From Patescibacteria group bacterium (lineage in GTDB: Bacteria > Patescibacteriota > Microgenomatia > Levybacterales > UBA12049): 64,000 nucleotides of DNA. The DNA lies in the NCBI GenBank assembly GCA_026004395.1, contig BPJB01000001.1, forward strand, positions 327,343 through 391,342, in the 5' to 3' direction. The notes beneath the pieces are model-generated. The model had not been told where the DNA came from and searched no databases. It worked only from the letters and a program-made list of their open reading frames with translations. Below are positions 1 to 64,000 of the stretch, piece by piece (within the stretch, counting starts at the first letter, position 1; each line of letters begins with the position of its first letter). The translations under genes were made by a program, and so were the position numbers.

Positions 1-1
1 A

Positions 2-301
2 ATGGCATTACTCCATCCTGTAACTTGGAGAGAGCCTTTTGGTCTGACATTGATTGAGGCAATGGCTTGTGGTACACCTGTCGTAGCCTTTAATAAAGGA
101 TCAATTCCTGAGATTGTCATTGATGGAAAGACAGGATTTGTAGTGAAGGATGTTGAAGAGATGATATTAGCGATCGCCAAGATTTCACAAATTGATAGAA
201 GAGAGTGTAGAAAGCATGTTCTCCAACACTTTACAGCTACAAAAATGAGTGACAATTATGAACAATTATATTTGCGTATCTTAGAAAGGAGATCTCTATG
301 A
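2..301 (+). CDS. Glycosyltransferase family 4 (GT1-type), C-terminal part; 5' end lies outside the window
   Basis: PVTWREPFGLTLIEAMACGTPVV...GKTGFVV is the conserved GT4 C-terminal motif (E-x7-E region). The ORF runs off the window start. Its stop overlaps the next start (ATGA). Confidence 0.7.
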   Translation: MALLHPVTWREPFGLTLIEAMACGTPVVAFNKGSIPEIVIDGKTGFVVKDVEEMILAIAKISQIDRRECRKHVLQHFTATKMSDNYEQLYLRILERRSL

Positions 302-1269
302 GAATTGTTTTTGTAGGTGATGTTATGTTAGGAAGACTGGTAAATGAAGTATTAAAAAAAGAACCTCCAGAGTATCCATGGGGTGATACCTTGCCTATTT
401 TTAAAAATGCTGATCTGAGGATTTGTAACTTAGAATGTGTTCTCTCTGATATTGGTGAGCCATTTCCCAGAGAAAAAGTTTTTCATTTTAGAACGGATGA
501 GAAAAATATTAAAACACTTCTTGCAGCAGATATTGGTATAGTATCTCTTGCCAACAACCACGTACTTGATTATGGATATAGTGCTTTACTTAGGATGATA
601 AAAGTCTTAGGTGAGCATGCTATTAACTATGCTGGTGCAGGATTAGATATTTTGGAAGCAAAAGAACCCGCTATTTGCAGCGTAGATTCTCAAAATGTAG
701 GTTTTATTGCATTTACCGATAATGAACCAGAGTGGGCAGCAGAAGAAAATAAGCCGGGAATATTTTATGTGACAATAAACGAGCAAGACAGAAGAGCGCA
801 ACAACTTTTTGAAATAATTCAGAAAACTCGTGATGACGTGGATCTTTTGATTGCTTCAGCACACTGGGGACCAAATTGGGGATATAGACCACCCAAGGAA
901 CATATTTCTTTTGCGCATCATTTAATTGATGTGGGGGCTGATATTGTATTTGGGCATTCACCCCACGTTTTTCGTGGAATTGAGATTTATAAAAATAAAG
1001 TTATTCTGTATTCAACAGGTGATTTCATTGATGATTATGCAGTGGATGAGATTGAGAGAAATGACGAGTCATTTATATTTTATTTTGAAACTAATAGAAA
1101 TAACATCACTCGTCTTATTTTGTATCCAACAATTATCAATTTTTTTCAAGCGCGTTGCGCAAAAGAAAGGGGAAGAGAAATTGCCAATAAAATGCAGAAT
1201 TTGTGCTTTGAATTTGCAACGAAGACAATGTGGCATGATGCGAATAATTTTTTGGAGGTTTATCTATGA
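298..1269 (+). CDS. CapA/PGA_cap-family metallophosphoesterase (poly-gamma-glutamate capsule synthesis protein-like)
   Basis: The N-terminal MRIVFVGDVMLGR and the LANNHVLDYGY and GHSPH motifs are typical of the CapA/PGA_cap calcineurin-like family. Translationally coupled to flanking genes. Confidence 0.65.
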   Translation: MRIVFVGDVMLGRLVNEVLKKEPPEYPWGDTLPIFKNADLRICNLECVLSDIGEPFPREKVFHFRTDEKNIKTLLAADIGIVSLANNHVLDYGYSALLRMIKVLGEHAINYAGAGLDILEAKEPAICSVDSQNVGFIAFTDNEPEWAAEENKPGIFYVTINEQDRRAQQLFEIIQKTRDDVDLLIASAHWGPNWGYRPPKEHISFAHHLIDVGADIVFGHSPHVFRGIEIYKNKVILYSTGDFIDDYAVDEIERNDESFIFYFETNRNNITRLILYPTIINFFQARCAKERGREIANKMQNLCFEFATKTMWHDANNFLEVYL

Positions 1270-1682
1270 AATCATATACAATTTCTCCTCATACTGCTGA
1301 TGTACGATTAAAAATCAGAGGAAAAACCTTAGAAGAAATTTTTCTCAATGCCTTGGAAGGTATGAATAGAATTTTGATTAAAAATTATGAGAAATATTTA
1401 AATGAACACGCTATTGTAAAAGAGATGACAATTTCCTCATTTGATACGACAACTCTTTTAATTGATTTTCTCTCCGAAATACTGACACTTTCTTACATAA
1501 ATAAAGCTATTTTTCATACCGTTTCATTTTTAGAGATTGGACCAAATACTCTTCACGTACGTTTAATAGGAGGAAAAGTAAAATCTTTTAAGAAAGATAT
1601 TAAAGCAATATCTTACCACGAAGCAGAGATACGACGAAATCAAAAAGGGGAGTACGAAACAACACTTGTTTTGGATATTTAA
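1266..1682 (+). CDS. Archease (RtcB activator/chaperone)
   Basis: 138 aa with the N-terminal archease signature PHTADVRLKIRGKTLEEIF. Lies immediately upstream of rtcB, the canonical arrangement. Confidence 0.8.
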   Translation: MKSYTISPHTADVRLKIRGKTLEEIFLNALEGMNRILIKNYEKYLNEHAIVKEMTISSFDTTTLLIDFLSEILTLSYINKAIFHTVSFLEIGPNTLHVRLIGGKVKSFKKDIKAISYHEAEIRRNQKGEYETTLVLDI

Positions 1683-1691
1683 GAAAATAAG

Positions 1692-3137
1692 ATGAAAACT
1701 CTAAAAGAAATAATAATCAAAATAAATAATTTTACATGGAAAATTCCCACATCGTATCGTTCTGATATGAGGGTTCCAGCGATTATTTTTGCTACAGAAT
1801 CCATGCTTGATGAGATCCTAAAGGATCGATCGCTCGAACAACTTATCAATGTAACAACACTGCCTGGTATAAGAAAAGCAGCCTTTGTGATGCCTGATGT
1901 TCATGAAGGTTATGGATTTCCTATAGGAGGAGTAGCAGCAACAAAGTATCCAGATGGAGTTATTTCTCCTGGTGGTATTGGCTATGATATCAATTGTGGG
2001 GTGAGACTTCTTCGTTCAGAACTATTCTACAATGACATACGTCACCATCTAGAAAAATTATCCAAACATCTTTTTCGTGAAATTCCATCAGGAGTAGGAC
2101 ATACTGGATCACTAAAACTGGGCGTGGAGAAATTAGATGCAATACTCCAGGAAGGAGCACATAGACTGATTAAAGAAGGATATGGAGAAGAAATAGATAC
2201 ACATTATATAGAATCATATGGGGTTTTAGATAATGCAGATCCAAGCGTTGTCTCTGATAACGCCAAAAAGAGAGGACAAGATCAGCTTGGAACAATTGGG
2301 GGAGGAAATCACTTTGTTGAAGTTGATAGGATTGATGAGATGTTTGATGAGCAAACTGCAAATGAGTTTGGTTTGCAATATAACCAAATAGTGATTCTTA
2401 TTCATACTGGATCGCGTGGATTAGGTCATCAAGTAGCTACAGATTATGTTCGTCTTATTAACCAGGCAATGATGCGTTATGGTATTTCGGTACCTGATAG
2501 AGAACTAGCGTGTGTTCCTCTTTCCACGAATGAAGGTAGAAATTACTTTAACGCTATGGCAGCATCCGCAAATTTTGCATGGGCAAATAGGCAAATGATT
2601 ACCTATGAGATTCGTCGAGTATGGAAAGATATATTTGGAGATTCGGGAGGAAGACTTTCTGTTTTCTACGATGTTGCTCACAATATTGCAAAAATTGAAG
2701 AGCATGAGATAGACGATATTCAAGAGAAGGTAATCGTTCATAGAAAAGGAGCTACTCGTGCATTTCCCCCTTTTCATCCCGAACTAGTGGGTGAGTATCA
2801 AAAGACAGGGCAGCCTGTAATTATACCAGGGAGTATGGGAACAGCATCTTATGTATTAGTAGGTACATTAAAAGGAAAAGAAGCATTTTACTCAAGTTGT
2901 CACGGTGCTGGAAGACTCATGTCACGTCATCAAGCAAGAAAGATGATGCAAGGTAGAGAGTTGCAGCGAGAACTAAAAGAAGAAGGAATATATGTTCAGT
3001 CAGATTCTGTCGCTGATCTCGCTGAAGAAGCACCATTTGCCTATAAAAATATAGATGAAGTAGTTGAGGTTGTTGATAAGCTAGGTCTTGCAACTAAAGT
3101 GGCAAAGCTCAAACCGCTCATAGTAGTAAAGGGATAA
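1692..3137 (+). CDS. rtcB: RNA-splicing ligase RtcB (3'-phosphate/5'-OH RNA ligase)
   Basis: Diagnostic RtcB motifs are all present: DINCGVRLL, GGGNHFVEV, HTGSRGLGH, HRKGATRA and SSCHGAGR. Length is 481 aa. Confidence 0.93.
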   Translation: MKTLKEIIIKINNFTWKIPTSYRSDMRVPAIIFATESMLDEILKDRSLEQLINVTTLPGIRKAAFVMPDVHEGYGFPIGGVAATKYPDGVISPGGIGYDINCGVRLLRSELFYNDIRHHLEKLSKHLFREIPSGVGHTGSLKLGVEKLDAILQEGAHRLIKEGYGEEIDTHYIESYGVLDNADPSVVSDNAKKRGQDQLGTIGGGNHFVEVDRIDEMFDEQTANEFGLQYNQIVILIHTGSRGLGHQVATDYVRLINQAMMRYGISVPDRELACVPLSTNEGRNYFNAMAASANFAWANRQMITYEIRRVWKDIFGDSGGRLSVFYDVAHNIAKIEEHEIDDIQEKVIVHRKGATRAFPPFHPELVGEYQKTGQPVIIPGSMGTASYVLVGTLKGKEAFYSSCHGAGRLMSRHQARKMMQGRELQRELKEEGIYVQSDSVADLAEEAPFAYKNIDEVVEVVDKLGLATKVAKLKPLIVVKG

Positions 3138-3138
3138 T

Positions 3139-3567
3139 ATGAAAAAGAAAGCAATTTATTCCAAAGATTTAGGTATTGATCTAACATCCAAAAAGGAATC
3201 AGAACTTTTTAAGTGGTTTCTTGCGTGTCTTCTTTTTGGAAAACCTATCCAGCAAGAAGTTGCCAAAAAGGCATATCTAGAATTTGTAAAAGAAAATCTG
3301 ACTACGCCAGATGCGATACTTTCCGCTGGGTGGGATAAACTCGTTCAAGTATTAGATAAAGGTCATTATGTTCGTTATGATTACTCTACTGCCGATAAGT
3401 TGCTTGAGATCTCAGAAGAATTGCAGAAAAGGTATGGGTCAGTGACAGAGCTTATTCGACAATCAAAAACAGTATCAGATCTCTCAAGACGTTTACAAGA
3501 ATTCAAGGGTATTGGGCCAACCACTGCTAGAATTTTCATTCGGGATATTCGTGATATTTATTATTAA
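3139..3567 (+). CDS. Truncated HhH-GPD (endonuclease III-like) domain protein lacking the catalytic segment
   Basis: Helix-hairpin-helix motif FKGIGPTTARIF lies near the C-terminus, preceded by EndoIII-like helices. The protein ends 7 aa after the HhH, so no catalytic Asp or Fe-S cysteines. Last gene of the rtcB operon. Confidence 0.45.
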   Translation: MKKKAIYSKDLGIDLTSKKESELFKWFLACLLFGKPIQQEVAKKAYLEFVKENLTTPDAILSAGWDKLVQVLDKGHYVRYDYSTADKLLEISEELQKRYGSVTELIRQSKTVSDLSRRLQEFKGIGPTTARIFIRDIRDIYY

Positions 3568-3753
3568 TTTTTTATGAAGCTTAAATTTCTCTATACTGGG
3601 TAGAGTGGTCAAACACTGGGTGTTGGAAAATCAAACAGGCTTGAAAGCTTTCTTTATATTCAAAATAGAAGCAGTATCCTGATTGATGTTACGCACAACT
3701 TTAGACAACAAGCGACAACGATTGAAAATATGGAATGACAGTAGAATTGTAAA

Positions 3754-5013
3754 TTACTTTGCAAAGGGTAGTGAGAAATAAAATGTACTTCCCTTATTCT
3801 TTTTGCTTTTTACCCAGATTTTGCCTTTATTTTTTCTTATAATCTCTCGAGCGATATATAATCCAAGTCCAAAACCTTTAATTTTGTCTTTATTTTTGTC
3901 TTTGGACCTATAAAATCTTTCGAAAATATGGGGTAAATCATAAGATGCAATACCTAATCCAAAATCTTCAACTGCAACAATTGCTTTTGTTTTATCGTTT
4001 AGAAGGTGGACGATAATTTTATCAGCATTGGGTGAGTATTTAATTGCATTTGTGAGCAAATTAACAATTACTTGTTCGATTCTATTTTTATCTGCGAGAA
4101 CTTTTTGTTCAATTTTTCCTTCTATTTCTATATGGTGTTTTTCGGTAGTGTGTTGGATATCCATGACAACTTGATGGATTAAGGTATTCAGGTCAAATAT
4201 CTCAAACTTGAACTCCATTTTTCCCGAGTCTAATCTCGCAACATGTAAAAGATCATCTATTAGCTCTATGAGTCTTTTTGTCTCTCTAATAATATTGGAT
4301 ATGAGGTGAATATTTTGTTTGTCTGATTGTTTGCTTAAGCGCTTCTCCAAGATTTGCGCATAGGCAAAAAGAGTTGTGATAGGAGTTTTTAATTCATGTG
4401 AGGCAATACCAATGAAGATGTCTTTTTGTCTTTCGATTTCCTTTATCCTTGTAATATCATGAAATATTTGTACGAAAAACTTGTTTTTGCCATTCTTTTG
4501 TATGGGAAAGTATACTGCATGTACGGGAAACTCTTCGCCGTTTTTTTTTCTATTAATAACTTTACTAGTAGTGAATGTTTTCCCTTTTAGGAGATTATTC
4601 CATAATGTTTTATGTACGTGTCGTGGAGTTTGATCACTTTTCAAAAATCTTGGGTTTTTACCTTTTACTTCCTCGAAAGTATAACCTGTTGTTTTTTCCC
4701 ATGCGGGATTGACATAATAAATTCTGCCTTTCGTATCAGTGATGAGCACAGGATCAGGCATAGCATCAGTAAATTCAGCAAAGACTATTTCATCATTTGA
4801 TGAAACTTTGATTTTTTTGATTTTTTTCTCTTGATCCAAAATAGTTCTGATGTCTTCATATTTATAACGCCGTACTCCTCTTTTTCCGATTCTAATTGCT
4901 TTTAAAAGACCTTCTCTATCCCAGTTGCGAAGAGTTGCTGGTGTGCATTTGAGGATCTTACTGACTTCATGAATAGTAAGAAGTTCTGAGAATGACTCTT
5001 GTGTTTTTTTCAT
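3754..5013 (-). CDS. Sensor histidine kinase with N-terminal MerR/excisionase-type HTH, PAS, HisKA and HATPase_c domains
   Basis: N-terminus LTIHEVSKILKCTPATLRNWDREGLL...RRY is a MerR-like HTH. Middle is a PAS-like region (FTDAMPDPVLITD...YVNPAWEK). H-box is ASHELKTPIT. C-terminus has the G-boxes FGLGLYIAREI. Confidence 0.75.
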   Translation of the reverse strand: MKKTQESFSELLTIHEVSKILKCTPATLRNWDREGLLKAIRIGKRGVRRYKYEDIRTILDQEKKIKKIKVSSNDEIVFAEFTDAMPDPVLITDTKGRIYYVNPAWEKTTGYTFEEVKGKNPRFLKSDQTPRHVHKTLWNNLLKGKTFTTSKVINRKKNGEEFPVHAVYFPIQKNGKNKFFVQIFHDITRIKEIERQKDIFIGIASHELKTPITTLFAYAQILEKRLSKQSDKQNIHLISNIIRETKRLIELIDDLLHVARLDSGKMEFKFEIFDLNTLIHQVVMDIQHTTEKHHIEIEGKIEQKVLADKNRIEQVIVNLLTNAIKYSPNADKIIVHLLNDKTKAIVAVEDFGLGIASYDLPHIFERFYRSKDKNKDKIKGFGLGLYIAREIIRKNKGKIWVKSKKNKGSTFYFSLPFAK

Positions 5014-5061
5014 GATATCAATTTACAATAAAATATAATATTTTATAAATATTTTCAACAA

Positions 5062-5104
5062 ACAAAAAAGAAACCCATTTGTACTTACTACTCATGGGTT
5101 TCTT
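5062..5104 (-). terminator. Rho-independent terminator downstream of the RRM-protein gene
   Basis: Inverted repeat AAGAAACCCA...TGGGTTTCTT (10-bp stem) is followed on the minus strand by a T-rich run (TTTTTTGTTTGTTG). Confidence 0.6.
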
Positions 5105-5122
5105 TATCGTCATCTCTGATGA

Positions 5123-5488
5123 TTAGTAATTTCTGCGTTGATTTCCGCGTTCTCTTCTCCCGTGTCGATTGCGTTCTTCTCCTCTTTTACTAAAATTACT
5201 TCCACCAGAAAATCTGTCTTCTCTTGGTTGTTGGGGTCTGGCAACATCAACTGCAATTTTGCGACCATCAAGCATCTGTCCATTGAGCTCTTGTTTGGCT
5301 TTTTCTGCTTCTTCTTCAGTAGACATCTCAACAAAACCAAATCCTTTTGATTTCCCCGACATTTTATCTGTTATTACGTTTGCAGATACAACAGTACCAA
5401 CTTGTGAGAAAAATTCCGCAAGAGTTGAATCTGTGGTTGCCCAAGCAAGACTCCCAACAAATAGTTTTTTGTTCATTATGTTTGTCAC
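5123..5488 (-). CDS. RRM-domain RNA-binding protein with Arg/Gly-rich C-terminal tail
   Basis: RNP-2 motif LFVGSL and RNP-1 motif KGFGFVEM are present. The C-terminus is RG/RN-rich. Confidence 0.85.
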   Translation of the reverse strand: MTNIMNKKLFVGSLAWATTDSTLAEFFSQVGTVVSANVITDKMSGKSKGFGFVEMSTEEEAEKAKQELNGQMLDGRKIAVDVARPQQPREDRFSGGSNFSKRGEERNRHGRRERGNQRRNY

Positions 5489-5738
5489 CTCCTTCTTTCA
5501 TTCACTCTCTGACAAACTGAACTAGTACATCATCAACTATTTGTTAGGATAGTAAGAAGCTAGCAGTTATCAAAAGAAGTTCTAATGATACCTGTATTAT
5601 ACACTATTCTTTTTCCGCAGTCTATTTAGACAACATTTCTGTATAATATCCTCAGGAAAGGTTGCGAAATGATTTTTTAAGGATCTAGAGAAAGAGAAGA
5701 TGATACTTGAATTATACTAGATCAGGTGGAAAAATTTT

Positions 5739-6287
5739 ATGAATAATAATCGTCCTCTTGTTTTTGTTGTTCATAAACATGATGCGACTACGCTACATTT
5801 TGACTTTCGGTTGCAAATTGGAGACGTGATGCCATCATGGGCAATTCCTAAAGGTCCAACACTTGATCCAGCGATTAAGCGGCTAGCTATTCAAACTACG
5901 GATCATAGTCTTGAGTATCGAAATTTTGAAGGTGTTCTGCCAGAGGGATCATATGGAGCAGGTCCTGTGATGATTTGGGATGAAGGGTATTACTTTCCGG
6001 AAGTTGAAATAGCTAAAGGTATAAGAAAAACTGTAGAAGATACTAACGAGGGTACAAAAATAATGCTTGAAGGCCTGAAAAAAGGAGAAGTCAAGTTTAA
6101 ATTATTCGGTAAAAGACTTAAAGGTTCATTTACACTTGTAAGAATAAAAAATTTCAAAAAACCAAATACTTGGCTTCTAATTAAGCATAATGATGAGTAT
6201 GTGGTAAAGAACTTTGATGCTCATGACCAAAAATTTGATAAATCAGTTGTTTCAGGAAGGACAATGGAGGAAATAAGAAGCTCATAA
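5739..6287 (+). CDS. Stand-alone LigD-type 3'-phosphoesterase (PE) domain protein
   Basis: HKHDATTLHFDFRLQ...SWAIPKGPTLDP...EGVLPEGSYGAGPVMIWDEG matches the LigD PE (LigD_N) domain signature. No ligase or polymerase module is attached. Confidence 0.8.
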   Translation: MNNNRPLVFVVHKHDATTLHFDFRLQIGDVMPSWAIPKGPTLDPAIKRLAIQTTDHSLEYRNFEGVLPEGSYGAGPVMIWDEGYYFPEVEIAKGIRKTVEDTNEGTKIMLEGLKKGEVKFKLFGKRLKGSFTLVRIKNFKKPNTWLLIKHNDEYVVKNFDAHDQKFDKSVVSGRTMEEIRSS

Positions 6288-6300
6288 GAATACCAATTAA

Positions 6301-7998
6301 CTATCTACGTTTGAAAAGTTTGTTCAACTCTAATGTGTTGAGAGTAATCTGTGTTGGCCTTCCATGAGGACATGTAGTATTGTTCTTTGTTTTTTCTAAT
6401 GTTGTTACTATTTCTTTCATTTGTTTGGTAGAGAGTTTATCACCGGATTTAACCGCTGCTCTACAGGAGATAAAAGTTAGCATTCTCTGGGTTGGGAGAT
6501 CAATATTTTTTATTTCAGATTTTTCGGATAGGTCAGAGAGAAAATCTTTTATTACTTTCTCTAAATTGCGTCCCTTAAAAATTTGAGGAATTGTTCTTAT
6601 TATGATTGAATTTCCTTGAAAGCTTTCGAATGAAAATCCCAGTTCATTAAAAATACTTTGATGTTCTTCTAAAAGTTGTTTTTCATGTAGAGAAAGATCG
6701 AGAATATATAAATCTGGTAGCTCGTAAATCAGCTTCTTTTCTTTTTCTTGGATAAAAGCATTAAAGAATTGTTCGTAAAGTATGCGTTCGTGTGCAGCAT
6801 GTTGATCTATGAGTAGAATACCGTTTTTTGTAAGAGTAAGAACATATGCGTTTTCAATTTGTATGAATGGAGCATTTTTTAAGAGATTTCCCTCTATATT
6901 TTTTTCAGGCATGAGGATCATTTGCTTTAATAATTGTCCTGTAATTGATTTGGTTTCAGTAAGTTTTGCAGAGTATTCTTCTCTAAATGCCGCAAGTCTA
7001 AATGTTAGATTATTTTCATTAAGAGTTTGCAAAATAGCATTTTTGGTAACATCAAATATGTGTTTGGGATTAATAAAAGAAATATGTTCTTTTCTAGGAT
7101 GTATATTAACGTCAACAATTTCTGCAGGAACTCTAAAATAAAGCAAGAAAGCAGGGCTGTATGATGAGGGAAGAAGGGATCCAAATGCTTCCTTGACTGC
7201 TAGTGATATCATGCGATCAGACACAGAACGATTATTTACAAAAATATATTGTTTTTGATTATATTTGGTTGCGATGTTTGGTTTTCCTATATATCCTGTG
7301 ATTTCTACATGTCCATCTGCAAATTTGAGAGGTATAAGTTGTTCAAAAAACGATATACCAAGAAGAGTTTTTATTCTTTCAGAGACATCTAATTTTTTTG
7401 ATAAATCAAAAATCGTTTTTTTATTGTGAGTGAATACAAAATGAATTGAAGGATACGCAAGCGCAAAGTTTACCATCATCTCGATAATGTGACGGAATTC
7501 TGTCTTATCGGATTTAAGAAATTTTTTTCTTACCGGAACATTGAGAAAAAGATTATCAACACTCACTATTGTTCCGGGAGGCATTCCTATAGGAGACATT
7601 GTTTCTACAATTCCATGCTTTACTCTGACAACTGTCCCTTCAGGATAATTGTGGAGACGGCTTTTTATTGTCAAAGTTGATATGGATGCGATTGATGATA
7701 ATGCTTCTCCTCTAAAACCCAGTGTCTTTATTCCAAGAAAATGATCTTCGTTATTAATCTTGCTAGTAGTGTGGGGAAGAAAGGAAAGAGCTACATCTTC
7801 TTTACTCATACCTTCTCCATTATCAATAACAGTTATCCTTTTAAGCCCTGCGTCTTCGATGTGAACTTCAACTAAAGAAGCATGTGCATCAATTGCATTT
7901 TCTACAAGTTCTTTAACAGCATATGATGGTCTCTCTATTACCTCACCAGCGGCAATTTTTGCTACTACATGTTCAGATAACTGAATTATTTTTTGCAT
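6301..7998 (-). CDS. mutL: DNA mismatch repair protein MutL
   Basis: N-terminus IQLSEHVVAKIAAGEVIERPSYAVKELVENAIDA is the GHKL ATPase of MutL. Length is 565 aa, with a C-terminal dimerisation region. Confidence 0.92.
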   Translation of the reverse strand: MQKIIQLSEHVVAKIAAGEVIERPSYAVKELVENAIDAHASLVEVHIEDAGLKRITVIDNGEGMSKEDVALSFLPHTTSKINNEDHFLGIKTLGFRGEALSSIASISTLTIKSRLHNYPEGTVVRVKHGIVETMSPIGMPPGTIVSVDNLFLNVPVRKKFLKSDKTEFRHIIEMMVNFALAYPSIHFVFTHNKKTIFDLSKKLDVSERIKTLLGISFFEQLIPLKFADGHVEITGYIGKPNIATKYNQKQYIFVNNRSVSDRMISLAVKEAFGSLLPSSYSPAFLLYFRVPAEIVDVNIHPRKEHISFINPKHIFDVTKNAILQTLNENNLTFRLAAFREEYSAKLTETKSITGQLLKQMILMPEKNIEGNLLKNAPFIQIENAYVLTLTKNGILLIDQHAAHERILYEQFFNAFIQEKEKKLIYELPDLYILDLSLHEKQLLEEHQSIFNELGFSFESFQGNSIIIRTIPQIFKGRNLEKVIKDFLSDLSEKSEIKNIDLPTQRMLTFISCRAAVKSGDKLSTKQMKEIVTTLEKTKNNTTCPHGRPTQITLNTLELNKLFKRR

Positions 7999-8055
7999 TG
8001 GGATGATGGCTCACATGATAGTATAAGCAAGCCTTATCTGCAATAATTTCGAAGT

Positions 8056-10707
8056 TTAATCAGCTTCTAAATATTTATTTGATTGCGAAAGCATTTTTAG
8101 CTTGTCTTTTATTACTGCAAGTTTATTTAGGGCTTCAAGAGGAGTCATTGTCGCCAAATCAATATTTTCAAATTCTTTATAAATAATGTGATCAAGAATT
8201 GTTTTATCTGCCATACTCGATGTGGCTTGTTCTGTTCTTTCTGTGAAATATTGTTTACCTCTTTCTGTAACTTCTCTAAATTCTAGTGTTTGGAGTATTT
8301 CATATGCTTTAGTAATTACTATATCTGGAACTCCAGCAAGTTTTGCTACAGCGACTCCAAAACTATGCGATGCTGCGCCGGGAAGAAGTGTATGGAGAAA
8401 AACAGGTTGACCTTTATCTTCAGTAACTGCCAAATGAAAGTTTTTGATTTGATTTGGATAATCTTGTTCAAGAGCTTGTAATTCATGGTAGTGTGTTGCG
8501 AAAAGTACCTTTGGTGCTGGTTTGATATGTTTTACAAGGTATTCCGCAACTGCCCAAGCAATTGAGATACCATCATATGTACTTGTTCCTCGACCTATCT
8601 CATCCATAATGATCAATGAATTACTCGTAGCATTGTTAAGAATATAAGCTGTCTCTACCATCTCAACCATAAATGTTGAAAGCCCAGCGCTAATAACATC
8701 AGAGGCTCCAGAGCGTACAAAAATTCTATCTACTATACTTATATGAGCAGATTTAGCAGGAACAAAACATCCAATCTGTGCCATAAAGACAATAAGTGCT
8801 ACTTGGCGAATGAATACAGATTTTCCTGCCATATTTGGTCCAGTGATTAAAAGAAGTGACTGACTTACATTGTCTAATGTGACATCATTTGGTACAAATG
8901 GTGTTTCTACTAATTTTTCAACGACCGGATGTCTCCCTTCCTTAATACGTATTTCACCAGAATAAATGATCTTTGGTTTAGTGTATTGTTCTTTCTCTGA
9001 AAGATAGGAAAAAGAAGATAGACAATCAATTACTGCAATACTTTCTGCTGCCTTCTGAATATATTCTGTATTCTTTAAAACAGTCTGCAAGACTTCTGAA
9101 AATATTATGTACTCAAGATTATTAATTTCTTCTTCAGCCGTGAGAATAATTTCTTCGTGTTCCTTTAATTCTTTAGTAATGAATCTTTCAGCATTTACAA
9201 GAGTCTGTTTTCTCATATAATCAGTTGGAACTAGGTGAAGGTTTGCTTTAGATATTTCAATATAAAAACCAAAAACTTTATTAAATCTTACTTTGAGTGA
9301 TCCTATTCCTGTTCTTTCTCGCTCTTTTTTCTCAAGATTTGCTATCCATTGTTTGCTTTTTTGAATACGTTCTCTTAAATTGTCAAGACTCTTGTTGACA
9401 CCTGAACGTATCATTTTCCCTTCTTTTGTAGATAGAGGAGGCTCATCAACGATAATTTTGTCTATATAGGAGATTAGTTTCTCAAGATCATCAGAAATAG
9501 ATGAGAGTTGTTTTTTTATAAGTATTGAGTTCAAAGAATGCATTAAGGTTTTGATATGGAGAATAGCTTTTAGTGCATGTTTGAGATTGACAAGATCGCG
9601 AGCATTGCCGATATTTACTGATAGACGAGAGAGGAGTCTTTCAATATCTGGAATATGTTTAAGATTTTCTCTCAGTTGATCTCTGATTTCTGCTTGCTTG
9701 CAAAACTCTTCAACAGCATCTAATCTATCTTCAATAGCTTTTTTATCAATAAGTGGCTTTTTCATCCACTGTTTCAACATTCTACCTCCCATTGCAGTGA
9801 TTGTTTGATCGAGTACACTAAGAAGTGATCCTCGTGTATCGTGTTCTCTGATTGTTGAGAAGAGTTCAAGATTGATCATAGTGGATCGATCTAGAATGAG
9901 TCCATCCTCTTTACTAAGTGGAGAAATTCGTCTGATGTGAGCAATATCCCCTTTTTGCGTCTCTTTAAGATAACCAAGTAGTACAGCAGCAGTTTCAATC
10001 GCATAAGGCTTTTCCCCCAAACCAAACCCTTCTAATGTCTTTATGCCAAAATGCTGTTGGAGATATGATTTTGCGTCAGTAGTGAAACTTTCAAATTTTG
10101 CATAAGGAAAAATATTGATTCCTTTTATTTTTTTGATGATTTTAAGTACACTTGGCTCATTGTAGAGGTCATCAGGTAAAATGCACTCAGATGGTTGAAG
10201 ATAAGAAAGTTCTTCAATAAGTATTTTTTCTAAGGATTCAAATTCTTGTTGAGTTGTTGCAAAAAAACCAGTAGAGAGATCGGCTGCTGCAATCGCAAGT
10301 ATGTTGTCAACTATTTTAATGCTTACAATATAGTTATTTTCTTTTTTATCGAGAGCTTGTTCGTCTATGAGTGTTCCTGGAGTGATAACGCGTACGACAT
10401 CGCGTTCAACTAGACCCCGTTTATTGGGAGGAGAAAGCTGTTCACAGATTGCGACTTTATAGCCAGATTTAACCAGTTTAGCAATGTAATTATCAACAGC
10501 ATGATATGGAACTCCAGCCATGGGTATTCGTCCATCTTTGCCTCCAGATTTTCCGGTAAGAGTGATATTGAGGATTTGTGATCCAATATACGCATCTTCA
10601 TTGAATAACTCATAAAAATCACCCATTCTATAAAAAAGCAGACAATCTTGATACTGCTCTTTTATCTTGCGGTATTGCCGCATCATAGGTGTTGAAAACT
10701 CATTCAT
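8056..10707 (-). CDS. mutS: DNA mismatch repair protein MutS
   Basis: N-terminus TPMMRQYRKIKEQY...FYRMGDFYELF is the mismatch-binding domain. Walker A is GPNMAGKS. Length is 883 aa. Confidence 0.95.
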   Translation of the reverse strand: MNEFSTPMMRQYRKIKEQYQDCLLFYRMGDFYELFNEDAYIGSQILNITLTGKSGGKDGRIPMAGVPYHAVDNYIAKLVKSGYKVAICEQLSPPNKRGLVERDVVRVITPGTLIDEQALDKKENNYIVSIKIVDNILAIAAADLSTGFFATTQQEFESLEKILIEELSYLQPSECILPDDLYNEPSVLKIIKKIKGINIFPYAKFESFTTDAKSYLQQHFGIKTLEGFGLGEKPYAIETAAVLLGYLKETQKGDIAHIRRISPLSKEDGLILDRSTMINLELFSTIREHDTRGSLLSVLDQTITAMGGRMLKQWMKKPLIDKKAIEDRLDAVEEFCKQAEIRDQLRENLKHIPDIERLLSRLSVNIGNARDLVNLKHALKAILHIKTLMHSLNSILIKKQLSSISDDLEKLISYIDKIIVDEPPLSTKEGKMIRSGVNKSLDNLRERIQKSKQWIANLEKKERERTGIGSLKVRFNKVFGFYIEISKANLHLVPTDYMRKQTLVNAERFITKELKEHEEIILTAEEEINNLEYIIFSEVLQTVLKNTEYIQKAAESIAVIDCLSSFSYLSEKEQYTKPKIIYSGEIRIKEGRHPVVEKLVETPFVPNDVTLDNVSQSLLLITGPNMAGKSVFIRQVALIVFMAQIGCFVPAKSAHISIVDRIFVRSGASDVISAGLSTFMVEMVETAYILNNATSNSLIIMDEIGRGTSTYDGISIAWAVAEYLVKHIKPAPKVLFATHYHELQALEQDYPNQIKNFHLAVTEDKGQPVFLHTLLPGAASHSFGVAVAKLAGVPDIVITKAYEILQTLEFREVTERGKQYFTERTEQATSSMADKTILDHIIYKEFENIDLATMTPLEALNKLAVIKDKLKMLSQSNKYLEAD

Positions 10708-10825
10708 AGGCAGGATAGTTTATTTTTTATTGAGAATACAATATAACTATACCATATTTTTATGAATAGCGAGGAAAGCTATTTTTTGCTTTCCAAAAAA
10801 TAACAGATATAGTAATAAATACCAT

Positions 10826-11377
10826 ATGAATAATCAGAAAAAGCGTCTTTTTATTGGTACACCGCTTTCTGAAGAGCTATCCTTAGACTTGATTTCTTAC
10901 ACAGAGATATTTGCATCTGATGGAAAGATTGTTCCTAAAGAAAATTTGCATCTTACGTTGTTATTTCTTGGAGTCGTGGAAGAGCCATGTATCAAAGATA
11001 TAATAATACAGGTTGAACAAGTATTTAAGAATTATCACTCAATTTTCCTCGAAGCAAAAGGAATTACTTGTGTGCCACCAAATTCACCGCGGATGGTTTG
11101 GCTTGAGTTTAAGAAAAATCAGATATTTACAAATTTGGTTCAAGATCTTGCAAATACATTATCACAATTTGTTCACCGTAAATTACAGAAAAAACAAGTC
11201 ATTCCACATGTTACTCTGGTTAGACTTAAAAAAACAACATCAGTAGTCCCTAAAAAGGCTAATCAATACAAAGGAACAAAAAATATGATCATTGATAGTG
11301 CTGGTCTCTACGAATCCAAATTTTTGCACAATGAGGTATTCTACAAAAAATTAGAATCCTTTAGCCTCAAAAAATAA
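10826..11377 (+). CDS. thpR: RNA 2',3'-cyclic phosphodiesterase / 2'-5' RNA ligase (2H family, ThpR/LigT)
   Basis: Two H-x-T-x motifs, HLTLLFLG and HVTLVRLK, in a 183-aa protein. Confidence 0.8.
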   Translation: MNNQKKRLFIGTPLSEELSLDLISYTEIFASDGKIVPKENLHLTLLFLGVVEEPCIKDIIIQVEQVFKNYHSIFLEAKGITCVPPNSPRMVWLEFKKNQIFTNLVQDLANTLSQFVHRKLQKKQVIPHVTLVRLKKTTSVVPKKANQYKGTKNMIIDSAGLYESKFLHNEVFYKKLESFSLKK

Positions 11378-11437
11378 TCTTAGAATCAATAAAATTTGCA
11401 TTTTTTACTTCTTTTGTGTATAGTAACGGCTTACTGA

Positions 11438-12241
11438 ATGCGACTAAGCGAACATAGTCTCCGTTTGGCCGTATCCTTCCTGCTCGGGGTAATGTTTATG
11501 GCTCTTCCTGTGGCTCAGACAGCGTTAGCCTCAACAAATTTTCCCATTAAACAATCTTTCTCCACACTTGCTTCAACAGATGAGTACTGTTCATATGATT
11601 ATATGGTCAAACTTTCTAAACTATCTACTTCTCTTACATTGCTTCCTTATACAAAAACAAACACTTATTTAGAAAATTCTATTGTTATTACTGAGTCAAA
11701 ATTAGAAAAGGTTACAGCAATTGCCAGCGTAAAAACTGTTCTTAAAAAATTTCAAGATAATGATAAAAATATAATTGAAGTGAACAACTTTCCTTCTAAA
11801 TCACAGACATCTCATCTTGCTTTTTTCAAACTGTCAACTGCAGCATCACCACCAGATTCCTCGGGTCTTAATGCTGATACGCTATTTGCTTTAGTGAATA
11901 CACATCGGACTAGTATAAATCTTAAAGAGTTTAAAAAGGATCCGAGAATCTGCGAACTTGCTGCTGAACGCGCTACTGAAATTCAAGACGAGATATATGG
12001 ATCAAGTTACATGCATGCAGGATTTTTTGCTCGCAATCTACCGTATTACGCTACAGAAAATATAATTCATCACTCCACAGAACAAACAGCATTAGATTGG
12101 TGGCTTAACTCTCCAGTTCATAGAGGTGCGATAGAAGGTAACTATGAATATGCTTGCGTTGCTTGTTCTGCATATAACTGTTCTATGATATTTACCAATT
12201 TTGCTCCTAAGCAAATTGAAACTTACTCTAATACTCAATGA
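11438..12241 (+). CDS. Secreted CAP/SCP/PR-1-like domain protein
   Basis: Signal-peptide-like N-terminus. C-terminal WLNSPVHRGAIEGNYEYACVACS resembles the CAP-domain signature. Confidence 0.5.
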   Translation: MRLSEHSLRLAVSFLLGVMFMALPVAQTALASTNFPIKQSFSTLASTDEYCSYDYMVKLSKLSTSLTLLPYTKTNTYLENSIVITESKLEKVTAIASVKTVLKKFQDNDKNIIEVNNFPSKSQTSHLAFFKLSTAASPPDSSGLNADTLFALVNTHRTSINLKEFKKDPRICELAAERATEIQDEIYGSSYMHAGFFARNLPYYATENIIHHSTEQTALDWWLNSPVHRGAIEGNYEYACVACSAYNCSMIFTNFAPKQIETYSNTQ

Positions 12242-13591
12242 TTATTGAAGGACTAGTAATCCCACTAAACTTCCTAGAACAATAGCTAACATACTCAAAA
12301 AGAATTTCCAAGCAAACTCCTTTGATCCTTGTAAGTAGCAATAAAGCGATTTGGATAATAAATTAATAGAGTTTGCTAAAATAAATGCAGTCACAGCAAG
12401 ATTATAATTAATTGTATTGCCTGCAAGTTCAGCAGTATTAATCATAACAACATCGAGTCCAGCAAGTGATCCAATCATTATGGTCAAAAGAAATCCGCTA
12501 TTTCCAAAAAAAACAAGAGAGATCTTTGAAAATACATTAATTGCTAAGAATATTAGGGTGAATCTGATAGCTGGTCCAATGTTAAATATCTCATGTGACT
12601 CAATTTGAAGTTTGGTTTCTCTATTTTTCTTCTCTTCAAGTTTGTGTTTGCGTATAAGAAACAGTGTAATAGCAAAAGCAATAAAAATAATACTAATAAG
12701 AGTTGGGATTAATTTAGAAAAGAATATGCTATTGACAGCGATAATGATGATTGCAATCTGAAAGAAACTCGTAAGATTTGCTATTACAGAAGCAGCTAAC
12801 AGTAAATAAGAATGAGGTGCGGTTTTGCTCTTTTGTGCAAGTGTTTGTGTAGTTGCAGTAGATGAGATAAATCCTCCTGCAATACTTGCCAGAATCCATC
12901 CTCTGCTTTGACCTAGTGTTTTTTCCAAAATATAGCCTAAAATATCCACTCCTGTAATCAGTGCTACAATAAACCACACCTTATAGGGATTGAATAACTG
13001 AATATCTGTTATCTTTTCTGCAGGAAGATGGAGATTATGTATTAAAGTTTGTATTAAAGGTATTTCAGACAACGCGTAAGTTTTATTGGGAAGAAATGGT
13101 AGGATAACAAGCGCAATAACAGCATAGCTAATAAACGCATTGATTTCTTCTTTTTTAATATCTTCGATAAATGTTTGTATTTTTTCTTTTCGCGAAAGAA
13201 GAAGAATAATGATAATAGAAAGTGCTATGGTTAAGTGTATGGGTATCACTTCAAAAATTATGAGAAGACCGAGCATAAAGCTATAGATCATTGCAAGCTC
13301 AGTTGTAATACCAAAATCTTGTGTTTTTTGGCTATCTAGAACATAGAAAGCGATCAATAACACAAGAAAAGAGCTACTTATCACAAGTGAAAGTGGAAGA
13401 AATTCAACCGAGAGAATTCCAGTTAAAGCTCCAAGTCCTGATATGAGGGCGAAACTTCGCAAGCCTAATATAGCAATAGGTTTCTTTCCTGGATCTAAAC
13501 TCTTTTTTTCATTTATCTCTCTTTCCAGGCCTATGATAGCTCCAAGAATCATCGATAGAGCAATCTTAATAGGAATACTCAATTCTTCCAT
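12242..13591 (-). CDS. MgtC/SapB-family integral membrane protein with C-terminal extension (DUF4010-like)
   Basis: N-terminal LSMILGAIIGLEREINEK matches the MgtC-family start. 449 aa, with many TM helices. Confidence 0.6.
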   Translation of the reverse strand: MEELSIPIKIALSMILGAIIGLEREINEKKSLDPGKKPIAILGLRSFALISGLGALTGILSVEFLPLSLVISSSFLVLLIAFYVLDSQKTQDFGITTELAMIYSFMLGLLIIFEVIPIHLTIALSIIIILLLSRKEKIQTFIEDIKKEEINAFISYAVIALVILPFLPNKTYALSEIPLIQTLIHNLHLPAEKITDIQLFNPYKVWFIVALITGVDILGYILEKTLGQSRGWILASIAGGFISSTATTQTLAQKSKTAPHSYLLLAASVIANLTSFFQIAIIIIAVNSIFFSKLIPTLISIIFIAFAITLFLIRKHKLEEKKNRETKLQIESHEIFNIGPAIRFTLIFLAINVFSKISLVFFGNSGFLLTIMIGSLAGLDVVMINTAELAGNTINYNLAVTAFILANSINLLSKSLYCYLQGSKEFAWKFFLSMLAIVLGSLVGLLVLQ

Positions 13592-13805
13592 ATGGGATTT
13601 ATCCCATTATATCTTACTTAACAATTAATAATAAACAAGGATAATAAATTAATTGCTTAAATTTTATAGTAATTTTGGTGAATAGTTTTTGGTTATTTAG
13701 GTTTTATAGTTTATAATGTCTCTGAAAAGTAAACGTACTTTTTTATGATAAGAGGAGAAAAATCCTCTGCCAAGTGAGTTTTCTTATAGATAAAGAGATA
13801 AAGAT

Positions 13806-15011
13806 ATGAATCTTGCAGCACGTATGAGACCACAAACACTTGATGAGTTTGTGGGTCAAGAAGAGCTTGTTGGTGAAGGAAAAATTTTAAGAAGAATGAT
13901 TGAATCTCGCCAGCTTTCCTCAATTATCCTTTGGGGTCCTCCCGGCAGCGGGAAAACAACCCTTGCCTCAATAATCGCTCATGAGACTGATGCTGATTTT
14001 TACCAACTGTCGGCTGTTTCTACAGGAAAGGAAGATCTAAACAAAATAATTAAAATAGCCAAACAGAATGCCATTTTCAAGAAAAAGACTATCCTTTTTC
14101 TTGATGAAATTCATAGATGGAATAAATCACAGCAGGATGTCTTACTACCATATGTGGAATCTGGTCTGATTACGCTTGTTGGGGCTACTACAGAAAATCC
14201 ATCGTTTGAAGTTAATAATGCTCTTCTTTCAAGATGTAAAGTTTTTGTTCTCAAAGGATTGTCTGAAAATAATTTGAAAACAATCATTAATCGAGCGCTT
14301 GTTGATAAAGAAAGAGGACTAGGAGTCTATAAAAAGAGAATCAATACTCAAGCAGAAGATTTTCTGGTCCGTATTTCAGGTGGCGATGCAAGGATTGTTC
14401 TTAATGCAGTGGAAATGGCTGTTGTCAATTATGATGACAAAACAATTACTGTTGATATCATCAAAGATATTTTCCAGAGCCGCTCAGCAGGACTTTATGA
14501 CAAAAAAGATGAGGAACATTATAATTTTATTTCAGCATTTATAAAGTCCATGCGCGGAAGTGACGTTGATGCAGCCTTATACTATCTCGCACGCATGCTT
14601 GAGTCGGGAGAGGATCCCAAATTTATCGCTAGAAGGATGATAATTTTTGCTTCAGAAGATATTGGTATTGCTGATCGTGGAGCACTGATCCAAGCCAATG
14701 CAGGATTTGAGGCAGTCCATAAGGTCGGTATGCCTGAAGCGCAATTGATTCTTGCACATATCTGTATATATCTTTCCTTAGCCAAAAAATCGCGTGCTGT
14801 ACCAAATGCTTTAGAGAAAGCAAAGTCTGCTGTTTATGAATTTCCGAATGAACCTGTGCCTTTGCATTTAAGAAATGCTCCAACCAAGATAATGAAAAAT
14901 TTTGGATATGCAAAAGACTATGTATGGTCTGAGGATTATGTTGGTCCAAAAAACAAGAAATCTTTTCTTCCAGAAAAATTAAAAGGAAAAAAATTTTTTG
15001 AGAATAATTAA
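13806..15011 (+). CDS. rarA: Replication-associated recombination protein A (RarA/MgsA AAA+ ATPase)
   Basis: LWGPPGSGKTTLA Walker A, LFLDEIHRWNK Walker B/sensor, and RISGGDARIVLNAVE typical of RarA. Length is 401 aa. Confidence 0.9.
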   Translation: MNLAARMRPQTLDEFVGQEELVGEGKILRRMIESRQLSSIILWGPPGSGKTTLASIIAHETDADFYQLSAVSTGKEDLNKIIKIAKQNAIFKKKTILFLDEIHRWNKSQQDVLLPYVESGLITLVGATTENPSFEVNNALLSRCKVFVLKGLSENNLKTIINRALVDKERGLGVYKKRINTQAEDFLVRISGGDARIVLNAVEMAVVNYDDKTITVDIIKDIFQSRSAGLYDKKDEEHYNFISAFIKSMRGSDVDAALYYLARMLESGEDPKFIARRMIIFASEDIGIADRGALIQANAGFEAVHKVGMPEAQLILAHICIYLSLAKKSRAVPNALEKAKSAVYEFPNEPVPLHLRNAPTKIMKNFGYAKDYVWSEDYVGPKNKKSFLPEKLKGKKFFENN

Positions 15012-15121
15012 TTAGTTAAAACCTAAAATTACAATAGTTTGATCGATTCAAAAGTAAAGAAGAATTTTTTTAAAGATAAATAGAGACTAACGCAAACTAA
15101 ACTTTCTCATCAAAGATAGAT

Positions 15122-15745
15122 TTATTGTGTATTTTTATTGGTGACACGAATTTCTTTAGAGGTAATTTCTCCATTTTCGATAGTATAAACATATATTTCT
15201 CCAAGTCCTATTTCGAGTTTGGCAATATCTTCATCTGAAATATTTTCGAGATACTTAACAAGTGCTCGAAGAGAGTTACCATGCGCTACAATGATCACAT
15301 TTTTACCTTCATTCAATTTGGGCAGTATTTCATTTTTATAATAGGGGACGACTCGGTTATAGACATCCTTTAATGACTCACCATTAGGTGGTGGATAGTC
15401 CCAACTTCGTCTCCATTTAAAAAATTGTTCTTCACCATATTCTTCTTTTATTTTCCATTTATTTTTTCCTGTTAGATCTCCGTAATCTCTTTCATTTAGG
15501 GCTTGATGTTTAATGATCTTAATATTGCTCGAGTTTAATTCACTTAAAATATCAGCTAATGTTTGTTGCGCACGTTTAAGAACTGAGGTATACGCAATGT
15601 CAAACGTAATATCTTTGATGAGTTGTGCAGCGTTTCGAGCCTGTGCATGTCCTTTTGGGGTTAGGGGAACATCTTTATACCCCGTCCAGAGTCCCAAAGC
15701 GTTCCATGTAGATTCGCCGTGTCTTATTAATACTAAGTATGCCAT
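15122..15745 (-). CDS. gpmA: 2,3-bisphosphoglycerate-dependent phosphoglycerate mutase
   Basis: Histidine-phosphatase signature [10 protein letters not shown]. Overlaps the eno stop by 13 nt, suggesting an eno-gpmA operon. Confidence 0.9.
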
Positions 15746-17025
15746 TTTTTGAAAATCTCTTTTCCAGGATAAATTGCCCTATCGCCAAGAATTTCTTCTA
15801 TACGTAAAAGTTCGTTGTATTTTGCAATGCGATCCGTACGTGAGAGTGATCCCGTTTTTATTTGACCTGTTGCCAATCCTACAGCAAGGTGTGATATAGT
15901 TGTATCCTCTGTTTCTCCTGATCTATGTGAAATGATAGTCGTCCATCCTGCTTTTTTAGCCATTTTAACAGCAGCTATTGTTTCAGTAAGTGTTCCTATC
16001 TGATTAACCTTGATCAAAATAGAATTTGCTTCTTTGTTTTTTATTCCTCTCTCTAATCTCTTAGTGTTAGTAACGAATAAATCATCTCCCACTAACTGAA
16101 TTTTTTGTCCCAGAGTGGATGTCAGCTTTTGCCATCCTGTGTGATCATCTTCTGCAAGAGCATCTTCAAGAGAGATAATCGGATATTCTTTTATCATCTC
16201 CTGTAAGAATGCAATCATTTCTTCTGTATTCATTTGATGATTATCTTTTTTGAGTATATACGATTTTTTACTATAAAGCTCTGAAGCTGCTATATCTAGC
16301 GCTAGGACGACATCTTCTTTGATCTTATAACCTGCTTTTTCTACAGCGGAGATAATAAGATCTAATGCTTCTTTATTGCCATTTAAATGTGGAGCATATC
16401 CCCCCTCATCTCCAACAGTTGTAGCATATCCTTTTTCATGAAGAATATCTCCTAATGTATGAAATATATTCGCACCCATTTCTAAAGCTTCTGAGAAAAA
16501 GCTTGCTCCGATTGGAAGAATCATAAATTCTTGTATATCAGTTGCTCCAGCCGCGTGTTTGCCACCATTGACAATATTCATCATTGGGACTGGCATGAGA
16601 GGAGTTAGTTCCTCAGCCAATTCTTGAAAATAAGCAAAAAGAGGGAGTTTCCTGGAGTTTGCTGCTGCATGAGCGCATGCAAGAGATACAGAAAGTATGG
16701 CATTGGCACCTATTTTAGATTTATTCTCTGTACCGTCAAGATCGATCATTAGATTGTCTAACGCTTCTTGTTTTGTAACGTCTTTTCCTTTCAATATTTT
16801 AGCAATTGCAGCATTGACATTACTTATTGCTTTTTGCACACTTTTTCCTTGATAGTAGGAGGGATCATTATCGCGTAACTCAAGTGCCTCATGAGTACCC
16901 GTTGATGCACCTGAAGGTACTGCAGCGCGTCCCAACGTGCCGTCTTCTAAGATAACATCTGTTTCAATAGTTGGGTATCCGCGAGAGTCGAGTATCTGTC
17001 GTGCGTGGATAGATGCAATATTCAT
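15733..17025 (-). CDS. eno: Enolase (phosphopyruvate hydratase)
   Basis: N-terminus [14 protein letters not shown] and internal motifs ([20 protein letters not shown]) are classic enolase. Confidence 0.95.
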
Positions 17026-17145
17026 ATAGAAGTTAGATTAATTATAGATTCTTAAGATAATTTTACAAGAGAGATTAACGTCTATTCTGTAGTTATCAGA
17101 AATACTACTTGATTTACAAATTTTGTATTGTGTATAGTAGTGTTT

Positions 17146-17622
17146 ATGGATGATATTAATAGCCAAGAGAGCAAATCAGAAAATACCTCCGATATACAGT
17201 CTTCTGTTGCAACAGAGCCTCTTGTAGGAGATGCTGCAGTTTTGCTTAATCTTGAAGAGTTGATCAGAAATCATATTCAAAGTCTTGATAAGCTTAAAGA
17301 AGAGCACAAGAAACTTAAAGAGATGTTTGAGGATGCATTTGCGAATAATCCAGTTTATAGAGAAAATGCAGAAAAGGCAAAAGAAGCTGAAAAAATAAAA
17401 GCTACTACCAGACAGCAGATTGCCAGTCAGCCCTCAGTTATTAATCTTGCAAATAAAATAAAGGAATTTTCTTTGGAGATCAAAGAGCGACAAGCTGCAC
17501 TTTCGGATTATCTTTTAGAATATCAACGACTTACTGGATCAAATGAGATTGAAGATGCTAACGGACAAATTCTTGAGATTGTTAACTCTGCAAAGCTAGT
17601 CAGGCGATCAGCAAAAAAATAA
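17146..17622 (+). CDS. Hypothetical coiled-coil protein (acidic N-terminus, K/E-rich)
   Basis: ORF track starts at 17128. The ATG at 17146 sits 7 nt after a TGnTATAGT element, so this may be a leaderless start. No recognisable domain. Confidence 0.4.
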   Translation: MDDINSQESKSENTSDIQSSVATEPLVGDAAVLLNLEELIRNHIQSLDKLKEEHKKLKEMFEDAFANNPVYRENAEKAKEAEKIKATTRQQIASQPSVINLANKIKEFSLEIKERQAALSDYLLEYQRLTGSNEIEDANGQILEIVNSAKLVRRSAKK

Positions 17623-17752
17623 AATCCCTCATTATTTCTAATCAAAATTCACAGTCTTAAGCTAATCTCTTTCTCATTCCTTACATTTCTCTACTGTATC
17701 TCTTAAGCTGGAGTATTATGATTCCAATTAATATTTGAAAGGGGGTGAGCAT

Positions 17753-17935
17753 ATGGCAGCTAAAGGAAAATCAAAACGAGGATTTGCCTCTATGCCTGCG
17801 GAGAAGCAGCGACTAATCGCAAGTAAAGGAGGAAAAGCTGCTCATGCAAAAGGTACCGCTCATGAATTCACGAGTGAGGAGGCGCGTGAGGCAGGTCGCA
17901 AAGGTGGACAAGCAAGACAAAGAAAACGAAGGTAG
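17753..17935 (+). CDS. KGG-repeat general stress protein (YciG-like)
   Basis: Repeated KGG / GG.ARQ units: ASKGGKAAHAKG...AGRKGGQARQ. A strong Shine-Dalgarno AAGGGGGTGA lies 8 nt upstream of the ATG. Locally elevated GC. Confidence 0.8.
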   Translation: MAAKGKSKRGFASMPAEKQRLIASKGGKAAHAKGTAHEFTSEEAREAGRKGGQARQRKRR

Positions 17936-17950
17936 TTCTGCTAAAAAGTG

Positions 17951-17990
17951 AGGATACTTCGTAATTATCTCGAGGTATCCTTCGTCGTAG
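17951..17990 (+). terminator. Possible hairpin terminator after the KGG gene
   Basis: AGGATAC...GTATCCT is a 7-bp inverted repeat. The following T-tract is weak. Confidence 0.3.
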
Positions 17991-18218
17991 TTATTTTCTG
18001 TGAAACTATTTTATTAATATGTCTAGATCAGAAATTTTTTTATGCATTCTTTTGTTTGTAGTTTATTAGTAGTTATTATGCAATTTTTTTATTTCATATG
18101 TAATTGATCTTAAGAGAAAGTGTATAGAATAAAAAATGTTGGTAACGATTTCGCTTCTAGCAGATCTCTTACACATTTATCTTTTATCTCTTAAAGTTGA
18201 GCAATAAAATGAATCAAT

Positions 18219-18473
18219 ATGAATATATTGTCTTGGATTCTTTTTGGACTGATTACAGGTATTATTGCTCATATGCTTGATCCGCGATCAGAAGAAAGTA
18301 GCATATTTTCGGCGATTCTCTTAGGAGTTGGAGGAGCTTTGGCAGGAGGTCTTACAGCTAATCTTTTTTTTGGATTAACTTTGTCACAGTTTAATCTCAC
18401 AGCTTTTTTAGTAGCAGTACTTGGATCCTTGCTTATTTTATTTTTGGGTAGAACAGTTAGAAAAGTACAATAA
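18219..18473 (+). CDS. GlsB/YeaQ/YmgE-family (transglycosylase-associated) small membrane protein
   Basis: 84 aa. MNILSWILFGLITGIIAHMLDP and Gly-rich TM helices are typical of the family. Confidence 0.75.
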   Translation: MNILSWILFGLITGIIAHMLDPRSEESSIFSAILLGVGGALAGGLTANLFFGLTLSQFNLTAFLVAVLGSLLILFLGRTVRKVQ

Positions 18474-18651
18474 AGAGGTCTTTGAAATACTTAGAAAGTA
18501 ATCTAAAGCATAAATTAATTAGAAACTCAATATCAGACAATAAGAATTATAAATGTAAAATGACTTTTTTTAATAAACAAATAGTTTGCAAGATAAATTT
18601 AGAGTAATGAGTCTTGGGTTACATTTTTAGTATTTTAAAGGAGAAGACAAA

Positions 18652-18939
18652 ATGAATGATAGTATAAAGAAAGTTCAGCTTATTAAAATTGTATTGATGG
18701 CAAGTGTGATTGGAGTGGCGGCAGGTGTGGTGGGTACGTTAATGACAGATAAAAAGAAAAGAGAGCAAATAGTTGATACAGTAGAAGAACTGAAAAAATG
18801 GAGCGATCAAAAAATTGATGAATTAAAGAAAAAGGTAGAGAATATAAAAATAGAAGTAGATAAAAAACTTAGAACGATTGAGGAAGAGAAAACAGAATTG
18901 CAAGATCTTAAAAATGAAAAAGAGCAAGTTCTACCATAA
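18652..18939 (+). CDS. Hypothetical membrane-anchored coiled-coil protein
   Basis: One N-terminal TM helix followed by a K/E-rich heptad-like region. Confidence 0.4.
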   Translation: MNDSIKKVQLIKIVLMASVIGVAAGVVGTLMTDKKKREQIVDTVEELKKWSDQKIDELKKKVENIKIEVDKKLRTIEEEKTELQDLKNEKEQVLP

Positions 18940-18994
18940 ATAATTTAATGGTTGTATTGTATATTTGGAAAATCTCAATAATTCGTTTCTTTTA

Positions 18995-19765
18995 TTAAAG
19001 AAGATAGGGAGGAGAAATTTCTTCCAAACCCATTGAGTGTTGCGCCTCTTCTTCAAGAAGTTTATAGTTATTAATAATCAGGAATTTTCCACTTCGCCTT
19101 ACAAATCCTTTTCTTTCTAATTTTTTCATCTCTAGCGAGGTGGTTTCACGAGTTATTCCTATCATGGTGGAGATATCTTTGTGAGTTAGGGGAATTTTTA
19201 CAATAATTTCATCTCCGTGTTGTTCTCCTAATCCTTTTGCACACATAAGTAGTGTAGTTACTACTTTAGTATATGCATTATTGAAAACAAGATACTCCAT
19301 GCGTGTTAGGAATCCATCAAATTTCAGCATAAGGGTGTTTGTTAATTCAAAAAATAATTCCGAATCTTTTTTAAGAAATTGCATAAATTGTTCTTGAGGA
19401 GCTTTCCATAGTTCAAGATGTGTGATTGCTTCTAAATAGTAATTATTCACTTCATTGTTGTTAAAACCATATGTTAGGGGAAAAAAGTCATATTCTTTAA
19501 GAATGGTAAGTGTTAATTCTTCGCCATCTTCTGAAATTCTAAATACTCTTATATATCCAGATTTGATGAAAAAGATGCTTGAGGCACTATCATTGGAATG
19601 AAGTATCATTGCTCTTTTCTTATACTGAAGCAATTTATATTGTTCGAAGAAAGAAATTAATTTGTTAATTGATGACAGTTTTAACATAGTTTTTGATTTT
19701 TTTAAATTGTAATTTACGTTACAGAACAGTGATGATAATAGCTTAAAGATAATGTAAGAAATCAT
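18995..19765 (-). CDS. Crp/Fnr-family transcriptional regulator
   Basis: cNMP-binding-like N-domain plus C-terminal HTH HKDISTMIGITRETTSLEMKKLERKGFV. Confidence 0.75.
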   Translation of the reverse strand: MISYIIFKLLSSLFCNVNYNLKKSKTMLKLSSINKLISFFEQYKLLQYKKRAMILHSNDSASSIFFIKSGYIRVFRISEDGEELTLTILKEYDFFPLTYGFNNNEVNNYYLEAITHLELWKAPQEQFMQFLKKDSELFFELTNTLMLKFDGFLTRMEYLVFNNAYTKVVTTLLMCAKGLGEQHGDEIIVKIPLTHKDISTMIGITRETTSLEMKKLERKGFVRRSGKFLIINNYKLLEEEAQHSMGLEEISPPYLL

Positions 19766-19781
19766 TAAGAATGTACATTAA

Positions 19782-20993
19782 ATGTCTATTTTACCCTTTG
19801 AAAGAATTTTATTTTTTGCTAAGATCACAAACATGGAAAATATCGTAGATAAAATCAATAAATCAGCACTTAAATTTCTCTCTCCATTAACAAGTGAAGA
19901 GACTTTTAGAATTATAGTAAATGAAGCGAAGAAAATTACTAATACCGATTACGGTACTATATTTCTTAATAAAAGCGGTAAATTACAGCGAGTCTATGCA
20001 GATGCACCATTCCTGCAAAAAATAAAGCCAAGAGCAAAAGGATTTGTTTATACGGCATTTGTAAAAAAAGAACCTTCCATAGTCAAAGTTGATCAAGTAA
20101 AAAATTTTCATAAAGTACTTTATGATGAGGGTATAAAACTTATCATCCATATCCCCCTTTCCTATAGAGGCGAATCTATCGGAGTCTTATCTTTACATAG
20201 CCGTGAATTTAGGGAGATTTCTAAGCACGATTTAAATGTTCTTACTCTTCTTGGGTCGTTAGCGAGTATGGCTATTCGTAAAACCCAGTTATATGATGAG
20301 ATGAAAAATGCTATTGATACAAGGGATCTTTTTATTTCACTTGCTTCACATGAGTTGCGAACACCATTAACATCAATTAATGGATATATTCAACTTCTTT
20401 ACAATAAGCTAGGAAAGCAGAATTCTCTTGAAGCTAAATGGGTGAAAGAGCTCTATGATGAGAGCAATAGATTGACAAATCTAGTGAAGGAGCTTTTAGA
20501 AGTTAACCGAATTAAACAAGGGCAACTGAACTATTCGCTGGAAGAGTGCAGGATTGAGAATATAATAGATGATGCGATAAAAAGATTTAATTTTATTAAG
20601 CCAGATCGAAAGATAATATATACAAAAGACCTTACTGACAAAGATATTCTGATTGTGGGTGACAAAGAAAAGCTTCTTCAGGTGATTTCTGCTCTTCTTG
20701 AGAATGCCGATAAATTTTCTTCTCCCAAAATTCCGATAGCTGTCAGCCTCAAGAATACTACCCGTCAAGTAATCATCTTAATTAAAGATCAAGGAGAAGG
20801 AATTGAAAAACAAGATCTAAAGAAAGTATTTGAAGGTTTTTATAAAGGAGATAAAAGAGAATCTGAAGGGTTAGGGGTGGGATTACTGCTTGCCAAACAT
20901 ATTATTCAGTTTCATCATGGTTCTATTTCCCTCAAATCTAAAAAAAATAAAGGTACAACAGTAGAAGTCAGAATTCCTAGATTACCGTTATGA
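19782..20993 (+). CDS. GAF-domain sensor histidine kinase
   Basis: H-box LASHELRTPLTSINGY. HATPase_c G-boxes GLGVGLLLAKHI. N-terminal GAF-like region. The true start may be the ATG at 19833 (MENIVDK...), which leaves a 67-nt promoter region. Confidence 0.8.
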   Translation: MSILPFERILFFAKITNMENIVDKINKSALKFLSPLTSEETFRIIVNEAKKITNTDYGTIFLNKSGKLQRVYADAPFLQKIKPRAKGFVYTAFVKKEPSIVKVDQVKNFHKVLYDEGIKLIIHIPLSYRGESIGVLSLHSREFREISKHDLNVLTLLGSLASMAIRKTQLYDEMKNAIDTRDLFISLASHELRTPLTSINGYIQLLYNKLGKQNSLEAKWVKELYDESNRLTNLVKELLEVNRIKQGQLNYSLEECRIENIIDDAIKRFNFIKPDRKIIYTKDLTDKDILIVGDKEKLLQVISALLENADKFSSPKIPIAVSLKNTTRQVIILIKDQGEGIEKQDLKKVFEGFYKGDKRESEGLGVGLLLAKHIIQFHHGSISLKSKKNKGTTVEVRIPRLPL

Positions 20994-21075
20994 CAAAGCT
21001 GAAAGTTACTTTGGATCACTTTCTTTACTAGGAGAGATGCGGTAGAGGCAGGAGTTTAATATTAGCGCTCATGCA

Positions 21076-22175
21076 TTGCGCAATAATGAATGGGCTCATA
21101 TTGCTGAAACACAGGAGTTAATTAGAGAAGATAGAGAATATCTTCTTGCTGCACCTACTGCTGTCCATACTAGAGTATTTGTCGGACATTCAGTGATGGG
21201 GAAGACAACTATTGCAGCTCAATGGGCTAGAGTTAATGAGAATGATGAAACATTTGCGAGAGCATTATCTCATGCGGCAGGTTCACCTCGTTGAGTTTTA
21301 GGTATTCATTTTTCTCTTTCAGAAGCATTAAAGCGGGCAACATCAGAGGAGGGTTTTCCAAAAGAAGCAGCTGATGAGAAACACAGGCAGAGGGCATCTG
21401 AGTTAATAACTCAAGGAGTGGACATAACACGCAAGCTTTTTACCGGACATCCGACTCTTACGGCAATTATTTTTGTTGATGTAGTTGGAATAACGCAAAG
21501 TCATCTAGGGACAACTGCGGTTGCTCATCTTGCAAGAGGTGAGAAACAAAGACATGAGGAAGCAGAAAAAAAGGAGAGTCAACGACTGTCCTAGTAAGAT
21601 TTTTTGCACCAGAACCAAATGAATTTGTGGAGAGAGAGGGTCTTGATTTACGAGATAAAATTAGATTAATTGCTCAACAGGAGGATTTAGGAAATGTTGA
21701 TGAAATTTTCAAAGAGAAAAGAGTGTATCCAGGAAGAAGATTTAAAGGAAAAGAAGAGTTATTTGTAAAAAGTTGTGGTATGAGAGAAGCATGGGAGCGG
21801 CACTGGAGAGATATTTATCAGCAACTTATTACTACAGGTTATATTGATCCTCGTGAGACAGATATAGCTGCATTTCTTGCAGATAGTTTTGTACAAAGGT
21901 CAAATCTGTTCTCTGCATATATTTCTTGGCTACCAGAAAGACTTGAAGAGCTGGGCGTAGAAAGTGCTAACCCTGATTACTTTCGCTTCCTACCTAATAT
22001 CTTCATTCAAGATGGAATTCATACGCATTTTACTAGGTTATATCAAGAGGAGACACAAAAAGAAAGAAGAGTGGTAAATCATCATTTTCCTCTACATCTT
22101 TTGGGAGCAGACAATAATGCAATAAAAGAAGAGGAGTTGCTAACAGAAATGGGTATAGTCGAAAATAATTTCTAA
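21076..22175 (+). pseudogene. Decayed gene of unknown function (P-loop-like GHSVMGKTT motif), split by an in-frame TGA and a frameshift
   Basis: Three collinear ORF pieces: 21076-21294, then the same frame continuing to 21594 past a TGA at 21292, then a frame shift into 21627-22175. GC content is higher than surroundings. Confidence 0.45.
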
Positions 22176-22279
22176 TTTTTAGGATTAATCTAAAATACTA
22201 AAATATTTCTTTCCCTCTCCTTACATAATTTCTATCTGAATTTTATCAATTTTTATTATTGTAAAAAGGCTTTAAATTT

Positions 22280-22771
22280 ATGAGAATTGCACAAATAGCA
22301 CCTTTGTTCAGCCATATCTTTCAAAACAGATTCAATGCTAGGTGAAGTGGATGAGGCAACCCGAAATGAACTTATGAGTAAAGCTTACTGTACTTTACAT
22401 CCTGTCACTTGGCCTGAACCGTTTGGTCTCACCATCATTGAGTCAATGGCGTGCGGAAGTCCAGTAATTGGTTTTTCCATTGGGTCAATTCCTGAGATTA
22501 TCCAAAACGGAAAAACGGGATTTGTCGTTAACTCAGTATCAGAAATGGTAGAAGCAGTAAAAAAGATTCCAACGATTGATCAACGATTGATAGAGCTTAC
22601 TGTAGATCGTATGTACTCAAACATTTTACTGTAAAGAGAATGGTTGATGAATATGAAAAAATTTATAAAATAGCTCAAAAACAGCATGCATTTTTTATCA
22701 GAGTTCCATCTATTAACCGTAACAGAGTTAAAAAACAGCTAGCTATTGATTTTCTACCTGATTTTTCATAA
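22280..22771 (+). pseudogene. Remnant GT4 glycosyltransferase (internal deletion plus frameshifts), paralog of the gene at 2-301
   Basis: Piece 1, 22280-22345: GT4-type N-terminus MRIAQIAPL then a stop. Piece 2, 22335-22634: C-terminal motif HPVTWPEPFGLTIIESMACGSPV...GKTGFVV, about 60% identical to ORF 2-301. Piece 3, 22640-22771 in another frame: MVDEYEKIY, matching MSDNYEQLY of ORF 2-301. Confidence 0.65.
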
Positions 22772-22827
22772 ACGTTTAGCTTGACACTTATTGATAAATC
22801 ACTTAGATTTTAGTTAAGAATTTATTT

Positions 22828-24156
22828 TTGCTGCCCATGGATAAACATGCGTTAAGAGAACGAATTTATAAAACTCTTCTTGAGCTAGTCACAGAAGAAG
22901 GAATTAATGCATCAGGTAAGGATGAGCTATATGGATGCATTTTTGGACGCGATAGCGCAATAACGGTTCTGAAGATCCTAAGGGTAACAAGTCTCCCAAA
23001 GGCTTCTTCGTATTTTGATATTAGAAGACTTCATGATATTTGCAAAACGACTCTTCTCACACTGGTTTCTCTGCAAGGTAAAAAGTCTGTTATTGCTAGT
23101 GGGGAAGAGCCTGGGAAATTCATTCATGAGTTTCGTAAGGATAGATATGAGCACCTCCTTAAGTCAGCAAAGCCATGGTATGTTTATCCTGATGGGTATA
23201 TTCGCAATTATGATTCACTTGATGCAACACCTCTTGCTTTGATTGCGATTTATCGTTATTGGAAACAGACGCGAGATGATTCGTTTCTTCTTCGGGTTAT
23301 CTCAGCCGTTGAGTCAGGGCTCAACTGGATAATTTCTTATGCTGATAAAGACAAAGATTATCTTGTTGAGTATGAGTTGCCTAGAGATCGTACTTATGGT
23401 GGACTCTCTGTCCAATCATGGACTGATTCTTATGAATCTATCCAAAGACCAGATGGAAAGCTGCCTCCTTATCCTATAGCACCAGTTGAAGTTCAAGGAT
23501 ATACATGGTTAGCACTTAAGCTTTGGTCTGATTATTATAGAAGGACAGATCTTACAATGGCAAGAACACAGAAATTTGCAGATAAGCTTGATAGACATGC
23601 AGAGAATATGAGAAGACAATTCAATAGACTTTTTCTTTATAAAGATCAGGGATATATTTTCCCGGCCCAAGCATTAGATGGGACAAAAAAGCAAATCCGC
23701 ACAGTTACTGGTAATTCGCTTTTACTTTTATGGGCGACTTACTCTAAAAATGGAGATAAACATTCTATACTTGATGACGCATTTGTTTCTGATCTAGTAA
23801 AACGCTCATTTCTTCCTGATCTCTTTGATAAAGATGGTGGTGTACGTACGATGAGCACTCTTTCGCCAACTTTCAACCCTGGTAGAGATTCTTATCACAA
23901 TGGTAGTTTCTGGCCAAAACTCAATGGAATGAGTTTTGAAGGATTGCAAACATGGGGATTCATAGAGGAGGCAAAATTACTTGCGGATGCATCATTGAGA
24001 CCACTATCATATTTTGGGACTCCAATTGAACTCTATATTAAAGGGGAGGATGGAAACTACTATGAGTTTTGTGGACGCAACGGCCAGAAAGGATGTCGAA
24101 AGCAGGCTTGGTCTGCAGCATCTGCCCTTGAACTTCTGACAACTAGTGTTTCATAA
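22828..24156 (+). CDS. Six-hairpin glycoside hydrolase, amylo-alpha-1,6-glucosidase (GDE_C)/GH63-like
   Basis: LYGCIFGRDSAITVL resembles the glycogen-debranching/GH63 family signature. 442 aa, with (alpha/alpha)6-type composition. Confidence 0.5.
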   Translation: MLPMDKHALRERIYKTLLELVTEEGINASGKDELYGCIFGRDSAITVLKILRVTSLPKASSYFDIRRLHDICKTTLLTLVSLQGKKSVIASGEEPGKFIHEFRKDRYEHLLKSAKPWYVYPDGYIRNYDSLDATPLALIAIYRYWKQTRDDSFLLRVISAVESGLNWIISYADKDKDYLVEYELPRDRTYGGLSVQSWTDSYESIQRPDGKLPPYPIAPVEVQGYTWLALKLWSDYYRRTDLTMARTQKFADKLDRHAENMRRQFNRLFLYKDQGYIFPAQALDGTKKQIRTVTGNSLLLLWATYSKNGDKHSILDDAFVSDLVKRSFLPDLFDKDGGVRTMSTLSPTFNPGRDSYHNGSFWPKLNGMSFEGLQTWGFIEEAKLLADASLRPLSYFGTPIELYIKGEDGNYYEFCGRNGQKGCRKQAWSAASALELLTTSVS

Positions 24157-24664
24157 TTCCAATTGGAAGAGGGAGCGTAGATGTAAGTGAGTACTCTTTT
24201 GAGAGGATGAGATTGGTTAGCTCCATTGTTTTTCGCAGAGCTTCGTTAAATACGTCTAGATCTTCTCTTGATCCATGAATAGTTATATGAAATGTCCCAC
24301 GGGGATCTCTTAGCCAATTCCAGTTAGTTACACCTTCATATACAACCTGTTCCACTCCTTGTTCAAGTTTGAGAAGACATAAGTATTCAAGGAGAATATG
24401 TTCAAATAAATGTCCTACTTCTGTCTGAAGTACTTCTTTAGAAAAGGGAAGATTATCAGAGTTATAACAGGTAGATTTAAAAATACTTGGAAGATAAATT
24501 TTAAGAATAGAGGATGTATGTGGAAAGTTTTTTGTATTCACCTCAGGAATAAGTAGCCTCATAATAATTATTGTTTTTTCACGTAAACGGTTAATAGAAA
24601 GTGTATAAAGGTTTGCAGATGAAACCTTTTCCAACAATTGATCAGACAGGGGAGGCTTTGGCAT
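24143..24664 (-). CDS. Hypothetical protein
   Basis: 173-aa ORF immediately downstream of the OmpR-type regulator on the same strand. No recognisable motif. Confidence 0.35.
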   Translation of the reverse strand: MPKPPLSDQLLEKVSSANLYTLSINRLREKTIIIMRLLIPEVNTKNFPHTSSILKIYLPSIFKSTCYNSDNLPFSKEVLQTEVGHLFEHILLEYLCLLKLEQGVEQVVYEGVTNWNWLRDPRGTFHITIHGSREDLDVFNEALRKTMELTNLILSKEYSLTSTLPLPIGIMKH

Positions 24665-24801
24665 ATAATAAATTTGAAAGAGTAAATTTACTATAAAAAG
24701 ATATCAGCAAAGTGTCAAGCGAGACAATAAAAATTAATTGTAGGATTGAGAAGTAAATGAGGATATTAAAGCTTAGTTGAAGTTTAACTGGAAATGTTTT
24801 G

Positions 24802-25515
24802 TTATTCTTTGATGATATATCCAAAACCGCGAACTGAGTGAAGAAGTTTTTTCTCGTGATTTGCATCTATTTTTTTTCTTAGATATCCCATATAGACATC
24901 AACTACACGTGTTTCAATATCACTTGAGTAGAGCCAGATTCTATTAAGGATCATCTCCCGCGTAAGGATACGTCCTTTATTATTCATCAAGTATTGAAGA
25001 AGCTTAAATTCTTGAGGAGTAAGTTGGATTGGTTTGCCTGCTCTTGATACCTCAAGAGTTTTACTGTTTAATATGAGATCAGCTACTTGGAGTACTGCGT
25101 TTGTTCCGCCTTCTTTTCTTCTCAGTCGAGCTTTAATCCTAGCAAGAAATTCATCAGCAACAAATGGTTTAGTAATATAATCATCAGCTCCTAGATTCAG
25201 TCCTTGAACAATGTCACTGATACTATCTTTTGCTGTGAGAATAATAATAGGGAGATCAGGATATTTCTTGCGGATTTCTGCGCATACAGCTTCGCCACTC
25301 ATGTTGGGTAATCCAAGATCAAGTACTACAACGTCAGGTTCTGACTTTGCAATAATATTCAAAGCGACAATTCCATCATCTGCGATTTTTACAGAATAGC
25401 CATTATCAAGAAGAAGCTCTTTTAGATATTTCTGGAGTCCTTTATCATCTTCTACAACTAAAATAGTATGTACCATAACGACCAGTAGTATAGCAATATT
25501 CTTACAAATCATCAA
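24802..25515 (-). CDS. OmpR-family two-component response regulator (REC plus winged-helix)
   Basis: ILVVEDD...DLGLPNMSG receiver domain. C-terminal trans_reg_C region LTPQEFKLLQYLMNN...RGFGY. The start may instead be the ATG at 25476 (MVHTILVVEDD). Confidence 0.85.
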   Translation of the reverse strand: MMICKNIAILLVVMVHTILVVEDDKGLQKYLKELLLDNGYSVKIADDGIVALNIIAKSEPDVVVLDLGLPNMSGEAVCAEIRKKYPDLPIIILTAKDSISDIVQGLNLGADDYITKPFVADEFLARIKARLRRKEGGTNAVLQVADLILNSKTLEVSRAGKPIQLTPQEFKLLQYLMNNKGRILTREMILNRIWLYSSDIETRVVDVYMGYLRKKIDANHEKKLLHSVRGFGYIIKE

Positions 25516-25769
25516 TGGATTCTATGCATTTTCTTGCCTAGTTCTTACAATTCTTAGTGTTTCTTATCCTCTACTGCAAGAGAAGTAGAAATTTTCTGAT
25601 CTACTACTTTAGAGACATTAAAAAATCATAGAGGCTATAAAAGTCAGTATAAAAAAAATTTTCTTACATTTCTCTTTTTGCTGAGTAAATTGGCTTATTA
25701 TTTCAACATCATCATTTTTTGAATTATTTCCTATTTCTTACAGGTTTTTATTTTTTTCTTAAATTTCTC

Positions 25770-25797
25770 TTGACAGTAAAAAAACTTTTGTTATAAT
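25770..25797 (+). promoter_or_regulatory. Near-consensus sigma70-type promoter upstream of the GH18 gene
   Basis: TTGACA (25770-25775), 16-nt spacer, TGtTATAAT extended -10 (25789-25797). About 50 nt upstream of the 25851 start. Confidence 0.5.
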
Positions 25798-25850
25798 GCC
25801 TAACTCCAGTAGAGATAAGACTCATCTGGAGAAAATCATTACCTATTTGT

Positions 25851-27218
25851 ATGATTTTTACCCTGCCGAAAAGAACTGCCCAAAAAAAATTTTTTCTAAA
25901 AAAGACTTCTAACTCAAATCCCCATATTTTTTCATTTATTTCAGAAAAACATTGGTCATATATTATTCTACTTATTGCTTCTTTCTGCCTAATGCTTGTT
26001 TTTATTATCAGTTCTCAGGAAGGTCAGAAACTTATTGCTCCATTTATTTCACCTTTGCATTCTCTTAGTGAAGAGGAAACAAGAAAAGGACATGAAGTTT
26101 TTGGTTTTGCTCCCTACTGGACAATTGATAAACTTGACAATGTGGATTTTAGTATTTTGACTACATTAGCTTATTTTGGTGTACCAGTAAATTTTGATGG
26201 ATCATTGGATAAAAGTGATTATGGTTATTCGGTTTTTGAAAGTAAGAAAGCTACAGAGCTTTTTAAAAAAGCTCATGCACATGGAACGCGGGTTGTTCTT
26301 ACAATCACCCAAATGGACAATGAAACAATAGAGGCATTTTTAACAAACCCACAAGCACAACAAATAGCTATAGATGAAACTGTTGCGTTGGTAAAGGAGC
26401 GCGGAATTGATGGGATTAATATTGATTTTGAATATGTGGGAAATCCTAGTTTTGCTAATAAAAATGCATTTTCGCAATTTGTTGCGCAACTGACGGAAAA
26501 AATGCATAAAGAAGTTCCCGCTTCTCGTGTAACTGTATCTGTTTATGCGTCTTCGGCATCATCCAGCAAACTTTATGACGTTAAAAAATTGGCTGAGGTA
26601 TCTGATGGGATTTTTATGATGGCTTATGATTTTGCAGTTAAAAGCTCAAAATATGCTATGCCAACAGCACCTTTATACGGTAAAAAAGAAGGACATTATG
26701 AATATGATGTATCAACAGCAGTTGAAGATTTTCTCAAAGTTATGCCGTCCCATAAGCTGATACTGGGTGTTCCTTATTATGGATACAATTATCCAGTTGA
26801 AAATGTTGCCATAAAAGCTCCAAGACATCCTGGATATTTTACCTACTACTGGTACCGCTACAGACAGTATAGGCAATATCATAGTTATCCAGCAAAAGTA
26901 CAGACTTATTCTCTTATTCAGGAGGATATTATCAAAGCGAATGTGGATGTTCAAACCGGATGGGATGAGCATGGCCGGGTAGGATATATTGCCTATCAAG
27001 AAGATGGAGTCTGGCGAATGGTATTTATGGAAGATTCTCGTTCTTTAGGTGAGAAATATGATTTTGCAAAGTTAAAAAATCTTTCAGGTATAGGTATTTG
27101 GGCATTAGGATTTGACGCTGGAAATAATGAACTTTGGAATCTTCTCAGAGAAAAATTTGGTCCAAAGAAATTTGCCGATTCTCGAATCATAACTCGTCAA
27201 ATTAATGAGAGTAATTAA
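25851..27218 (+). CDS. Glycoside hydrolase family 18 (chitinase-like) protein, membrane-anchored/secreted
   Basis: GH18 catalytic-region motif DGINIDFEY (DxxDxDxE with the second D replaced by N). N-terminal TM/signal segment. 455 aa. Confidence 0.65.
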   Translation: MIFTLPKRTAQKKFFLKKTSNSNPHIFSFISEKHWSYIILLIASFCLMLVFIISSQEGQKLIAPFISPLHSLSEEETRKGHEVFGFAPYWTIDKLDNVDFSILTTLAYFGVPVNFDGSLDKSDYGYSVFESKKATELFKKAHAHGTRVVLTITQMDNETIEAFLTNPQAQQIAIDETVALVKERGIDGINIDFEYVGNPSFANKNAFSQFVAQLTEKMHKEVPASRVTVSVYASSASSSKLYDVKKLAEVSDGIFMMAYDFAVKSSKYAMPTAPLYGKKEGHYEYDVSTAVEDFLKVMPSHKLILGVPYYGYNYPVENVAIKAPRHPGYFTYYWYRYRQYRQYHSYPAKVQTYSLIQEDIIKANVDVQTGWDEHGRVGYIAYQEDGVWRMVFMEDSRSLGEKYDFAKLKNLSGIGIWALGFDAGNNELWNLLREKFGPKKFADSRIITRQINESN

Positions 27219-27224
27219 TTTTTT

Positions 27225-28286
27225 ATGAATGAAATATTAACATTAGTCTCTCCACAGAGATTGAAAATATTTTTTACGTCATTTCTGATAACATTTATTG
27301 TTGTATCTCTTCAGCTTGTTGGGATAGATTTGCCTCATTTTACAAACTCTATTTCTAAAGAAAAACCAGATGTTTTTGAGCAAAGAATAATACCACTACT
27401 TAAGGTAAATGAGAATAATTTTTTTCTTAAACGATCATCTCAATTTATCAAAGATGTTCATGCATCTAATCCTTGGGATGAAGCTCATGCATTCCTTGTT
27501 GTTGATATGGATAATGGTAATATTATTGCTGAGAAAAATGCCAGTCAGAAATTGCCTGTTGCTTCTCTAACAAAAATTATGACAGCGCTTGTTGCTTTGG
27601 ATCTTAGCTCTCCTGATGAACTCTTTACCGTGTCAGAAAGTGCTGCTTCGCAGATTCCCACAAAAATTGGTGTTGTTGCAGGACAAAAAATGACACTTGA
27701 GGAATTATTGCATGCGGTAATGTTAACTTCTGCAAACGATGCAGCGGAGGTCATACGTGAGGGTATAGATAAAAAATACAGAACTAAGGTCTTTGTGCGT
27801 GCTATGAATAAGAAAGCAGAGTTTTTGGGATTAAGAAATACTCATTTTACAAATCCACAAGGTTTTGATGCGCCCGATCAATTTAGTACAGCTGAAGATT
27901 TAGCTAGGCTGACACAATATGCACTCACGCATTATCCATTTTTTGCTCAGATAGTTAAAAAAGAATATATTTATCTTGAAAAGAACAAATACCACAAACA
28001 GTTTGATCTTTATAACTGGAATGGGTTGATAGGTGTTTATCCTGATGTGTTAGGGGTTAAGATTGGTAATACTGATGCTGCAAAGAAAACCACAATTGTT
28101 GTTGCAAAACGTCAAGGTAAGACTATTCTTGTTGTTTTGCTTGGTGCACCTTCAATACTTGATAGGGATTTATGGGCAGCTGAACTGTTGAATATTGGTT
28201 TTAAACGAACTTTAGGTTTGGAATCTATTCCGATTACAGATGAGATGCTTCGTGAAAAGTACGCAAGATGGAACTATTGGAACTGA
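27225..28286 (+). CDS. D-alanyl-D-alanine carboxypeptidase (serine-type, PBP5/6 family)
   Basis: SxxK motif SLTKIMTA, SxN motif TSANDAA, and a KTG-like motif KIGNTDAA. N-terminal TM anchor. Confidence 0.8.
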   Translation: MNEILTLVSPQRLKIFFTSFLITFIVVSLQLVGIDLPHFTNSISKEKPDVFEQRIIPLLKVNENNFFLKRSSQFIKDVHASNPWDEAHAFLVVDMDNGNIIAEKNASQKLPVASLTKIMTALVALDLSSPDELFTVSESAASQIPTKIGVVAGQKMTLEELLHAVMLTSANDAAEVIREGIDKKYRTKVFVRAMNKKAEFLGLRNTHFTNPQGFDAPDQFSTAEDLARLTQYALTHYPFFAQIVKKEYIYLEKNKYHKQFDLYNWNGLIGVYPDVLGVKIGNTDAAKKTTIVVAKRQGKTILVVLLGAPSILDRDLWAAELLNIGFKRTLGLESIPITDEMLREKYARWNYWN

Positions 28287-28471
28287 CAGGAAATAGTGTG
28301 AATAAGAATTTTGTTTATGTTTAACAAATTTTAAAGAAACTTTTAAAGTAAGCATGGTTTCAGAATGCAGTTTTAGTAATTGTATTGATTCTAATATCCT
28401 CTCTCTAACAAAACTAGCATAATTAAAAAAAAGAATTAGTTAAGAACATCTCTATATGCTAAAATTTTAAC

Positions 28472-28822
28472 ATGTCAACTATTCTTCTTGCAGAAGATGA
28501 TTCAGCAATTATTGAAATTGTGACCTATATTCTTCAAGGATCAGGATTTTCAGTTGTTTCAATTACAACCTCAGATGAGGTATTGGCTTATCTTAAGAAA
28601 CATAAACCATCATTAATACTTCTTGATATAAGCTTGGAAGGAGAAAAGATTGCCAGAAAAATAAAGCGTGATCCATCTACTGCTAAAATTCCTCTTCTTA
28701 TACTCTCGGCAAATCCAGAGACAGAAACAATAGCCAAAGCAACTGGAGCTGATGGTTTTCTACAAAAGCCATTTGATATGGAAGAACTTATTGCAACTGT
28801 TTCACGTTACGTTGTTTCCTAA
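28472..28822 (+). CDS. Single-domain CheY-like response regulator
   Basis: 116 aa. ILLAEDD...LLDISLEG...KIPLLILSA receiver-domain pattern. Confidence 0.75.
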   Translation: MSTILLAEDDSAIIEIVTYILQGSGFSVVSITTSDEVLAYLKKHKPSLILLDISLEGEKIARKIKRDPSTAKIPLLILSANPETETIAKATGADGFLQKPFDMEELIATVSRYVVS

Positions 28823-28891
28823 GTAAATTTTCTTCTTGAGAGCCTAAAGGGAGTATAGAGATTAATTACAAATTTTAATTATTAATTAATA

Positions 28892-29899
28892 TCATAGCCA
28901 ATCTTTTCTAAAGAAAATAATAACTAAAATTAATGCAATAAAAATTGTGATCGCAACTATTGCATGAAAAGCCAACGGTGATTGGGAAAAAGGAAGTCGA
29001 ACATTCATACCATAAAACGTACCAATTATTGTGGGGATTGTAAGAATAACAGTTAAAGAAGTGAATAATTTAATAATCCTGTTTAAGTTATTGGTCAAAA
29101 TAGTTGAGTATGCCTCTCGAATATTGACTATTGTGCGTAAATTTTCCTTTGTAATTTGAACTAGTTGATTACATGCTAAAGCTACATCCTCCAGCAAATC
29201 CCGTTCCACATCGGTGAGATGAAATATTTTTCTATTTAATAAACTGTTATATACGGCTTCCATTCTCACAAGTGAGGTATTAAAGTCATAGAGAACATTC
29301 TCTATATTTACAAATTGTACGATATCTCTGTTTCTTACGTTTTCAAAGCTCATTGTGAAGGTACGAAGTTTCTTAGTAAGGTTTTTTAGATATTGATTAT
29401 ATGTCTCGTTAATTTGGCTAAAAATGCGAAAAAGTAGGAGAATTTTATGGGTAGTACTAAAGTCAATTTTTCCGCTTAAAAAAAGCTCTAGCCGTTGAAA
29501 AGGAATTTGTGTAATGGTGATAATGCAGTTGTCTTTTAAAATAAGTAGTATAGGAGTCGTGTCAATTTGATCATTACTTACGTACGCAAAGCGCAAAAAT
29601 ACGTAAAGAATATTGTCTTCAATATCAAAACGAGGAACTTCATGTATATCTTCAGCATCGTGAAGATGACCTGCATCTAATCCAAATTCATTAATTAACC
29701 TCTCTACGTCTTCAGAGGTAGGGTTTTCCACATAGACCCATGAATTGTTCTTGAACTTATCAAGTATTGTTACCTTTTTGTCTTTGGAAGTCTTATAAAA
29801 AAATTTAATCATATATAGGATACTTATTTTAGCACTACTTGCCTTAAGAGTGAAGATAGAGCACTGGAAACCTATATCAGTAAGACAAATTACATGCAA
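28892..29899 (-). CDS. corA: CorA-family magnesium/cobalt transporter
   Basis: C-terminal two TM helices with the YGMN motif (TFYGMNVRLPF). Length is 335 aa. Confidence 0.8.
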   Translation of the reverse strand: MHVICLTDIGFQCSIFTLKASSAKISILYMIKFFYKTSKDKKVTILDKFKNNSWVYVENPTSEDVERLINEFGLDAGHLHDAEDIHEVPRFDIEDNILYVFLRFAYVSNDQIDTTPILLILKDNCIITITQIPFQRLELFLSGKIDFSTTHKILLLFRIFSQINETYNQYLKNLTKKLRTFTMSFENVRNRDIVQFVNIENVLYDFNTSLVRMEAVYNSLLNRKIFHLTDVERDLLEDVALACNQLVQITKENLRTIVNIREAYSTILTNNLNRIIKLFTSLTVILTIPTIIGTFYGMNVRLPFSQSPLAFHAIVAITIFIALILVIIFFRKDWL

Positions 29900-30008
29900 A
29901 GCGATTCATTTTTTATAGGATAAACATAACACGAATGCTAGATCAGGTAAAAGAAATTAGGTAACTTTGTCTTTGCATAAAGACAAAGGAATGCAATAAT
30001 TTTGAGGG

Positions 30009-30042
30009 TTGACATCTAGCACTATCTATGATAGAGTGCTAA
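30009..30042 (+). promoter_or_regulatory. -35 box plus CIRCE-like inverted repeat (HrcA-operator type) upstream of lon
   Basis: TTGACA at 30009-30014. CTAGCACTA-N9-GAGTGCTAA at 30016-30042, against CIRCE consensus TTAGCACTC-N9-GAGTGCTAA (7/9 and 9/9 matches, exactly 9-nt spacer). About 23 nt upstream of the lon ATG. Confidence 0.6.
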
Positions 30043-30064
30043 TACTTAGAAAAACTGTAAAAAT

Positions 30065-32467
30065 ATGGATACAAAAATAGAGAAAGTAGTACCAGTTATT
30101 CCCATTAGAGACGGAATTATCTTTCCGAACACAGATTCCGTACTCACCTTCGGAAGACCCAAAAGCTTAGCTGCTCTTGAGTCATCATATACACAAGAGA
30201 GAATAGTTTGTTTTGTTCTCCAGAAGAACTCTAGAATCAATGACCCCTCACCAGAAGATTTATACACAGTTGGCACCCTCTCACGAATCGAACGAATGAT
30301 CCGTGCAGATGGAGAAATAAATGCACAAGTGAGAGGTCTATCACGTGTAAAAATTCTTTCTTACGAAAAACAAGATGCATTTTTTGTAGCACGAGTTGTT
30401 GAACTGGAAGAAGAGGTTGAGAATAGTCCTGAAGTAACTGCTCTTTGCAACCACCTTACAAATGAATTCAGACGAGCGATGAATTTTGGTAAGTCAGCAG
30501 ATTTTCTTGTTTTTATGAATATTATGTCTGAGAATTCTCCCTCTGAGTTGTCAGATTTGATAGCTTCAGCACTTGATCTCAAGCCCCAGGAGCGTCAAGA
30601 ACTTCTTGAAATGACCAATGTTAAAGAAAGACTGCAAAAATTAGTTGAGCTTCTTGCCAAGGAAATCAAGGTACTTGAGCTTGAGAGAAGAATTGCATCC
30701 AAGACACAGGAAAGATTTGAGAAAGGCGCAAGAGAAGCAATATTACGCGAAAGACTCAAAACTATAGAAAAAGAACTTGGAGAAGATGAAGGAGCAAGTG
30801 AAATTAAAGAACTTCTTAAGAAAATAAAAGAGGCGAAGATGCCTGAAGATGTTGAGGAAAAAGCCGAGAAGGAAGTAAAAAAACTTCAGAATATGAATCA
30901 GTTCAATCCTGAAGCAGGTTATATCCGCAATTATATTGATTGGCTTGTCAGCCTACCTTGGAGTATTGAGAGTAAAAGTGAGATAGATATTAAAACAGCA
31001 GAGAACATTCTTAATGAGGATCATTATGGACTTCCTAAAGTAAAAGAGCGAATTTTGGAGTATCTTGCAGTTCAGAAGCTTGCCGGTAAAATGAAAAGTC
31101 CAATTCTTTGTTTTGTTGGACCACCTGGTGTTGGAAAGACATCACTAGGTAAATCAATTGCTCGAGCTCTAGGTAGAAAGTTTATCCGTGTATCACTTGG
31201 TGGTATTCGTGATGAAGCTGAGATCAGAGGACATAGAAGAACATATGTGGGAGCTCTGCCAGGAAGAATTATCCAAGGTATTAAAGATGCTGGAACAAAA
31301 AATCCTGTTTTTATGCTCGATGAAATTGATAAAGTAGGTGCAGACTTCAGAGGTGATCCATCAAGCGCTCTTTTGGAGGCACTGGATCCTGAACAGAACT
31401 CTGAATTTTCAGATCACTATCTAGAAGTGCCATTTGATCTCTCAAACGTTATGTTCATTACTACAGCAAATGTTTTAGATACAATTCCACCAGCTCTTCG
31501 TGATCGTTTGGAGATCATTCATTTTGCTGGATATACTCATGATGAGAAGTTTCATATCGCAAAACAGTTCTTACTAAAGAAGCAAAGGGAAGCTCATGGA
31601 CTTAAAGAAAAGAATATAACAATTACTGACGCTGCAATTAACTTTGTCATTAATCACTATACAAGAGAAGCAGGAGTTAGAAATCTTGAGAGAAGGATTG
31701 CTACTATATTTAGGAAGGTTGCAAGAAAAGTTGCAGAAGGAAAGAAAGGCAGAATCATTATTGATGAAAAGGATATTCCCAAATATCTTGGACCTATTAA
31801 ATATAGTGGGACACTAATTGAAAAAGAGGATCAGATTGGGATGTCAACAGGCCTTGCGTGGACAGAAGCAGGAGGAGATATTCTCTTCATCGAAGTTGCT
31901 CTCATGCCAGGAAAAGGCTCATTAATTCTGACAGGTCAGCTAGGAGATGTTATGAAAGAATCGTGTCAGGCAGCACTTTCCTATATCAGAGCCAGAGCAT
32001 CGCAATTTGGTATTCCTGATAAGGTATTCCAGAAAACTGATATTCATGTCCATGTACCTGAGGGAGCAGTTCCCAAGGATGGACCATCAGCTGGTCTTGC
32101 AATCACGACGGCAATTGTATCAGCTTTGACAAAAATTCCTGTTAAGCGCACAGTAGGTATGACTGGTGAAATTACACTAAGAGGTCGAGCTCTTGAAATC
32201 GGTGGGGTGAAAGAAAAAGTAATTGCCGCCCATAGAGCAGGACTAAAAACTATCATTATGCCAAAAGACAATAAAAAAGATCTTGAAGAGGTACCAAAGG
32301 AAGTTCTCAGAGACATAAAGTTCAGATTTGTCACTCATATGGATGAGGTCCTTGAGATTGCACTGGCAAAACCGCTAAAAGTTAATTACAAGAAAGCAGA
32401 TGAGGAGAGGAGAATGGAGTCTTCACATTCAGTCCTCACTATCCATCAATCATATAAATCTAACTGA
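30065..32467 (+). CDS. lon: ATP-dependent protease Lon
   Basis: LON N-domain, AAA+ motif GPPGVGKTSLGKSIA, and catalytic serine motif PKDGPSAGLA. Length is 800 aa. Confidence 0.95.
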   Translation: MDTKIEKVVPVIPIRDGIIFPNTDSVLTFGRPKSLAALESSYTQERIVCFVLQKNSRINDPSPEDLYTVGTLSRIERMIRADGEINAQVRGLSRVKILSYEKQDAFFVARVVELEEEVENSPEVTALCNHLTNEFRRAMNFGKSADFLVFMNIMSENSPSELSDLIASALDLKPQERQELLEMTNVKERLQKLVELLAKEIKVLELERRIASKTQERFEKGAREAILRERLKTIEKELGEDEGASEIKELLKKIKEAKMPEDVEEKAEKEVKKLQNMNQFNPEAGYIRNYIDWLVSLPWSIESKSEIDIKTAENILNEDHYGLPKVKERILEYLAVQKLAGKMKSPILCFVGPPGVGKTSLGKSIARALGRKFIRVSLGGIRDEAEIRGHRRTYVGALPGRIIQGIKDAGTKNPVFMLDEIDKVGADFRGDPSSALLEALDPEQNSEFSDHYLEVPFDLSNVMFITTANVLDTIPPALRDRLEIIHFAGYTHDEKFHIAKQFLLKKQREAHGLKEKNITITDAAINFVINHYTREAGVRNLERRIATIFRKVARKVAEGKKGRIIIDEKDIPKYLGPIKYSGTLIEKEDQIGMSTGLAWTEAGGDILFIEVALMPGKGSLILTGQLGDVMKESCQAALSYIRARASQFGIPDKVFQKTDIHVHVPEGAVPKDGPSAGLAITTAIVSALTKIPVKRTVGMTGEITLRGRALEIGGVKEKVIAAHRAGLKTIIMPKDNKKDLEEVPKEVLRDIKFRFVTHMDEVLEIALAKPLKVNYKKADEERRMESSHSVLTIHQSYKSN

Positions 32468-32494
32468 CCGCGTTTTATTTGTTATACTTAGTGT

Positions 32495-33052
32495 ATGATA
32501 GCGCGGCGGCAGCGAAAATTCATCTATGATTTAATAATTGTTGTCTTCAGTATTTTTCTTGCTGTTTTACTGGCTGTTACAGGAACACTGGATGCATTTA
32601 TTAAACTTTTCAATTTTTCATATCTTTTAACCGCATTTTTCGCAGGAATATTTTTTACTTCAATTTTTACGACGGCTATTGGATCAGCTGCATTTGTTGT
32701 CTTGGGAATAGATGGATACAATCCTTTGACTGTTGGGGTTGTGGGAGGTATGGGGGCACTTGTTGGTGATACGATTATTTTCAAATTTGTCAGAAACGAT
32801 TTGCAAGCTGATCTAGCCTATCTTTTCCGATTGCGCAAACAAAAATCATTGCGTAAGCTTGCGACAGCTCCTTTTATTCATTTTTTACTACCTATTCTGG
32901 GGGGATTTATCATCGCATCCCCACTACCTGATGAGCTGGGAGTGACTCTACTTGCTTTGTCTCATATTCCAACACGCTATTTTTCACTAATTTCTTTTTT
33001 ATTTAATACTTTAGGAATAGCTTTGATCGTTCGCTTTGGCAATATTCTTTAG
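32495..33052 (+). CDS. Hypothetical small integral membrane protein
   Basis: 185 aa with 4-5 predicted TM helices and Gly-rich GVVGGMGALVGD. No confident family. Confidence 0.4.
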   Translation: MIARRQRKFIYDLIIVVFSIFLAVLLAVTGTLDAFIKLFNFSYLLTAFFAGIFFTSIFTTAIGSAAFVVLGIDGYNPLTVGVVGGMGALVGDTIIFKFVRNDLQADLAYLFRLRKQKSLRKLATAPFIHFLLPILGGFIIASPLPDELGVTLLALSHIPTRYFSLISFLFNTLGIALIVRFGNIL

Positions 33053-33062
33053 ATAAAAAATT

Positions 33063-34688
33063 ATGCAATCTTGCTTTGGACTTCACAAGAAAACTGTTAA
33101 ATTATCTTTTCCAATTATTCTTATTTTTTTCTCACTGATTCTTCTTTTACCATTCTACTCAGGAAGCTTTTATCTAAATCATGACGCAGAGGTGCATTTA
33201 GTTAGATCAGTTGAATACATGAGAGCATTTCTTGATGGACAGCTCCCACCCCGCTGGGCTCCCAATCTTAACTTCGGTTTTGGGTCTCCAGTATTTATTA
33301 TATTTTACCCCTTAGCTGGATACCTAATCGCTTTATTACATTTGTTAGGGTTGTCACTTGAACATTCATTTCTGATTCTTGCAGGGATGGCATTTATTCT
33401 TGGACCGCTAGGATTTTTTTTATGGTTGAGAGAGAAATATGACGATTTCACAGCATTTCTTGCAGCTCTTTTTTATAGTGTTATTCCTTATAGATTTTTA
33501 ACGCTTTATGTGAGAGGGTCAATTGGAGAGCTTATTGCATTAAGCTTGATACCTTTTATTTTTTATTGTCTTGAATCAAGGAGATCAAAAATACTTGTTG
33601 GTGGAATTCTTTATGGATTGCTTGTTCTTTCTCACAATGGATTGAGTCTTATTTTTACTCCGATTTTTATTCTTTATTCTCTTTTTATAGCGAAAAAACA
33701 TAAAGAAATACTCTTGATGCTTGTTATTGGTTTGGGTTTGTCTTCATATTTTTGGATACCTGCACTTATTGAATCAAAATATACAAGTTTTCTTTTATAT
33801 TACAAAAATATGTATCGTGATAATTTTATATCTTTTCTATCGCTTATCTATTCTCCTTGGGGATTTGAGACGCGTATTAATGAACAAGGAGGACTTTCAG
33901 CGCAAATTGGTGTCCCCGGAATTGTTATATTAATAAGCGTGACAGTAATGATGTTTTTTAGAAGAGATAAAAAACAGACTTCATTTTTTCTTTTTTGGCT
34001 GGCAATTTTCCTAATTGGAATTTTTCTTTCCACTGCTTTGTCTTCTTCGCTTTGGGAGAAATTTGATTTCTTAAAAAAGTTTCAGTTTCCATGGAGATTT
34101 TTAGTTATTTCAAGTTTTGCAACTTCTGCGATTAGTCCAATTCTCTTTTCTAATACAAGTAAGCGTATAGCCTTAGTAATAATAGCGTTATGTATTGTGT
34201 ATTCTTTGCCTTTTATAAAAGTACAAAAATATATTACTAGAGGAGATAATTATTACTATTCTTATCAAGGCAGCAGTACTCATCGAGCAGAGGCAACTCC
34301 AATTTGGTCACCAGGAGATCCAAGCAGAAAAGCTTTGTCTCGATTGGAAATAATAGGAGGTCAAGGGATACTGAAAAATGTACACTTACAATCAACAAAA
34401 CATAGCTTCATAGTACTTTCTAGGACAGGAGTAGCAATTCTTGATAACACATTGTATTTTCCAGGATGGACACTACGAATTGATGGTCAGAAAACACCTC
34501 TAGAATTTCAAGATCCGAATCATCAAGGATTGATTACTTTTCATGTGCCTGCAGGTGAGCATACTGTAGAGGTGGCTTTTGAAAACACAAAAGTTCGTTT
34601 GGTGGGGAATATTATCTCTTTTGTTTCCATTCTCGCGGTTGTGGGATATGTATTTGCTTTAAAACTTAAAAATTTTAATATGAGATAA
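33063..34688 (+). CDS. Polytopic membrane protein, paralog family A (GT-C-like architecture; uncharacterised)
   Basis: Shares two modules with ORFs 41574, 43210 and 48607. N-terminal loop: HD..VHL.R...DGQLPPRW......GFGSP.F.FY.PL. C-terminal domain: YFPGW...DG.KTP.EFQDP....I...VP.GEH.V...FENT.VR. Confidence 0.6.
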   Translation: MQSCFGLHKKTVKLSFPIILIFFSLILLLPFYSGSFYLNHDAEVHLVRSVEYMRAFLDGQLPPRWAPNLNFGFGSPVFIIFYPLAGYLIALLHLLGLSLEHSFLILAGMAFILGPLGFFLWLREKYDDFTAFLAALFYSVIPYRFLTLYVRGSIGELIALSLIPFIFYCLESRRSKILVGGILYGLLVLSHNGLSLIFTPIFILYSLFIAKKHKEILLMLVIGLGLSSYFWIPALIESKYTSFLLYYKNMYRDNFISFLSLIYSPWGFETRINEQGGLSAQIGVPGIVILISVTVMMFFRRDKKQTSFFLFWLAIFLIGIFLSTALSSSLWEKFDFLKKFQFPWRFLVISSFATSAISPILFSNTSKRIALVIIALCIVYSLPFIKVQKYITRGDNYYYSYQGSSTHRAEATPIWSPGDPSRKALSRLEIIGGQGILKNVHLQSTKHSFIVLSRTGVAILDNTLYFPGWTLRIDGQKTPLEFQDPNHQGLITFHVPAGEHTVEVAFENTKVRLVGNIISFVSILAVVGYVFALKLKNFNMR

Positions 34689-36426
34689 TGAATTTTTCGC
34701 AAAATGTCTTTATATTAAGTTTTTCAACAAAAAGATGTGTTAAAGTAACGTCTGATATGTAATTTTTTGTTGGCATCTTATCACAAAGTACATCGTTATA
34801 AATTGCAAATGCTCCACCACTATCTTTAAGATGTGCAATAGTACGCTGAGATTTGTCTATTTTGACATCGCAAAGTGATTCGTAAATTACAGTGGCATCT
34901 TTTAACGTTTTAGGACTAGAGCATTGGACAAATGTGATATTGGGAATTTCATATATTCTTTTTTGGATTAGATTATTTATTTGGGGGATATTTTTTTTGG
35001 TGTAGATTCCTGAATAGAACAAGTATTCTCTAAAAAGTAATAAAGGATTGCTTGCATGGACTACGATTTGTTGATTTTGCGATGATGCAAGACTTACATA
35101 TCGTGCAAATACTCTATTGGGGAAGATCAAAATATTATCATTTAGTGGAAATTGGTAAAAATAAATGACTAGAAAATTTAAAAATAACAGGGAATAGATG
35201 CAAAAGATACCGATTGTAACAATTGAAGAATACCATTTGTTTTGCAAAGAGTTGATAAGAGTATATAAGCCGTATGCAATTATTATTAATAAAAGTGGAA
35301 TAAAGAGTGCTAAATGAGGAGTGAAGTTGCCATCGCCTTTGGGATTATGAAATACTTGAGGAAATGTTGATATAACAATAAGCGCTAGGAAAAATAACGA
35401 ACGTTTTTTATTACTTTGGAAAAAACTTACTATGCCAATCAGGAGAAAAAAAGCATCAAGATAATAGAATAATCCATGTCTTCCCAATGAAAAAAAGTAG
35501 TCGCCTGTTCCAAAAAGATATGTAGGAGAGGTTAAGTTGAAAATATTTGCAATTAGAGTTTGGAGATATAGCGTGTATTTATTTTCAAAAAACTTAATTA
35601 ACGGTGATGAGAGAGAAGATTGTCGTATATTATTAACTTCTTCAGCAAGATGCGTATGGTTGGGAAGAAAAATGTCTCCCATTCTTGATGCTTCAGGCTG
35701 GGCATTGAGTTGGTAAATAAATATGCCAACAATCATTATGGCTACTCCAAGAATAGCAATATAATAAGTTTTATAGCGTTTTTTGTGTATAACAAAAAAA
35801 GAGTAAACGGCACAGAGAATTATAAAAGGAAGAAATATCAGTTTCGTCCCAATATAAGAATAGAAAGCAAGGAGCATCGCAGGGATTGCAAGAAGAAGAT
35901 AGGGTCCTTTAGCTTTTAAGAGTATATACAGCGTTAAAATGTAGAAGAACGTCGCTGGCACGACTTCGTATGCAGTCCTTCCACTAAAAATAAACCAGGG
36001 ATTAATAGAACTTAACGCTGCAGCGATAATCCCAAATTTTTTATCTACAAGTTCTTTTCCGAGAAAATACATTAAGATCACAATTCCTACACTTAGGATA
36101 GCGTTGGGCAGCGCAGCTGTTGCAAGAGATAGTCCCAATGGCCCAACGCTAAGAAGAGTTAGTAAGTAAGGAAGTTCTGCTTGCATGCCTGCCCACTGAG
36201 GATAATGAAAAAGAAAAATATCCAAAAGTGTTGTATTACCACTAATATCTTTTCCTGTTTCATAAAAAGATTTTGCATCCAGAAGATAGTGCAGTTGGTC
36301 AAAACTGGTAGCGCTTGGTACATTGTTCAGCAGAAAGAATCTCGTAAAAACACTAATAAGAATAATTGCAAGAAAAAAACTATTCCTTTTTAGCAAGAGA
36401 TAAATATACACAACAATATTATACAT
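34675..36426 (-). CDS. GT-C-type (PMT/ArnT-like, GT39/83) polytopic membrane glycosyltransferase
   Basis: 583 aa with more than 12 TM helices. The extracytoplasmic first loop and overall topology resemble PMT_2-family proteins. Confidence 0.55.
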   Translation of the reverse strand: MYNIVVYIYLLLKRNSFFLAIILISVFTRFFLLNNVPSATSFDQLHYLLDAKSFYETGKDISGNTTLLDIFLFHYPQWAGMQAELPYLLTLLSVGPLGLSLATAALPNAILSVGIVILMYFLGKELVDKKFGIIAAALSSINPWFIFSGRTAYEVVPATFFYILTLYILLKAKGPYLLLAIPAMLLAFYSYIGTKLIFLPFIILCAVYSFFVIHKKRYKTYYIAILGVAIMIVGIFIYQLNAQPEASRMGDIFLPNHTHLAEEVNNIRQSSLSSPLIKFFENKYTLYLQTLIANIFNLTSPTYLFGTGDYFFSLGRHGLFYYLDAFFLLIGIVSFFQSNKKRSLFFLALIVISTFPQVFHNPKGDGNFTPHLALFIPLLLIIIAYGLYTLINSLQNKWYSSIVTIGIFCIYSLLFLNFLVIYFYQFPLNDNILIFPNRVFARYVSLASSQNQQIVVHASNPLLLFREYLFYSGIYTKKNIPQINNLIQKRIYEIPNITFVQCSSPKTLKDATVIYESLCDVKIDKSQRTIAHLKDSGGAFAIYNDVLCDKMPTKNYISDVTLTHLFVEKLNIKTFCEKFIISY

Positions 36427-36573
36427 GCAATAAACTTATTTTTAATTCCAATATTCGAAATTGAAAATAATAATATCTTAGCAGTATGAAGCGATATGAA
36501 ATTTAGTTGGAACATTTTGATATATATAGTAGTTTGTTTACATTTATGTAGGCAATAAATTGAAGTGGAAATG

Positions 36574-36646
36574 TGACCCCACGGGAATTCGAATCCCGGT
36601 TTTCAGGATGAGAACCTGATGTCCTAGACCACTAGACGATGGGGCC
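36574..36646 (-). tRNA. tRNA-Glu (anticodon CTC)
   Basis: Minus-strand sequence GGCCCCATCGTCTAGTGGTCTAGGACATCAGGTTCTCATCCTGAAAACCGGGATTCGAATTCCCGTGGGGTCA folds as a cloverleaf. 7-bp acceptor stem (one G-U pair), anticodon loop TTCTCAT, T-loop TTCGAAT. No encoded CCA. Confidence 0.85.
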
Positions 36647-36796
36647 AACAAAAAATATTGATCCAGTTTAAAAGTTACAAACTTGTAGATATTTTAGCGT
36701 AAGTATGCTTAATAAGCAAACAAATAGCAAATAGCAACTTATTGAAAAATTTTCAGTAACTATTCATGTTTGCTCATCTGGTGTATAATTTGAGTT

Positions 36797-37555
36797 GTGA
36801 ATAGTATTTTCCTTTCGGTAATAATCCCCTGTTACAACGAGATGGCTAATTTACAAAAAGGAGTCCTCGATAAAGTCAGTCATTATCTTTTAAAGCAAAA
36901 ATATTCATCAGAAGTAATCATCGTAGATGATGGATCAACAGATGGAAGTATTCAGTTTATTGAAAAATTTGTCAAAGAGAACGCAAATTTCAAACTTATC
37001 AAGAATAGACATACAGGTAAAGCAGGAGCAGTTTCAACAGGAATGTTGAATGGCAAGGGTGAATATCTACTTTTTACTGATATGGATCAAGCCACCCCAA
37101 TAGAGGAAGTTGAAAAGTTGATTCCTTATTTTAGAGAAGGTTATGATATAGTGATTGGATCGAGAAAATCTAAACGTGAGGGTGCACCCTGGACACGTAT
37201 ATTAATGGCTCGTGGAATGATGTTTTTGCGAACACTGGTTGTTGGTCTTCATGGTATTGATGATACACAATGTGGTTTTAAGATGTTTAGGAATGATGTG
37301 TCAAAAAAACTCTTTGGCACACTGCGTAAACTTCATAATGGATTTAAAGAGGTTACAGGGTCTAGTGTTACAGCGGGATTTGATGTCGAACTTTTGTATC
37401 TAGGTCAAAAAATGGGATACAAAATAAAAGAAGTTCCTGTCAGCTGGCTTTATGTTGAGACTAGAAGAGTTAATCCTCTTAAAGATTCGTTTCAAGGATT
37501 TCTAGATCTTTTGATAATTAAACAAAACGCAATCAAAGGCAAATATAATATATGA
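36797..37555 (+). CDS. GT2 polyprenyl-phosphate sugar synthase (GtrB/Dpm1/ArnC-like)
   Basis: LSVIIPCYNEMANL...VIIVDDGSTDGS...GKAGAVSTGM...LLFTDMDQATP are signature motifs of the Dpm1/GtrB/ArnC clade. Overlaps the next gene (ATGA). Confidence 0.8.
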   Translation: MNSIFLSVIIPCYNEMANLQKGVLDKVSHYLLKQKYSSEVIIVDDGSTDGSIQFIEKFVKENANFKLIKNRHTGKAGAVSTGMLNGKGEYLLFTDMDQATPIEEVEKLIPYFREGYDIVIGSRKSKREGAPWTRILMARGMMFLRTLVVGLHGIDDTQCGFKMFRNDVSKKLFGTLRKLHNGFKEVTGSSVTAGFDVELLYLGQKMGYKIKEVPVSWLYVETRRVNPLKDSFQGFLDLLIIKQNAIKGKYNI

Positions 37556-38763
37556 ATTATAGATCTCAGACTGAGAAAAAAATTGTTCCAACAAAGCTTT
37601 TTTTTGTGCTCTATCTACTTTTAACTTTTTTACTCTTTTTGTACTCCTTTACCCAAGTTGATCTTGGACTAACATTGACTAGAACATCCGCTTTGACAGC
37701 TGTCCAGCATGCATTTCAATATATTGGTTATTTCAATAGACCGCTTTCCACAAGTCTTTATCTTGCAATCATTTTTTTTCTTTTTGGACTTTATATTTGG
37801 TCAATAAAATTAGTTATTAAAAAACAAATTACCAAAAAAATGGTTTGGTTGATTATCTTTTGCGTATCTCTTATATTAGTTTTTTCCTATAATGCTTTTT
37901 CACATGATATTTTTAACTATATTTTTGATGCAAGAATAGTTACTTATTACAGGGAAAATCCTTATTTTAAGAAAGCATTGGATTATCCCAATGATCCCAT
38001 GCTTGCTTTTATGCACTGGACACATAGGACATATCCTTATGGACCAATATGGCTTCTTCTAACTATTCCTCTATCATTTTTAGGATTTTCATTTTTTATC
38101 CCGACATTTCTTCTTTTTAAGATTATGAGCGGACTATCTTATCTTGGATCAGCGTACTTGATCTCCAAAATCACCAGGTACATCAATGAAAAATATGAAT
38201 TATTAAGTCTAACATTCTTTGCTCTTAATCCTCTTGTCCTGATTGAATCGCTTGTTTCAGGACATAATGACATAGTGATGATGTTTTTATTACTTGTCAG
38301 CATTTTATTTTTGGTTAATCAAAGATTTATTTGGTCATTTTTATTTCTTTTTCTGTCAATAGGTATAAAATATGCGACGGGATTCTTATTGCCTATCTAT
38401 CTTGCCATTTGGTTTTTTAAGAAAAAAGAAAGTCGAATAGTTTGGCAAAATATTTTTCTAATCTTTGTTATTGCTATGCTCTTCGCGCTTGTAGCAGCAA
38501 TATTGAGAACGCAGTTTCAACCATGGTATCTTTTATTTGTTATACCACTTGCATCCCTTGTTACACAAAAGAAATATATTCTTGTCCCAACAATCTTTAT
38601 TTCTTTTGGCGCATTATTAAATTACGCTCCATACTTATACTGGGGCAATTGGAATGATCCTGTACCAAAAATAATTTTTTTTATTAATCTATTGGCAGCA
38701 ATGCTAGCGTCTATTTCAATTTGTTGGCTTCTTGTAAGAAAGAAATTTAATTTTTCTTTGTAG
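37552..38763 (+). CDS. Polytopic membrane protein, putative GT-C-like glycosyltransferase (uncharacterised family)
   Basis: 403 aa with about 11 TM helices. A conserved acidic loop motif HDIFNYIFDARIV lies after TM3. Translationally coupled to the upstream GtrB-like GT2. Confidence 0.45.
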   Translation: MNYRSQTEKKIVPTKLFFVLYLLLTFLLFLYSFTQVDLGLTLTRTSALTAVQHAFQYIGYFNRPLSTSLYLAIIFFLFGLYIWSIKLVIKKQITKKMVWLIIFCVSLILVFSYNAFSHDIFNYIFDARIVTYYRENPYFKKALDYPNDPMLAFMHWTHRTYPYGPIWLLLTIPLSFLGFSFFIPTFLLFKIMSGLSYLGSAYLISKITRYINEKYELLSLTFFALNPLVLIESLVSGHNDIVMMFLLLVSILFLVNQRFIWSFLFLFLSIGIKYATGFLLPIYLAIWFFKKKESRIVWQNIFLIFVIAMLFALVAAILRTQFQPWYLLFVIPLASLVTQKKYILVPTIFISFGALLNYAPYLYWGNWNDPVPKIIFFINLLAAMLASISICWLLVRKKFNFSL

Positions 38764-40024
38764 AATCTTCTGTCCAAATGACATACAAATATGATTTAAT
38801 ATCTCCTTCGTGAAAAAGGATAGGATTACCACTGCGGACTCTTTCTGCTGCCTCTTGTTTTTGTTTATCTAATCCTCCGCCTGTTGTTTTGATCCAAAAT
38901 TCTTTTGTATTGTAGTAAGCATAGAATATCCAAAGAAAAACAAGAGGCAACAAAAGGTAAGGAAATTTCTTAAGTAATTTTTGTTGCAGATAAATAAGAA
39001 CAAAGATTACTAGTGGTGCTTGTAGGAGAAAATAATAATCAGAGATAGGACCTGCATAGATAGTGAAAAAAATAACTGGAATCAAAAACCACGGTAACAT
39101 AAGAAGCCCGATAAGTTTTTTAGTTTTATCTTTTTCAAATAAAAGAACAAAGCCAAAAAGAAATGGTATTACATATTGCAAAATTTTCCCCAGAGAAAAG
39201 AATATAATCAGCTTAAACTGCACAAAAGCATCTGTAAGTCTTAGCAGGAAAAAACGTAAATGAAATCCGTGCATATAATGTTTGATAAAGTCTGAGTATT
39301 TATAAAACTCTCCGTGTGAACTTTTGAGATCAAAGATTAGGGTAGGTATGAGGAAAAACGCAGCAATAGCAAAGCTTCCACATAAGAGGAGAAAATTTTT
39401 TATATTTTTTCCGAAAGGAAAAAGAGATAAGAGTATAATTGGAGGAAGAAATACGGCAGTGAAATGAAGATGAAAAAAAAGTCCTGTTAGAATTCCAAGA
39501 AGAATATACCAGTACTTTCCACCGCCTGTTCTAATACGAAAAAGAGTATAGAATAGCAAAATTGATGTAGCAGGCACCAGTGAAACATTCCAGGGAATCT
39601 GATTTTGTTTAATAATATAATTGCTTGTGCCATAGAGAAAGACTGCAAAGATAGCTGCTTTTTCTGAAAAAAGTTTTTTAGCTACTAGATAGAGAGTAAC
39701 AAATGTAATTATATTAACAACAATCGTAAAGTATATAGAAGCAACAGGATCCAGTTTTGTAAGCGCAAAAAAAGGTGCTAGAAGGTAAAAATACAATGGT
39801 CCAAGATGCATATTACCGATACCTGTTTTGGGTCCATCAAGTACGAGCATCCCTTTGAGAATGTCGCGTACTTTCCATGCGTCTCGAGCCTGATCCCATC
39901 CAAATGCTTTATCAGGATAGGATTCAATACCATAAAATCTAAGATACAGTCCCACTGTTAGGATAAATAAAAAAGCAAAAAAATATTTATGTGGAGAAAT
40001 TAGTTTAGAATAAAATTCACTCAT
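38747..40024 (-). CDS. GT-C-type (ArnT/PMT-like) polytopic membrane glycosyltransferase
   Basis: 425 aa with many TM helices. First loop contains WDQARD. Topology resembles the ArnT/PMT_2 family. Confidence 0.5.
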   Translation of the reverse strand: MSEFYSKLISPHKYFFAFLFILTVGLYLRFYGIESYPDKAFGWDQARDAWKVRDILKGMLVLDGPKTGIGNMHLGPLYFYLLAPFFALTKLDPVASIYFTIVVNIITFVTLYLVAKKLFSEKAAIFAVFLYGTSNYIIKQNQIPWNVSLVPATSILLFYTLFRIRTGGGKYWYILLGILTGLFFHLHFTAVFLPPIILLSLFPFGKNIKNFLLLCGSFAIAAFFLIPTLIFDLKSSHGEFYKYSDFIKHYMHGFHLRFFLLRLTDAFVQFKLIIFFSLGKILQYVIPFLFGFVLLFEKDKTKKLIGLLMLPWFLIPVIFFTIYAGPISDYYFLLQAPLVIFVLIYLQQKLLKKFPYLLLPLVFLWIFYAYYNTKEFWIKTTGGGLDKQKQEAAERVRSGNPILFHEGDIKSYLYVIWTEDSTKKN

Positions 40025-40055
40025 TAATGTGAGAATCTAGTATAATCTATAGTAT

Positions 40056-41577
40056 ATGCCAATACTTAAGAAAAGAAAAGTTGAGTTGTTTTTGGTAGTT
40101 TTCCTTTTTGCTCTTTACACTTTTTCACGACTTGGGGCTTTAACAAATATACCAATCTTTACTGATGAGGCAATTTATCTGAGATGGGCGCAGATCGCAG
40201 AATCTGATGCCAATTGGCGATTTATTTCACTTACCGATGGCAAACAGCCGCTTTTTATTTGGTTGACAATGCTAGCGATGAAAATTATTCCTGATCCCTT
40301 GATAGCGGGTAGAATGATCTCTGTATTGTCTGGACTTCTAACAGCTATTGGCTTATTTTTTCTTTCCCGAGAAATATTTCAAGAAAAATGGATAGGAATT
40401 ATTGCCGCAGGATTGTATGTTATTTATCCTTTTGCTCTTATTTATGATAGATTAGCTCTTTATGATTCTCTTGTTGGAACATTTGCAGTCTGGAGTCTTT
40501 ATGGTACAGTCTGTTTGGTGAGAGCTCTTCGTTTGGATGTTGCACTTTTGTTAGGTCTTGCTATAGGAGGTGCGGTATTGAATAAAACAAGCGGTTTTTT
40601 TCAATCTCTATCTTCTCCCTTTTGCATTACTTATTTTTGACTGGAAAAAGAAAAATCTAAGAGGTAGATTGATTCGTTTTATTCTCCTTTGTGGGGTAGT
40701 AGCATTAATGAGCTACGGAATGTATTCTATTTTACGTTTATCACCGTTTTTCTATATTATCGAGGAAAAGAATGCTGTGTTTGTCTACCCTTTTAGGGAT
40801 TGGATCCAACATCCTTTTGCGTATTTTTGGCAAAACTTAAGGGCACTTGTTGATTGGTTGGTAGCATATATGGGATTACCTTTAATATTATTAGCAGTAG
40901 GGTCTCTGTTTTTGAAAAAGACACTCATAAAAGAAAAGATTCTTTTAATAGTATGGTTTGTGGTGCCATTTATTGCTCTTGCATTGTTCGGAAAGACACT
41001 TTATCCTCGCTATATTTTTTTCATGACTCTTTCTCTTCTTCCACTTATAGCATATTCTATCTACATTCTTTATCGAAGACTAAAAGAAAAACCCTACCTT
41101 AGATTATTTTTTATTGTTTTAGCAATTTTTTATTCTTTTGTTTCGTCAATACTCATTCTTGCGGATTTCAAAAATGCGCCTATACCATCAGCAGACAAAT
41201 CACAATATCTTACAGGCTGGCCATCAGGTGTAGGTATTCCTGAGACAATTAATTTTTTTCAACAAAAAGCAAAAAAGGGTGAGATCTTTATTGGCACAGA
41301 AGGTACGTTTGGTCTTTTGCCATTTGCCTATGAATTATACTTTGTCAAGAATAAAAACATAACTGTTAAAGGATACTGGCCAATTGGGCCTGAGATTGAT
41401 CCAGAACTTGTAAAAATGAGTTTATCAAAACCTACCTATATGGTGTTTTATCAAGATTGCGTTCCTTGTGAAGCAAAAGGTATCGCACCTAGTACTTGGC
41501 CGCTTAAGAAAATTATGCAAATTCCAAAAGTTGAGAAAAATACTTATTTAACAGTTTATCAAGTACTACCACAATGA
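40056..41577 (+). pseudogene. GT-C (ArnT/PMT-like, DE-motif) membrane glycosyltransferase interrupted by a frameshift in a T7 homopolymer (pseudogene or sequencing error)
   Basis: ORF 40056-40640 contains TDEAIYLRW (DE motif). ORF 40669-41577 is in a different frame. The joined reading ...LNKTSGFF/FNLYLLPFALLIFDWKKKNLRGRLIRFILL... is continuous across the T-run at 40595-40601. Confidence 0.6.
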
Positions 41578-43217
41578 GAAAAGAATTAAAACAGGTCTTT
41601 CTTTGGATTTTTGTGCTTATTGTTCTTACTTTTCCTTTAATTCTTCCTTATTTCAGAGAAGGATATTTTCCCACACATGATGGCGAGTGGGCAGTTGTTC
41701 GACTTGCTGATATGTATCGAGAGATAAAAGACGGCCAAATTCCACCTAGATTCAGTGGAAATCTCAACTTTGGTTATGGTTATCCACTATTTAATTTTGC
41801 GTATCCTATGCCTTATTATCTGGGATTAGTATTCTTTTTATTACATATTGGCCTCGTCAATAGTATAAAAGTCCTTTTTGCGTTAAGTGTGCCTCTGAGT
41901 GCGATCATGATGTTTTTTGCATCAAGATCATTATGGGGAGGATCACTTGCAGGTCTGACAAGCGCTTTACTGTATGCATATTTACCTTATAGGATGGTTG
42001 ATCTTTATGTTAGAGGATCATTAGGAGAATCATTGGCATCTGTTCTATTCCCCACGATTTTTTATCTAATTACTGTTTTGTCATCTAGGAAATCTGTTTT
42101 TTTGGTTATTGGATTAGCAGCAGCATTTGGAACACTGATTTTAACACACAATATTATGGCTGTATTGTTTTCGATTATCATTAGTGCCTACGTTATATTT
42201 ATTTTCTTTACTTCTAAGAGCAAATATTGGAGGCAAATATTGTTGGGATTATTAGGAGGAATATTCCTTTCAGCATTTTTTTGGCTTCCCGCTCTTGTTG
42301 AAAAAAAGTTTGTTTTGCTTTCACAAATTCCGATTGCCGATCGTGATCTTTACTATGTTAATCCGTGGCAGCTTATTTTTTCTCCTTGGGGCTATGGAAC
42401 ACCTACCGAACAAAATTCATTTACTTATCAGTTAGGATTACCGCACATAATACTTTCGATTATAGGTTTTTTTCATATTTTGATTGATAAAAAAAAGGAT
42501 CAGAAACGTTTTTTAGGAATATTTTTGGCAGGGATGATTCTTGCTGCTATATTTATGCTTTTCCCCTTGTCTTCACCTCTTTGGGAAAATATTCCATTAA
42601 TTTCAGAAATTAATTATCCATGGACATTACTTTTCGTAATAGGATTTTTGATGAGTCTTCTTTCAGGAGTATTAATGAAGTATGGTAAAGTGATGAAAAT
42701 ATTTACAGTACTTTTTATTCTTTCAGCTATTGTTTTGGTATTACCTTTTGCAAAACCATCTGAATATGTTAATAGAGGGGATAGCTATTATTTTACCAAC
42801 GATGCGACTACAACTTCCTCCCGTGAGTTTATGCCTCTGTGGGTCAAACAGATGCCTCTTAATCGAGCAGCAGAAAAAGTACAAATTGTAAAAGGTAAAG
42901 GCAAAATTGAAGATATCAGAGCTACTTCTGATGAGATAACTTTTAGAGCTTCTTTATCTGAAAAAAGCATTATAAGATTGAATACAATTTTTTTCCCTAA
43001 TTGGAGATGGTATGTAGGTAAGAAACAAATTGCATTTAATTACGACAATCCTCAAGGTGTGATGGAAGCGACTTTTGATAAAGGCGAGCATGCAGTAAAA
43101 GTTGTATTTGAGAATACAACTGTGCGTACTTTTGCTAATTGGCTGTCATTGATGACATTTATTATTTTTGCTGTGATACTATCTCTTATATCTTGGAGAA
43201 AAGTATTAGATGAATAA
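41574..43217 (+). CDS. Polytopic membrane protein, paralog family A
   Basis: HDGEWAVVRLADMYREIKDGQIPPRF...GYGYPLFNFAYP. C-terminal FFPNWRWYVGKKQIAFNYDNPQGVMEATFDKGEHAVKVVFENTTVR. Confidence 0.6.
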   Translation: MRKELKQVFLWIFVLIVLTFPLILPYFREGYFPTHDGEWAVVRLADMYREIKDGQIPPRFSGNLNFGYGYPLFNFAYPMPYYLGLVFFLLHIGLVNSIKVLFALSVPLSAIMMFFASRSLWGGSLAGLTSALLYAYLPYRMVDLYVRGSLGESLASVLFPTIFYLITVLSSRKSVFLVIGLAAAFGTLILTHNIMAVLFSIIISAYVIFIFFTSKSKYWRQILLGLLGGIFLSAFFWLPALVEKKFVLLSQIPIADRDLYYVNPWQLIFSPWGYGTPTEQNSFTYQLGLPHIILSIIGFFHILIDKKKDQKRFLGIFLAGMILAAIFMLFPLSSPLWENIPLISEINYPWTLLFVIGFLMSLLSGVLMKYGKVMKIFTVLFILSAIVLVLPFAKPSEYVNRGDSYYFTNDATTTSSREFMPLWVKQMPLNRAAEKVQIVKGKGKIEDIRATSDEITFRASLSEKSIIRLNTIFFPNWRWYVGKKQIAFNYDNPQGVMEATFDKGEHAVKVVFENTTVRTFANWLSLMTFIIFAVILSLISWRKVLDE

Positions 43218-44892
43218 AATTTTTTTCTTTTTACTTTCTGTTTTTTCTTTTTTTTCTATTCTGCCGCTTTTGGGAAGAGAGTATTTCCCCATGCATGATG
43301 ATACTCAGGTTGCAAGAGTAATTGCTATGTCAACAGCTCTTCGTGATGGAATGTTTCCTGTTCGCTGGGTTGATATTTTAGGGTATGGTTATGGATATCC
43401 TATATTTAATTTTTACGCACCCTTAGCCTACTACGTTGGTGGCACTTTACATCTATTGGGTATTCCTCCAGTGGCTGCAACAAAAATTATGTTTGGCATC
43501 GGGATGCTTGCTGCCGGATTGTCAATGTATTTATTAGCAAAGGAGTTTTGGGGAGAATTAGGCGGATTACTTTCTGCATTATTGTATCTCTATGCTCCTT
43601 ATCATGCTGTTAATCTTTATGTAAGAGGTGCTATTGGAGAGTTGTGGGCTTACGGACTGATACCACTTGTATTTTTGGGTTTTTACAAACTTTTCAGCGC
43701 TATACAAAGTGAAGATAAAAGAAAAATTTGGTATTGGATTGGAATATCAGGATTTGCTTATGCAGCTTTGATTTTATCTCATAATTTGACAGCGTTCATT
43801 GTGACTCCTTTTTTAGTTATATTGATTATACTTTTTTGTATAGTCCTTAAGAGGCAACATATTAGCTTTGTTCATCTAATCTACGCTTTTTGTTTTGGAC
43901 TATTGTTCTGTGCTTTCTATTGGTTGCCGGCTATTCTTGAACTATCCTATACCAACGTTGGATCAATTTTGGGTGGAGGATCAAATCCCATAGACCATTT
44001 TGTCTGTTTATCTCAACTGTGGGCGAGTAACTGGGGATTTGCTGGCTCAGCACCGGGGTGTATTGATGGAATGTCTTTCATGATTGGGAAAATGCATATA
44101 ATTCTTGCGCTAGGTAGTTTTTTTGCCGCTCTTTTTTGGAAAAAAAGAGTCAAGAAAAATATATTTTTTATCCTTTTTATAGGTTTGGTACTTTCGGTTT
44201 TTCTCATGCTTAGTATTTCAAGATCGTTTTGGGAAGGCTTTCCTCTTATGATGTACATTCAATTTCCTTGGAGATATCTCACAATGGCTTCATTTTTTAG
44301 TTCATTATTGTCAGGAGGAATACTATTTATTTTATTAAGTTCTGTAAATCTAGATTATTTTAAAAAGGTAATTTTGGGAGTTTTTATTGGCCTGCTAATA
44401 ATTTTTATTTATGGGAAGTTTTTTGTGCCACAATATAAGATTAATGATATAACTCGCTATTCAAATATAGATTTTATACGATGGAATGTTTCCAAAATTT
44501 CTGATGAGTATTTGCCTTCTGATTTTAAAAAGCCAGAAAACATCTCAGATCTTCCTCAAAGCATTTTAGAGTTTATTAAAGGCTCTGGAAAAATTTATGT
44601 TGATAGAAAAACGACTACGCATCTTCTAGCATCCATAGTCGTTTCTAATGATGCAGTAATTAGAATACAAAGAGCCTACTTTCCAGCGTGGAGAATAGTA
44701 ATCAATGGAGTAGAAAAGACACCTATAATCAAAAATGGAGTATATTATCTCAATTTGCCTTCCGGAGATTATCGCTTGGAGATGAGTTTTGTTCAAACTC
44801 CGATTGAGAGAGTTGCGAATAGCCTTACACTTCTTGGTATTTTTCTTTTTATTGCTGGTATAATATATGCTCATCGAAAGGTGTTAAAATGA
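43210..44892 (+). CDS. Polytopic membrane protein, paralog family A
   Basis: HDDTQVARVIAMSTALRDGMFPVRW...GYGYPIFNFYAP. C-terminal YFPAWRIVINGVEKTP...GDYRLEMSFVQTPIER. Overlaps the previous gene by 8 nt. Confidence 0.6.
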   Translation: MNKIFFFLLSVFSFFSILPLLGREYFPMHDDTQVARVIAMSTALRDGMFPVRWVDILGYGYGYPIFNFYAPLAYYVGGTLHLLGIPPVAATKIMFGIGMLAAGLSMYLLAKEFWGELGGLLSALLYLYAPYHAVNLYVRGAIGELWAYGLIPLVFLGFYKLFSAIQSEDKRKIWYWIGISGFAYAALILSHNLTAFIVTPFLVILIILFCIVLKRQHISFVHLIYAFCFGLLFCAFYWLPAILELSYTNVGSILGGGSNPIDHFVCLSQLWASNWGFAGSAPGCIDGMSFMIGKMHIILALGSFFAALFWKKRVKKNIFFILFIGLVLSVFLMLSISRSFWEGFPLMMYIQFPWRYLTMASFFSSLLSGGILFILLSSVNLDYFKKVILGVFIGLLIIFIYGKFFVPQYKINDITRYSNIDFIRWNVSKISDEYLPSDFKKPENISDLPQSILEFIKGSGKIYVDRKTTTHLLASIVVSNDAVIRIQRAYFPAWRIVINGVEKTPIIKNGVYYLNLPSGDYRLEMSFVQTPIERVANSLTLLGIFLFIAGIIYAHRKVLK

Positions 44893-45602
44893 ATAAAAAA
44901 TTACCTGAATTATCAATCTTTTTCCCATTTTGGAATGAGGAAAAAAATATTGAGCAAGTTGTCACCAATGCTATCGCAATTGCTCCAAGAATTGCTAAGA
45001 AATGGGAGATTATTATTGTTGATGATGGTTCATCGGATAGGACTTGGGAAAAATCTCGGGAGATAGAATCGCAATACTCCAATATTCGTATTGTTCATCA
45101 TCATGTCAACCGCGGTTATGGTGCTGCATTAAAATCAGGATTTGAGCACAGCCAATATAACTACATAGTATTTACTGATGGAGATTTGCAATTCGATTTT
45201 TCAGAAGTGACCAAATTTATTGAAGTGATTGCAGATGCGGATATTGTTATCGGCTATCGAAAAAAAAGACAGGATAACCTAATAAGAAATATTCTGATGA
45301 CATTGTTAAAGATATGGGACTTTATTTTTTTCCGTTTTTATTTCAAAGATATAGATTGCGGTTTTAAGATGTTCCGCCGTGAAGCGATTGAGGCATTAAT
45401 GCCTCTTCGATCAGAAGGAGCAATGATAACAACTGAAATACTGGCAAAAGCAAAAGCGAAGAAGATGAAAATTAAGCAGGTTGGAGTATCTCATTTTCCA
45501 CGCAAACATGGTCAGTCAAGCGGTGGCAATATTCCAGTTATTATTCGAGCGGTACTTGAAACCTTTATTCTCTATTGGGATATTAAAAATAGGCGGTTTT
45601 AA
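44889..45602 (+). CDS. GT2 polyprenyl-phosphate sugar synthase (GtrB/Dpm1/ArnC-like)
   Basis: LSIFFPFWNEEKNI...IIVDDGSSDRT...NRGYGAALKSG...VFTDGDLQFD. Overlaps the upstream stop (ATGA). Confidence 0.8.
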   Translation: MNKKLPELSIFFPFWNEEKNIEQVVTNAIAIAPRIAKKWEIIIVDDGSSDRTWEKSREIESQYSNIRIVHHHVNRGYGAALKSGFEHSQYNYIVFTDGDLQFDFSEVTKFIEVIADADIVIGYRKKRQDNLIRNILMTLLKIWDFIFFRFYFKDIDCGFKMFRREAIEALMPLRSEGAMITTEILAKAKAKKMKIKQVGVSHFPRKHGQSSGGNIPVIIRAVLETFILYWDIKNRRF

Positions 45603-45604
45603 TT

Positions 45605-47056
45605 ATGCAAGAAATTGATATTGCCACAATTACAAGGCGTTCCATTCATGGCGTTTTCGCTTTGGTCTCCAGGACGTTTCTGATACAGATAGTTATGCAG
45701 TTGGTGAGTTTTCTGCTTACGATCTATCTTCTTCCTGAGGAATATGGAATGTTTTATATTGTGTCAGCAGCAATTGCTTTTCTTGCTTATTTTTCTGATA
45801 TTGGATTGGCAGCTGCTTTAATTCAGAAAAAGGAAGAGTTAACAAAAGACGATTTAAGAACTACATTTACAATACAGCAAGCACTTGTATTAAGTGTTTC
45901 AATTATTGCTCTTATTTTTACCGATGCTGTGGGTAAATTTTATAACCTCAATAATGAGGGAAAGCTCCTTTATCAGGTACTTATCTTCTCCTTTGTTTTA
46001 TCATCGCTTAAGACAATACCTTCCATACTTCTTGAGAGAAAACTTCTTTTTCAAAAATTAGTCATTCCTGAGATTGTTGAGACAGTTGCGTTCAGTGTGA
46101 CGGTTTTAATTTTGGCAATACAAAACTTCGGAATAGCAAGTTTTACCTATGCAGTTTTCCTGCGTGGTTTACTAGGATTACTTACAATGTATCTTATTGC
46201 TCCGTGGAGACCGCAGATAGGTTTTTCACTAAATGTGGCGAAGCGTTTACTTGCATTCGGTGTTCCATTTCAGGCAAATAGCATCCTAGCTTTGTTGAAA
46301 GATCAACTTCTTGTAATTTATCTAGGTAAAGCGTTATCACTTACGCAAGTGGGATATATTGGGGTAGCCCAAAAATTAGCATACACACCCCTTAGACTTT
46401 TTATGGATAATATTATTCGTATAACCTTTCCATCTTTTTCTCGATTGGCTGAGACTAAATATCTTGGTAAAGCCATAGAAAAAACACTATTTGCAATTAG
46501 TGCATTTATTTTTCCTGCATCTGCTGGCATGGTGATTCTTATGCCTTATTTTATTCGCGTTTTTCCCAAATATGAAAAATGGGAGCCTGTTCTTCTTTCA
46601 CTAACATTTTTTTCTCTAAACGCAATTCTCTCTAGCCTATCAACGCCTTTGACCAATGCTCTCAATGCCATCGGAAAGATCAAGATAACATTGCATCTTA
46701 TGATTTTTTGGACACTAGCGACATGGATTCTGATACCCATTTTTATTGGAATTTTTGGATTTGATGGAGTGTCTATTGCCTCAGCTTTTATTTCAGTAAG
46801 CGTTGTTGCAGTGGTTTTTCTTGCGAAACAATATATTCCTTTCAGTATCCTTTCCGTAATTTATCCGCCATTTTTAGCAACAATTATTATGGCCATCTCT
46901 CTTTTTTTTATTTCAACGTATATTATCACTTCCCTGCAAACTTTGATTCTTGCTATGCTAGTGGGAGGAGGAATATATTTATTGACCCTTTTTCTGATAG
47001 CAAAGAAGCAAATTCTATCAGATTTAGAATTAATTAGAGCTAATTTAAAAAGGTAA
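45605..47056 (+). CDS. Wzx/MOP-superfamily polysaccharide/oligosaccharide flippase
   Basis: 483 aa with about 14 TM helices, typical polysaccharide-biosynthesis-protein composition. Lies inside the glycosyltransferase cluster. Confidence 0.65.
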   Translation: MQEIDIATITRRSIHGVFALVSRTFLIQIVMQLVSFLLTIYLLPEEYGMFYIVSAAIAFLAYFSDIGLAAALIQKKEELTKDDLRTTFTIQQALVLSVSIIALIFTDAVGKFYNLNNEGKLLYQVLIFSFVLSSLKTIPSILLERKLLFQKLVIPEIVETVAFSVTVLILAIQNFGIASFTYAVFLRGLLGLLTMYLIAPWRPQIGFSLNVAKRLLAFGVPFQANSILALLKDQLLVIYLGKALSLTQVGYIGVAQKLAYTPLRLFMDNIIRITFPSFSRLAETKYLGKAIEKTLFAISAFIFPASAGMVILMPYFIRVFPKYEKWEPVLLSLTFFSLNAILSSLSTPLTNALNAIGKIKITLHLMIFWTLATWILIPIFIGIFGFDGVSIASAFISVSVVAVVFLAKQYIPFSILSVIYPPFLATIIMAISLFFISTYIITSLQTLILAMLVGGGIYLLTLFLIAKKQILSDLELIRANLKR

Positions 47057-47057
47057 T

Positions 47058-47978
47058 ATGTCTAAATTATCCGTTGTAATTTCTGTACACAATGGCGAGA
47101 GAGTTTTGGAAGAGTGTTTAAGATCAGTTGTCTGGGCAGATGAGATAGTAGTAATAGATCATGATTCTGATGATGCGACAGCTTCAATTGCAAAGAAATA
47201 TACGAAAGTAGTTGTGTCAAGACCCAATGATCCTAAGAATATTGATTTGCAAAAAAATTATGGATTTGAAAAAGCTACCAATGAGTGGATTTTAAGTCTT
47301 GACGCTGATGAGCGTGTTTCAGCAGATTTGGCTCAGGAAATTAAGTCTGTTATTAACAATGCAGTATGCGAAGCATATGAAATTCCTCGCAAAAATATAA
47401 TTTTTGGTAAATGGATTCAACATTCGTTCTGGTGGCCTGATTACCAAGTCCGTCTTTTTAAAAAAGGTAAAGGAAAATATGTAGAAAAAGGCGTTCATAA
47501 GCAGCTTAAAGTGGATGGTCCAGTTGGCAAACTGCAAAACCCTCTTATCCATGAAAATTATCAGAGTATTAGCCAATATATACAAAAAATGGATGTTTAT
47601 ACTGAAAATGAAGCCTCATCACTGGTACAACAAGGTACGCATTTTAATTGGAGAGATGCGCTGCGTATGCCTGTTAGGGATTTTCTTAAAACCTTTTTCT
47701 TGCAGGAAGGATATAAAGATGGTTTTCATGGTTTAGTCTTAAGCACTTTGCAAGGTTTTTATACATTTTTGGTTATTATCAAAGTATGGGAGAAAAATGG
47801 TTTTAAGGAAGAATACAATTCTGCATTTCTAAAAACTATCTTAAAAGAATGGAGGAAACTTCAAAATGAGATTTTTTACTGGATACTTTCAACATTGATC
47901 ATATCTTCAAGAAATCCCTTTAAAAAATTTTTCTATCGTATTAAGAGAAAAATAGTGATGATGCGACTTAGAGATTAA
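47058..47978 (+). CDS. GT2 glycosyltransferase (LPS-core beta-glycosyltransferase-like) with C-terminal extension
   Basis: LSVVISVHNGERVLEECLRS...EIVVIDHDSDDAT...LSLDADERV (DxD). Paralog of ORF 53662-54411. Confidence 0.75.
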   Translation: MSKLSVVISVHNGERVLEECLRSVVWADEIVVIDHDSDDATASIAKKYTKVVVSRPNDPKNIDLQKNYGFEKATNEWILSLDADERVSADLAQEIKSVINNAVCEAYEIPRKNIIFGKWIQHSFWWPDYQVRLFKKGKGKYVEKGVHKQLKVDGPVGKLQNPLIHENYQSISQYIQKMDVYTENEASSLVQQGTHFNWRDALRMPVRDFLKTFFLQEGYKDGFHGLVLSTLQGFYTFLVIIKVWEKNGFKEEYNSAFLKTILKEWRKLQNEIFYWILSTLIISSRNPFKKFFYRIKRKIVMMRLRD

Positions 47979-48584
47979 TTAATTTTCAAAACGTGTAAGA
48001 TTTAACCAATATTTATTTTCAGTAATTCCTCTATCTAATCCATTGAAATCAAAAAAACCAACAGTTTTTTTCAGCTCCTTTTGCGATTTTAAAAATATCA
48101 ATTTATATAAATTATTTTCTCGATACAAAACTGTATCATTATCGCGGTAAATTACTGTTTTTGAATGTAGTTCTTCACTCTTAATAATTTTTGACAACTC
48201 ATGTTCTGCAACAAGAAAATCTATACTGACAAGTTTGGGAGATTTATAGATTAAAAAAGCTTTATCTGTTGGGGATAAAGAAATAGGAATATCAATGATG
48301 GCAAGAGTATTTGCTACTAAATCAGAAGGTATACCTGTTTTGGAAAATATACCTGATCCAGGAGAATAAAAATCGCGAAACTTCCAGAATTTTTGGGTAT
48401 TAAGATAATTGGTATCTTTTATATCAGTTAAAAATTCTTTTCTTAATTTTTCTCTGGCAAATGGTAATGTTAGAGTTGATATTGCTGGAACAAAAATAAG
48501 CGAAGAACAGACAAGAGTGAAGATAATAAAGATATAAATAATTAAATGAGAATAATGAGGATGATCTTTTTGTTTTTTATTCAT
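47979..48584 (-). CDS. Hypothetical N-terminally anchored extracytoplasmic protein
   Basis: 201 aa. Single N-terminal TM helix then a soluble domain. The only minus-strand gene within the plus-strand cluster 36797-53669. Confidence 0.4.
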   Translation of the reverse strand: MNKKQKDHPHYSHLIIYIFIIFTLVCSSLIFVPAISTLTLPFAREKLRKEFLTDIKDTNYLNTQKFWKFRDFYSPGSGIFSKTGIPSDLVANTLAIIDIPISLSPTDKAFLIYKSPKLVSIDFLVAEHELSKIIKSEELHSKTVIYRDNDTVLYRENNLYKLIFLKSQKELKKTVGFFDFNGLDRGITENKYWLNLTRFEN

Positions 48585-48606
48585 TCTTCTTCTATACTAT
48601 CAATAC

Positions 48607-50295
48607 ATGCAAAGCAAAAAAGAACTTTTTTTTATTTTTTGTATTTTTTTATCTTCAATTATTTTTGTCTTTGATCTGTTCCTGCATCAGGGTTTGCCGC
48701 AAACATTCGATAATCTTGCTCATGCTACTTCAATTACTCAATTTTTTTTGGCTTTGAAAGATGGCGATTTTCCTGTACGCTGGTCTGATGGCATCGGTAA
48801 TTATGGTCTTCCTCTTCCCATTGTAGCACATCAAGTTCCTAATTATCTGGGAGCGTTTCTGATGTATTTTTTAAATGATCCTGAGATAGTATTAAAGATA
48901 CTTTACTTCTTATCTATATTTCTATCAGGATTTTTCTTTTATCTATTTCTTAAATATTATTTCCCCCCGTTGTATGCTTTTTGTGGTACATTTTTTTATA
49001 TTTTTTCCTCTTACAAAATATTCAATACCTATGTCAGAGGTGCTCTACCTGAGTTATTCTCAGCAATTTGGTTGCCCATAATTCTTCTGGGTATACTGCT
49101 TTTTGTGAAAGAGAAGCAATTTAAAGGATTGTTATTAATCACAATGAGTGTTGCCAACCTTGCTTTGACTCATCCAATGATGCTTCTTATCTACTCATTT
49201 ATTTATTTGCCTTTTTTGTTTTGGATGCTAATATCTTCGCGAGATAAAAAAAATAATTTTTTACATTTATTGGTTCAAAGAAGTACTATTGCATGTATTG
49301 GAGGGATCATGTTAGCCCTTTTAATCGCAGGATATTATCTCATCCCTCTTGTTTTAGAGATAAAGTATTTTTATCTTGGTAATTCTCAACCGTTTACCCC
49401 TGGCAATTATCTTACTTGGGATAGCTTTTTTGGAATGCAATGGCCCTACTTTACCGAAAAAGATATTGTAACTCGTGGACATGTTGTAAATGTTGGTATT
49501 TTGGAAACATTAGTTTTTATTATGGGAATATTTTTATTCTTTCATTCAATAAAAAATAAAAAAAACAATGATCAACTCGGTATTTTATTTTTTGCCATCC
49601 TTAATGGACTGTTAGTGATTATTTTGATGTTGCCTTTTGCTGAAAATATTTTTTACTCTGTTAAAATATTGGGAAGTGTTCAGTTTCAGTGGAGATTTCT
49701 TTCAGCCTTTAATTTTTTCCCTCCAATTATTCTCGCATATGCTCTGACAAGATTAAATAAACAGTTTTTTGTAATTTTGGTAATTCTTACTATTGCATTT
49801 TTCTCTTTTCCGCAACTTTATGGGAAGAATTATATGCAAGTAGACAAAAAAAATTATTTTTTTACTCCTATCAATGTACATTCTGTACTCTTGAATACAA
49901 TCTGGTCAGGCAGGACAGAAGATTATCCTCTAAAAAAACAAAAAGCAGAAGTAATAGAAGGAGTTGGAAAAATAAAAGAAAAAAAGGAATCGAACTCTCA
50001 AAGAACATATTTAGTTGATGCTCAGACACCATTGAGGATGGTAGATTATACTTTTTATTTCCCCGGATGGAATGTATATATTGACGGCAAAAAAACCCCA
50101 ATTGAATTTCAAGACCCATCTTTTAGAGGAGTTATAACTTATCAGGTACCTTACGGAGAGCACTTGATTCATATTAAGTTTGAAAATACAAAAATTCGTC
50201 TCTTAGGAAATAGTCTTTCACTTTTGGGAATTGGATTGTTTGTGCTTGCTATTTTTTGTCAGAAAAGTGTTAAGAAATTTCTTAAGGTTTGTTAA
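48607..50295 (+). CDS. Polytopic membrane protein, paralog family A
   Basis: N-terminal LAHATSITQFFLALKDGDFPVRW. C-terminal YFPGWNVYIDGKKTPIEFQDPSFRGVITYQVPYGEHLIHIKFENTKIR, which closely matches the C-terminus of ORF 33063. Confidence 0.6.
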   Translation: MQSKKELFFIFCIFLSSIIFVFDLFLHQGLPQTFDNLAHATSITQFFLALKDGDFPVRWSDGIGNYGLPLPIVAHQVPNYLGAFLMYFLNDPEIVLKILYFLSIFLSGFFFYLFLKYYFPPLYAFCGTFFYIFSSYKIFNTYVRGALPELFSAIWLPIILLGILLFVKEKQFKGLLLITMSVANLALTHPMMLLIYSFIYLPFLFWMLISSRDKKNNFLHLLVQRSTIACIGGIMLALLIAGYYLIPLVLEIKYFYLGNSQPFTPGNYLTWDSFFGMQWPYFTEKDIVTRGHVVNVGILETLVFIMGIFLFFHSIKNKKNNDQLGILFFAILNGLLVIILMLPFAENIFYSVKILGSVQFQWRFLSAFNFFPPIILAYALTRLNKQFFVILVILTIAFFSFPQLYGKNYMQVDKKNYFFTPINVHSVLLNTIWSGRTEDYPLKKQKAEVIEGVGKIKEKKESNSQRTYLVDAQTPLRMVDYTFYFPGWNVYIDGKKTPIEFQDPSFRGVITYQVPYGEHLIHIKFENTKIRLLGNSLSLLGIGLFVLAIFCQKSVKKFLKVC

Positions 50296-50348
50296 TTTTA
50301 AAGTTATGTGGCTGAACATTTATTTTCTTGTTATAATAAAACCTCATA

Positions 50349-51065
50349 ATGAAATTATCAATCATCATTCCTGTATTTAATGAAGAAAAAACAATTGCGG
50401 CTGTAATCAAGAAAGTTTTAGCAGTTCAACTGGACAATGCTGACAAAGAAATAATAGTCGTTGATGATTGTTCTTCTGATAGGACAGGAGAGATATTAAA
50501 CAATCTTCGTCAAATTTATAAAGATCTTAAGATTTATACACATAAAAAAAATAAGGGTAAAGGTGCAGCTTTAAGAACAGGCTTCGCTTATGCGACCGGT
50601 GATTATTGTATTATTCAGGATGCTGATCTGGAATATGATCCAATGCAGATTGGATCTCTTTTCAAACCGATTGTAGAAGGTGAAGCCCAAGTAGTTTATG
50701 GAACACGTTTAAAAAGATTGCCTCACTTGCGGGGTGAGGAATCAACGCCGCGTTTTCTTCTCCATTATTTTGGCAATCGATTCTTAAGTTTGATAACCAG
50801 TATGCTCTATTTTCAATGGATTACTGACATGGAGACGTGTTATAAAATTTTCCCTCGTAAGTTTATTCAGAGAGTTAATTTAAAAGGAGAAGGTTTTGAA
50901 TTTGAACCTGAGATTACTGCAAAATTGATTAAGCATGGATATAAAATAAAAGAGATTCCTATTACTACCACACCTCGAGGTTATAACGAGGGTAAAAAAC
51001 TTCAAACATTTCCTGAGGGAATAAAAGCTTTTTGGACTTTGATTAAATATCGTTTTGTTGATTGA
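50349..51065 (+). CDS. GT2 polyprenyl-phosphate sugar synthase (GtrB/Dpm1/ArnC-like)
   Basis: LSIIIPVFNEEKTI...IIVVDDCSSDRTG...NKGKGAALRTG...IIQDADLEYDP. Followed 10 nt later by a family-B GT-C gene. Confidence 0.8.
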   Translation: MKLSIIIPVFNEEKTIAAVIKKVLAVQLDNADKEIIVVDDCSSDRTGEILNNLRQIYKDLKIYTHKKNKGKGAALRTGFAYATGDYCIIQDADLEYDPMQIGSLFKPIVEGEAQVVYGTRLKRLPHLRGEESTPRFLLHYFGNRFLSLITSMLYFQWITDMETCYKIFPRKFIQRVNLKGEGFEFEPEITAKLIKHGYKIKEIPITTTPRGYNEGKKLQTFPEGIKAFWTLIKYRFVD

Positions 51066-51074
51066 CAAAAGGTT

Positions 51075-52739
51075 ATGTTAAATAAATTGATACGTAATAC
51101 CGCACTTATCCTCGTTTTTCTTACTTTTGTTGGTGGATTATTGAGAGTCTATAAAATAGGAGAAATTCCTGTGGGATTTCACGCGGATGAAGCCTACTTT
51201 GGCTATAACGCATACTCTCTATTGAGAACAGGAAGAGATATTACAGGACATTTTATACCTATTCACCTGGAATCATTTCTTTATAGTCCGGGGGGGTATT
51301 CGTATCTGATTATTCCATTTCTCGTTTTTTTTGATTTAAGTCCAGTTGCAGTTAGACTTCCAGCTGCAATAATTGGTACAGCAACAATAATTCTGACATT
51401 TTTTTTAGTACGCATGATTTTTTCTCAAGAAAAATACAGTGTGCTGGTCGCATTAATCACCACTTTTCTTCTCACTATTAGTCCTTGGCATATTAATCTC
51501 TCTCGTGCTTCAGCTGAAAATGTCATTGTAGTATTCCTTATAATTCTAAGTGTGTTTTTGTATTTGAAATGGGTTGAGAATCAACGATTTTTTATTCTTT
51601 TGTTTTCCTTTATTTTTTTTGCAAGCACGTATCTTTTTTATCAAGCTCCGCGTGCTTTCCTCCCTCTTTTTATTCCTTTTTTAGTATTGTTCTTTTCTCG
51701 TCAATTGAAGCCAAAGAAATATTTTTTGATAGGCATTCTATATTTATTTTTCATAGTCTTGCCGCTAGTCATTATTGTCACCTCTGATACCCTATCCTAT
51801 AGATTAAGGATGTTGTCCGTATTTAGTTATCCGAAAACTCAAGCATTAATTGATGAGGCAATAGTAGAGGATGGTTTATCATCTCAGCCTGTTATCTTGA
51901 CACGCGTATTTCATAACAAGATTGTTGGTTATACTTCAGAGATATTTGATACTTATATGCAACATTTATCTTACGGTTTTTTATTTAAAGATGAAGGTTT
52001 GCCAGCGCGTTATCGTGTGCCAAATATGGGATTACTTTATTTATTTGAGCTTCCTTTAATTGTTGTTGGATTGTACTCTATAGTACGATTGCGCAGTAGG
52101 GGTGGATTGTTATGTATTGTGTGGGTTCTTTTGGGATTTGTTGGGTCTGCTTTAACATATGATGATGTTCCCAATCTTCAGAGGACTCTTCTTGTTTTGC
52201 CTGCACTTCAAGTTGTGGGTGGATTTGGCGCTGTGACACTTTTTAAAAATTTACCTTCAAAGGTGATTCCGATTGTGGTTTTAGTGAGCATTATCATAGT
52301 GCTTTATTTTGTTTCCTATTATCTTCATCAATATTTTATCCATCAGATTATTCATAAGCCAATTTATCGTCAGGAGGGGTATAAAGAGTTGGTCAGAGTG
52401 GTAAATAAATTGCTCCCTCAATATCAATATGCAATGATAACAACTCGTCAGGCATCTCCTCTAATTTTTTTTCTTTTTTATTCTCAGTATGATCCAGCAA
52501 AATTCCAACAAGAGATTAAAAAAGAAAAGCACAATTTCCTTATTGAGGATTTTGGAAAAGTAAGCATAGATAAATATAGATTTTTTACAGATGCGTGTTT
52601 TGATAAAGACAAATTAAAAGAATCGATTTTATATGTTGATCTTGGATCTTGCGATGTTCCTTATTCTCAAGTACATGTTCTAAAAGAAATTAAAAGAGGT
52701 GATGCAAGTATAGTATTCAGGGTGTATGATAAAAAATAA
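51075..52739 (+). CDS. GT-C glycosyltransferase, PMT/ArnT-like (GT39/83), paralog family B
   Basis: First-loop motif GFHADEAYFGYNAYSLLRTGRD...HLESF, the DE motif of PMT_2. 554 aa with a C-terminal soluble domain. Confidence 0.7.
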   Translation: MLNKLIRNTALILVFLTFVGGLLRVYKIGEIPVGFHADEAYFGYNAYSLLRTGRDITGHFIPIHLESFLYSPGGYSYLIIPFLVFFDLSPVAVRLPAAIIGTATIILTFFLVRMIFSQEKYSVLVALITTFLLTISPWHINLSRASAENVIVVFLIILSVFLYLKWVENQRFFILLFSFIFFASTYLFYQAPRAFLPLFIPFLVLFFSRQLKPKKYFLIGILYLFFIVLPLVIIVTSDTLSYRLRMLSVFSYPKTQALIDEAIVEDGLSSQPVILTRVFHNKIVGYTSEIFDTYMQHLSYGFLFKDEGLPARYRVPNMGLLYLFELPLIVVGLYSIVRLRSRGGLLCIVWVLLGFVGSALTYDDVPNLQRTLLVLPALQVVGGFGAVTLFKNLPSKVIPIVVLVSIIIVLYFVSYYLHQYFIHQIIHKPIYRQEGYKELVRVVNKLLPQYQYAMITTRQASPLIFFLFYSQYDPAKFQQEIKKEKHNFLIEDFGKVSIDKYRFFTDACFDKDKLKESILYVDLGSCDVPYSQVHVLKEIKRGDASIVFRVYDKK

Positions 52740-52745
52740 GATGAA

Positions 52746-53669
52746 GTGATTATGGAAAAAGTGATAATTTCAATTATTGATTATAATGGACGTGACGATA
52801 CAATTGCCTGTCTTCGCTCTATTGAAAAATTAGTTACGGAAAATTTCTTCTTTGAGGTAGTTGTCATTGATAATTATCCTCAAGGGTTCTTTTCTTTGGG
52901 AGATGAGAAGTTTGATATTCCAATTACGATAATTAAGACTCCCAAAGCTTTGGGATTTGCTGGAGGACAGAATAAAGGCATAGAGTATGCTTTGGAACAG
53001 AACGCAGATTATGTTCTTGTATTAAATAATGATACGCTTGTAGATAAAAATCTTTTGCGTGAGTTAGTGAGAGCTAGCAGGGAGGATAAAAAACGCGGTG
53101 CAATTGTTCCTAAAATTTATTTTGCAAAAGGTCATGAATTCCACAAAGATCGTTATACAAAAGATGAATTAGGACGGATCATCTGGTATGCAGGTGGCAG
53201 AATGGACTGGAACAATATTTATGGTATTCATATTGGAGTTGATGAAGTAGATCATGGACAGTATGACCATGAATCAGAAACAGAGCTTTTGACAGGATGT
53301 TGCGTACTATTAACAAAAGATGTTTTGAATAAAGTAAAAGGATTTGATAACAGATATTTTTTGTATTATGAAGATGCTGACCTTAATGAAAGGATAAAGA
53401 AAGCTGGTTTTCTCATTTGGTATAGGCCAAGTGCACTACTTTGGCATGTAAATGCAGCATCAACAGGAGGATCAGGATCTCCAACTCAGGATTATTATAT
53501 TAGCCGCAATAGACTCTTATTTGGTATGAAGTATGCTAGTTTAAGGACAAAAATCGCATTGATAAGAGAAAGTTTGCGTATTCTTAGATCAGGGAGGGAA
53601 TGGCAAAAAAAGGGAGTAATTGATTTTTATCTTAGACGGCTTAAAAATGGGAGGCTTTATAATGATTAA
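52746..53669 (+). CDS. GT2 glycosyltransferase, RfbF/WbbL (rhamnosyltransferase)-like
   Basis: VISIIDYNGRDDT...VIDNYPQG...LVLNNDTLV...GCCVLLTKDVLNKVKGFDNRYFLYYEDADL is the typical GT2_RfbF-like pattern. Confidence 0.75.
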   Translation: MIMEKVIISIIDYNGRDDTIACLRSIEKLVTENFFFEVVVIDNYPQGFFSLGDEKFDIPITIIKTPKALGFAGGQNKGIEYALEQNADYVLVLNNDTLVDKNLLRELVRASREDKKRGAIVPKIYFAKGHEFHKDRYTKDELGRIIWYAGGRMDWNNIYGIHIGVDEVDHGQYDHESETELLTGCCVLLTKDVLNKVKGFDNRYFLYYEDADLNERIKKAGFLIWYRPSALLWHVNAASTGGSGSPTQDYYISRNRLLFGMKYASLRTKIALIRESLRILRSGREWQKKGVIDFYLRRLKNGRLYND

Positions 53670-54411
53670 GCTGACAGGTATAGTCATAGCCAAGAATGAA
53701 GAAGAGATGATTGGAGAATGCCTTGATTCTCTTGCTTTTTGCGATCAAATAATTGTTGTGGATAACGCTTCATCTGATGGAACAAAAAAAATTGCCAAGC
53801 AAAAAGGGGCAAAAGTTATTAGTACAGAAATTAACAGTTTTTCTGAACTTAGGAATTTGGGTTTGGCAAAGGCACGATCAGAATATGTTCTTTACATAGA
53901 TGCAGATGAGCGTGTATCAGATGCACTGTATAATGAGATTTTATCCATTGTTTATAAGAATGATAAAAAAATAAGCGCGTATCGTATTCCTAGAAAAAAT
54001 TATTATTTTGGAGATCACCCTTGGCCGTATATAGAAAAACTGGAAAGGTTGTTTCGTAAAAAGAGCCTCAAAGGATGGTTGGGTGTGTTGCATGAAACAC
54101 CTCAGGTAATTGGTGAAGTAGGAGAGTTAGAGTCTCCAATTCTCCATTATACTCATCGTAATCTAGAAGAAATGGTCAATAAAACCAATGTTTGGTCTGA
54201 TGTTGAGGCTAGGCTTCGATTTGAACAACATCATCCCAAAATGACTTGGTGGAGATTTCCTAGAGTGATGTTTACTGCATTTTGGGATTCATTTGTTAAA
54301 CAAAAAGGTTTCCAAGCAGGTACAATAGGTTTACTCGAGAGCGTATATCAGGCATACAGTATGTTTATTACCTACGCGAAGCTTTGGGAGTTGCAAGAGA
54401 TAAAACAATAG
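53662..54411 (+). CDS. GT2 glycosyltransferase (paralog of 47058-47978)
   Basis: LTGIVIAKNEEEMIGECLDSL...IIVVDNASSDGT...YIDADERV. The ATG at 53662 has a GGGAGG SD 8 nt upstream and overlaps the upstream stop (ATGATTAA). The ORF track gives a longer 53620 start. Confidence 0.75.
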   Translation: MIKLTGIVIAKNEEEMIGECLDSLAFCDQIIVVDNASSDGTKKIAKQKGAKVISTEINSFSELRNLGLAKARSEYVLYIDADERVSDALYNEILSIVYKNDKKISAYRIPRKNYYFGDHPWPYIEKLERLFRKKSLKGWLGVLHETPQVIGEVGELESPILHYTHRNLEEMVNKTNVWSDVEARLRFEQHHPKMTWWRFPRVMFTAFWDSFVKQKGFQAGTIGLLESVYQAYSMFITYAKLWELQEIKQ

Positions 54412-54651
54412 CTATTTTTTGAGCATTCTAAACCAGTCACTAATTTGATCAACAGTAAGTTTATTCTTGGCAAAGCGCAAAAGGAAAATAATCTCTAAAA
54501 CACCCAAAGTATTAAGAATAAGCATAGCAATAAACCAATATTTTTGTTCTCCTTGTGCTGCTCTCCATAAAGCCAATCCTTTCCAAAGGATAGCCCATAA
54601 GAAGATAAAATAAAATATAAAAGGTGGTATATTGCCAATAGATGGGTTCAT
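54412..54651 (-). CDS. Small two-TM membrane protein (hypothetical)
   Basis: 79 aa. FIFYFIFLWAILWKGLALWRAA...WFIAMLILNTLGVLEIIFLL has two hydrophobic helices. It is antisense-embedded between a GT2 and a GT4 gene. Confidence 0.4.
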   Translation of the reverse strand: MNPSIGNIPPFIFYFIFLWAILWKGLALWRAAQGEQKYWFIAMLILNTLGVLEIIFLLRFAKNKLTVDQISDWFRMLKK

Positions 54652-54706
54652 TTTCTATATCTTAACATACATTTTGATAAATAGCAAAAATTGCTACAAT
54701 AAAAGA

Positions 54707-55780
54707 GTGAAAATTGGAATTTTTTCTCCATATCTTGATACTATGTCTGGAGGTGAGAAATATATGCTGACGCTTGCAGATTGCCTCTCTCCTGAGCATG
54801 AGGTAACGATTTTCTGGGACAAAGATAAAGAAAAAGACATTAGAGAAAAAGCCAAACACAGATTCAATTTCGATTTAGCTAATATAACATTCACATCTTC
54901 GATTTTTAGCAGCAGTATATCTTTTTTTGAGAGATTTTGGGAAAGTAAGAAATATGATCTGATCTTTTTTTTGAGTGATGGTAGTATTCCTTTTCTTGCA
55001 TGTCCGGTTATTCTCCATTTTCAATCTCCTGTTGAGTGGGTAAAAGTATCCTTAAAGACAAGAATAAAGATGTCTTTCATCCATGAAGTAATTTGCAACT
55101 CATTTTTTACCAAGTATTATATTGATCGCAAATTTCATCTACAAAGTAAGGTTGTCTATCCACCTGTAGATTTTTCTGCTGCCAAAAAAAATCTTAAAAA
55201 AGAAAAAATTATTCTTAATGTAGGCCGTTTTGGGATAAACCATGCAGGATCTAGTTTTAAAAAACAAGATATTCTTGCCGAAGCATTTGCTGATCTCATA
55301 GAAAACGGCATAAATAATTGGAAGCTTGTTTTTGTTGTGAGTTTGAGAGATGAAGATAAAAAGAGTTTTAATTCTTTTCAGAAAAGATACAACTTTCTTC
55401 CTATAAAATATGTTATCAATCCTTCCAGTGAAGAACTTTGGGAGTATTATTCTAAAGCAAGTATCTATTGGCATGCGTCAGGATATGGTGAGAATTTGGA
55501 TGAACATCCGGACCGCGCAGAACATTTTGGGATCTCAACAGTTGAAGCTATGGGATCGGGTGCAGTACCTTTAGTGTATAATGCAGGCGGGCAAAAAGAA
55601 ATTGTCACCCACCAACATACAGGATTTTTGTGGAATTCTACCCAAGAGTTAATTGCCTATACCCAAAATCTTATATCAGAACCAACTCAATTAGCAGATC
55701 TTTCTCAGGCAGCAAAACAAGCAGCATATAAATATCAAAAGGAAGAGTTTTGTAAAAATATCAAAAGTATTCTTCCATGA
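54707..55780 (+). CDS. GT4 (GT1-type) glycosyltransferase
   Basis: N-terminus VKIGIFSPYLDTMSGGEKYML. C-terminal motif EHFGISTVEAMGSGAVPLVYNAGGQKEIV...TGFLW. GTG start at 54707 is assumed; the ORF track extends to 54632. Confidence 0.75.
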   Translation: MKIGIFSPYLDTMSGGEKYMLTLADCLSPEHEVTIFWDKDKEKDIREKAKHRFNFDLANITFTSSIFSSSISFFERFWESKKYDLIFFLSDGSIPFLACPVILHFQSPVEWVKVSLKTRIKMSFIHEVICNSFFTKYYIDRKFHLQSKVVYPPVDFSAAKKNLKKEKIILNVGRFGINHAGSSFKKQDILAEAFADLIENGINNWKLVFVVSLRDEDKKSFNSFQKRYNFLPIKYVINPSSEELWEYYSKASIYWHASGYGENLDEHPDRAEHFGISTVEAMGSGAVPLVYNAGGQKEIVTHQHTGFLWNSTQELIAYTQNLISEPTQLADLSQAAKQAAYKYQKEEFCKNIKSILP

Positions 55781-58068
55781 AACAAAAATATCTTGCGCTA
55801 CTCATAGTTTTTATTGTTTCTCTATTCTTTTATCCTTTGTTTTTTCAAGGAAAGCTTCCTGTGCCTGCTGATACTATTGTTGGACTTTACCATCCTTTTA
55901 GAGACCTTTACTCTGGGGAGTATCCTAATGGTATTCCCTTTAAGAATTTTTTAATAACAGATCCTGTTCGACAGCAGATTCCTTGGAGATTTATTAGTTT
56001 GGAGATAATTAAAGAGAAAGAATTGCCACTTTGGAATCCTTACGCATTTTCAGGCTATCCACTGCTTGGTAATTTTCAGTCTGCGGTATTTAATCCTCTA
56101 AATATTTTTATTCTTTTGCTGCCGTTTTGGTTAGGATGGACTATTATTGTTTTGCTTCAGCCAATTCTTGCCGCCTTGTTTATGTTTTATTATCTTGCTT
56201 ATCTTCGGTTGACAAAAATAGCATCTTTTTTAGGAGGAGTGACGTTTGCTTTTAGTGGTTTTATGATTGCCTGGCTTGAGTGGGGGACACTGGGATATGT
56301 GATAGCATTTGTCCCTCTGATTTTATTGTCATTGGAGCAACTTATTAGGCAATGGACAAGAAGATGGGCTGTTGTTTTCACTCTTTCAGCTATGATACAA
56401 CTATTTTCCGGTCACCTGCAGGTGTGGTTTTATACATTTATTTTAATCAATCTCTATCTTCTTTTCCGTTTATATTTTTCTCTAAAAGAGCAACGGGAGA
56501 AAATCACATTTTTGTCTTTTCTAAACGCATATAAGTCCTTTCTTTTGCTTATAATTTTTGTTTTAGCAGCGACATCTATTCAATGGATACCAAGTTTAAT
56601 ATTAATTCTTCAAAGCGGTAGAGATGCAGATCAGGTATTCTGGCAAAATCAAGGCTGGTTTATCCCCTGGCAACATTTGATTCAGTTTGTTGTACCCGAT
56701 TTCTTTGGTAATCCAACAACACTTAACTATTGGGGTGTTTGGAATTATGCAGAGTTTGTAGGATATATTGGTCTTGCTCAATTGATTTTTGCGACTACTG
56801 CGATAATCAATCTTATCAGAAAAAATTATTATGTATCGTTTTTTGCGGGTGTTGTTATATTTTCACTAATTTTTTCTCTTCCTACGCCTCTTGCTGTTAT
56901 TCCATTTACTCTTGATATTCCCTTACTTTCAACATCCCAACCAACAAGACTTCTTTCTTTAATAGACTTATCTTTAGCTATTTTAAGTGCTTTCGGATTT
57001 AATTTGCTAATTGAGAAAAAACAAAAAAAAATTATTACCTCTTTTATATTGACTGGTTTAATTTTGGCATTTCTTTGGTTATTTGTGAATCAATTAATTT
57101 TTAAATTAATAAATATTGATAAAGTAAATCTTTTGGTTGCAAAGAGAAATCTTATTTTCCCAACAGTTATTTTCCTATCGGTGTCTTTTGCGTTTGTTTT
57201 ATTAAATTCAGTAAAAAGATCCTTGATTAGAAATATAGTGATTTTGGGAATTATAATAATTTCTTTGTTTGATTTATTTCGATTCTTTCACAAATTTACT
57301 TCCTTTTCTCCGAAGAATTATCTTTTCCCAACTACCAAAACAATTTCTTTTTTGCAAAATAATCTGCAATATCAGAGATTTATGACTGTAGATGATCGCA
57401 TACTTCCTCCAAATTTTTCAATTTTTTATAAACTGGAAAGTGTTAACGGTTACGATCCGCTATATTTAAGACGATATGCAGAATATATAGCGGCAAGTGA
57501 AAGGGCAAAACCTGATATTTCACCTCCATGGGGATTTAATCGTATCATTACTCCCAAAAGATTTGATTCTCGACTTATTGATATGCTGGGTACAAAATAT
57601 ATTTTGTCTCTTGTGGATCTTAATTCACCCAAAATAAAAAAAATCTTTACAGAAGGAGAGACAAGAGTCTATGAAAATAAAGCAGCGCTACCCAGAGTGA
57701 TACTCGTCAACGATCTTTTTATTGTTCCTACAAAACAAAAGGCTATTGAAAAATTATTTGAGCCATCTTTTAATCCGCAAACCCAAGCAGTAGGTGAATT
57801 TCCTAGTGAGAAACAATCACTAAAAAAACAATATGCTTCAGGAAGTGCAACAATTCTTTATTACTCACCAACAAAAATTATAATAAAGACAGTTCTTAGA
57901 GATGAAGGATTTCTTGTGCTATTTGATCCCTACTATCCAACATGGAGAGTTTTCATTTGTTCTAGTTCGTGTACACAGACTGAGATGATCAGAACAAACT
58001 TTCTTTTTAGAGGGGTTGTTGTTCCGGGTGGTGAGCATACTATAGAATTTAGAAATAATATTTTTTAA
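55777..58068 (+). CDS. Large polytopic membrane protein (about 763 aa), putative GT-C/YfhO-like glycosyltransferase
   Basis: About 14 TM helices in the N-terminal 500 aa. Extracytoplasmic loop motif PADTIVGLYHPFRDLY. C-terminal soluble domain. Overlaps the upstream GT4 stop. Confidence 0.45.
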   Translation: MKQKYLALLIVFIVSLFFYPLFFQGKLPVPADTIVGLYHPFRDLYSGEYPNGIPFKNFLITDPVRQQIPWRFISLEIIKEKELPLWNPYAFSGYPLLGNFQSAVFNPLNIFILLLPFWLGWTIIVLLQPILAALFMFYYLAYLRLTKIASFLGGVTFAFSGFMIAWLEWGTLGYVIAFVPLILLSLEQLIRQWTRRWAVVFTLSAMIQLFSGHLQVWFYTFILINLYLLFRLYFSLKEQREKITFLSFLNAYKSFLLLIIFVLAATSIQWIPSLILILQSGRDADQVFWQNQGWFIPWQHLIQFVVPDFFGNPTTLNYWGVWNYAEFVGYIGLAQLIFATTAIINLIRKNYYVSFFAGVVIFSLIFSLPTPLAVIPFTLDIPLLSTSQPTRLLSLIDLSLAILSAFGFNLLIEKKQKKIITSFILTGLILAFLWLFVNQLIFKLINIDKVNLLVAKRNLIFPTVIFLSVSFAFVLLNSVKRSLIRNIVILGIIIISLFDLFRFFHKFTSFSPKNYLFPTTKTISFLQNNLQYQRFMTVDDRILPPNFSIFYKLESVNGYDPLYLRRYAEYIAASERAKPDISPPWGFNRIITPKRFDSRLIDMLGTKYILSLVDLNSPKIKKIFTEGETRVYENKAALPRVILVNDLFIVPTKQKAIEKLFEPSFNPQTQAVGEFPSEKQSLKKQYASGSATILYYSPTKIIIKTVLRDEGFLVLFDPYYPTWRVFICSSSCTQTEMIRTNFLFRGVVVPGGEHTIEFRNNIF

Positions 58069-58071
58069 TTT

Positions 58072-59745
58072 ATGAAAAAAAACATTATTTTTTTGGCAAT
58101 TATTTTCATCGCCATTATTTTTCGTTTCTCTGCATTAGGCAAAATACCAATATCACTTTATTGGGATGAAGCTGCAGTTGGTTATAATGCCTACAGTATT
58201 TTATTAACAGGCAAAGATGAATATGGTAATTTTTTCCCTCTTCTTTTTCGTTCATTTGAAGATTACAAGATGCCTGCATATGTTTATTTGACAACAATTC
58301 CTATTGGATTTTTTGGTCTTAATGAGTTTTCTGTACGATTTGTATCGGCATTTGCGGGAGTGACTGCGGTTTTATTAACTTACTTTTTAACACGATTACT
58401 CTTTATTCAATTTTCCAGTTCTCAAAAGAATATTTTAAAAGAGAAGAGTAATGCAATTGCGCTTCTTGGATCATTCTTGCTTGCAATTTCACCTTGGCAT
58501 CTTCAGTTTTCACGAACTGGATTTGAGGCAAATGTAGCGTTAACTACATTTCTTGCAGGATTTTATTTTTTCTTTAGATCTTTTTTAAATCAGAAATATT
58601 TTCCTTTTGCTTTTTTCTTTTTTACTCTTAGTTTCTATCTTTATAGAAGTATTTTTATTTTTTTACCGGTCGTTTTAATCGGCTTATTAATTATTTTTCG
58701 TAGAGAGCTTTTTTCTTTAGAGCGCAGAGGAAAAACAATTATGACTTTGATAGTGTTTATTATTTGTATAACGCCAATAACTTATGCAGTATTTTTTGGT
58801 CCGGGAAGAGTAAGAGCCGATCAGGTCAGTGTCTTCCGACATTCTCAGGAAGCATTATCAGAAAATTTACAAAAACAACAAGAAGGTAATACTTATATTT
58901 CACGAGTGCTGTATAATCGTCGTATAACTTACGCTAGGATTACAATCCAAAATTATTTATCTCATTTTTCTCCAGCGTTTTTATTTCTTAGCGGTGATGG
59001 TAATGGAAGGCATACTGTTAAAAATATGGGAGTGCTTTATAGGTGGGAGATACCATTTCTCCTTTTGGGATTTTTTCTGATATTAAGAGAAAAGAGCAAA
59101 TTAAGACTAATTATTATACTTTGGATATTTGCAGCACCTCTAGCAGCGAGTCTAGCCACACCTTCTCCTCATGCATTGCGTTCATTAAATATGCTTCCTG
59201 TACCACAGATATTAACTGCAACTGGAATTACTTTTGTTTTCTTTAAGCTGCAAAGAAGATACAGGATAGCCTTTTTTTTGCTGATGATTTTAGTAGTGTC
59301 TCTGTTTTTTAATCAATATTGGAAGGAATATAATTATCATAATACTGTCACAGCTAGTGCTGACTGGGCTGATGGCTACAAACAGTTGGTATCTGAAGTA
59401 CAAAAAAGAGAAAAAGATTATGACAAGATAGTTATTTCTGGATATTATTGGCAGCCTTATATTTATTTTCTTTTTTACACAAGATATGATCCTTACTTAT
59501 TTCAACATTCGGGTAAAAAAGAAAGATTTGGCAAGTATGTATTTGGTGGAACTGAATGGGATAAGGACAGGGGAAGAAGCGAATTACATAATGTTGATCT
59601 TGTAAGGTTTGCAGGTTCTAGGAATATTCTTGTGGCTTTATCTCCATCAGAATATCAAGCACATTCTAATGAACTGCAAAAAATCACAGAAATTAAGAAT
59701 GCAAAAAATGATACTATTTTTATTCTTGGATCGCTGAGGAAATAA
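58072..59745 (+). CDS. GT-C glycosyltransferase, PMT/ArnT-like, paralog family B
   Basis: ISLYWDEAAVGYNAYSILLTGKDEYGNFFPLLFRSFEDYKMPAYVYLT. 557 aa. Confidence 0.7.
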   Translation: MKKNIIFLAIIFIAIIFRFSALGKIPISLYWDEAAVGYNAYSILLTGKDEYGNFFPLLFRSFEDYKMPAYVYLTTIPIGFFGLNEFSVRFVSAFAGVTAVLLTYFLTRLLFIQFSSSQKNILKEKSNAIALLGSFLLAISPWHLQFSRTGFEANVALTTFLAGFYFFFRSFLNQKYFPFAFFFFTLSFYLYRSIFIFLPVVLIGLLIIFRRELFSLERRGKTIMTLIVFIICITPITYAVFFGPGRVRADQVSVFRHSQEALSENLQKQQEGNTYISRVLYNRRITYARITIQNYLSHFSPAFLFLSGDGNGRHTVKNMGVLYRWEIPFLLLGFFLILREKSKLRLIIILWIFAAPLAASLATPSPHALRSLNMLPVPQILTATGITFVFFKLQRRYRIAFFLLMILVVSLFFNQYWKEYNYHNTVTASADWADGYKQLVSEVQKREKDYDKIVISGYYWQPYIYFLFYTRYDPYLFQHSGKKERFGKYVFGGTEWDKDRGRSELHNVDLVRFAGSRNILVALSPSEYQAHSNELQKITEIKNAKNDTIFILGSLRK

Positions 59746-59782
59746 TTTATTGGATAATATAATTAATTATACTAAAAAGAGA

Positions 59783-61423
59783 ATGTTGCAAGATACAAAA
59801 CTAAATATAGTTTTACTAATTTGTATTACTCTTCTAGCAGGAGTGCTTAGATTTTGGCAGATAACTCAAGTACCTCCAAGTCTTTACTGGGATGAAGTCT
59901 CTCAAGCTTATAATGCATATTCTATACTTGCTACAGGCAAGGATGAGCATCAAGAGTTTTTGCCTCTTGCGCGTTTTCAAGCATTTGGTGACTACAAAGC
60001 TCCTGTCAATATTTATCTAACAGTAATTAGCATGTTGATATTCGGCAGAAATGATTTTGCTATTAGGTTTCCATCCGCTTTCTTAGGAACATTGACAGTT
60101 GTGTTGACCTATTTTTTGGTGCGTGAACTTTTTGCAAAATCGTCCTTATCAAAAACCATAGCATTATTTTCAGCCTTCTTGCTCTCAATATCACCATGGC
60201 ATATCCAGTTATCAAGAGCTGCGTATGAAGGGAATATTGCCACTTTTTTTACTGTTAGTTCTTTATTTCTTTTTTTCTACGCTCTCAATAAAAGACCGTG
60301 GTTTATTTTGATAAGTGCAATTAGTTTTGTCATTGCTTTTTATGCCTTTAACGCTCATAGAGTTTTTATTCCACTTTTTGTTTTATTCCTTAGTTTAATT
60401 TTCTTTAGAAAGTTGTGGGGCATAAAAAAACAAGTAATTTTTTCTATATTAATTGGTTTAGTAATGTTGATACCATATATTATTTTCTTTCAGACTCCTG
60501 AAAGCAAACTGCGATTTCAGGAAGTAAATATTTTCTCAGATCTGGAAACAATTAAAAAAGCAAATCAATTAATTGCAGATGATGGATCTACTTTAATTGC
60601 TAAATTAATTCATAACAGGAGAGTTCTTTTCGCAAGGGAATATTTGATTAATTATTTTGATTTTTTTAATCCCAACTATCTTTTTTTTGAAGGGGATATA
60701 AATCCGAGATTTTCGCATCGCTTTAATGGACAACTTTTTCTTTGGATCCTGCCATTTATTTTGGTAGGAATTTATGGTTTGTATAGTATAAAGAATAAAA
60801 CAACTTTAGTGTTATTAGGGTGGATTCTTTTGGCTCCAATTCCTGCAGCTGTGGCGAGGGAAACCCCGCACGCTCTCAGAAGTGAGACATTTATTCCCGT
60901 ATTTGAGATTATCGCGGCTGTGGGTATATCTTTTTGGCTTATTTATTTAAATCATAAAGCAAAGCGTTTCGTGCCAATAATTTTAGTGTTGTTAGGGATG
61001 ATTAGTATCTTTTCTGTTGTGGCTTTTTGGCATAATTATACTGTGCATAACCCTAAAATATTTTCAGCAGACTGGCAGTATGGATACAAAGATGCAGTAG
61101 AGTATATAGATTCTATCGATGATAAATACGATGCAATTTATTTCACAACAGAATATGGCCGTCCCTATATTTATGTTGCCTGGTATGGGAGGATTGCTCC
61201 TGAGGAGTATTGGTCAAAAGCAAATGTAGTTAAAGACTCATTTGGTTTTTATAACGTTTTGAGTCTTGGAAAATATCAGTTTGTTGAAAATCCTCCAGCA
61301 TTTGCAAAAAATAAAGTTTTATATGTTTTTTCAGAAAACAAAATTCCCAAAAACAGTAGAATACTTAAAAAAATATATTTTCTTAATGGAAATATAGCAT
61401 TCGTTATCGCTGAAAACACCTGA
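59783..61423 (+). CDS. GT-C glycosyltransferase, PMT/ArnT-like, paralog family B
   Basis: PSLYWDEVSQAYNAYSILATGKDEHQEFLPLARFQAFGDYKAPVNIYLT. The ORF track starts at a TTG at 59750; the ATG at 59783 aligns better with paralog N-termini. Confidence 0.7.
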   Translation: MLQDTKLNIVLLICITLLAGVLRFWQITQVPPSLYWDEVSQAYNAYSILATGKDEHQEFLPLARFQAFGDYKAPVNIYLTVISMLIFGRNDFAIRFPSAFLGTLTVVLTYFLVRELFAKSSLSKTIALFSAFLLSISPWHIQLSRAAYEGNIATFFTVSSLFLFFYALNKRPWFILISAISFVIAFYAFNAHRVFIPLFVLFLSLIFFRKLWGIKKQVIFSILIGLVMLIPYIIFFQTPESKLRFQEVNIFSDLETIKKANQLIADDGSTLIAKLIHNRRVLFAREYLINYFDFFNPNYLFFEGDINPRFSHRFNGQLFLWILPFILVGIYGLYSIKNKTTLVLLGWILLAPIPAAVARETPHALRSETFIPVFEIIAAVGISFWLIYLNHKAKRFVPIILVLLGMISIFSVVAFWHNYTVHNPKIFSADWQYGYKDAVEYIDSIDDKYDAIYFTTEYGRPYIYVAWYGRIAPEEYWSKANVVKDSFGFYNVLSLGKYQFVENPPAFAKNKVLYVFSENKIPKNSRILKKIYFLNGNIAFVIAENT

Positions 61424-63027
61424 TGAAAAAATACATAATAGTTGCCGTTATTGCATTGATTGGGATAATATCTAGATTTTATGATCTAGGTGATGTTCCA
61501 CCATCTTTGAATTGGGATGAAGTATCTATAGGTTATAATGCGTACAGCGTCTTGAAAACAGGCAGAGATGAATATGGAGAATTGTTACCTCTTTCATTTA
61601 GATCATTTGGTGATTATAAACAACCATTATATGTTTATTTTGCCATTCCATCTATCTTTCTTTTTGACCTAACTCCTTTTGCGGTGAGACTTCCCTCAGC
61701 GCTTTTTGGATCTTTAAGTATAGTTTTTGTTTTTTTTCTAGTTTATGAGCTTTTTTTTACTTCAGCGAAAAAGACTACAATTGCCAGTCTTACTGCCTTA
61801 TTGTACTCAATCTCTCCGTGGTCTATACAGTTTAGCCGTTTTGCTTCTGAGGCTAATGTAGCCTTAAGCCTTACACTCGGTGGAGTATGGTTGGTACTGC
61901 GCGGTACTCGAATAAAAAGTAAATTTATGATTCTTATCTCATTGCTGTTTTTTATCCTTAGCATGTATACCTACCATAGTCACAAAATCTTTACACCGTT
62001 TATTTTGCTGTCAATACTTTGGTTGAGAAAAGATTATTTTTTAAGCAATAAACGCTTTTTGGGAATACTTATTGCTTTGTTTTTTCTTGGTAATATATTT
62101 TGGCTAGTAGATGCAAATACAACACAGCGGGGAAGGAGCGTATTATTGACCTCTGAACAAACGCAACTTCTGGAGCAACCAATAAAATATCTTATAGAAG
62201 ACAAAAAAAATGGTGATATTTTAGGTGTACTGCTTCATAACAGAAGGATAATTTACTTAAAAACATATCTTAAAAACTACCTTTCACATTTTGATCCAAA
62301 TTTTCTTTTAATGATGGGTGATAATGCAAGACATCACGCTCCTGATATGGGAGTAGTATATCTTGTATCTCTACCATTTATAATTTTTGGCTTTTTATCT
62401 TTATGGAAGAGATACAAAAAAGAGGCGGTATTTCTCTCATTGTGGTTGCTTGGTGCGCCTGCAGTATCAGCACTAGCAATCAATGCACCCAGTGCAATTA
62501 GGAGTATGATGTTTCTTCCACTATGGCAGATATTTGCTGCATTTGGGATAATTTCCTTTTTGAGTCTAATTAAACATCAAACATTTAAGTACATCGGCAT
62601 ATTTTTAATTATACTTTTTTATTTTTTGAATATTTTTTATTACTTTCATCAATATTTTGTGCATACCAATAGAGAGTATGCCAGATATTGGCAATATGGA
62701 TATAAAGAGGCAATTGAATATGCATTATCGCTTCCCAAAAACACTCCAATTATTTTTAATCAAGATATTGAGCAAGCGCAAACATTTTATCTATTTTATG
62801 CAAAAGTAGATCCATCTCAATATCTTTTGAATGGTGGATCAAAAAGGATGAGAGATAAATGTTCTAATATAGATAATATTTATTTTGGAGAATGTTTGAC
62901 AAGAATTTCTAGCGGCTTTCTGATAACAGGTAATCCTCCTTCCATTTCTGCCAAAAAAATGAAGACTATTTTGTATCCCAATGGAGAAGAGGCTCTGGCA
63001 ATTTATTTTTTTGCCAAAAAATACTAG
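61423..63027 (+). CDS. GT-C glycosyltransferase, PMT/ArnT-like, paralog family B
   Basis: PSLNWDEVSIGYNAYSVLKTGRDEYGELLPLSFRSFGDYKQPLYVYF. The start overlaps the upstream stop (TGATG). Confidence 0.7.
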   Translation: MKKYIIVAVIALIGIISRFYDLGDVPPSLNWDEVSIGYNAYSVLKTGRDEYGELLPLSFRSFGDYKQPLYVYFAIPSIFLFDLTPFAVRLPSALFGSLSIVFVFFLVYELFFTSAKKTTIASLTALLYSISPWSIQFSRFASEANVALSLTLGGVWLVLRGTRIKSKFMILISLLFFILSMYTYHSHKIFTPFILLSILWLRKDYFLSNKRFLGILIALFFLGNIFWLVDANTTQRGRSVLLTSEQTQLLEQPIKYLIEDKKNGDILGVLLHNRRIIYLKTYLKNYLSHFDPNFLLMMGDNARHHAPDMGVVYLVSLPFIIFGFLSLWKRYKKEAVFLSLWLLGAPAVSALAINAPSAIRSMMFLPLWQIFAAFGIISFLSLIKHQTFKYIGIFLIILFYFLNIFYYFHQYFVHTNREYARYWQYGYKEAIEYALSLPKNTPIIFNQDIEQAQTFYLFYAKVDPSQYLLNGGSKRMRDKCSNIDNIYFGECLTRISSGFLITGNPPSISAKKMKTILYPNGEEALAIYFFAKKY

Positions 63028-63082
63028 TTACATCAAATTGATTTGATCTGTACTATAATATGTATATTCAGTTTCAGTAATC

Positions 63083-64000
63083 ATGAGTCTAGCAAAATTA
63101 CCAAGAAAGATTTTTAGTTGGATTAATAAAAGAGAGAATTTATTTCTTGTTGTTTTCTTTTTTATTATTTTTTCAGTATTATTGATTAATACTTTTCATG
63201 AAGAATATCCAGATGAATTCGATAACATCTTGGGTGGTTGGTATATTACCCATGGTATTCCTATTTATACAGGTTTTTTTACACACCATGGACCTGTTGC
63301 TTACTTCATAGCAGCGTTAATAACATTATTGAGTGGAAATTCATTTGTTCTTTTTCGGGTAATATTCTCTCTTGTAATCTTTGTGTATCTATTATGGTCT
63401 TATTCTTATATCAAATCGAGATTTGGAAAAGAAAGAACATATTTTTATCTTATTTTTATAGCTCTTATTTCTCTTGCAGGTAACTATTATTGGTTTCATA
63501 TGTTACTGGCAGATACATTGTCTGCATACTTTTTTGCTCCTGTGATTACTTTACTTCTTCTAGTCACTATCTCTAAAACACCCTTAATAAAAAAAGATAT
63601 AATTATTATATCTATACTGACTGCATTTTCAGTTTTGAGTTCTCTTACATTTATTTATTTTTCAATAATAGTGTATGCATATGCATTATATTGGTATCTA
63701 CAATCTAATTCATTGAAGATTTTTTCGCGCAAAGTCGGAGTGGTTATTCTAATTTTTGCTGCTCCCTATCTATTGTTTTTAACATATCTTCTTGTGACTT
63801 TTAGTTTGCAGGAGTATATATATCAAGGTTGGATATTTAATCAGCGGTATTATGTCTATAACTACCCCCGCCCAGAAGGATCTCTCTCTATCAATCCAGT
63901 TCGCTTTGCAATTGTTATAGCTCATAATTTCTATAACAGCTATTTTACTCTTTTAGAGCAAGTAAAGACTTTTAATCTTAACTTCCCATTAAATATTACG
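63083..64000 (+). CDS. Polytopic membrane protein, 5' part (continues beyond the window); likely another glycosylation-island membrane enzyme
   Basis: An open frame from the ATG at 63083 to the window end has no stop (MSLAKLPRKIFSWINKRENLFLVVFFF...). The six-frame track missed it because there is no in-window stop. Multiple TM helices. Confidence 0.5.
   Translation, partial: MSLAKLPRKIFSWINKRENLFLVVFFFIIFSVLLINTFHEEYPDEFDNILGGWYITHGIPIYTGFFTHHGPVAYFIAALITLLSGNSFVLFRVIFSLVIFVYLLWSYSYIKSRFGKERTYFYLIFIALISLAGNYYWFHMLLADTLSAYFFAPVITLLLLVTISKTPLIKKDIIIISILTAFSVLSSLTFIYFSIIVYAYALYWYLQSNSLKIFSRKVGVVILIFAAPYLLFLTYLLVTFSLQEYIYQGWIFNQRYYVYNYPRPEGSLSINPVRFAIVIAHNFYNSYFTLLEQVKTFNLNFPLNIT

Follow-up and report, generated by a model that had tools for sequence, protein, structure and literature searches.

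What might 14 GT-C-like polytopic membrane proteins build when they are encoded in a single locus, and on which acceptor? The window, the 64,000-nucleotide stretch of Patescibacteria DNA that we analysed, raises the question in its second half: the presence of a glycosylation gene array from position 33,063 to the window end is confirmed (Table 1; genes are named here by their first coordinate). By ORF map and profile searches, glycosylation components make up 23 of the 24 ORFs of at least 100 amino acids in that part, and the statement in an earlier, sequence-only reading that nearly every gene from 33 kb onward belongs to glycosylation holds, its coordinates agreeing with the ORF map. The GT-Cs comprise four PTPS_related proteins (family A), four PMT_2 proteins (family B) and GT87-, YfhO- and PMT_2-like singletons; that reading had put their number at about 14, and Pfam matches and BLASTP links give the same count, 63083 being its weakest member. 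With them are three Dpm1/ArnC/GtrB-like GT2 enzymes and, as also proposed there and borne out by Pfam, one Wzx/MOP flippase (45605), three other GT2s (47058, 52746 and 53620) and one GT4 (54632).

The host genome is a 1.08-Mb Levybacteria-like Patescibacteria MAG, KatS3mg089. The cluster extends beyond the window (to at least 73 kb in the KatS3mg089 genome) and totals about 57 kb in close relatives, about 5% of the genome. With this extension, which includes a UDP-sugar epimerase, the GT-C count rises to at least 18; downstream of the window are a second Wzx, a DegT aminotransferase and sugar-nucleotide epimerases, and a 675-aa protein for which profile searches matched no family. None of about 30 upstream ORFs tested had a GT-C match in Pfam, so GT-Cs are clustered to an extreme degree that chance does not explain. 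GC is uniform throughout the window (about 0.30-0.38) and gives no sign of a foreign island across it. Coding sequence takes up 98% of the island, and along long same-strand runs neighbouring genes overlap by 4 nt or stand 1-9 nt apart; this tight packing favours a coordinated pathway.

Table 1. Genes of the glycosylation array, in window coordinates (cut-offs are those of the named family models).
Position	Strand	Length	Assignment	Evidence
33063..34688	+	541 aa	Family A GT-C; ~11 TM, C-terminal beta-sandwich and terminal TM helix	PTPS_related above cut-off
34675..36426	-	583 aa	Distant family-B-like GT-C	PMT_2 E 1.1e-3, below cut-off; BLASTP E 1e-24 to 59750
36573..36646	-		tRNA-Glu(CUC); housekeeping, inside cluster, not a glycosylation part	Rfam tRNA 59.9 bits; ARAGORN
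36797..37555	+	252 aa	Dpm1/GtrB/ArnC-like GT2 no. 1; no TM, DMD motif	Glycos_transf_2 E 8e-29
37552..38763	+	403 aa	GT87 / MptA-MptB-like GT-C	Pfam GT87 27.4 bits (cut-off 25)
38747..40024	-	425 aa	PMT_2 GT-C	PMT_2 E 2e-10, above cut-off
40056..41577	+		PMT_2 GT-C gene with 1-nt frameshift (ORFs 40056-40640 and 40669-41577)	N-terminal part PMT_2 E 3e-11, PMT E 3.5e-6
41574..43217	+	547 aa	Family A GT-C	PTPS_related below cut-off; BLASTP E 1e-86 to 33063; family alignment
43210..44892	+	560 aa	Family A GT-C	PTPS_related 33.7 bits, above cut-off; BLASTP E 2e-53 to 33063
44889..45602	+	237 aa	Dpm1/ArnC-like GT2 no. 2; no TM, DGD motif	Glycos_transf_2 E 6e-31
45605..47056	+	483 aa	Wzx-like MOP flippase; ~13 TM	Polysacc_synt_3 E 1e-42; NCBIfam MOP flippase E 5e-32
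47058..47978	+	306 aa	GT2 glycosyltransferase; DAD motif	Glycos_transf_2 E 1e-16; paralogue of 53620
47979..48584	-	201 aa	Membrane-anchored conserved protein, no assigned function	Orthologue in same relative position in L003/L004/L007/L008
48607..50295	+	562 aa	Divergent family A GT-C	BLASTP E 4e-44 to 33063; weak PTPS_related and DUF6541, below cut-off
50349..51065	+	238 aa	Dpm1/AglJ-like GT2 no. 3; no TM, DAD motif	Glycos_transf_2 E 5e-38
51075..52739	+	554 aa	Family B PMT_2/ArnT-like GT-C; ADE motif	PMT_2 32.1 bits
52746..53669	+	307 aa	GT2 glycosyltransferase	Glycos_transf_2 E 4e-11
53620..54411	+	263 aa	GT2 glycosyltransferase	Glycos_transf_2 E 2e-20
54412..54654	-	~79 aa	Small two-TM DUF5652 protein	Pfam DUF5652 E 2e-21
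54632..55780	+	382 aa	GT4 glycosyltransferase	Glycos_transf_1 E 1e-19
55777..58068	+	763 aa	YfhO-like GT-C	Pfam YfhO 29.4 bits (cut-off 28.5)
58072..59745	+	557 aa	Family B GT-C; WDE	PMT_2 31.2 bits; family alignment
59750..61423	+	557 aa	Family B GT-C; WDE	PMT 46.7 bits, PMT_2 45.1 bits
61423..63027	+	534 aa	Family B GT-C; WDE	PMT_2 27.8 bits
63083..64000	+		Probable GT-C, polytopic, 576 aa in full, N-terminal part here; least certain of the assignments	PMT_2 E 1e-3 to 4e-3, below cut-off

The enzymology first claimed for the locus, GT-Cs working with GT2s that resemble polyprenyl-phosphate-sugar synthases, is supported by Pfam, profile-profile, family-A structure and PDB matches. Pfam and profile-profile comparison place the membrane ORFs among GT-C-like proteins; 38747, 40056, 51075, 58072, 59750 and 61423 all pass the PMT_2/PMT cut-offs. 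Families A and B match each other with 96% probability (hhalign, E 4e-9), 37552 matches family B with 97% probability, and iterated search merges 55777 with family A. Structure comparison, made for family A, also finds GT-C folds: the best Foldseek matches are STT3/AglB/PglB oligosaccharyltransferases (E 5e-5 to 1e-3), and transporters occur only at probabilities below 0.12. The beta-sandwich of family A has a generic likeness to accessory domains of carbohydrate-active enzymes. An acidic residue right after TM1 is invariant in 66 family-A sequences and present in nearly all island GT-Cs; the residues there are FDQ in 34675, WDQARD in 38747, PAD in 55777 and PDEFD in 63083. The WDE loop motif ascribed to all four family-B proteins is found in three, the alignment giving ADE for 51075.

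Some singletons can be placed further. The 92% orthologue of 37552 has a precomputed MptA_B_family match, and 38747 is related to a 490-aa and a 514-aa protein downstream. For 63083, whose full length was taken from locus L001, hhalign gave 92.8% to a YfhO-type profile and 3.8% to a family-B profile built without 63083 itself. The gene at 40056 had rightly been called frameshifted: ORFs 40056 and 40669 belong to a single gene, which a 1-nt insertion adjoining a T-run (about 40,596-40,603) breaks in two; the orthologue in locus L002 that served as the reference is intact and 506 aa long.

Three donor synthases of GtrB/Dpm1 type had been proposed; the number stands and the type is better given as Dpm1/PpgS, since none of the three (36797, 44889 and 50349) has a predicted TM helix as GtrB would. 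Their nearest solved structures are PfDPMS, ArnC and GtrB, aligned over the whole catalytic domain: GtrB 5EKP (E 6e-16) and PfDPMS 5MLZ (E 6e-14) for 36797, ArnC 9BHC (E 6e-19 over residues 6-211) and PfDPMS (E 8e-18) for 44889, and PfDPMS 5MLZ (E 3e-16 over residues 1-234) for 50349, which also matches NCBIfam AglJ below its cut-off (E 3e-34). The DxD of 36797 is at residue 95, and its gene overlaps 37552 by 4 nt; each of the three genes adjoins or overlaps a GT-C gene. These short GT2s are most similar to polyprenyl-phosphate sugar synthases. None reaches an NCBIfam equivalog cut-off and membrane anchors are absent, so it is this similarity that suggests a lipid-phosphate acceptor.

Among the remaining genes, 52746 weakly matches an NCBIfam rhamnosyltransferase subfamily (E 7e-15, below cut-off), and the true start of 54632 may lie later than called, the L001 gene call being 345 aa. 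No Pfam or NCBIfam family matches 47979. The DUF5652 gene is kept at the equivalent position in L001 and L003.

Comparative genomics, which the sequence-only reading had called for, found related clusters in Levybacteria and other Microgenomatia; the locus is a conserved hallmark of these groups and not peculiar to the KatS3mg089 genome. Gene content is similar in Levybacteria-, Shapirobacteria- and Gottesmanbacteria-type contigs, and in 52 further species-level genomes, most of them Microgenomatia, the DNA around family-A homologues is comparably dense in GT-C genes, with a median of 8.5 GT-C ORFs per ~21 kb. The island GT-C paralogues share 24-36% identity by BLASTP. In the Levybacteria loci examined, where most though not all paralogues have a counterpart, GT-Cs are 35-53% identical to their own counterparts (48-49% for 34675) and the GT2s and Wzx 62-76% (75-76% for 45605). 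Since paralogues are less alike than cross-locus counterparts, the array is old and maintained, and no assembly artefact.

The first interpretation of the locus is therefore partly supported. Its "combinatorial or multi-substrate" element is a guess, and paralogues that are old, conserved one by one and set in tight operons are explained at least as well by a fixed multi-step assembly line. Most likely, the locus is an assembly line for glycans outside the cytoplasm, supplied with polyprenyl-phosphate sugars; on balance we favour the reading that this Levybacteria-like Patescibacterium has vertically inherited a factory for envelope glycans that is organised in operons and works in four steps. 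Cytoplasmic GT2 and GT4 enzymes would make one or more lipid-linked oligosaccharides, exported by the Wzx-type flippase. Each of the three soluble Dpm1/ArnC/GtrB-like GT2s would put a single sugar on polyprenyl phosphate at the inner membrane face. Once flipped, these lipid-linked sugars would be used by the 14 GT-Cs (at least 18 with the extension) at the outer face. Each paralogue would serve one linkage or acceptor step, and jointly they would extend a complex surface glycoconjugate, add branches to it or transfer it. The analysis itself establishes which fold and family the parts have, that they are clustered, and how old and conserved they are; donors, sidedness and division of labour are what we infer here. 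Because PMT_2 and YfhO relatives also glycosylate proteins or teichoic acids, fold does not decide the acceptor; the main one would be a glycopolymer or lipoglycan and not proteins alone, as hinted by the pairing of an MptA/B-family GT87 with a donor synthase and by the two Wzx, the DegT aminotransferase and the downstream epimerases. In the ~90 kb examined, profile searches showed no initiating phosphoglycosyltransferase, no GtrA-type or other Und-P-sugar flippase, no Wzy/WaaL-type polymerase or ligase and no LCP ligase. The system points to an uncharacterised, elaborate surface-sugar coat.

Proteins could instead be the acceptors, each PMT/YfhO-like GT-C modifying a different set of proteins that are secreted or sit at the surface (pilins, S-layer or adhesins) and the three polyprenyl-phosphate donors supplying the sugars, much as happens in actinobacterial Ppm1/Pmt and Streptococcus mutans Pgf. 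Family B and several singletons do match Pfam PMT/PMT_2, the short GT2s match NCBIfam PgfS (E 1e-19 to 1e-20, far below cut-off), and the epimerase in the cluster extension recalls PgfE. However, the search beyond the window for S-layer or glycoprotein genes returned no candidate in ~26 kb downstream, and none, pilins included, was found in or adjoining the cluster over ~90 kb; the family consensus sequences lack a MIR domain or WWDYG-type motif; the two Wzx, many cytoplasmic GTs and MptA/B-like GT87 speak for a polymer or oligosaccharide; and one Pmt suffices in known O-mannosylation, versus at least 14 GT-Cs here. We regard multi-substrate protein O-glycosylation as possible and rather unlikely.

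Less probable still, and clearly doubtful, is a toolkit of Gtr/YfhO-type side-chain GT-Cs that alternatively decorate one polymer (teichoic-acid-like or an S-layer glycan), a diversity reservoir for phage evasion or host recognition. The three donor-synthase/GT-C modules resemble the three-component GtrB/GtrC and CsbB/YfhO systems, and between close relatives the GT-Cs of the island are somewhat less conserved than Lon (85-95% versus 99% identity). The frameshift at the homopolymer T-run of 40056/40669 could be phase variation, but may be a long-read homopolymer error. Profile searches found no GtrA flippase, a 92% relative is identical in gene order and content over the compared region, and the paralogues are ancient, most having a separate orthologue in the examined Levybacteria loci, which is the reverse of rapid cassette shuffling.

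That a single gene was duplicated in assembly to give the array, or that the membrane ORFs are transporters or other non-GT proteins, is highly improbable: four genes (34675, 41574, 48607 and 63083) fall below Pfam cut-offs and the 675-aa downstream protein is without a family, but the low identity among paralogues, an independent short-read assembly (Logan DRR290133, 100% identical over a 12.6-kb overlap), the orthologous clusters in many other assemblies and the GT-C matches from Pfam, profiles and family-A structure refute it for the window genes, the identity of 63083 staying weak.

Several known systems share parts with the island. STT3/AglB/PglB enzymes are closest to the family-A model in structure, and the island Wzx and cytoplasmic GTs could make a lipid-linked oligosaccharide; family A differs in lacking a WWDYG-type motif and in ending, where OSTs have their periplasmic domain, with a small beta-sandwich and then a TM helix. 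ArnC/ArnT, which add aminoarabinose to lipid A, are matched by 44889 and by the family-B profile (ArnT 5EZM, E 2e-5), but other Arn genes were not seen in the region and ArnC has TM helices, whereas 44889 has none. Patescibacteria, the host lineage, are in general said to have no LPS. Eukaryotic Pmt1-Pmt2/Pmt4, actinobacterial Ppm1/Pmt and S. mutans Pgf share PMT/PMT_2 matches, the DE-type motif in the first outer loop and PgfS-like GT2s with the island, in which MIR domains and identified protein substrates are absent, paralogues are far more numerous and scores fall far below any equivalog cut-off. In GtrA/GtrB/GtrC (O-antigen glucosylation) and CsbB/GtcA/YfhO (teichoic-acid glycosylation), a GT2 Und-P-sugar synthase likewise stands beside a GT-C, 55777 matching YfhO and GtrB being among the nearest solved relatives of the short GT2s; the window lacks a GtrA/GtcA-type flippase in profile searches, the two TM helices at the C terminus of GtrB/CsbB are missing from its synthases, and it has at least 14 transferases to three synthases where those systems pair one with one. 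The mycobacterial and corynebacterial network that builds LM/LAM and arabinogalactan (Ppm1 with PimE, MptA, MptB and MptC; DPA-dependent EmbA-C and AftA-D) has dispersed genes, in contrast to one ~50-57-kb cluster in a 1.08-Mb genome, and uses Emb/Aft where PTPS_related, YfhO and PMT_2 dominate the island; no decaprenyl-phospho-arabinose pathway genes were seen in the region examined. The catalytic domains of the donor synthases Ppm1 and PpgS have no TM helices of their own, as is true of the island synthases, and 37552 belongs to the GT87/MptA-B family. With its many divergent GT-C paralogues, each forming one outer-face linkage from polyprenyl-P-monosaccharide donors, this network would be the model for the division of labour that we propose for the island.

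Between 33,063 and 64,000 the window is 98% coding, with long same-strand runs in which neighboring genes overlap by 1-8 nt or lie 1-9 nt apart. Pfam, BLASTP and hydropathy together give 14 GT-C-like genes in the window, each product with 8-13 transmembrane (TM) segments by hydropathy. The ORF map of this region agrees with that of an earlier sequence-only reading, in which almost every gene here was taken for a glycosylation component, and Pfam and NCBIfam scans bear out all of the three short GT2 enzymes, the Wzx/MOP flippase, the three further GT2 enzymes and the GT4 enzyme that it listed. The only non-enzyme ORFs in the cluster part of the window are the 201-aa protein and the DUF5652 protein of the table. 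The locus tags of the window run from KatS3mg089_0367 to 0390, and its proteins carry accessions GIW61513-GIW61538.

Features of the glycosylation cluster, its extension and its upstream flank (single numbers are gene starts in the window)
Feature	Position	Strand	Remarks
PGA_cap (CapA-like), then archease, then RtcB RNA ligase	298-3567	+	
Low-GC stretch	17700-18950 (within the gap at ~17.6-19.0 kb)		GC 0.29
GH18 protein	25851-27218	+	
185-aa polytopic membrane protein	32495-33052	+	Lon on one side, first GT-C gene on the other
tRNA-Glu(CUC)	36573-36646	-	inside the cluster, flanked by two GT-C genes
Short GT2 enzymes	36797, 44889, 50349		Glycos_transf_2
Split PMT_2 gene	40056-40640, 40669-41577		two halves
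Wzx/MOP flippase	45605		Polysacc_synt_3
Further GT2 enzymes	47058, 52746, 53620		
Conserved 201-aa protein	47979-48584	-	N-terminal TM anchor; without family match
DUF5652 protein	54412-54654	-	small, two TM
GT4 enzyme	54632		
675-aa protein	L001 13394-15421 (~64.8-66.8 kb in extended window coordinates)	+	13 TM
776-aa and 711-aa polytopic proteins	L087 12512-16974	+	15 TM and 11 TM; close relatives

Two families of paralogues were delimited by all-vs-all BLASTP. Family A has four members (33063, 41574, 43210 and 48607; 24-34% identity, E 1e-26 to 1e-86), of which 33063 and 43210 score above and 41574 and 48607 under the cut-off of Pfam PTPS_related (PF10131), a family of clan CL0111 whose function is given as unknown (PMC7801869). 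Family B also has four (51075, 58072, 59750 and 61423; 28-36% identity), plus the distant member 34675(-) (E 1e-24). PMT_2/PMT matches above the gathering threshold were found for all four of these and for 38747(-) and 40056, while 34675(-) and the partial 63083 stay under the PMT_2 threshold at 19.6 and 19.8 bits. Gene 37552 matches GT87 (27.4 bits against a cut-off of 25), and its orthologue in the 92%-identical relative is listed with MptA_B_family and GT87. The match of 55777 to YfhO is borderline (29.4 against 28.5 bits); its orthologues in L003 and L005, two loci from other assemblies, carry precomputed YfhO matches. The weakest GT-C assignment is that of 63083, with a PMT_2 E value of ~1e-3 and an hhalign probability of 92.8% to a YfhO-type profile, and of 3.8% to the family-B alignment made without it. 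By Pfam the polytopic proteins belong to GT-C clan families, as the earlier reading had supposed. Families A and B are themselves homologous (profile-profile probability 96%, E 4e-9), and the family-B profile gives E 2e-5 against ArnT 5EZM.

An acidic residue stands directly after TM1 in nearly all members; none of the motifs was assigned to the GT87-like 37552. In family A it is D41, invariant among 66 sequences, and in the six-sequence alignment used for family B it is D38, also invariant; family B reads WDE or ADE here. A WDE loop had been claimed for four family-B enzymes and is present in three, the fourth (51075) having ADE. The remaining members have PAD, TDE, WDQARD, FDQ or PDEFD at this place. 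The N-termini are basic, which predicts an outward-facing post-TM1 loop like that of known GT-C enzymes.

The family-A profile gave no match to PDB sequences at E up to 10, and the structure of 33063 was therefore predicted with AF2 from the 66-sequence family-A alignment (pLDDT 94.3, pTM 0.93). The model is a helical bundle, and in Foldseek its top 26 matches are all GT-C enzymes; structural matches include AftA, AftD, AftB, PimE and EmbA. Structure comparison, by which the GT-C proposal was to be checked, thus returns GT-C enzymes first for family A; for the other families the fold assignment comes from Pfam and hhalign. Transporters appear in Foldseek only at probability <0.12, and a transporter identity was rejected. 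An assembly artefact that collapses or duplicates one gene is likewise ruled out, by the 24-36% identity between paralogues, by an independent Logan assembly (L001) identical over 12.6 kb, and by orthologous clusters in other assemblies.

One gene had been noted as frameshifted: ORFs 40056 and 40669 together make a single PMT_2 gene. Relative to the orthologue in the 92% relative, which is intact at 506 aa, a 1-base insertion beside a T-run at ~40,596-40,603 splits it. In a MAG, candidate explanations are an error of long-read sequencing at the homopolymer, a pseudogene, and phase variation by strand slippage.

The three short GT2 enzymes match Glycos_transf_2 at E 8e-29 to 5e-38, and have a DxD at residues 91-97 (DMD, DGD and DAD). 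Their closest solved relatives are the polyprenyl-phosphate glycosyltransferases 5MLZ (the Pyrococcus Dol-P-Man synthase, PfDPMS), ArnC and GtrB 5EKP, and for 44889 and 50349 the PDB alignments cover essentially the whole protein. The GtrB, ArnC and PfDPMS subtype has C-terminal TM helices, and enzymes of the Dpm1/Ppm1-D2/PpgS type have none. In none of 36797, 44889 and 50349 (237-252 aa) does hydropathy detect a hydrophobic stretch, so that of the label "GtrB/Dpm1-like" the kinship to polyprenyl-phosphate glycosyltransferases stands and GtrB-like TM helices do not; the three are comparable to the TM-less type. The NCBIfam equivalog cut-offs for ArnC, PgfS, AglJ, PpgS and Dol-P-hexose transferase were not reached (40-119 against 325-529 bits); none of the three synthases is an orthologue of a named enzyme. 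All three, and Wzx, share operons with GT-C genes: 36797 and the GT87/MptA-B-like 37552 share 4 nt, 44889 overlaps the family-A gene 43210 and is followed by Wzx, and 50349 ends 9 nt before family-B 51075. The flippase 45605 has ~13 TM segments and scores 146.6 bits with Polysacc_synt_3 and 111 bits with the NCBIfam MOP flippase model, under its cut-off of 273.

The cluster does not end with the window. Over its final 12.6 kb the window is matched by L001 at 100% identity, and L001 runs on for 9 kb more, adding the full-length 63083 protein (576 aa), the 675-aa protein, a GT2, a UDP-sugar epimerase, a 380-aa PMT-like protein and a GT4; its 490-aa and 514-aa proteins are relatives of the PMT_2 protein 38747. 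Close relatives (90-96% identical proteins) extend the cluster by a second Wzx, more GT2 and GT4 enzymes, a DegT aminotransferase, a second epimerase and a final GT2. The 675-, 776- and 711-aa proteins of the extension have no Pfam match, and the first reaches at most 44% to GT-C profiles in hhalign; they may represent unrecognised GT-C-like or polymerase/ligase-like families. With the extension read from close relatives, the whole cluster spans ~57 kb, or ~5% of the genome, and at least 18 of its members are recognisably GT-C-like.

None of ~30 tested ORFs upstream of the cluster gave a GT-C match; these encode MutS, MutL, enolase, RtcB, Lon, CorA and similar proteins. The 185-aa protein at the boundary, without Pfam or NCBIfam match, was considered as a lipid-sugar flippase candidate and is unsupported: of 85 loci the one of the 92% relative alone turned out to have it, so that it lacks a consistent link to the cluster.

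Comparison with related genomes, a step proposed with the earlier reading, revealed orthologous clusters. In the 92%-identical relative the boundary (Lon, 185-aa protein, cluster) and the gene order are the same; its GT-Cs are 85-95% identical to those of the window and its Lon 99%. Candidatus Levybacteria GCA_016214555.1 (L003) has the same modules in rearranged order, and two more contigs, one Levybacteria-like and one Shapirobacteria-like, are packed with GT-C genes. Searching species-representative genomes with the family-A alignment yielded 329 relatives; family-A homologues that bear a name belong to Candidatus Levybacteria, Shapirobacteria, Gottesmanbacteria and Woesebacteria, all Microgenomatia. 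In 52 of the fetched loci, longer than 15 kb, GT-C-like ORFs number 8.5 per ~21 kb at the median and 11 at most. For those window paralogues that have a counterpart in L003 or L008, GT-C proteins are 35-53% and GT2 enzymes and Wzx 62-76% identical to it, against 24-36% between paralogues; these two 21-kb loci offer no clear counterpart for 37552, 38747 or the frameshifted 40056/40669. Counterparts being closer than paralogues, the duplications are ancient and the copies have been kept individually.

GC content is uniform across the window, and around the embedded tRNA-Glu there is neither a GC break nor a mobile-element gene. A horizontally acquired island was rejected, given the absent GC break and the conservation of orthologues across Levybacteria, and we conclude that the cluster is vertically inherited, the tRNA notwithstanding.

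Several further observations were made on these loci. In Levybacteria loci L003, L004, L007 and L008 the 201-aa protein is encoded at the same relative place, with a GT2 gene on one side and a family-A GT-C gene on the other; it is a candidate accessory factor or substrate, and its single-sequence AF2 model was unusable (pLDDT 43). The DUF5652 gene lies on the opposite strand between GT2 and GT4, in the same place in L001 and L003. L008 shares the gene order of L003, and many species-representative TPA_asm contigs from binchicken/SRP co-assemblies among L008-L085 that carry Levybacteria-type GT-C clusters are named "uncultured Gammaproteobacteria bacterium", probably a placeholder or error. 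About 6 kb upstream of the cluster, the GH18 gene adjoins one for a D-Ala-D-Ala carboxypeptidase; its product has secondary GH85 and EndoS TIM-barrel matches, is endo-beta-N-acetylglucosaminidase-like, and could act on chitin, peptidoglycan or glycoconjugates. The low-GC stretch lacks repeats, Rfam matches and ORFs of at least 100 aa; its three small stress-protein-like ORFs encode a 66-aa KGG-repeat protein, an 84-aa GlsB/YeaQ-like membrane protein and a 95-aa coiled-coil protein. LigT-like and LigD 3'-phosphoesterase genes elsewhere upstream form, with archease and RtcB, an RNA-repair set in a reduced genome.

Each part of the cluster is a member of a known superfamily, and the known paradigm of a polyprenyl-phosphate-sugar synthase feeding GT-C transferases explains its logic. 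What appears undescribed is the scale (14 GT-Cs in 31 kb, at least 18 in ~57 kb), the packing into operons within a 1.08-Mb genome, the prevalence of the uncharacterised PTPS_related family, and that clusters of this kind are conserved across Microgenomatia. In the literature searched, the one related statement is a single line that a Microgenomates genome has "29 genes of glycosyl transferases" (PMC7143001): no retrieved paper links CPR with GT39, GT83 or GT87, and the searches gave no description of CPR GT-C expansions, the KatS3mg MAG or Levybacteria glycosylation. The cluster supplies a defined genetic context for the PTPS_related GT-C family, and ready donor-synthase/transferase pairs (e.g., 36797 with 37552, and 50349 with 51075) that are open to heterologous expression.

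Patescibacteria (CPR) account for much of bacterial diversity, their cell-surface chemistry is essentially uncharted, and they have lost most biosynthesis. That such an organism spends ~5% of a 1.08-Mb genome on one conserved cluster with at least 18 GT-Cs points to an elaborate surface glycoconjugate central to its lifestyle, with host attachment, protection and the evasion of phages as possible uses. Of the readings considered, the one best supported is an extracytoplasmic glycan assembly line that is fixed and co-expressed. Cytoplasmic GT2 and GT4 enzymes, with the sugar-nucleotide modifying enzymes, would build a lipid-linked oligosaccharide for Wzx to flip; the three Dpm1-like enzymes would make polyprenyl-phosphate monosaccharides; and outside the membrane each GT-C paralogue would carry out one linkage or acceptor step. 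In the ~90 kb examined we found no initiating phosphoglycosyltransferase, Wzy, WaaL or LCP ligase.

A serious rival is multi-substrate protein O-glycosylation, one form of the multi-substrate surface glycosylation (protein, S-layer or glycopolymer) that the sequence-only reading had suggested, and compatible with an assembly line; a search past the window end for glycoproteins or S-layer proteins, as proposed with that reading, came back empty, with no S-layer, pilin or obvious glycoprotein gene in the ~90 kb examined. Less likely is a toolkit for variable decoration, against which stands that the paralogues are ancient and individually conserved. We tentatively put forward a wider possibility, itself rather doubtful as a whole: Microgenomatia (Levybacteria and relatives) might reserve ~5% of a ~1-Mb genome for one GT-C assembly line, which would make a complex, mycobacteria-like extracytoplasmic lipoglycan/heteropolysaccharide coat or a dense protein-glycan coat as their main interface with hosts or environment, with PTPS_related proteins as the core transferase type and with GT-C-like families missed by current models (the 675-aa protein here, the 776- and 711-aa proteins in close relatives) in the same locus.

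Among known systems, the three-component Gtr system has a small flippase of the GtrA family, whereas no ORF scanned in the window and extension matches GtrA, the only small membrane ORF of the cluster being DUF5652. Eukaryote-type Pmt1/2/4 carry a luminal MIR domain between TM helices, unlike the cluster proteins, for which no Pfam scan of the GT-C proteins returned MIR. In function the cluster comes nearest to the mycobacterial/corynebacterial network, in which Ppm1 works with PimE, MptA, MptB, MptC, Emb and Aft enzymes; this likeness agrees with the presence of a GT87/MptA-B member and with the Foldseek matches of family A to enzymes of that network.

What the first reader, a model, noticed from the sequence alone, without database searches (positions are those of the whole stretch)
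33063..50295. Paralog family A: four 540-560-aa membrane proteins sharing an unusual HD...DGxxPxRW...GYGYP loop and a conserved C-terminal YFPGW...GEH...FENTxVR domain
ORFs 33063, 41574, 43210 and 48607 align along their whole length.
- An N-terminal extracytoplasmic loop: HD(A/G/D)E/T..V.R.......DG..P.RW.....GYGYP.F.FY.P.
- About 12 TM helices.
- A 70-aa C-terminal soluble module, clearest between 33063 and 48607: YFPGWTLRIDGQKTPLEFQDPNHQGLITFHVPAGEHTVEVAFENTKVRL versus YFPGWNVYIDGKKTPIEFQDPSFRGVITYQVPYGEHLIHIKFENTKIRL.

I cannot place this with confidence in a named family; PTPS-related membrane proteins or YfhO-like proteins are candidates. The conserved acidic/aromatic loop is where GT-C enzymes carry catalytic residues. 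The conserved C-terminal beta-rich domain could be a substrate-binding (carbohydrate/peptide) module. The four copies differ enough to suggest different acceptor specificities.
Basis: seen in the sequence. Interest (0 to 1): 0.7.

Follow-up and report, generated by a model that had tools for sequence, protein, structure and literature searches.

The report
Four compact YfhO-like membrane glycosyltransferase paralogs

Summary
The four ORFs are real at the stated coordinates. They are homologous over their full length (24-34 % identity, BLASTP E 1e-26 to 1e-87) and under purifying selection (dN/dS ~0.2).

The C-terminal YFPGW...GEH module is an eight-strand beta-sandwich on the outer face, followed by a final TM helix. 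It is not unique to this family: it matches the C-terminal end of Pfam's YfhO profile and the C-terminus of a genuine YfhO-type gene in the same window (55777-58068). The family is therefore a compact YfhO/PTPS-related GT-C lacking YfhO's ~370-residue middle.

All conserved polar residues lie on the outer face. They include an Asp (158/159 members) capping the first helix of external loop 1, where GT-C_A enzymes carry the catalytic base.

The copies are ancient paralogs with positional orthologs across Microgenomates. In other genomes, 17 of 19 tandem pairs are followed directly by an ArnC/DPMS/GtrB-like GT2.

The likely role is transfer of sugar from polyprenyl-phosphate to an unknown envelope acceptor. 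This is a new member of a known kind.

The parts
33063..34688 (+). Family A copy 1 (541 aa), GT-C_A-fold membrane protein, PF10131-type
41574..43217 (+). Family A copy 2 (547 aa), first gene of the conserved tandem pair; its start overlaps the upstream ORF by 4 nt
   Evidence: PF10131 17.4 bits, below cut-off. Nearest relatives are first-of-pair genes in other genomes. dN/dS 0.20.
43210..44892 (+). Family A copy 3 (560 aa), second gene of the tandem pair; overlaps copy 2 by 8 nt and the downstream GT2 by 4 nt
   Evidence: PF10131 33.7 bits. Nearest relatives are second-of-pair genes elsewhere. Its type forms the C-terminal half of the natural fusion protein P0121.
48607..50295 (+). Family A copy 4 (562 aa), a divergent but conserved subfamily (H40F, R48S, N192P and other changes); followed 54 nt downstream by a GT2
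   Evidence: The subfamily-specific substitutions are shared with P0053, P0077 and P0117.
33162..33356 (+). External loop 1 of copy 1 (aa 34-98) carrying HD...R...DG..P.RW...N...G.P; Asp41 is at nt 33183-33185. Equivalent loops: 41658-41852, 43276-43467, 48688-48879
   Evidence: Asp conserved in 158/159 family members, R48 and R64 in 157/159, G74 and P76 in 159/159. Loop helices at 42-57 and 77-94. Outer-face location by the positive-inside rule. Coordinates.
33507..33530 (+). YVRGxxxE hairpin between TM3 and TM4 (copy 1 aa 149-156), outer face. Equivalents: 42006-42029, 43618-43641, 49030-49053
   Evidence: R151 in 159/159, G152 in 157/159, E156 in 155/159. Coordinates. A role in donor phosphate or metal binding is inference only.
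34344..34580 (+). C-terminal extracytoplasmic beta-sandwich module of copy 1 (aa 428-506; YFPGW...GEH...FENT). Equivalents: 42879-43109, 44566-44790, 49945-50181
34590..34682 (+). Final TM helix of copy 1 (aa 510-540) anchoring the beta module; C-terminus cytoplasmic. Equivalents: 43119-43214, 44800-44889, 50191-50289
44889..45602 (+). Small GT2 (237 aa), candidate polyprenyl-phosphate-sugar synthase, translationally coupled to copy 3
   Evidence: PF00535 at 5.7e-31. Best PDB sequence relatives are ArnC, PfDPMS and GtrB. Partial NCBIfam matches to ArnC, PgfS, AglJ and PpgS. In other genomes 17 of 19 tandem pairs are followed by such a GT2.
45605..47056 (+). Wzx-type flippase candidate (483 aa, Polysacc_synt_3)
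   Evidence: PF13440 at 1.2e-42.
47058..47978 (+). GT2 (306 aa), last gene of the same-strand run 40056-47978
   Evidence: PF00535 at 1.2e-16.
50349..51065 (+). Small GT2 (238 aa) directly downstream of copy 4, DPMS/AglJ-like
   Evidence: PF00535 at 4.8e-38. AglJ partial match at 3.4e-34. PfDPMS at 2.7e-16 over residues 1-234.
36797..37555 (+). Small GT2 (252 aa), the nearest GT2 to copy 1
   Evidence: PF00535 at 7.8e-29. Partial matches to PgfS, ArnC and others.
55777..58068 (+). Genuine YfhO-family GT-C (763 aa) in the same island; carries the same C-terminal YxPxW...GEH module without a final TM helix
   Evidence: PF09586 at 29.4 bits, above cut-off 28.5. Sequence. hhalign to the family A core Prob 95 %, E 3e-8, and to the beta module Prob 93.5 %.

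Best explanation
The four genes encode 12-TM, GT-C_A-fold glycosyltransferases of a compact YfhO/PTPS-related lineage (nearest Pfam model PF10131).

Proposed mechanism (inferred):
1. A small cytoplasmic GT2 next to the gene (44889, 50349 or 36797) loads a sugar from a nucleotide sugar onto polyprenyl phosphate.
2. The lipid-linked sugar is flipped across the membrane, possibly by the Wzx-type protein at 45605.
3. The GT-C transfers the sugar to an acceptor on the outer face of the cytoplasmic membrane.

Within the GT-C, the near-invariant Asp at the start of the first helix of external loop 1 would act as catalytic base. The outer-face Arg, His and Glu residues (R64, R151, E156, H191, E237, R345) would hold the donor phosphate and the acceptor. 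The membrane-tethered C-terminal beta-sandwich would help position the acceptor.

The four copies are ancient paralogs that probably differ in donor and/or acceptor. The acceptor is unknown: a cell-wall polymer or Ser/Thr-rich surface proteins, the two acceptor classes known for YfhO enzymes.

Shown here: homology, fold, topology, residue conservation, synteny and purifying selection. Inferred: catalysis, the lipid-linked donor, flipping and the acceptor.
For: Homology and constraint:
- Full-length homology among the four and purifying selection (dN/dS ~0.2).

Fold:
- The AF2 model has pLDDT 94.6 and pTM 0.93.
- All nine Foldseek PDB matches with E <= 0.001 are GT-C_A enzymes (AglB, STT3, AftD, PglB); AftA and ArnT follow at E ~0.003-0.004, all with prob 1.0.

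Family placement:
- Pfam PF10131 hits all four, with copies 1 and 3 above the cut-off, and 79 of 91 homologs.
- PF10131 belongs to Pfam's GT-C clan CL0111 and has no known function (PMC7801869).
- The family A profile aligns to the window's YfhO-type core at Prob 95 %.
- The beta module matches the YfhO C-terminal end.

Active-site geometry:
- The positive-inside rule places EL1-EL5 and the beta module outside.
- D41 is conserved in 158/159 members, R151 in 159/159, H191 in 158/159, and R48 and R64 in 157/159.
- D41 caps the first of two EL1 helices. In GT-C_A enzymes that helix carries the catalytic base, and the donors are isoprenoid-linked sugars (PMC13503287).

Gene context:
- Adjacent small GT2s are most similar to ArnC, DPMS and GtrB, and a Wzx-type gene lies in the same operon-like run.
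- Copies 2 and 3 and the GT2 overlap by 8 and 4 nt.
- In other genomes, 17 of 19 tandem pairs are followed directly by a small GT2.
- This is the gene set of multi-component transmembrane glycosylation systems (PMC8035078).
Against: - No member of this family or of PF10131 has been characterised. There is no PDB sequence relative and no NCBIfam model.
- Copies 2 and 4 score below Pfam's cut-off, and the Pfam match covers only profile positions 1-~310 of 621. It excludes the EL1 loop.
- The equivalence of D41 to the catalytic base rests on topology and helix position. Model coordinates could not be superposed.
- There is no DE, DD or DxD motif conserved at that site in all four copies.
- Copy 4 and its subfamily have lost several near-invariant residues: H40, R48 and N192.
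- The small GT2s lack the C-terminal TM helices of ArnC, GtrB and PfDPMS (237-252 aa versus 322-374 aa).
- Wzx-type flippases usually handle diphosphate-linked oligosaccharides, so the donor could be Und-PP-linked.
- No candidate acceptor was found in the window.
Confidence: 0.8

Rival explanations
1. En-bloc oligosaccharyltransferase or ligase. The proteins transfer a pre-assembled glycan from undecaprenyl-diphosphate (flipped by the Wzx-type protein) onto a protein or polymer, as STT3, AglB and PglB do, instead of adding single sugars from polyprenyl-monophosphate donors.
Confidence: 0.1
2. Non-catalytic GT-C-fold proteins. Like PIG-U/GAB1 in GPI transamidase, some or all copies (especially the divergent copy 4) serve as lipid- or substrate-binding scaffolds or partners of another enzyme and do not transfer sugar themselves.
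Confidence: 0.05
3. Membrane transporter or flippase, not a glycosyltransferase.
For: It is a polytopic 12-TM protein. MFS and other transporters appear far down the Foldseek list.
Against: Those transporter matches have probability 0.14 or less, TM-score 0.10-0.15 and E above 0.1. No transporter family appears in Pfam or NCBIfam. The conserved polar residues cluster on one face only, in loops and not along a translocation path.
Confidence: 0.02

Closest known systems
YfhO family (Pfam PF09586): B. subtilis and S. aureus YfhO (GlcNAc onto lipoteichoic acid), L. monocytogenes YfhO (wall teichoic acid), streptococcal PgtC2 and PgfM1 (sugars onto Ser/Thr-rich disordered regions of surface proteins)
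   Same: GT-C fold. The TM core is homologous: hhalign Prob 95 % to the window's own YfhO-type protein, and homologs match YfhO profile positions 84-386. Both carry the same C-terminal YxPGW...G(E)H beta module. Both are genomically paired with a GT-A/GT2 polyprenyl-P-sugar synthase and a flippase (PMC8035078, PMC5836110, PMC12041528).
   Different: About 540-560 aa against a profile of ~835 positions, so the ~370-residue middle part of YfhO is missing. None of the four copies reaches the YfhO cut-off. The EL1 motif (HD...R...DG..P.RW...G.P) is not matched by the YfhO model. A final TM helix follows the beta module here but not in the window's YfhO-type protein. The organism is a CPR bacterium, where teichoic acids are not established.
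Pfam PF10131 'PTPS_related' (GT-C clan CL0111, function unknown)
   Same: Best Pfam match for all four copies and for 79 of 91 homologs. Same clan as STT3, PMT and PMT_2 (PMC7801869).
   Different: Only profile positions 1-~310 of 621 are matched, copies 2 and 4 fall below the cut-off, and the model does not cover TM1 or EL1. This is a divergent, shorter subfamily, or a sister family.
Solved GT-C_A enzymes: Pmt1-Pmt2 and Pmt4, ArnT, AftD and AftA, AglB, PglB and STT3
   Different: Only 9-15 % sequence identity. No MIR domains, no WWD motif, and no PMT, PMT_2 or STT3 Pfam hit for the four copies. The variable module and C-terminal anchor are different.

Membership tests
GT-C superfamily, class GT-C_A (definition as given in PMC13503287, citing Alexander & Locher 2023) | Polytopic membrane protein whose fold matches solved GT-C_A enzymes (N-terminal conserved TM module plus variable C-terminal module) | tested here: met
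GT-C superfamily, class GT-C_A | First extracytoplasmic loop with two helices, the first carrying an acidic catalytic base | tested here: met
   EL1 (aa 34-98) has helices 42-57 and 77-94. Asp41 at the N-cap of the first helix is conserved in 158/159 members. Presence and position are shown; the catalytic role is inferred, since no superposition or assay was possible.
GT-C superfamily, class GT-C_A | Uses an isoprenoid-phosphate-linked sugar as donor | not testable with these tools
   Only contextual evidence: adjacent ArnC/DPMS/GtrB-like GT2 genes and a Wzx-type gene.
Pfam PF10131 PTPS_related | Whole-protein score at or above the gathering cut-off (26.4 bits) | tested here: inconclusive
   Copy 1 scores 28.7 and copy 3 scores 33.7 (met). 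Copy 2 scores 17.4 and copy 4 scores 16.6 (not met). 79 of 91 homologs hit at E <= 0.01.
Pfam PF10131 PTPS_related | Match over the whole 621-position model | tested here: not met
   Only positions ~1-310 are matched in every copy and in the homologs.
YfhO family (Pfam PF09586) | Whole-protein score at or above the gathering cut-off (28.5 bits) | tested here: not met
   No hit at E <= 1 for the full-length copies. The C-terminal fragments score 15.1 and 13.0 bits. Some homologs do pass (for example P0037 at 45.6 bits and P0103 at 34.2 bits).
YfhO family (Pfam PF09586) | C-terminal YxPGW...G.H beta module | tested here: met
   Matches profile positions 758-831 of 835. hhalign Prob 93.5 %, E 2e-7 to the C-terminus of the window's YfhO-type protein.
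YfhO family (Pfam PF09586) | Full-length architecture (profile of ~835 positions, including the large middle region) | tested here: not met
   The copies are 541-562 aa. Profile positions ~386-758 have no counterpart.
Oligosaccharyltransferases STT3/AglB/PglB (GT66) | WWDxG motif in a C-terminal extracytoplasmic domain; Pfam STT3 match | tested here: not met
   No WWD in any copy and no STT3 hit for the four copies.
PMT/ArnT-type GT-C (Pfam PMT, PMT_2; GT39/GT83) | Pfam PMT or PMT_2 match; MIR domains for PMTs | tested here: not met
   No such hits for the four copies at E <= 1. 18 of 91 homologs touch PMT_2, which indicates a clan-level relationship only.
Multi-component transmembrane glycosylation system (PMC8035078) | Co-located genes for a GT-A-fold polyprenyl-P-sugar synthase, a flippase (GtrA- or Wzx-type) and a GT-C | tested here: met
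   GT2 genes at 36797, 44889 and 50349. Wzx-type gene at 45605. The GT-C copies themselves. Overlapping start and stop codons. Conserved linkage in other genomes. Gene presence only; function was not tested.
Multi-component transmembrane glycosylation system (PMC8035078) | Defined extracytoplasmic acceptor (teichoic acid, cell-wall polysaccharide or protein) | not testable with these tools
   No Ser/Thr-rich ORF in the window. The envelope polymers of this organism are unknown.

The most novel reading that the evidence does not exclude
The conserved tandem pair (copy 2 type and copy 3 type) works as an obligate heterodimeric GT-C, as Pmt1-Pmt2 does. The two genes overlap, are followed by the same GT2 in 17 of 19 other genomes, and occur fused in the same order in at least one protein (P0121).

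The whole 30-kb island, with about 13 GT-C genes, would then be an extracytoplasmic assembly line of the mycobacterial type. It would build a complex surface glycan from polyprenyl-phosphate sugars in an ultra-small, probably episymbiotic CPR bacterium, possibly the glycan that mediates contact with the host.
Probability: 0.2. Interest if true: 0.65.

Novelty: new member of a known kind. Interest (0 to 1): 0.38.

Why it matters
The family is very large: 34,110 cluster representatives at 50 % identity with E <= 0.001, and 9,968 with E <= 1e-30. It has no characterised member, no solved structure and no functional name.

Its closest relatives all come from Microgenomates/Patescibacteria. These are ultra-small bacteria with genomes of about 1 Mb, yet here they devote at least 30 kb to about 13 GT-C genes plus GT2 and GT4 genes and a flippase.

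Placing the family as a compact YfhO-type, lipid-sugar-dependent glycosyltransferase gives testable catalytic residues and defined partner genes. It also suggests that extracytoplasmic glycosylation of the envelope is a major activity in these organisms, relevant to how they present their surface to hosts and phages. It does not reveal a new kind of system.

Tried and rejected
- PDB sequence search with the four-copy profile: no hit even at E <= 10.
- NCBIfam: no model for any copy.
- Transporter reading: rejected, because only insignificant Foldseek matches appeared (prob 0.14 or less).
- OST membership: rejected, with no WWD motif and no STT3 hit.
- Recent duplication: rejected, because copies 2 and 3 are closer to positional orthologs in other genomes (distance 0.53-0.58) than to each other (0.75).
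- Copy 4 as a decaying gene: rejected, because its odd substitutions are shared by a conserved subfamily.
- ORF 32495-33052 as a conserved partner (flippase or accessory): no homolog next to family members in 78 other loci and no Pfam match.
- Acceptor candidates: no Ser/Thr-rich ORF in the window.
- Literature: nothing on PF10131 function, on GT-C enzymes in CPR, or on YfhO in CPR. A Patescibacteria review does not mention glycosylation.
- Model coordinates are not exposed, so I could not superpose Asp41 on known catalytic bases.
Full report
**Observation**

The four ORFs are present exactly as listed: 33063-34688 (541 aa), 41574-43217 (547 aa), 43210-44892 (560 aa) and 48607-50295 (562 aa), all on the + strand.

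- They align from end to end, at 27-34 % identity to copy 1 with 42 invariant columns.
- Pairwise BLASTP E-values run from 1e-26 to 1e-87 over 500-570 residues.
- A profile of the four finds no fifth member among all window ORFs of 80 aa or more.
- Against a 92.9 %-identical relative (locus L001), copies 1 and 2 show dN/dS of 0.19 and 0.20, so these are real, constrained genes.

The quoted C-terminal strings are correct, and that module is indeed most alike between copies 1 and 4 (43 % versus 23-28 % for other pairs).

Three corrections apply. First, the loop motif is only partly shared: copy 4 has FD, no 'V.R' arginine, and NYGLP; copy 1 has GFGSP; copy 2 has RF. Second, the beta module is ~80 residues and is followed by a last TM helix. 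Third, the relevant gene island is larger than the stated range.

**Family placement by sequence**

Pfam's PTPS_related model (PF10131) is the best match for all four. Copies 1 and 3 score above the curated cut-off (28.7 and 33.7 versus 26.4 bits), and copies 2 and 4 score below it. The match covers only profile positions 1-~310 of 621 and starts after external loop 1. PF10131 belongs to Pfam's GT-C clan and has no known function (PMC7801869).

There is no NCBIfam model and no PDB sequence relative.

The family is large. The word-indexed search gave 592 hits among the 8,000 scored candidates; where named, they are 'hypothetical' proteins from Levybacteria and Shapirobacteria. The exhaustive profile search gave 34,110 cluster representatives at E <= 0.001 and 9,968 at E <= 1e-30.

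In the species-level genome collection, the 80 best loci come from Levy-, Gottesman-, Roizman- and Woesebacteria or are labelled Patescibacteria. Many others are MAG records labelled 'uncultured Gammaproteobacteria'. I did not check the taxonomy of those records; I suspect a placeholder label because their gene order matches the Patescibacteria loci.

Of 91 aligned members, 79 hit PF10131, 18 hit YfhO, 18 hit PMT_2 and 4 hit STT3.

**Fold**

An AlphaFold2 model of copy 1 built on the 91-sequence alignment is very confident (mean pLDDT 94.6, pTM 0.93).

- Foldseek against the PDB: all nine matches with E <= 0.001 are GT-C enzymes (AglB, STT3, AftD, PglB). AftA and ArnT follow at E ~0.003-0.004, all with prob 1.0. 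Transporters appear only at probability 0.14 or less.

These are all members of the GT-C_A class. That class is defined by isoprenoid-linked sugar donors, a conserved N-terminal TM module, a variable C-terminal module, and a first luminal loop with two helices of which the first carries the catalytic base (PMC13503287).

**Topology and conserved residues**

The model's helices plus the positive-inside rule over 159 family members give 12 TM helices with both termini in the cytoplasm. K+R per residue is 0.20-0.54 in the N-terminus, CL2-CL5 and the C-terminus, against 0-0.07 in EL1-EL5.

Every strongly conserved polar residue lies on the outer face:

| Residue(s) | Conservation (of 159) |
|---|---|
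| H40 | 138 |
| D41 | 158 |
| R48 | 157 |
| R64 | 157 |
| G74, P76 | 159 each |
| R151 | 159 |
| G152 | 157 |
| E156 | 155 |
| H191 | 158 |
| N192 | 155 |
| P233 | 159 |
| E237 | 153 |
| W344 | 145 |
| R345 | 152 |

D41 sits at the N-terminal cap of the first EL1 helix (aa 42-57), which is the canonical place for the GT-C_A catalytic base. This is a positional inference. I could not superpose coordinates, and there is no DE, DD or DxD motif conserved at that site in all four copies.

**The C-terminal module**

It is an eight-strand beta-sandwich (aa 428-506 in copy 1). It lies outside the membrane and is tethered by a final TM helix.

It is not a peculiarity of these paralogs:

- On its own it matches the extreme C-terminus of the Pfam YfhO profile (positions 759-823 of 835; E 0.007 and 0.03).
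- In homologs the same match reaches 34.2 bits, above YfhO's cut-off (P0103), while their TM cores match YfhO positions 84-386.
- The window itself holds a genuine YfhO-type gene (55777-58068, 763 aa, 29.4 bits versus cut-off 28.5). It ends ...YYPTWRVFI...GGEHTIEF.
- hhalign gives Prob 95 % (E 3e-8) between the family profile and that protein's core, and Prob 93.5 % (E 2e-7) between the module profile and its C-terminus.

The family is therefore best described as a compact YfhO/PTPS-related GT-C that lacks the ~370-residue middle of YfhO.

**Context**

Copies 2 and 3 overlap by 8 nt. Copy 3 overlaps the next gene, a 237-aa GT2, by 4 nt. A Wzx-type flippase candidate (PF13440, 1e-42) and another GT2 follow. 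Copy 4 is followed 54 nt later by a 238-aa GT2.

The small GT2s are most similar to enzymes that load sugars onto polyprenyl phosphate: ArnC, P. furiosus DPMS and GtrB in the PDB, and ArnC, AglJ, PpgS and PgfS among NCBIfam models. All the NCBIfam matches are far below equivalog cut-offs, and the GT2s lack the C-terminal TM helices of those enzymes.

The island is much larger than the finding. Between 33 and 63 kb there are 4 family A genes, 7 PMT_2-like GT-Cs (one only sub-threshold, one split), 1 GT87, 1 YfhO-type, six GT2, one GT4 and the flippase.

**Age and divergence of the paralogs**

- In 79 related loci, 55 carry two or three family members within 21 kb. The block of tandem pair, small GT2, ~4 kb gap, then third copy recurs.
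- Of 19 tight tandem pairs in other genomes, 17 are followed directly by a small GT2.
- Copies 2 and 3 are closer to first-of-pair and second-of-pair genes of other genomes (distances 0.53-0.58) than to any paralog in the window (0.71-0.84).
- Copy 4 is the most divergent. However, its unusual substitutions (H40 to F/M, R48 to S/T/A, N192 to P) are shared by P0053, P0077 and P0117, so it represents a conserved subfamily and not decay.
- Divergence among copies is slightly greater in the variable module (26 % mean identity) than in the conserved module (31 %). It is greatest in the linker before the beta module (19 %).
- One representative protein (P0121, 1116 aa) is a fusion of a copy-2-type half and a copy-3-type half in the genomic order. 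This hints at physical cooperation, but I could not check its DNA.

**Most likely mechanism**

1. A neighbouring GT2 makes a polyprenyl-phosphate sugar.
2. The lipid-linked sugar is flipped across the membrane.
3. The GT-C transfers the sugar to an acceptor at the outer face, with Asp41 as base, the outer-face Arg and His residues holding the phosphate, and the tethered beta-sandwich helping with the acceptor.

Homology, fold, topology, conservation and linkage are shown. Catalysis, donor, flipping and acceptor are inferred.

Characterised YfhO enzymes have two acceptor classes. One is teichoic acids (PMC5836110, listed but not read here; PMC8035078). The other is Ser/Thr-rich disordered regions of surface proteins (PMC12041528). 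Either class, or a CPR-specific polymer, is possible here. No Ser/Thr-rich ORF lies in the window.

The rivals are all less well supported: an OST-like en-bloc transferase using Und-PP-glycans, a non-catalytic GT-C-fold partner, and a transporter (see the rival list).

**Novelty and verdict**

The proteins are divergent members of a catalogued but uncharacterised GT-C family, so this is a new member of a known kind.

I found nothing in the held literature on PF10131 function, on GT-C enzymes in CPR, or on YfhO-type enzymes in CPR bacteria.

What stands out:
- the size of the family with no characterised member;
- the 'mini-YfhO' architecture;
- the conserved tandem pair with a natural fusion;
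- the density of GT-C genes in a very small genome.

Interest is moderate (0.38).

Noticed in passing
window 40056-41577 (junction near 40595-40602): A PMT_2-type GT-C gene is split into two ORFs (40056-40640, 194 aa; 40669-41577, 302 aa). In the 92.9 %-identical relative L001 it is one 506-aa gene. The only length difference is a 1-nt indel beside a T7 homopolymer (window GGTTTTTTTCAATC versus L001 GGTTTTTTT-ACTC). This could be a sequencing error, a true pseudogene or a slippage site; it is unresolved.
   Followed up: partly
window 53620-63027: The glycosylation island continues beyond the finding: GT2 (53620), GT4 (54632), a YfhO-family GT-C (55777-58068) and three more PMT/PMT_2-type GT-Cs (58072, 59750, 61423). 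Together with 33-53 kb this makes about 13 GT-C genes in 30 kb.
   Followed up: partly
window 32495-33052 (+): A 185-aa multi-TM ORF lies 10 nt upstream of copy 1. It has no Pfam match even at E <= 1 and is under strong constraint against L001 (dN/dS 0.08). No homolog was found beside family members in the 78 other loci. Function unknown.
   Followed up: partly
window 47979-48584 (-): A 201-aa ORF on the opposite strand, with an N-terminal hydrophobic segment and no Pfam match, sits between the GT2 at 47058 and copy 4.
   Followed up: no
window 34675-36426 (-): A 583-aa polytopic protein converges on copy 1 and overlaps its 3' end by 14 nt. It has only a sub-threshold PMT_2 match (19.6 bits versus cut-off 26.1), and its L001 counterpart has no Pfam hit on record.
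   Followed up: no
proteins P0121, P0122, P0123, P0124: Some library proteins contain several family A units in one chain: 1116 aa and 1093 aa with two units, 1670 aa with four matched stretches, and 3329 aa with six. P0121 is a copy-2-type::copy-3-type fusion in the genomic order. These may be real fusions or gene-calling or assembly artefacts. Their DNA was not checked.
   Followed up: partly
window 3754-5013 (-): A 419-aa protein combines an N-terminal MerR-type HTH with PAS, HisKA and HATPase_c domains, that is, a histidine kinase carrying a DNA-binding domain.
   Followed up: no
loci L003, L004, L008-L010 and many others: Many MAG records holding close relatives are titled 'uncultured Gammaproteobacteria', although their gene content and synteny match the Patescibacteria/Microgenomates loci. 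I suspect placeholder or wrong taxonomic labels in those TPA assemblies, but I did not check.
   Followed up: no

Follow-up and report, generated by a model that had tools for sequence, protein, structure and literature searches.

The 64-kb window analysed here (64,000 nucleotides of a ~1.08-Mb genome, with the searches covering the window) comes from a tiny-genome CPR bacterium, Levybacteria-like, and covers the core of an island for surface glycosylation that spans at least 30 kb (Table 1). Three different small GT2 enzymes (GT2a, GT2b and GT2c) probably attach sugars to a lipid carrier in the membrane, and the 13-14 membrane glycosyltransferases of the island probably use these lipid-linked sugars outside the cell. 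In the mechanism that we favour, each GT2 would glycosylate polyprenyl phosphate with a nucleotide sugar as donor, the sugar probably differing between the three enzymes. The products would be flipped, the sole candidate for this step in the window being the Wzx/MOP protein at 45605, and outside the membrane they would be the donors for the GT-C enzymes (GT87-like, PMT/ArnT-like family B, family A and YfhO), which may decorate surface proteins or wall polymers. The gene order would then consist of two fixed units (GT2a-GT87-like-PMT505 and A-A-GT2b-Wzx-GT2) and a loose one, in which GT2c and GT4-YfhO occur together in relatives and the downstream GT-C is not fixed. We give this mechanism as a whole a probability of about 0.6; the matching of GT-Cs to donors, like the acceptors, we infer.

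Table 1. Features of the glycosylation island, in window coordinates
Feature	Coordinates	Strand	Remarks
A1, family A GT-C	33063-34688	+	upstream island end
B-like GT-C	34675-36426	-	upstream island end
GT2a, predicted TM-less polyprenyl-phosphate glycosyltransferase, 252 aa, DMD motif, GTG start	36797-37555	+	first gene of conserved operon
GT87/MptA-like GT-C, 403 aa	37552-38763	+	PF09594
PMT_2-type GT-C, 425 aa	38747-40024	-	PF13231 E 2.2e-10; lineage-specific at this position
PMT-type GT-C (PMT505), ~505 aa, frameshifted	40056-41577	+	ORFs 40056-40640, 40669-41577
A2, family A GT-C, 547 aa	41574-43217	+	weak PTPS_related match
A3, family A GT-C, 560 aa	43210-44892	+	PF10131; AF2 fold
GT2b, predicted TM-less polyprenyl-phosphate glycosyltransferase, 237 aa, DGD motif	44889-45602	+	PF00535 E 5.7e-31
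Wzx/MOP-family flippase, 483 aa	45605-47056	+	PF13440 E 1.2e-42
GT2x, ordinary cytoplasmic GT2, not PI-GT type, 306 aa	47058-47978	+	PF00535 E 1.2e-16
201-aa protein, one N-terminal TM helix	47979-48584	-	no Pfam/NCBIfam match
A4, family A GT-C, 562 aa	48607-50295	+	weak PTPS_related, DUF6541 matches
GT2c, predicted TM-less polyprenyl-phosphate glycosyltransferase, 238 aa, DADLEY motif	50349-51065	+	PF00535 E 4.8e-38
Family B (PMT_2/ArnT-like) GT-C, 554 aa	51075-52739	+	PF13231
GT2y, ordinary cytoplasmic GT2	52746-53669	+	PF00535
GT2z, ordinary cytoplasmic GT2	53620-54411	+	PF00535
DUF5652, 79-aa two-TM protein	54412-54651	-	divergent from GT4
GT4	54632-55780	+	PF00534
YfhO-type GT-C	55777-58068	+	PF09586
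Three tandem family B GT-Cs	58072-59745, 59750-61423, 61423-63027	+	PMT/PMT_2 matches
Further polytopic GT-C-like ORF	63090 (start approximate)-64000	+	runs off window end

Three divergent predicted synthases with intact catalytic residues

By class, the three short GT2s are predicted polyisoprenyl-phosphate glycosyltransferases of the GtrB/DPMS/ArnC type. All match PF00535 (E 8e-29 to 5e-38; GT2a 7.8e-29), and GtrB, PfDPMS and ArnC are the closest solved structures for each in a sequence search of the PDB. The AF2 model of GT2a (pLDDT 80) finds only GtrB, ArnC and DPMS among its top 25 Foldseek matches (E 1e-14 to 1e-11). GT2b aligns with ArnC over residues 6-211 (E 6e-19) and also with PfDPMS, and GT2c aligns over its full length with residues 1-227 of PfDPMS, where the equivalents of R117, D154, R202, E206 and K208 are present.

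Residues essential in GtrB and PfDPMS have been described (PMC4728340, PMC5526996). The DxD motif (GtrB D94/D96; PfDPMS D89/D91) is DMD in GT2a, DGD in GT2b and DAD in GT2c, invariant within each orthologue group, and N-E is also retained in the alignments to GtrB and PfDPMS. The arginine that binds the acceptor phosphate (GtrB R122; PfDPMS R117) lies in IGSR, IGYR and YGTR, and the equivalent of GtrB D157 in IDDTQCGF, KDIDCGF and TDMETCY, respectively; R123 and D156 are invariant in all three groups. The A-loop arginine (GtrB R200; PfDPMS R202) is aligned in GT2b (FPRKHG) and GT2c (TPRGY..GK), while the acceptor loop of GT2a has arginines in YVETRRV, a stretch with alignment gaps and low model confidence. 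Both amphipathic juxtamembrane/interface helices align; in the GT2a model residues 131-145 and 231-246 are helical, and their low pLDDT is what helices lying on a membrane surface should give. The sequence-only reading had placed the three proteins in the Dpm1/GtrB class, and their intact DxD, Arg and Asp residues and nearest structures bear this out.

No hydrophobic stretch that could form a TM segment occurs in GT2a, GT2b or GT2c, whose chains stop right after IFH2. The number of TM segments in the same chain is two in GtrB, four in PfDPMS, one in yeast DPMS and none in human DPM1, and the TM-less PfDPMS truncation delta230-352 is still membrane-targeted and active. Ppm1 catalytic domains, too, are not known to carry TM helices. 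Given human DPM1 and the active truncation, the missing TM segments are not disqualifying, and since the GT2s are TM-less their architecture resembles DPM1 or a truncated DPMS more than GtrB. Ordinary soluble GT2s that glycosylate a sugar or a protein instead of a lipid phosphate would also be free of TM helices, and generic PF00535 is the only model to pass its curated cut-off. Yet the PI-GT-specific JM1/IFH1 arginine, the A-loop arginine (in GT2b and GT2c) and the C-terminal amphipathic helix are retained, PI-GTs come ahead of every other GT2 structure in sequence and fold searches, and TM-less DPMS works, which together make soluble enzymes very improbable.

None of the three carries the full signature of a bona fide DPMS (R117, R131, S135 and DADLQH). 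At the position of PfDPMS S135, a residue that bona fide DPMS enzymes share, the three have Ala or no equivalent; the equivalent of R131 is present in GT2a and GT2b and ambiguous in GT2c; and the H94 position is T in GT2a, F in GT2b and Y in GT2c. Scores against the NCBIfam models of named equivalogs (ArnC, PgfS, AglJ, PpgS and the halobacterial Dol-P-hexose transferase) are far below the curated cut-offs, the best being 68 for PgfS (cut-off 500), 80.7 for ArnC (529) and 118.6 bits for AglJ (325); PgfS is the top model for GT2a and AglJ for GT2c. Sequence alone cannot assign a donor sugar to any of them.

The three GT2s are far from near-identical copies, with pairwise identities of 25-32%. 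For each of them Levybacteria/Microgenomates carry a separate and widely conserved group of orthologues. The three groups are old, each being maintained independently within Microgenomates at identities of 55-70%; over 100 Patescibacteria homologues share at least 60% identity with GT2c. The residues after the DxD are invariant within groups and unlike between them (DMDQATP in GT2a, DGDxQFDF in GT2b, DADLEYxP in GT2c), and D89 and H94 of PfDPMS, which correspond to positions in these motifs, contact the mannose. That the three enzymes use three different sugars is plausible.

Gene order within the window and in relatives

The junctions described in the sequence-only reading are real: ATGA overlaps join GT2a to the GT87-like gene and A3 to GT2b, the flippase gene starts 2 nt past the GT2b stop, and a 9-nt spacer separates GT2c from the family B gene at 51075. 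The weight given to the ATGA overlaps was overstated: they are generic to a compact cluster in which 13 of 16 same-strand junctions overlap or leave a gap of at most 15 nt, and in which a pair of GT-C genes and the GT4-YfhO pair also show -4 overlaps. Because 13 of the 22 genes in the 33-63 kb cluster are GT-C-like and tight junctions are usual, GT2/GT-C adjacency within the window is not beyond chance: all three short GT2s adjoin a GT-C in 60% of shuffled gene orders (P=0.60). The signal above chance comes from other genomes, for the GT2a pair and the GT2b block, and only weakly for GT2c; the compared loci are phylogenetically related, so their counts are not independent.

The GT87-like orthologue lies directly downstream of GT2a in 49 of 50 loci (modal gap -4, in 22 loci), and PMT505 is the third gene of the operon in 38 of 41. 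The GT2a-GT87-like(-PMT505) linkage is fixed. The PMT_2-type gene that separates the GT87-like gene from PMT505 here is missing in most relatives. The GT87-like protein matches PF09594 (27.4 bits, cut-off 25) and, below the cut-off, the MptA model (E 1e-15), and D37 after TM1 is found in at least 95% of its orthologues. PMT505 has PMT/PMT_2 matches in its N-terminal half. A frameshift close to the T7 run at ~40594-40600 breaks its reading frame, and alignments of intact orthologues pass from frame 3 to frame 1.

Alternatively, the three GT2s could supply the same, or only two, lipid-linked sugars (e.g. polyprenyl-P-mannose or -glucose), and their GT-C neighbours would then reflect nothing more than a GT-C-dense, tightly packed island without dedicated modules. 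The shuffling result, the tight junctions throughout the cluster, the variable partner of GT2c and the ratio of 13-14 GT-Cs to three synthases would all fit. The GT2a-GT87-like pair, however, sits at the cluster boundary, where the genes upstream of GT2a are polytopic in only 9 of 201 cases, and this, together with three old groups differing in their invariant DxD-flanking residues, makes redundant supply unlikely.

The order A-A-GT2b-Wzx-GT2 is kept in 8 of 8 genomes and is also fixed: Wzx is always immediately 3' of GT2b, GT2x follows Wzx in all GT2b loci, and the position of A2 upstream of A3-GT2b is conserved across relatives. In L173 the entire GT2a to GT2x string is reproduced. Within family A, identity is 30% between A2 and A3 and 24-26% between A4 and A1-A3. 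A3 matches PF10131 (33.7 bits, cut-off 26.4), and its AF2 model (pLDDT 89.7, pTM 0.91) has only GT-C enzymes among its top 23 PDB fold matches (AglB, AftD, STT3, Pmt4, ArnT, PglB, AftA and Emb); after TM1, D30 is invariant, and H29 and D31 are present in at least 90%. The GT2 partners match the GT-C-clan families GT87, PTPS_related (clan CL0111) and PMT_2, and the GT87, PMT_2, PMT and YfhO matches of the GT-Cs outside family A exceed their Pfam cut-offs. Acidic residues in the first extracytoplasmic loop are conserved in A3, the GT87-like protein and the family B protein at 51075. The neighbours are GT-C membrane enzymes, as had been proposed, by fold for family A and by Pfam for the others.

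The 45605 protein scores below the cut-offs of the MOP flippase models, and no GtrA/SMR-type flippase matched among the window ORFs scanned. It is the only flippase candidate in the window, and its substrate could be an oligosaccharide instead, Und-PP-oligosaccharides being the usual cargo of Wzx proteins. The island also has four glycosyltransferases of the ordinary cytoplasmic kind (GT2x, GT2y, GT2z and GT4), of which GT2y and GT2z have sub-threshold NCBIfam matches, rhamnosyltransferase-like and others. They point to an oligosaccharide also being built.

A rival reading is an archaeal-style oligosaccharide pathway. Here GT2b (or GT2c) would act as an AglJ-like initiator that primes polyprenyl monophosphate with one sugar, and the chain would be lengthened on the cytoplasmic side by GT2x, GT2y, GT2z and GT4. 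Wzx would flip the lipid-linked oligosaccharide, and a family A GT-C, with its OST-like fold, would move the whole chain onto a protein or polymer, while the other GT-Cs would add single sugars. The GT2b block, conserved as A-A-GT2b-Wzx-GT2-GT2 in 8 of 8 genomes, would suit such a pathway, as would AglJ being the top model for GT2c, AglB and STT3 being the best fold matches of family A, and the lack of an initiating phosphoglycosyltransferase in the 64-kb window, although this enzyme could sit elsewhere in the genome. The Haloferax N-glycan is assembled on dolichol monophosphate, with AglJ acting first (PMC3871713). But the AglJ score is far under its cut-off, the fold scores of AglB, AftD, Pmt4 and ArnT are similar and do not discriminate donor types, and the invariant residues of family A include no WWDxG-type OST motif. 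We consider this pathway a minority possibility, above redundant supply, and continue to favour single lipid-linked sugars as GT-C donors.

For GT2c the proposed pairing gives way. The 51075 protein is a GT-C (PF13231 32.1 bits, cut-off 26.1; H36, D38 and E39 after TM1 conserved in at least 90%), and only in the closest relatives is GT2c followed by a true orthologue of this protein. The gene downstream of GT2c is polytopic in 44 of 57 loci, against a background of 52%, and its family varies (B 16, PMT2-like 9, no hit 8, YfhO 7, A 4, non-polytopic 13). A YfhO orthologue lies 2-3 genes upstream of GT2c in 49 of 63 loci and a GT4 orthologue in 43 of 63; in 37 GT2c loci DUF5652 precedes GT4-YfhO, always at the same place. 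GT2c has no fixed downstream partner, its stable companions being GT4-YfhO, beyond the stretch considered in the sequence-only reading. Of the three dedicated pairings claimed there, no more than two are evolutionarily fixed, and that interpretation is partly supported overall.

Elsewhere in the island, the three tandem family B GT-Cs are 34-36% identical to each other, and the last ORF has, by frame translation, TM helices and a HEEYPDEFDN motif after TM1. Homologues of the 201-aa protein, which has no Pfam or NCBIfam match, adjoin A4-type genes in relatives.

Relation to known systems

One close analogue is GtrA/GtrB/GtrC O-antigen glucosylation in Shigella and Salmonella phages (GtrB, 5EKP), where the gene of a GT2 polyprenyl-P-sugar synthase also adjoins that of a GT-C using the lipid-linked sugar outside the membrane, and whose DxD, R122 and D157 have equivalents in the island GT2s. 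Unlike that system, the island lacks GtrA, its synthases lack the two TM helices and C-terminal hairpin of GtrB, and it has three synthases and 13-14 GT-Cs instead of one of each. The earlier likening to three-component systems stands for the conserved synthase/GT-C linkage (for GT2c at the level of the cluster only) and fails for the flippase, which is Wzx/MOP here. Among DPMS enzymes, PfDPMS (5MLZ) resembles GT2c end-to-end in its catalytic domain, IFH1, A-loop and IFH2, and human DPM1 and the active PfDPMS truncation share the TM-less architecture; the differences are the S135 equivalent, not conserved in the island, and DADLQH, replaced by DADLEY (GT2c), DGDLQF (GT2b) and DMDQAT (GT2a). 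No homologue of DPM2/3 was found; that the conserved DUF5652 protein is their analogue is speculative.

Other systems match single units. Actinobacterial Ppm1 is a polyprenyl-P-mannose synthase feeding several PMT- and GT87-family GT-Cs (Pmt, MptA/MptB, PimE; PMC5882110), and GT2a is likewise followed by GT87-like and PMT-like genes, although the MptA model scores only 57.7 against a cut-off of 439. A GT2 synthase works with a YfhO-type GT-C in CsbB/GtcA/YfhO, GtlA/GtlB (LTA glycosylation) and streptococcal PgfS/PgfM1/PgfM2 (PMC7389260, PMC12041528); GT2c travels with a YfhO orthologue and GT2a has PgfS as its best model, but the scores are far under the equivalog cut-offs and GtcA/GtrA is absent. 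In Haloferax (AglD/AglR/AglS and AglJ) and in a Citrobacter three-component system with a MATE flippase, a MOP-superfamily protein (Wzx-like or MATE) beside synthase and GT-C is implicated in flipping a polyprenyl-P-monosaccharide (PMC3871713, PMC11127046). A-GT2b-Wzx has the same arrangement, in a bacterial CPR island whose Wzx may flip an oligosaccharide instead. Overall, the island follows a known scheme, the lipid-sugar synthase with its GT-C, in a crowded form, and through it this CPR bacterium probably glycosylates its surface.

Organization of the island

One glycosylation island fills the window from position 33,063 onwards, whereas the first 33 kb (1-33 kb) carry housekeeping genes, including RtcB, MutS/MutL, enolase, Lon and CorA. 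The window has a GC content of ~34%. The product of the GT2b gene is 100% identical to KatS3mg089_0376 of a Patescibacteria MAG, and the nearest species-level relatives are Levybacteria/Levyibacteriota MAGs. The island holds four family A (PTPS_related) genes, six family B genes of the PMT_2/PMT type (five full-length and one split), a more distant PMT_2 gene, one GT87-like and one YfhO gene, three short GT2s, four ordinary glycosyltransferases (GT2x, GT2y, GT2z and GT4) and one Wzx, with 13-14 GT-C genes counted altogether. The polytopic frame at its distal end, which has a HEEYPDEFDN motif after TM1, is probably the 14th; because this frame passes the window end, the island reaches beyond it. 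A few kb 5' of the island, a GH18 gene has an S11 carboxypeptidase gene immediately 3' of it.

Coordinates of the features discussed (positions in the window)
Feature	Positions	Strand	Description
GH18 and S11 genes	25851-28286	+	chitinase/endo-beta-N-acetylglucosaminidase-like; D-Ala-D-Ala carboxypeptidase
tRNA-Glu(CTC)	36573-36646	-	inside a 370-nt gap
GT2a	36797-37555		short GT2, 252 aa
GT87-like	37552-38763		GT-C
Distant PMT_2	38747-40024	-	GT-C
PMT505	40056-40640, 40669-41577	+	PMT-type GT-C, split
A3	43210-44892		family A GT-C
GT2b	44889-45602		short GT2, 237 aa
Wzx	45605-47056
GT2x	47058-47978		ordinary GT2
201-aa protein	47979-48584	-	single N-terminal TM helix
A4	48607-50295		family A GT-C
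GT2c	50349-51065		short GT2, 238 aa
Family B gene	51075-52739		GT-C
GT2y	52746-53669		ordinary GT2
GT2z	53620-54411		ordinary GT2
DUF5652 protein	54412-54651	-	79 aa, two TM helices
GT4	54632-55780
YfhO	55777-58068
Polytopic frame	~63090-64000	+	cut by window end

The sequence-only reading had proposed three modules, each pairing a short GT2 with a GT-C membrane gene. All its coordinates and junctions are accurate: the ATGA overlaps at 37,552 and 44,889, a 2-nt gap before Wzx and a 9-nt spacer before 51,075. Throughout the cluster, neighbouring genes generally overlap or are separated by very few nucleotides. Adjacency of GT2 and GT-C genes inside the window carries no meaning on its own: it recurs in 60% of random gene-order shuffles (13 GT-C among 22 genes), so that the test must rest on other genomes. 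Scanning 36-55.9 kb for promoters and terminators was uninformative, with 75 sites where 83 were expected and 13 where 9.8 were. The mechanical GT2y and GT2z frames share 50 nt; in an identical Logan contig (L001, 6572-7489 and 7467-8231) both starts are called later and overlap by 23 nt, which makes the listed TTG start of GT2z probably too early.

Gene strings conserved among relatives

Two of the proposed modules are conserved across genomes, as units larger than first described. Among 50 metagenomic loci with a GT2a orthologue of at least 55% identity and room downstream, a GT87-like orthologue lies directly 3' in 49, overlapping by 4 nt in 22 of those 49, and a ~505-aa PMT-type gene comes third in 38 of 41; genes 5' of GT2a are hardly ever polytopic (9/201). 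The GT2a-GT87-like-PMT string is a true operon, whose upstream boundary in the window is marked by the gap containing tRNA-Glu. The two plus-strand frames of PMT505 were considered as separate genes and this was ruled out: intact orthologues align first to frame 3 and then to frame 1, revealing one gene frameshifted near a T7 run (~40594-40600). The frameshift could mean that the gene is a pseudogene, or stem from slippage or misassembly. The minus-strand PMT_2-type gene sits inside this otherwise conserved operon, ahead of PMT505, at a position where most relatives have no gene or an unrelated plus-strand gene of ~370-400 aa.

The GT2b block shows the order (PMT)-A-A-GT2b-Wzx-GT2 in 8/8 independent genomes, and one locus from a relative (L173) carries the complete string from GT2a to GT2x. 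Homologues of the 201-aa protein, which has no family match, repeatedly adjoin A4-type GT-C genes in relatives; for this protein, a role as accessory factor or as acceptor is conceivable.

The pairing of GT2c with the family B gene at 51,075 is not supported as a module; its association is with YfhO, at the level of the cluster. Of 57 species genomes, 44 have a polytopic gene 3' of GT2c, compared with a background of 52% in the same loci (binomial 7e-5, relatedness ignored), and the family of that gene varies: B, PMT2-like, YfhO, A or unknown. The stable neighbours in relatives are upstream, namely orthologues of YfhO (49/63 loci) and GT4 (43/63), usually ordered GT4-YfhO-GT2(315 aa)-GT2c. In the window, GT4 and YfhO lie 3' of GT2c, at a distance of 3.6-7 kb and beyond the range covered by the sequence-only reading. 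The ~315-aa GT2 of relatives (loci L006-L071, e.g. L009, L015, L016) is translationally coupled to GT2c and has 1-2 C-terminal TM helices. We found no orthologue of it in the window, where a family B gene lies directly 3' of YfhO. We considered whether it might be a CsbB/GtrB-type partner that the window lacks and rejected this, because its motifs (NTD, WVSGGSGAFR, YWEDxDLSYR) mark it as an ordinary GT2.

Enzyme class and donors of the short GT2s

The best solved relatives of each short GT2 are GtrB (5EKP), Pyrococcus furiosus DPMS (PfDPMS, 5MLZ) and ArnC. Functional features described for GtrB and PfDPMS include the DxD, an acceptor-phosphate Arg (GtrB R122, PfDPMS R117), an Asp (GtrB D157), a second Arg in the acceptor loop (R200/R202) and two amphipathic interface helices (PMC4728340, PMC5526996). 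In pairwise HMMER alignments, and in a MAFFT alignment to which each group contributed about 40 orthologues, all three proteins retain the N-E, the DxD, the Asp and the first Arg, and these positions do not vary across the groups; the acceptor-loop Arg is kept in GT2b and GT2c, and the GT2a alignment is ambiguous at that loop. All three end a few residues past the second interface helix and lack a hydrophobic segment, thereby corresponding to the PfDPMS delta230-352 truncation, which the DPMS paper reports to be about 80% membrane-bound with wild-type activity. TM-less human DPM1 has the same architecture. The best 25 PDB matches of the GT2a AlphaFold model (pLDDT 80) are GtrB, ArnC and DPMS, above all other GT2 structures. 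None of the three proteins reaches an NCBIfam equivalog cut-off, and the Ser marking bona fide DPMS is not conserved in their alignment. They belong to the GtrB/DPMS/ArnC class without matching any named enzyme.

The partners are recognizable GT-C proteins. Those at 37,552 (MptA-like), 51,075 and 43,210 score above the Pfam cut-offs of GT87, PMT_2 and PTPS_related, the latter a GT-C clan member. The top 23 PDB matches of the 43,210 model (pLDDT 89.7, pTM 0.91) are all GT-C: AglB, AftD, STT3, Pmt4, ArnT, PglB, AftA and Emb. Acidic residues directly after TM1 are conserved in all three partner families.

The three synthases had been predicted to make three different lipid-linked sugars. They are far from near-identical (25-32% pairwise), with DxD and catalytic residues intact, and within each group, dozens to hundreds of Patescibacteria sequences are conserved at a level of 55-70% identity. 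Residues following the DxD are invariant within groups and differ between them (DMDQATP, DGDxQFDF, DADLEYxP). In PfDPMS the flanking residues D89 and H94 touch mannose hydroxyls (PMC5526996), and group-specific residues so close to these contacts make different donors plausible, although sequence alone does not reveal which sugars these are. Donor assignment from the guanine- and mannose-contact residues of PfDPMS was abandoned: the residue matching D39 is an Asp in each of the three proteins and also in UDP-using GtrB and ArnC, so this position does not discriminate donors. Some Levybacteria (loci L011, L042, L044) carry an extra Dpm1-like short GT2 of 238-283 aa that is convergent with GT2c and shares 25-27% identity with GT2b or GT2c. 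Lineages thus differ in how many lipid-sugar synthases they have.

Discussion

The region is best read as an expanded synthase/GT-C system, and the sequence-only reading is partly supported overall. Three synthases at the membrane surface would load polyprenyl phosphate, their lipid-linked products would be flipped, and many GT-C enzymes would use them outside the membrane. In relation to the suggested three-component glycosylation systems, the island is a crowded variant of the known polyprenyl-phosphate-sugar/GT-C scheme, differing in its TM-less synthases and in that no GtrA-type protein was found within the window.

Flipping is the weakest step of the mechanism. Wzx, beside GT2b, could flip a monosaccharide lipid, a role with precedents in AglR of Haloferax and a Citrobacter MATE protein (PMC3871713, PMC11127046). 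Alternatively, it could flip an oligosaccharide made by the four ordinary glycosyltransferases. GT2b or GT2c might then start the chain as AglJ does, with a family A protein carrying out the en-bloc transfer; that no initiating phosphoglycosyltransferase is present in the window fits this alternative. Carried further, it becomes an archaeal-like pathway of protein or polymer glycosylation in Microgenomates-type CPR bacteria. A TM-less DPM1/AglJ-like enzyme may begin the oligosaccharide on polyprenyl monophosphate, without a phosphoglycosyltransferase; soluble GT2 and GT4 enzymes may extend it, Wzx flip it and an OST-like family A GT-C transfer it en bloc, after which about ten more GT-Cs may finish the glycan extracellularly with two further lipid-monosaccharide donors. 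We regard all these steps holding jointly as unlikely.

The DUF5652 protein keeps a fixed position divergent from GT4-YfhO, ~4.4 kb 5' of GT2c in 37 GT2c loci. In size and topology it recalls DPM2/DPM3, which anchor TM-less human DPM1, a resemblance that is pure speculation. As a side possibility of the unlikely reading above, this protein or the translationally coupled GT-C partner might tether the TM-less synthases, as DPM3 does human DPM1.

The searchable CPR/Patescibacteria literature on GT-C, mannosyltransferase or YfhO describes no such cluster. Both the GT2a-GT87-like-PMT operon and the A-A-GT2b-Wzx block offer compact, clearly delimited units for reconstitution in a heterologous host, and they exemplify bacterial polyprenyl-phosphate glycosyltransferases that naturally lack any TM segment. 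CPR bacteria have genomes of roughly 1 Mb and depend on host-cell contact. Here, 13-14 GT-C enzymes and three lipid-sugar synthases take up about 30 kb, which would be roughly 3% of the genome if the record of the GT2b-identical protein marks the source (~1.08 Mb). Such an outlay in a small genome, together with core gene strings kept across Levybacteria and other Microgenomates, points to an elaborate surface glycan maintained by selection.
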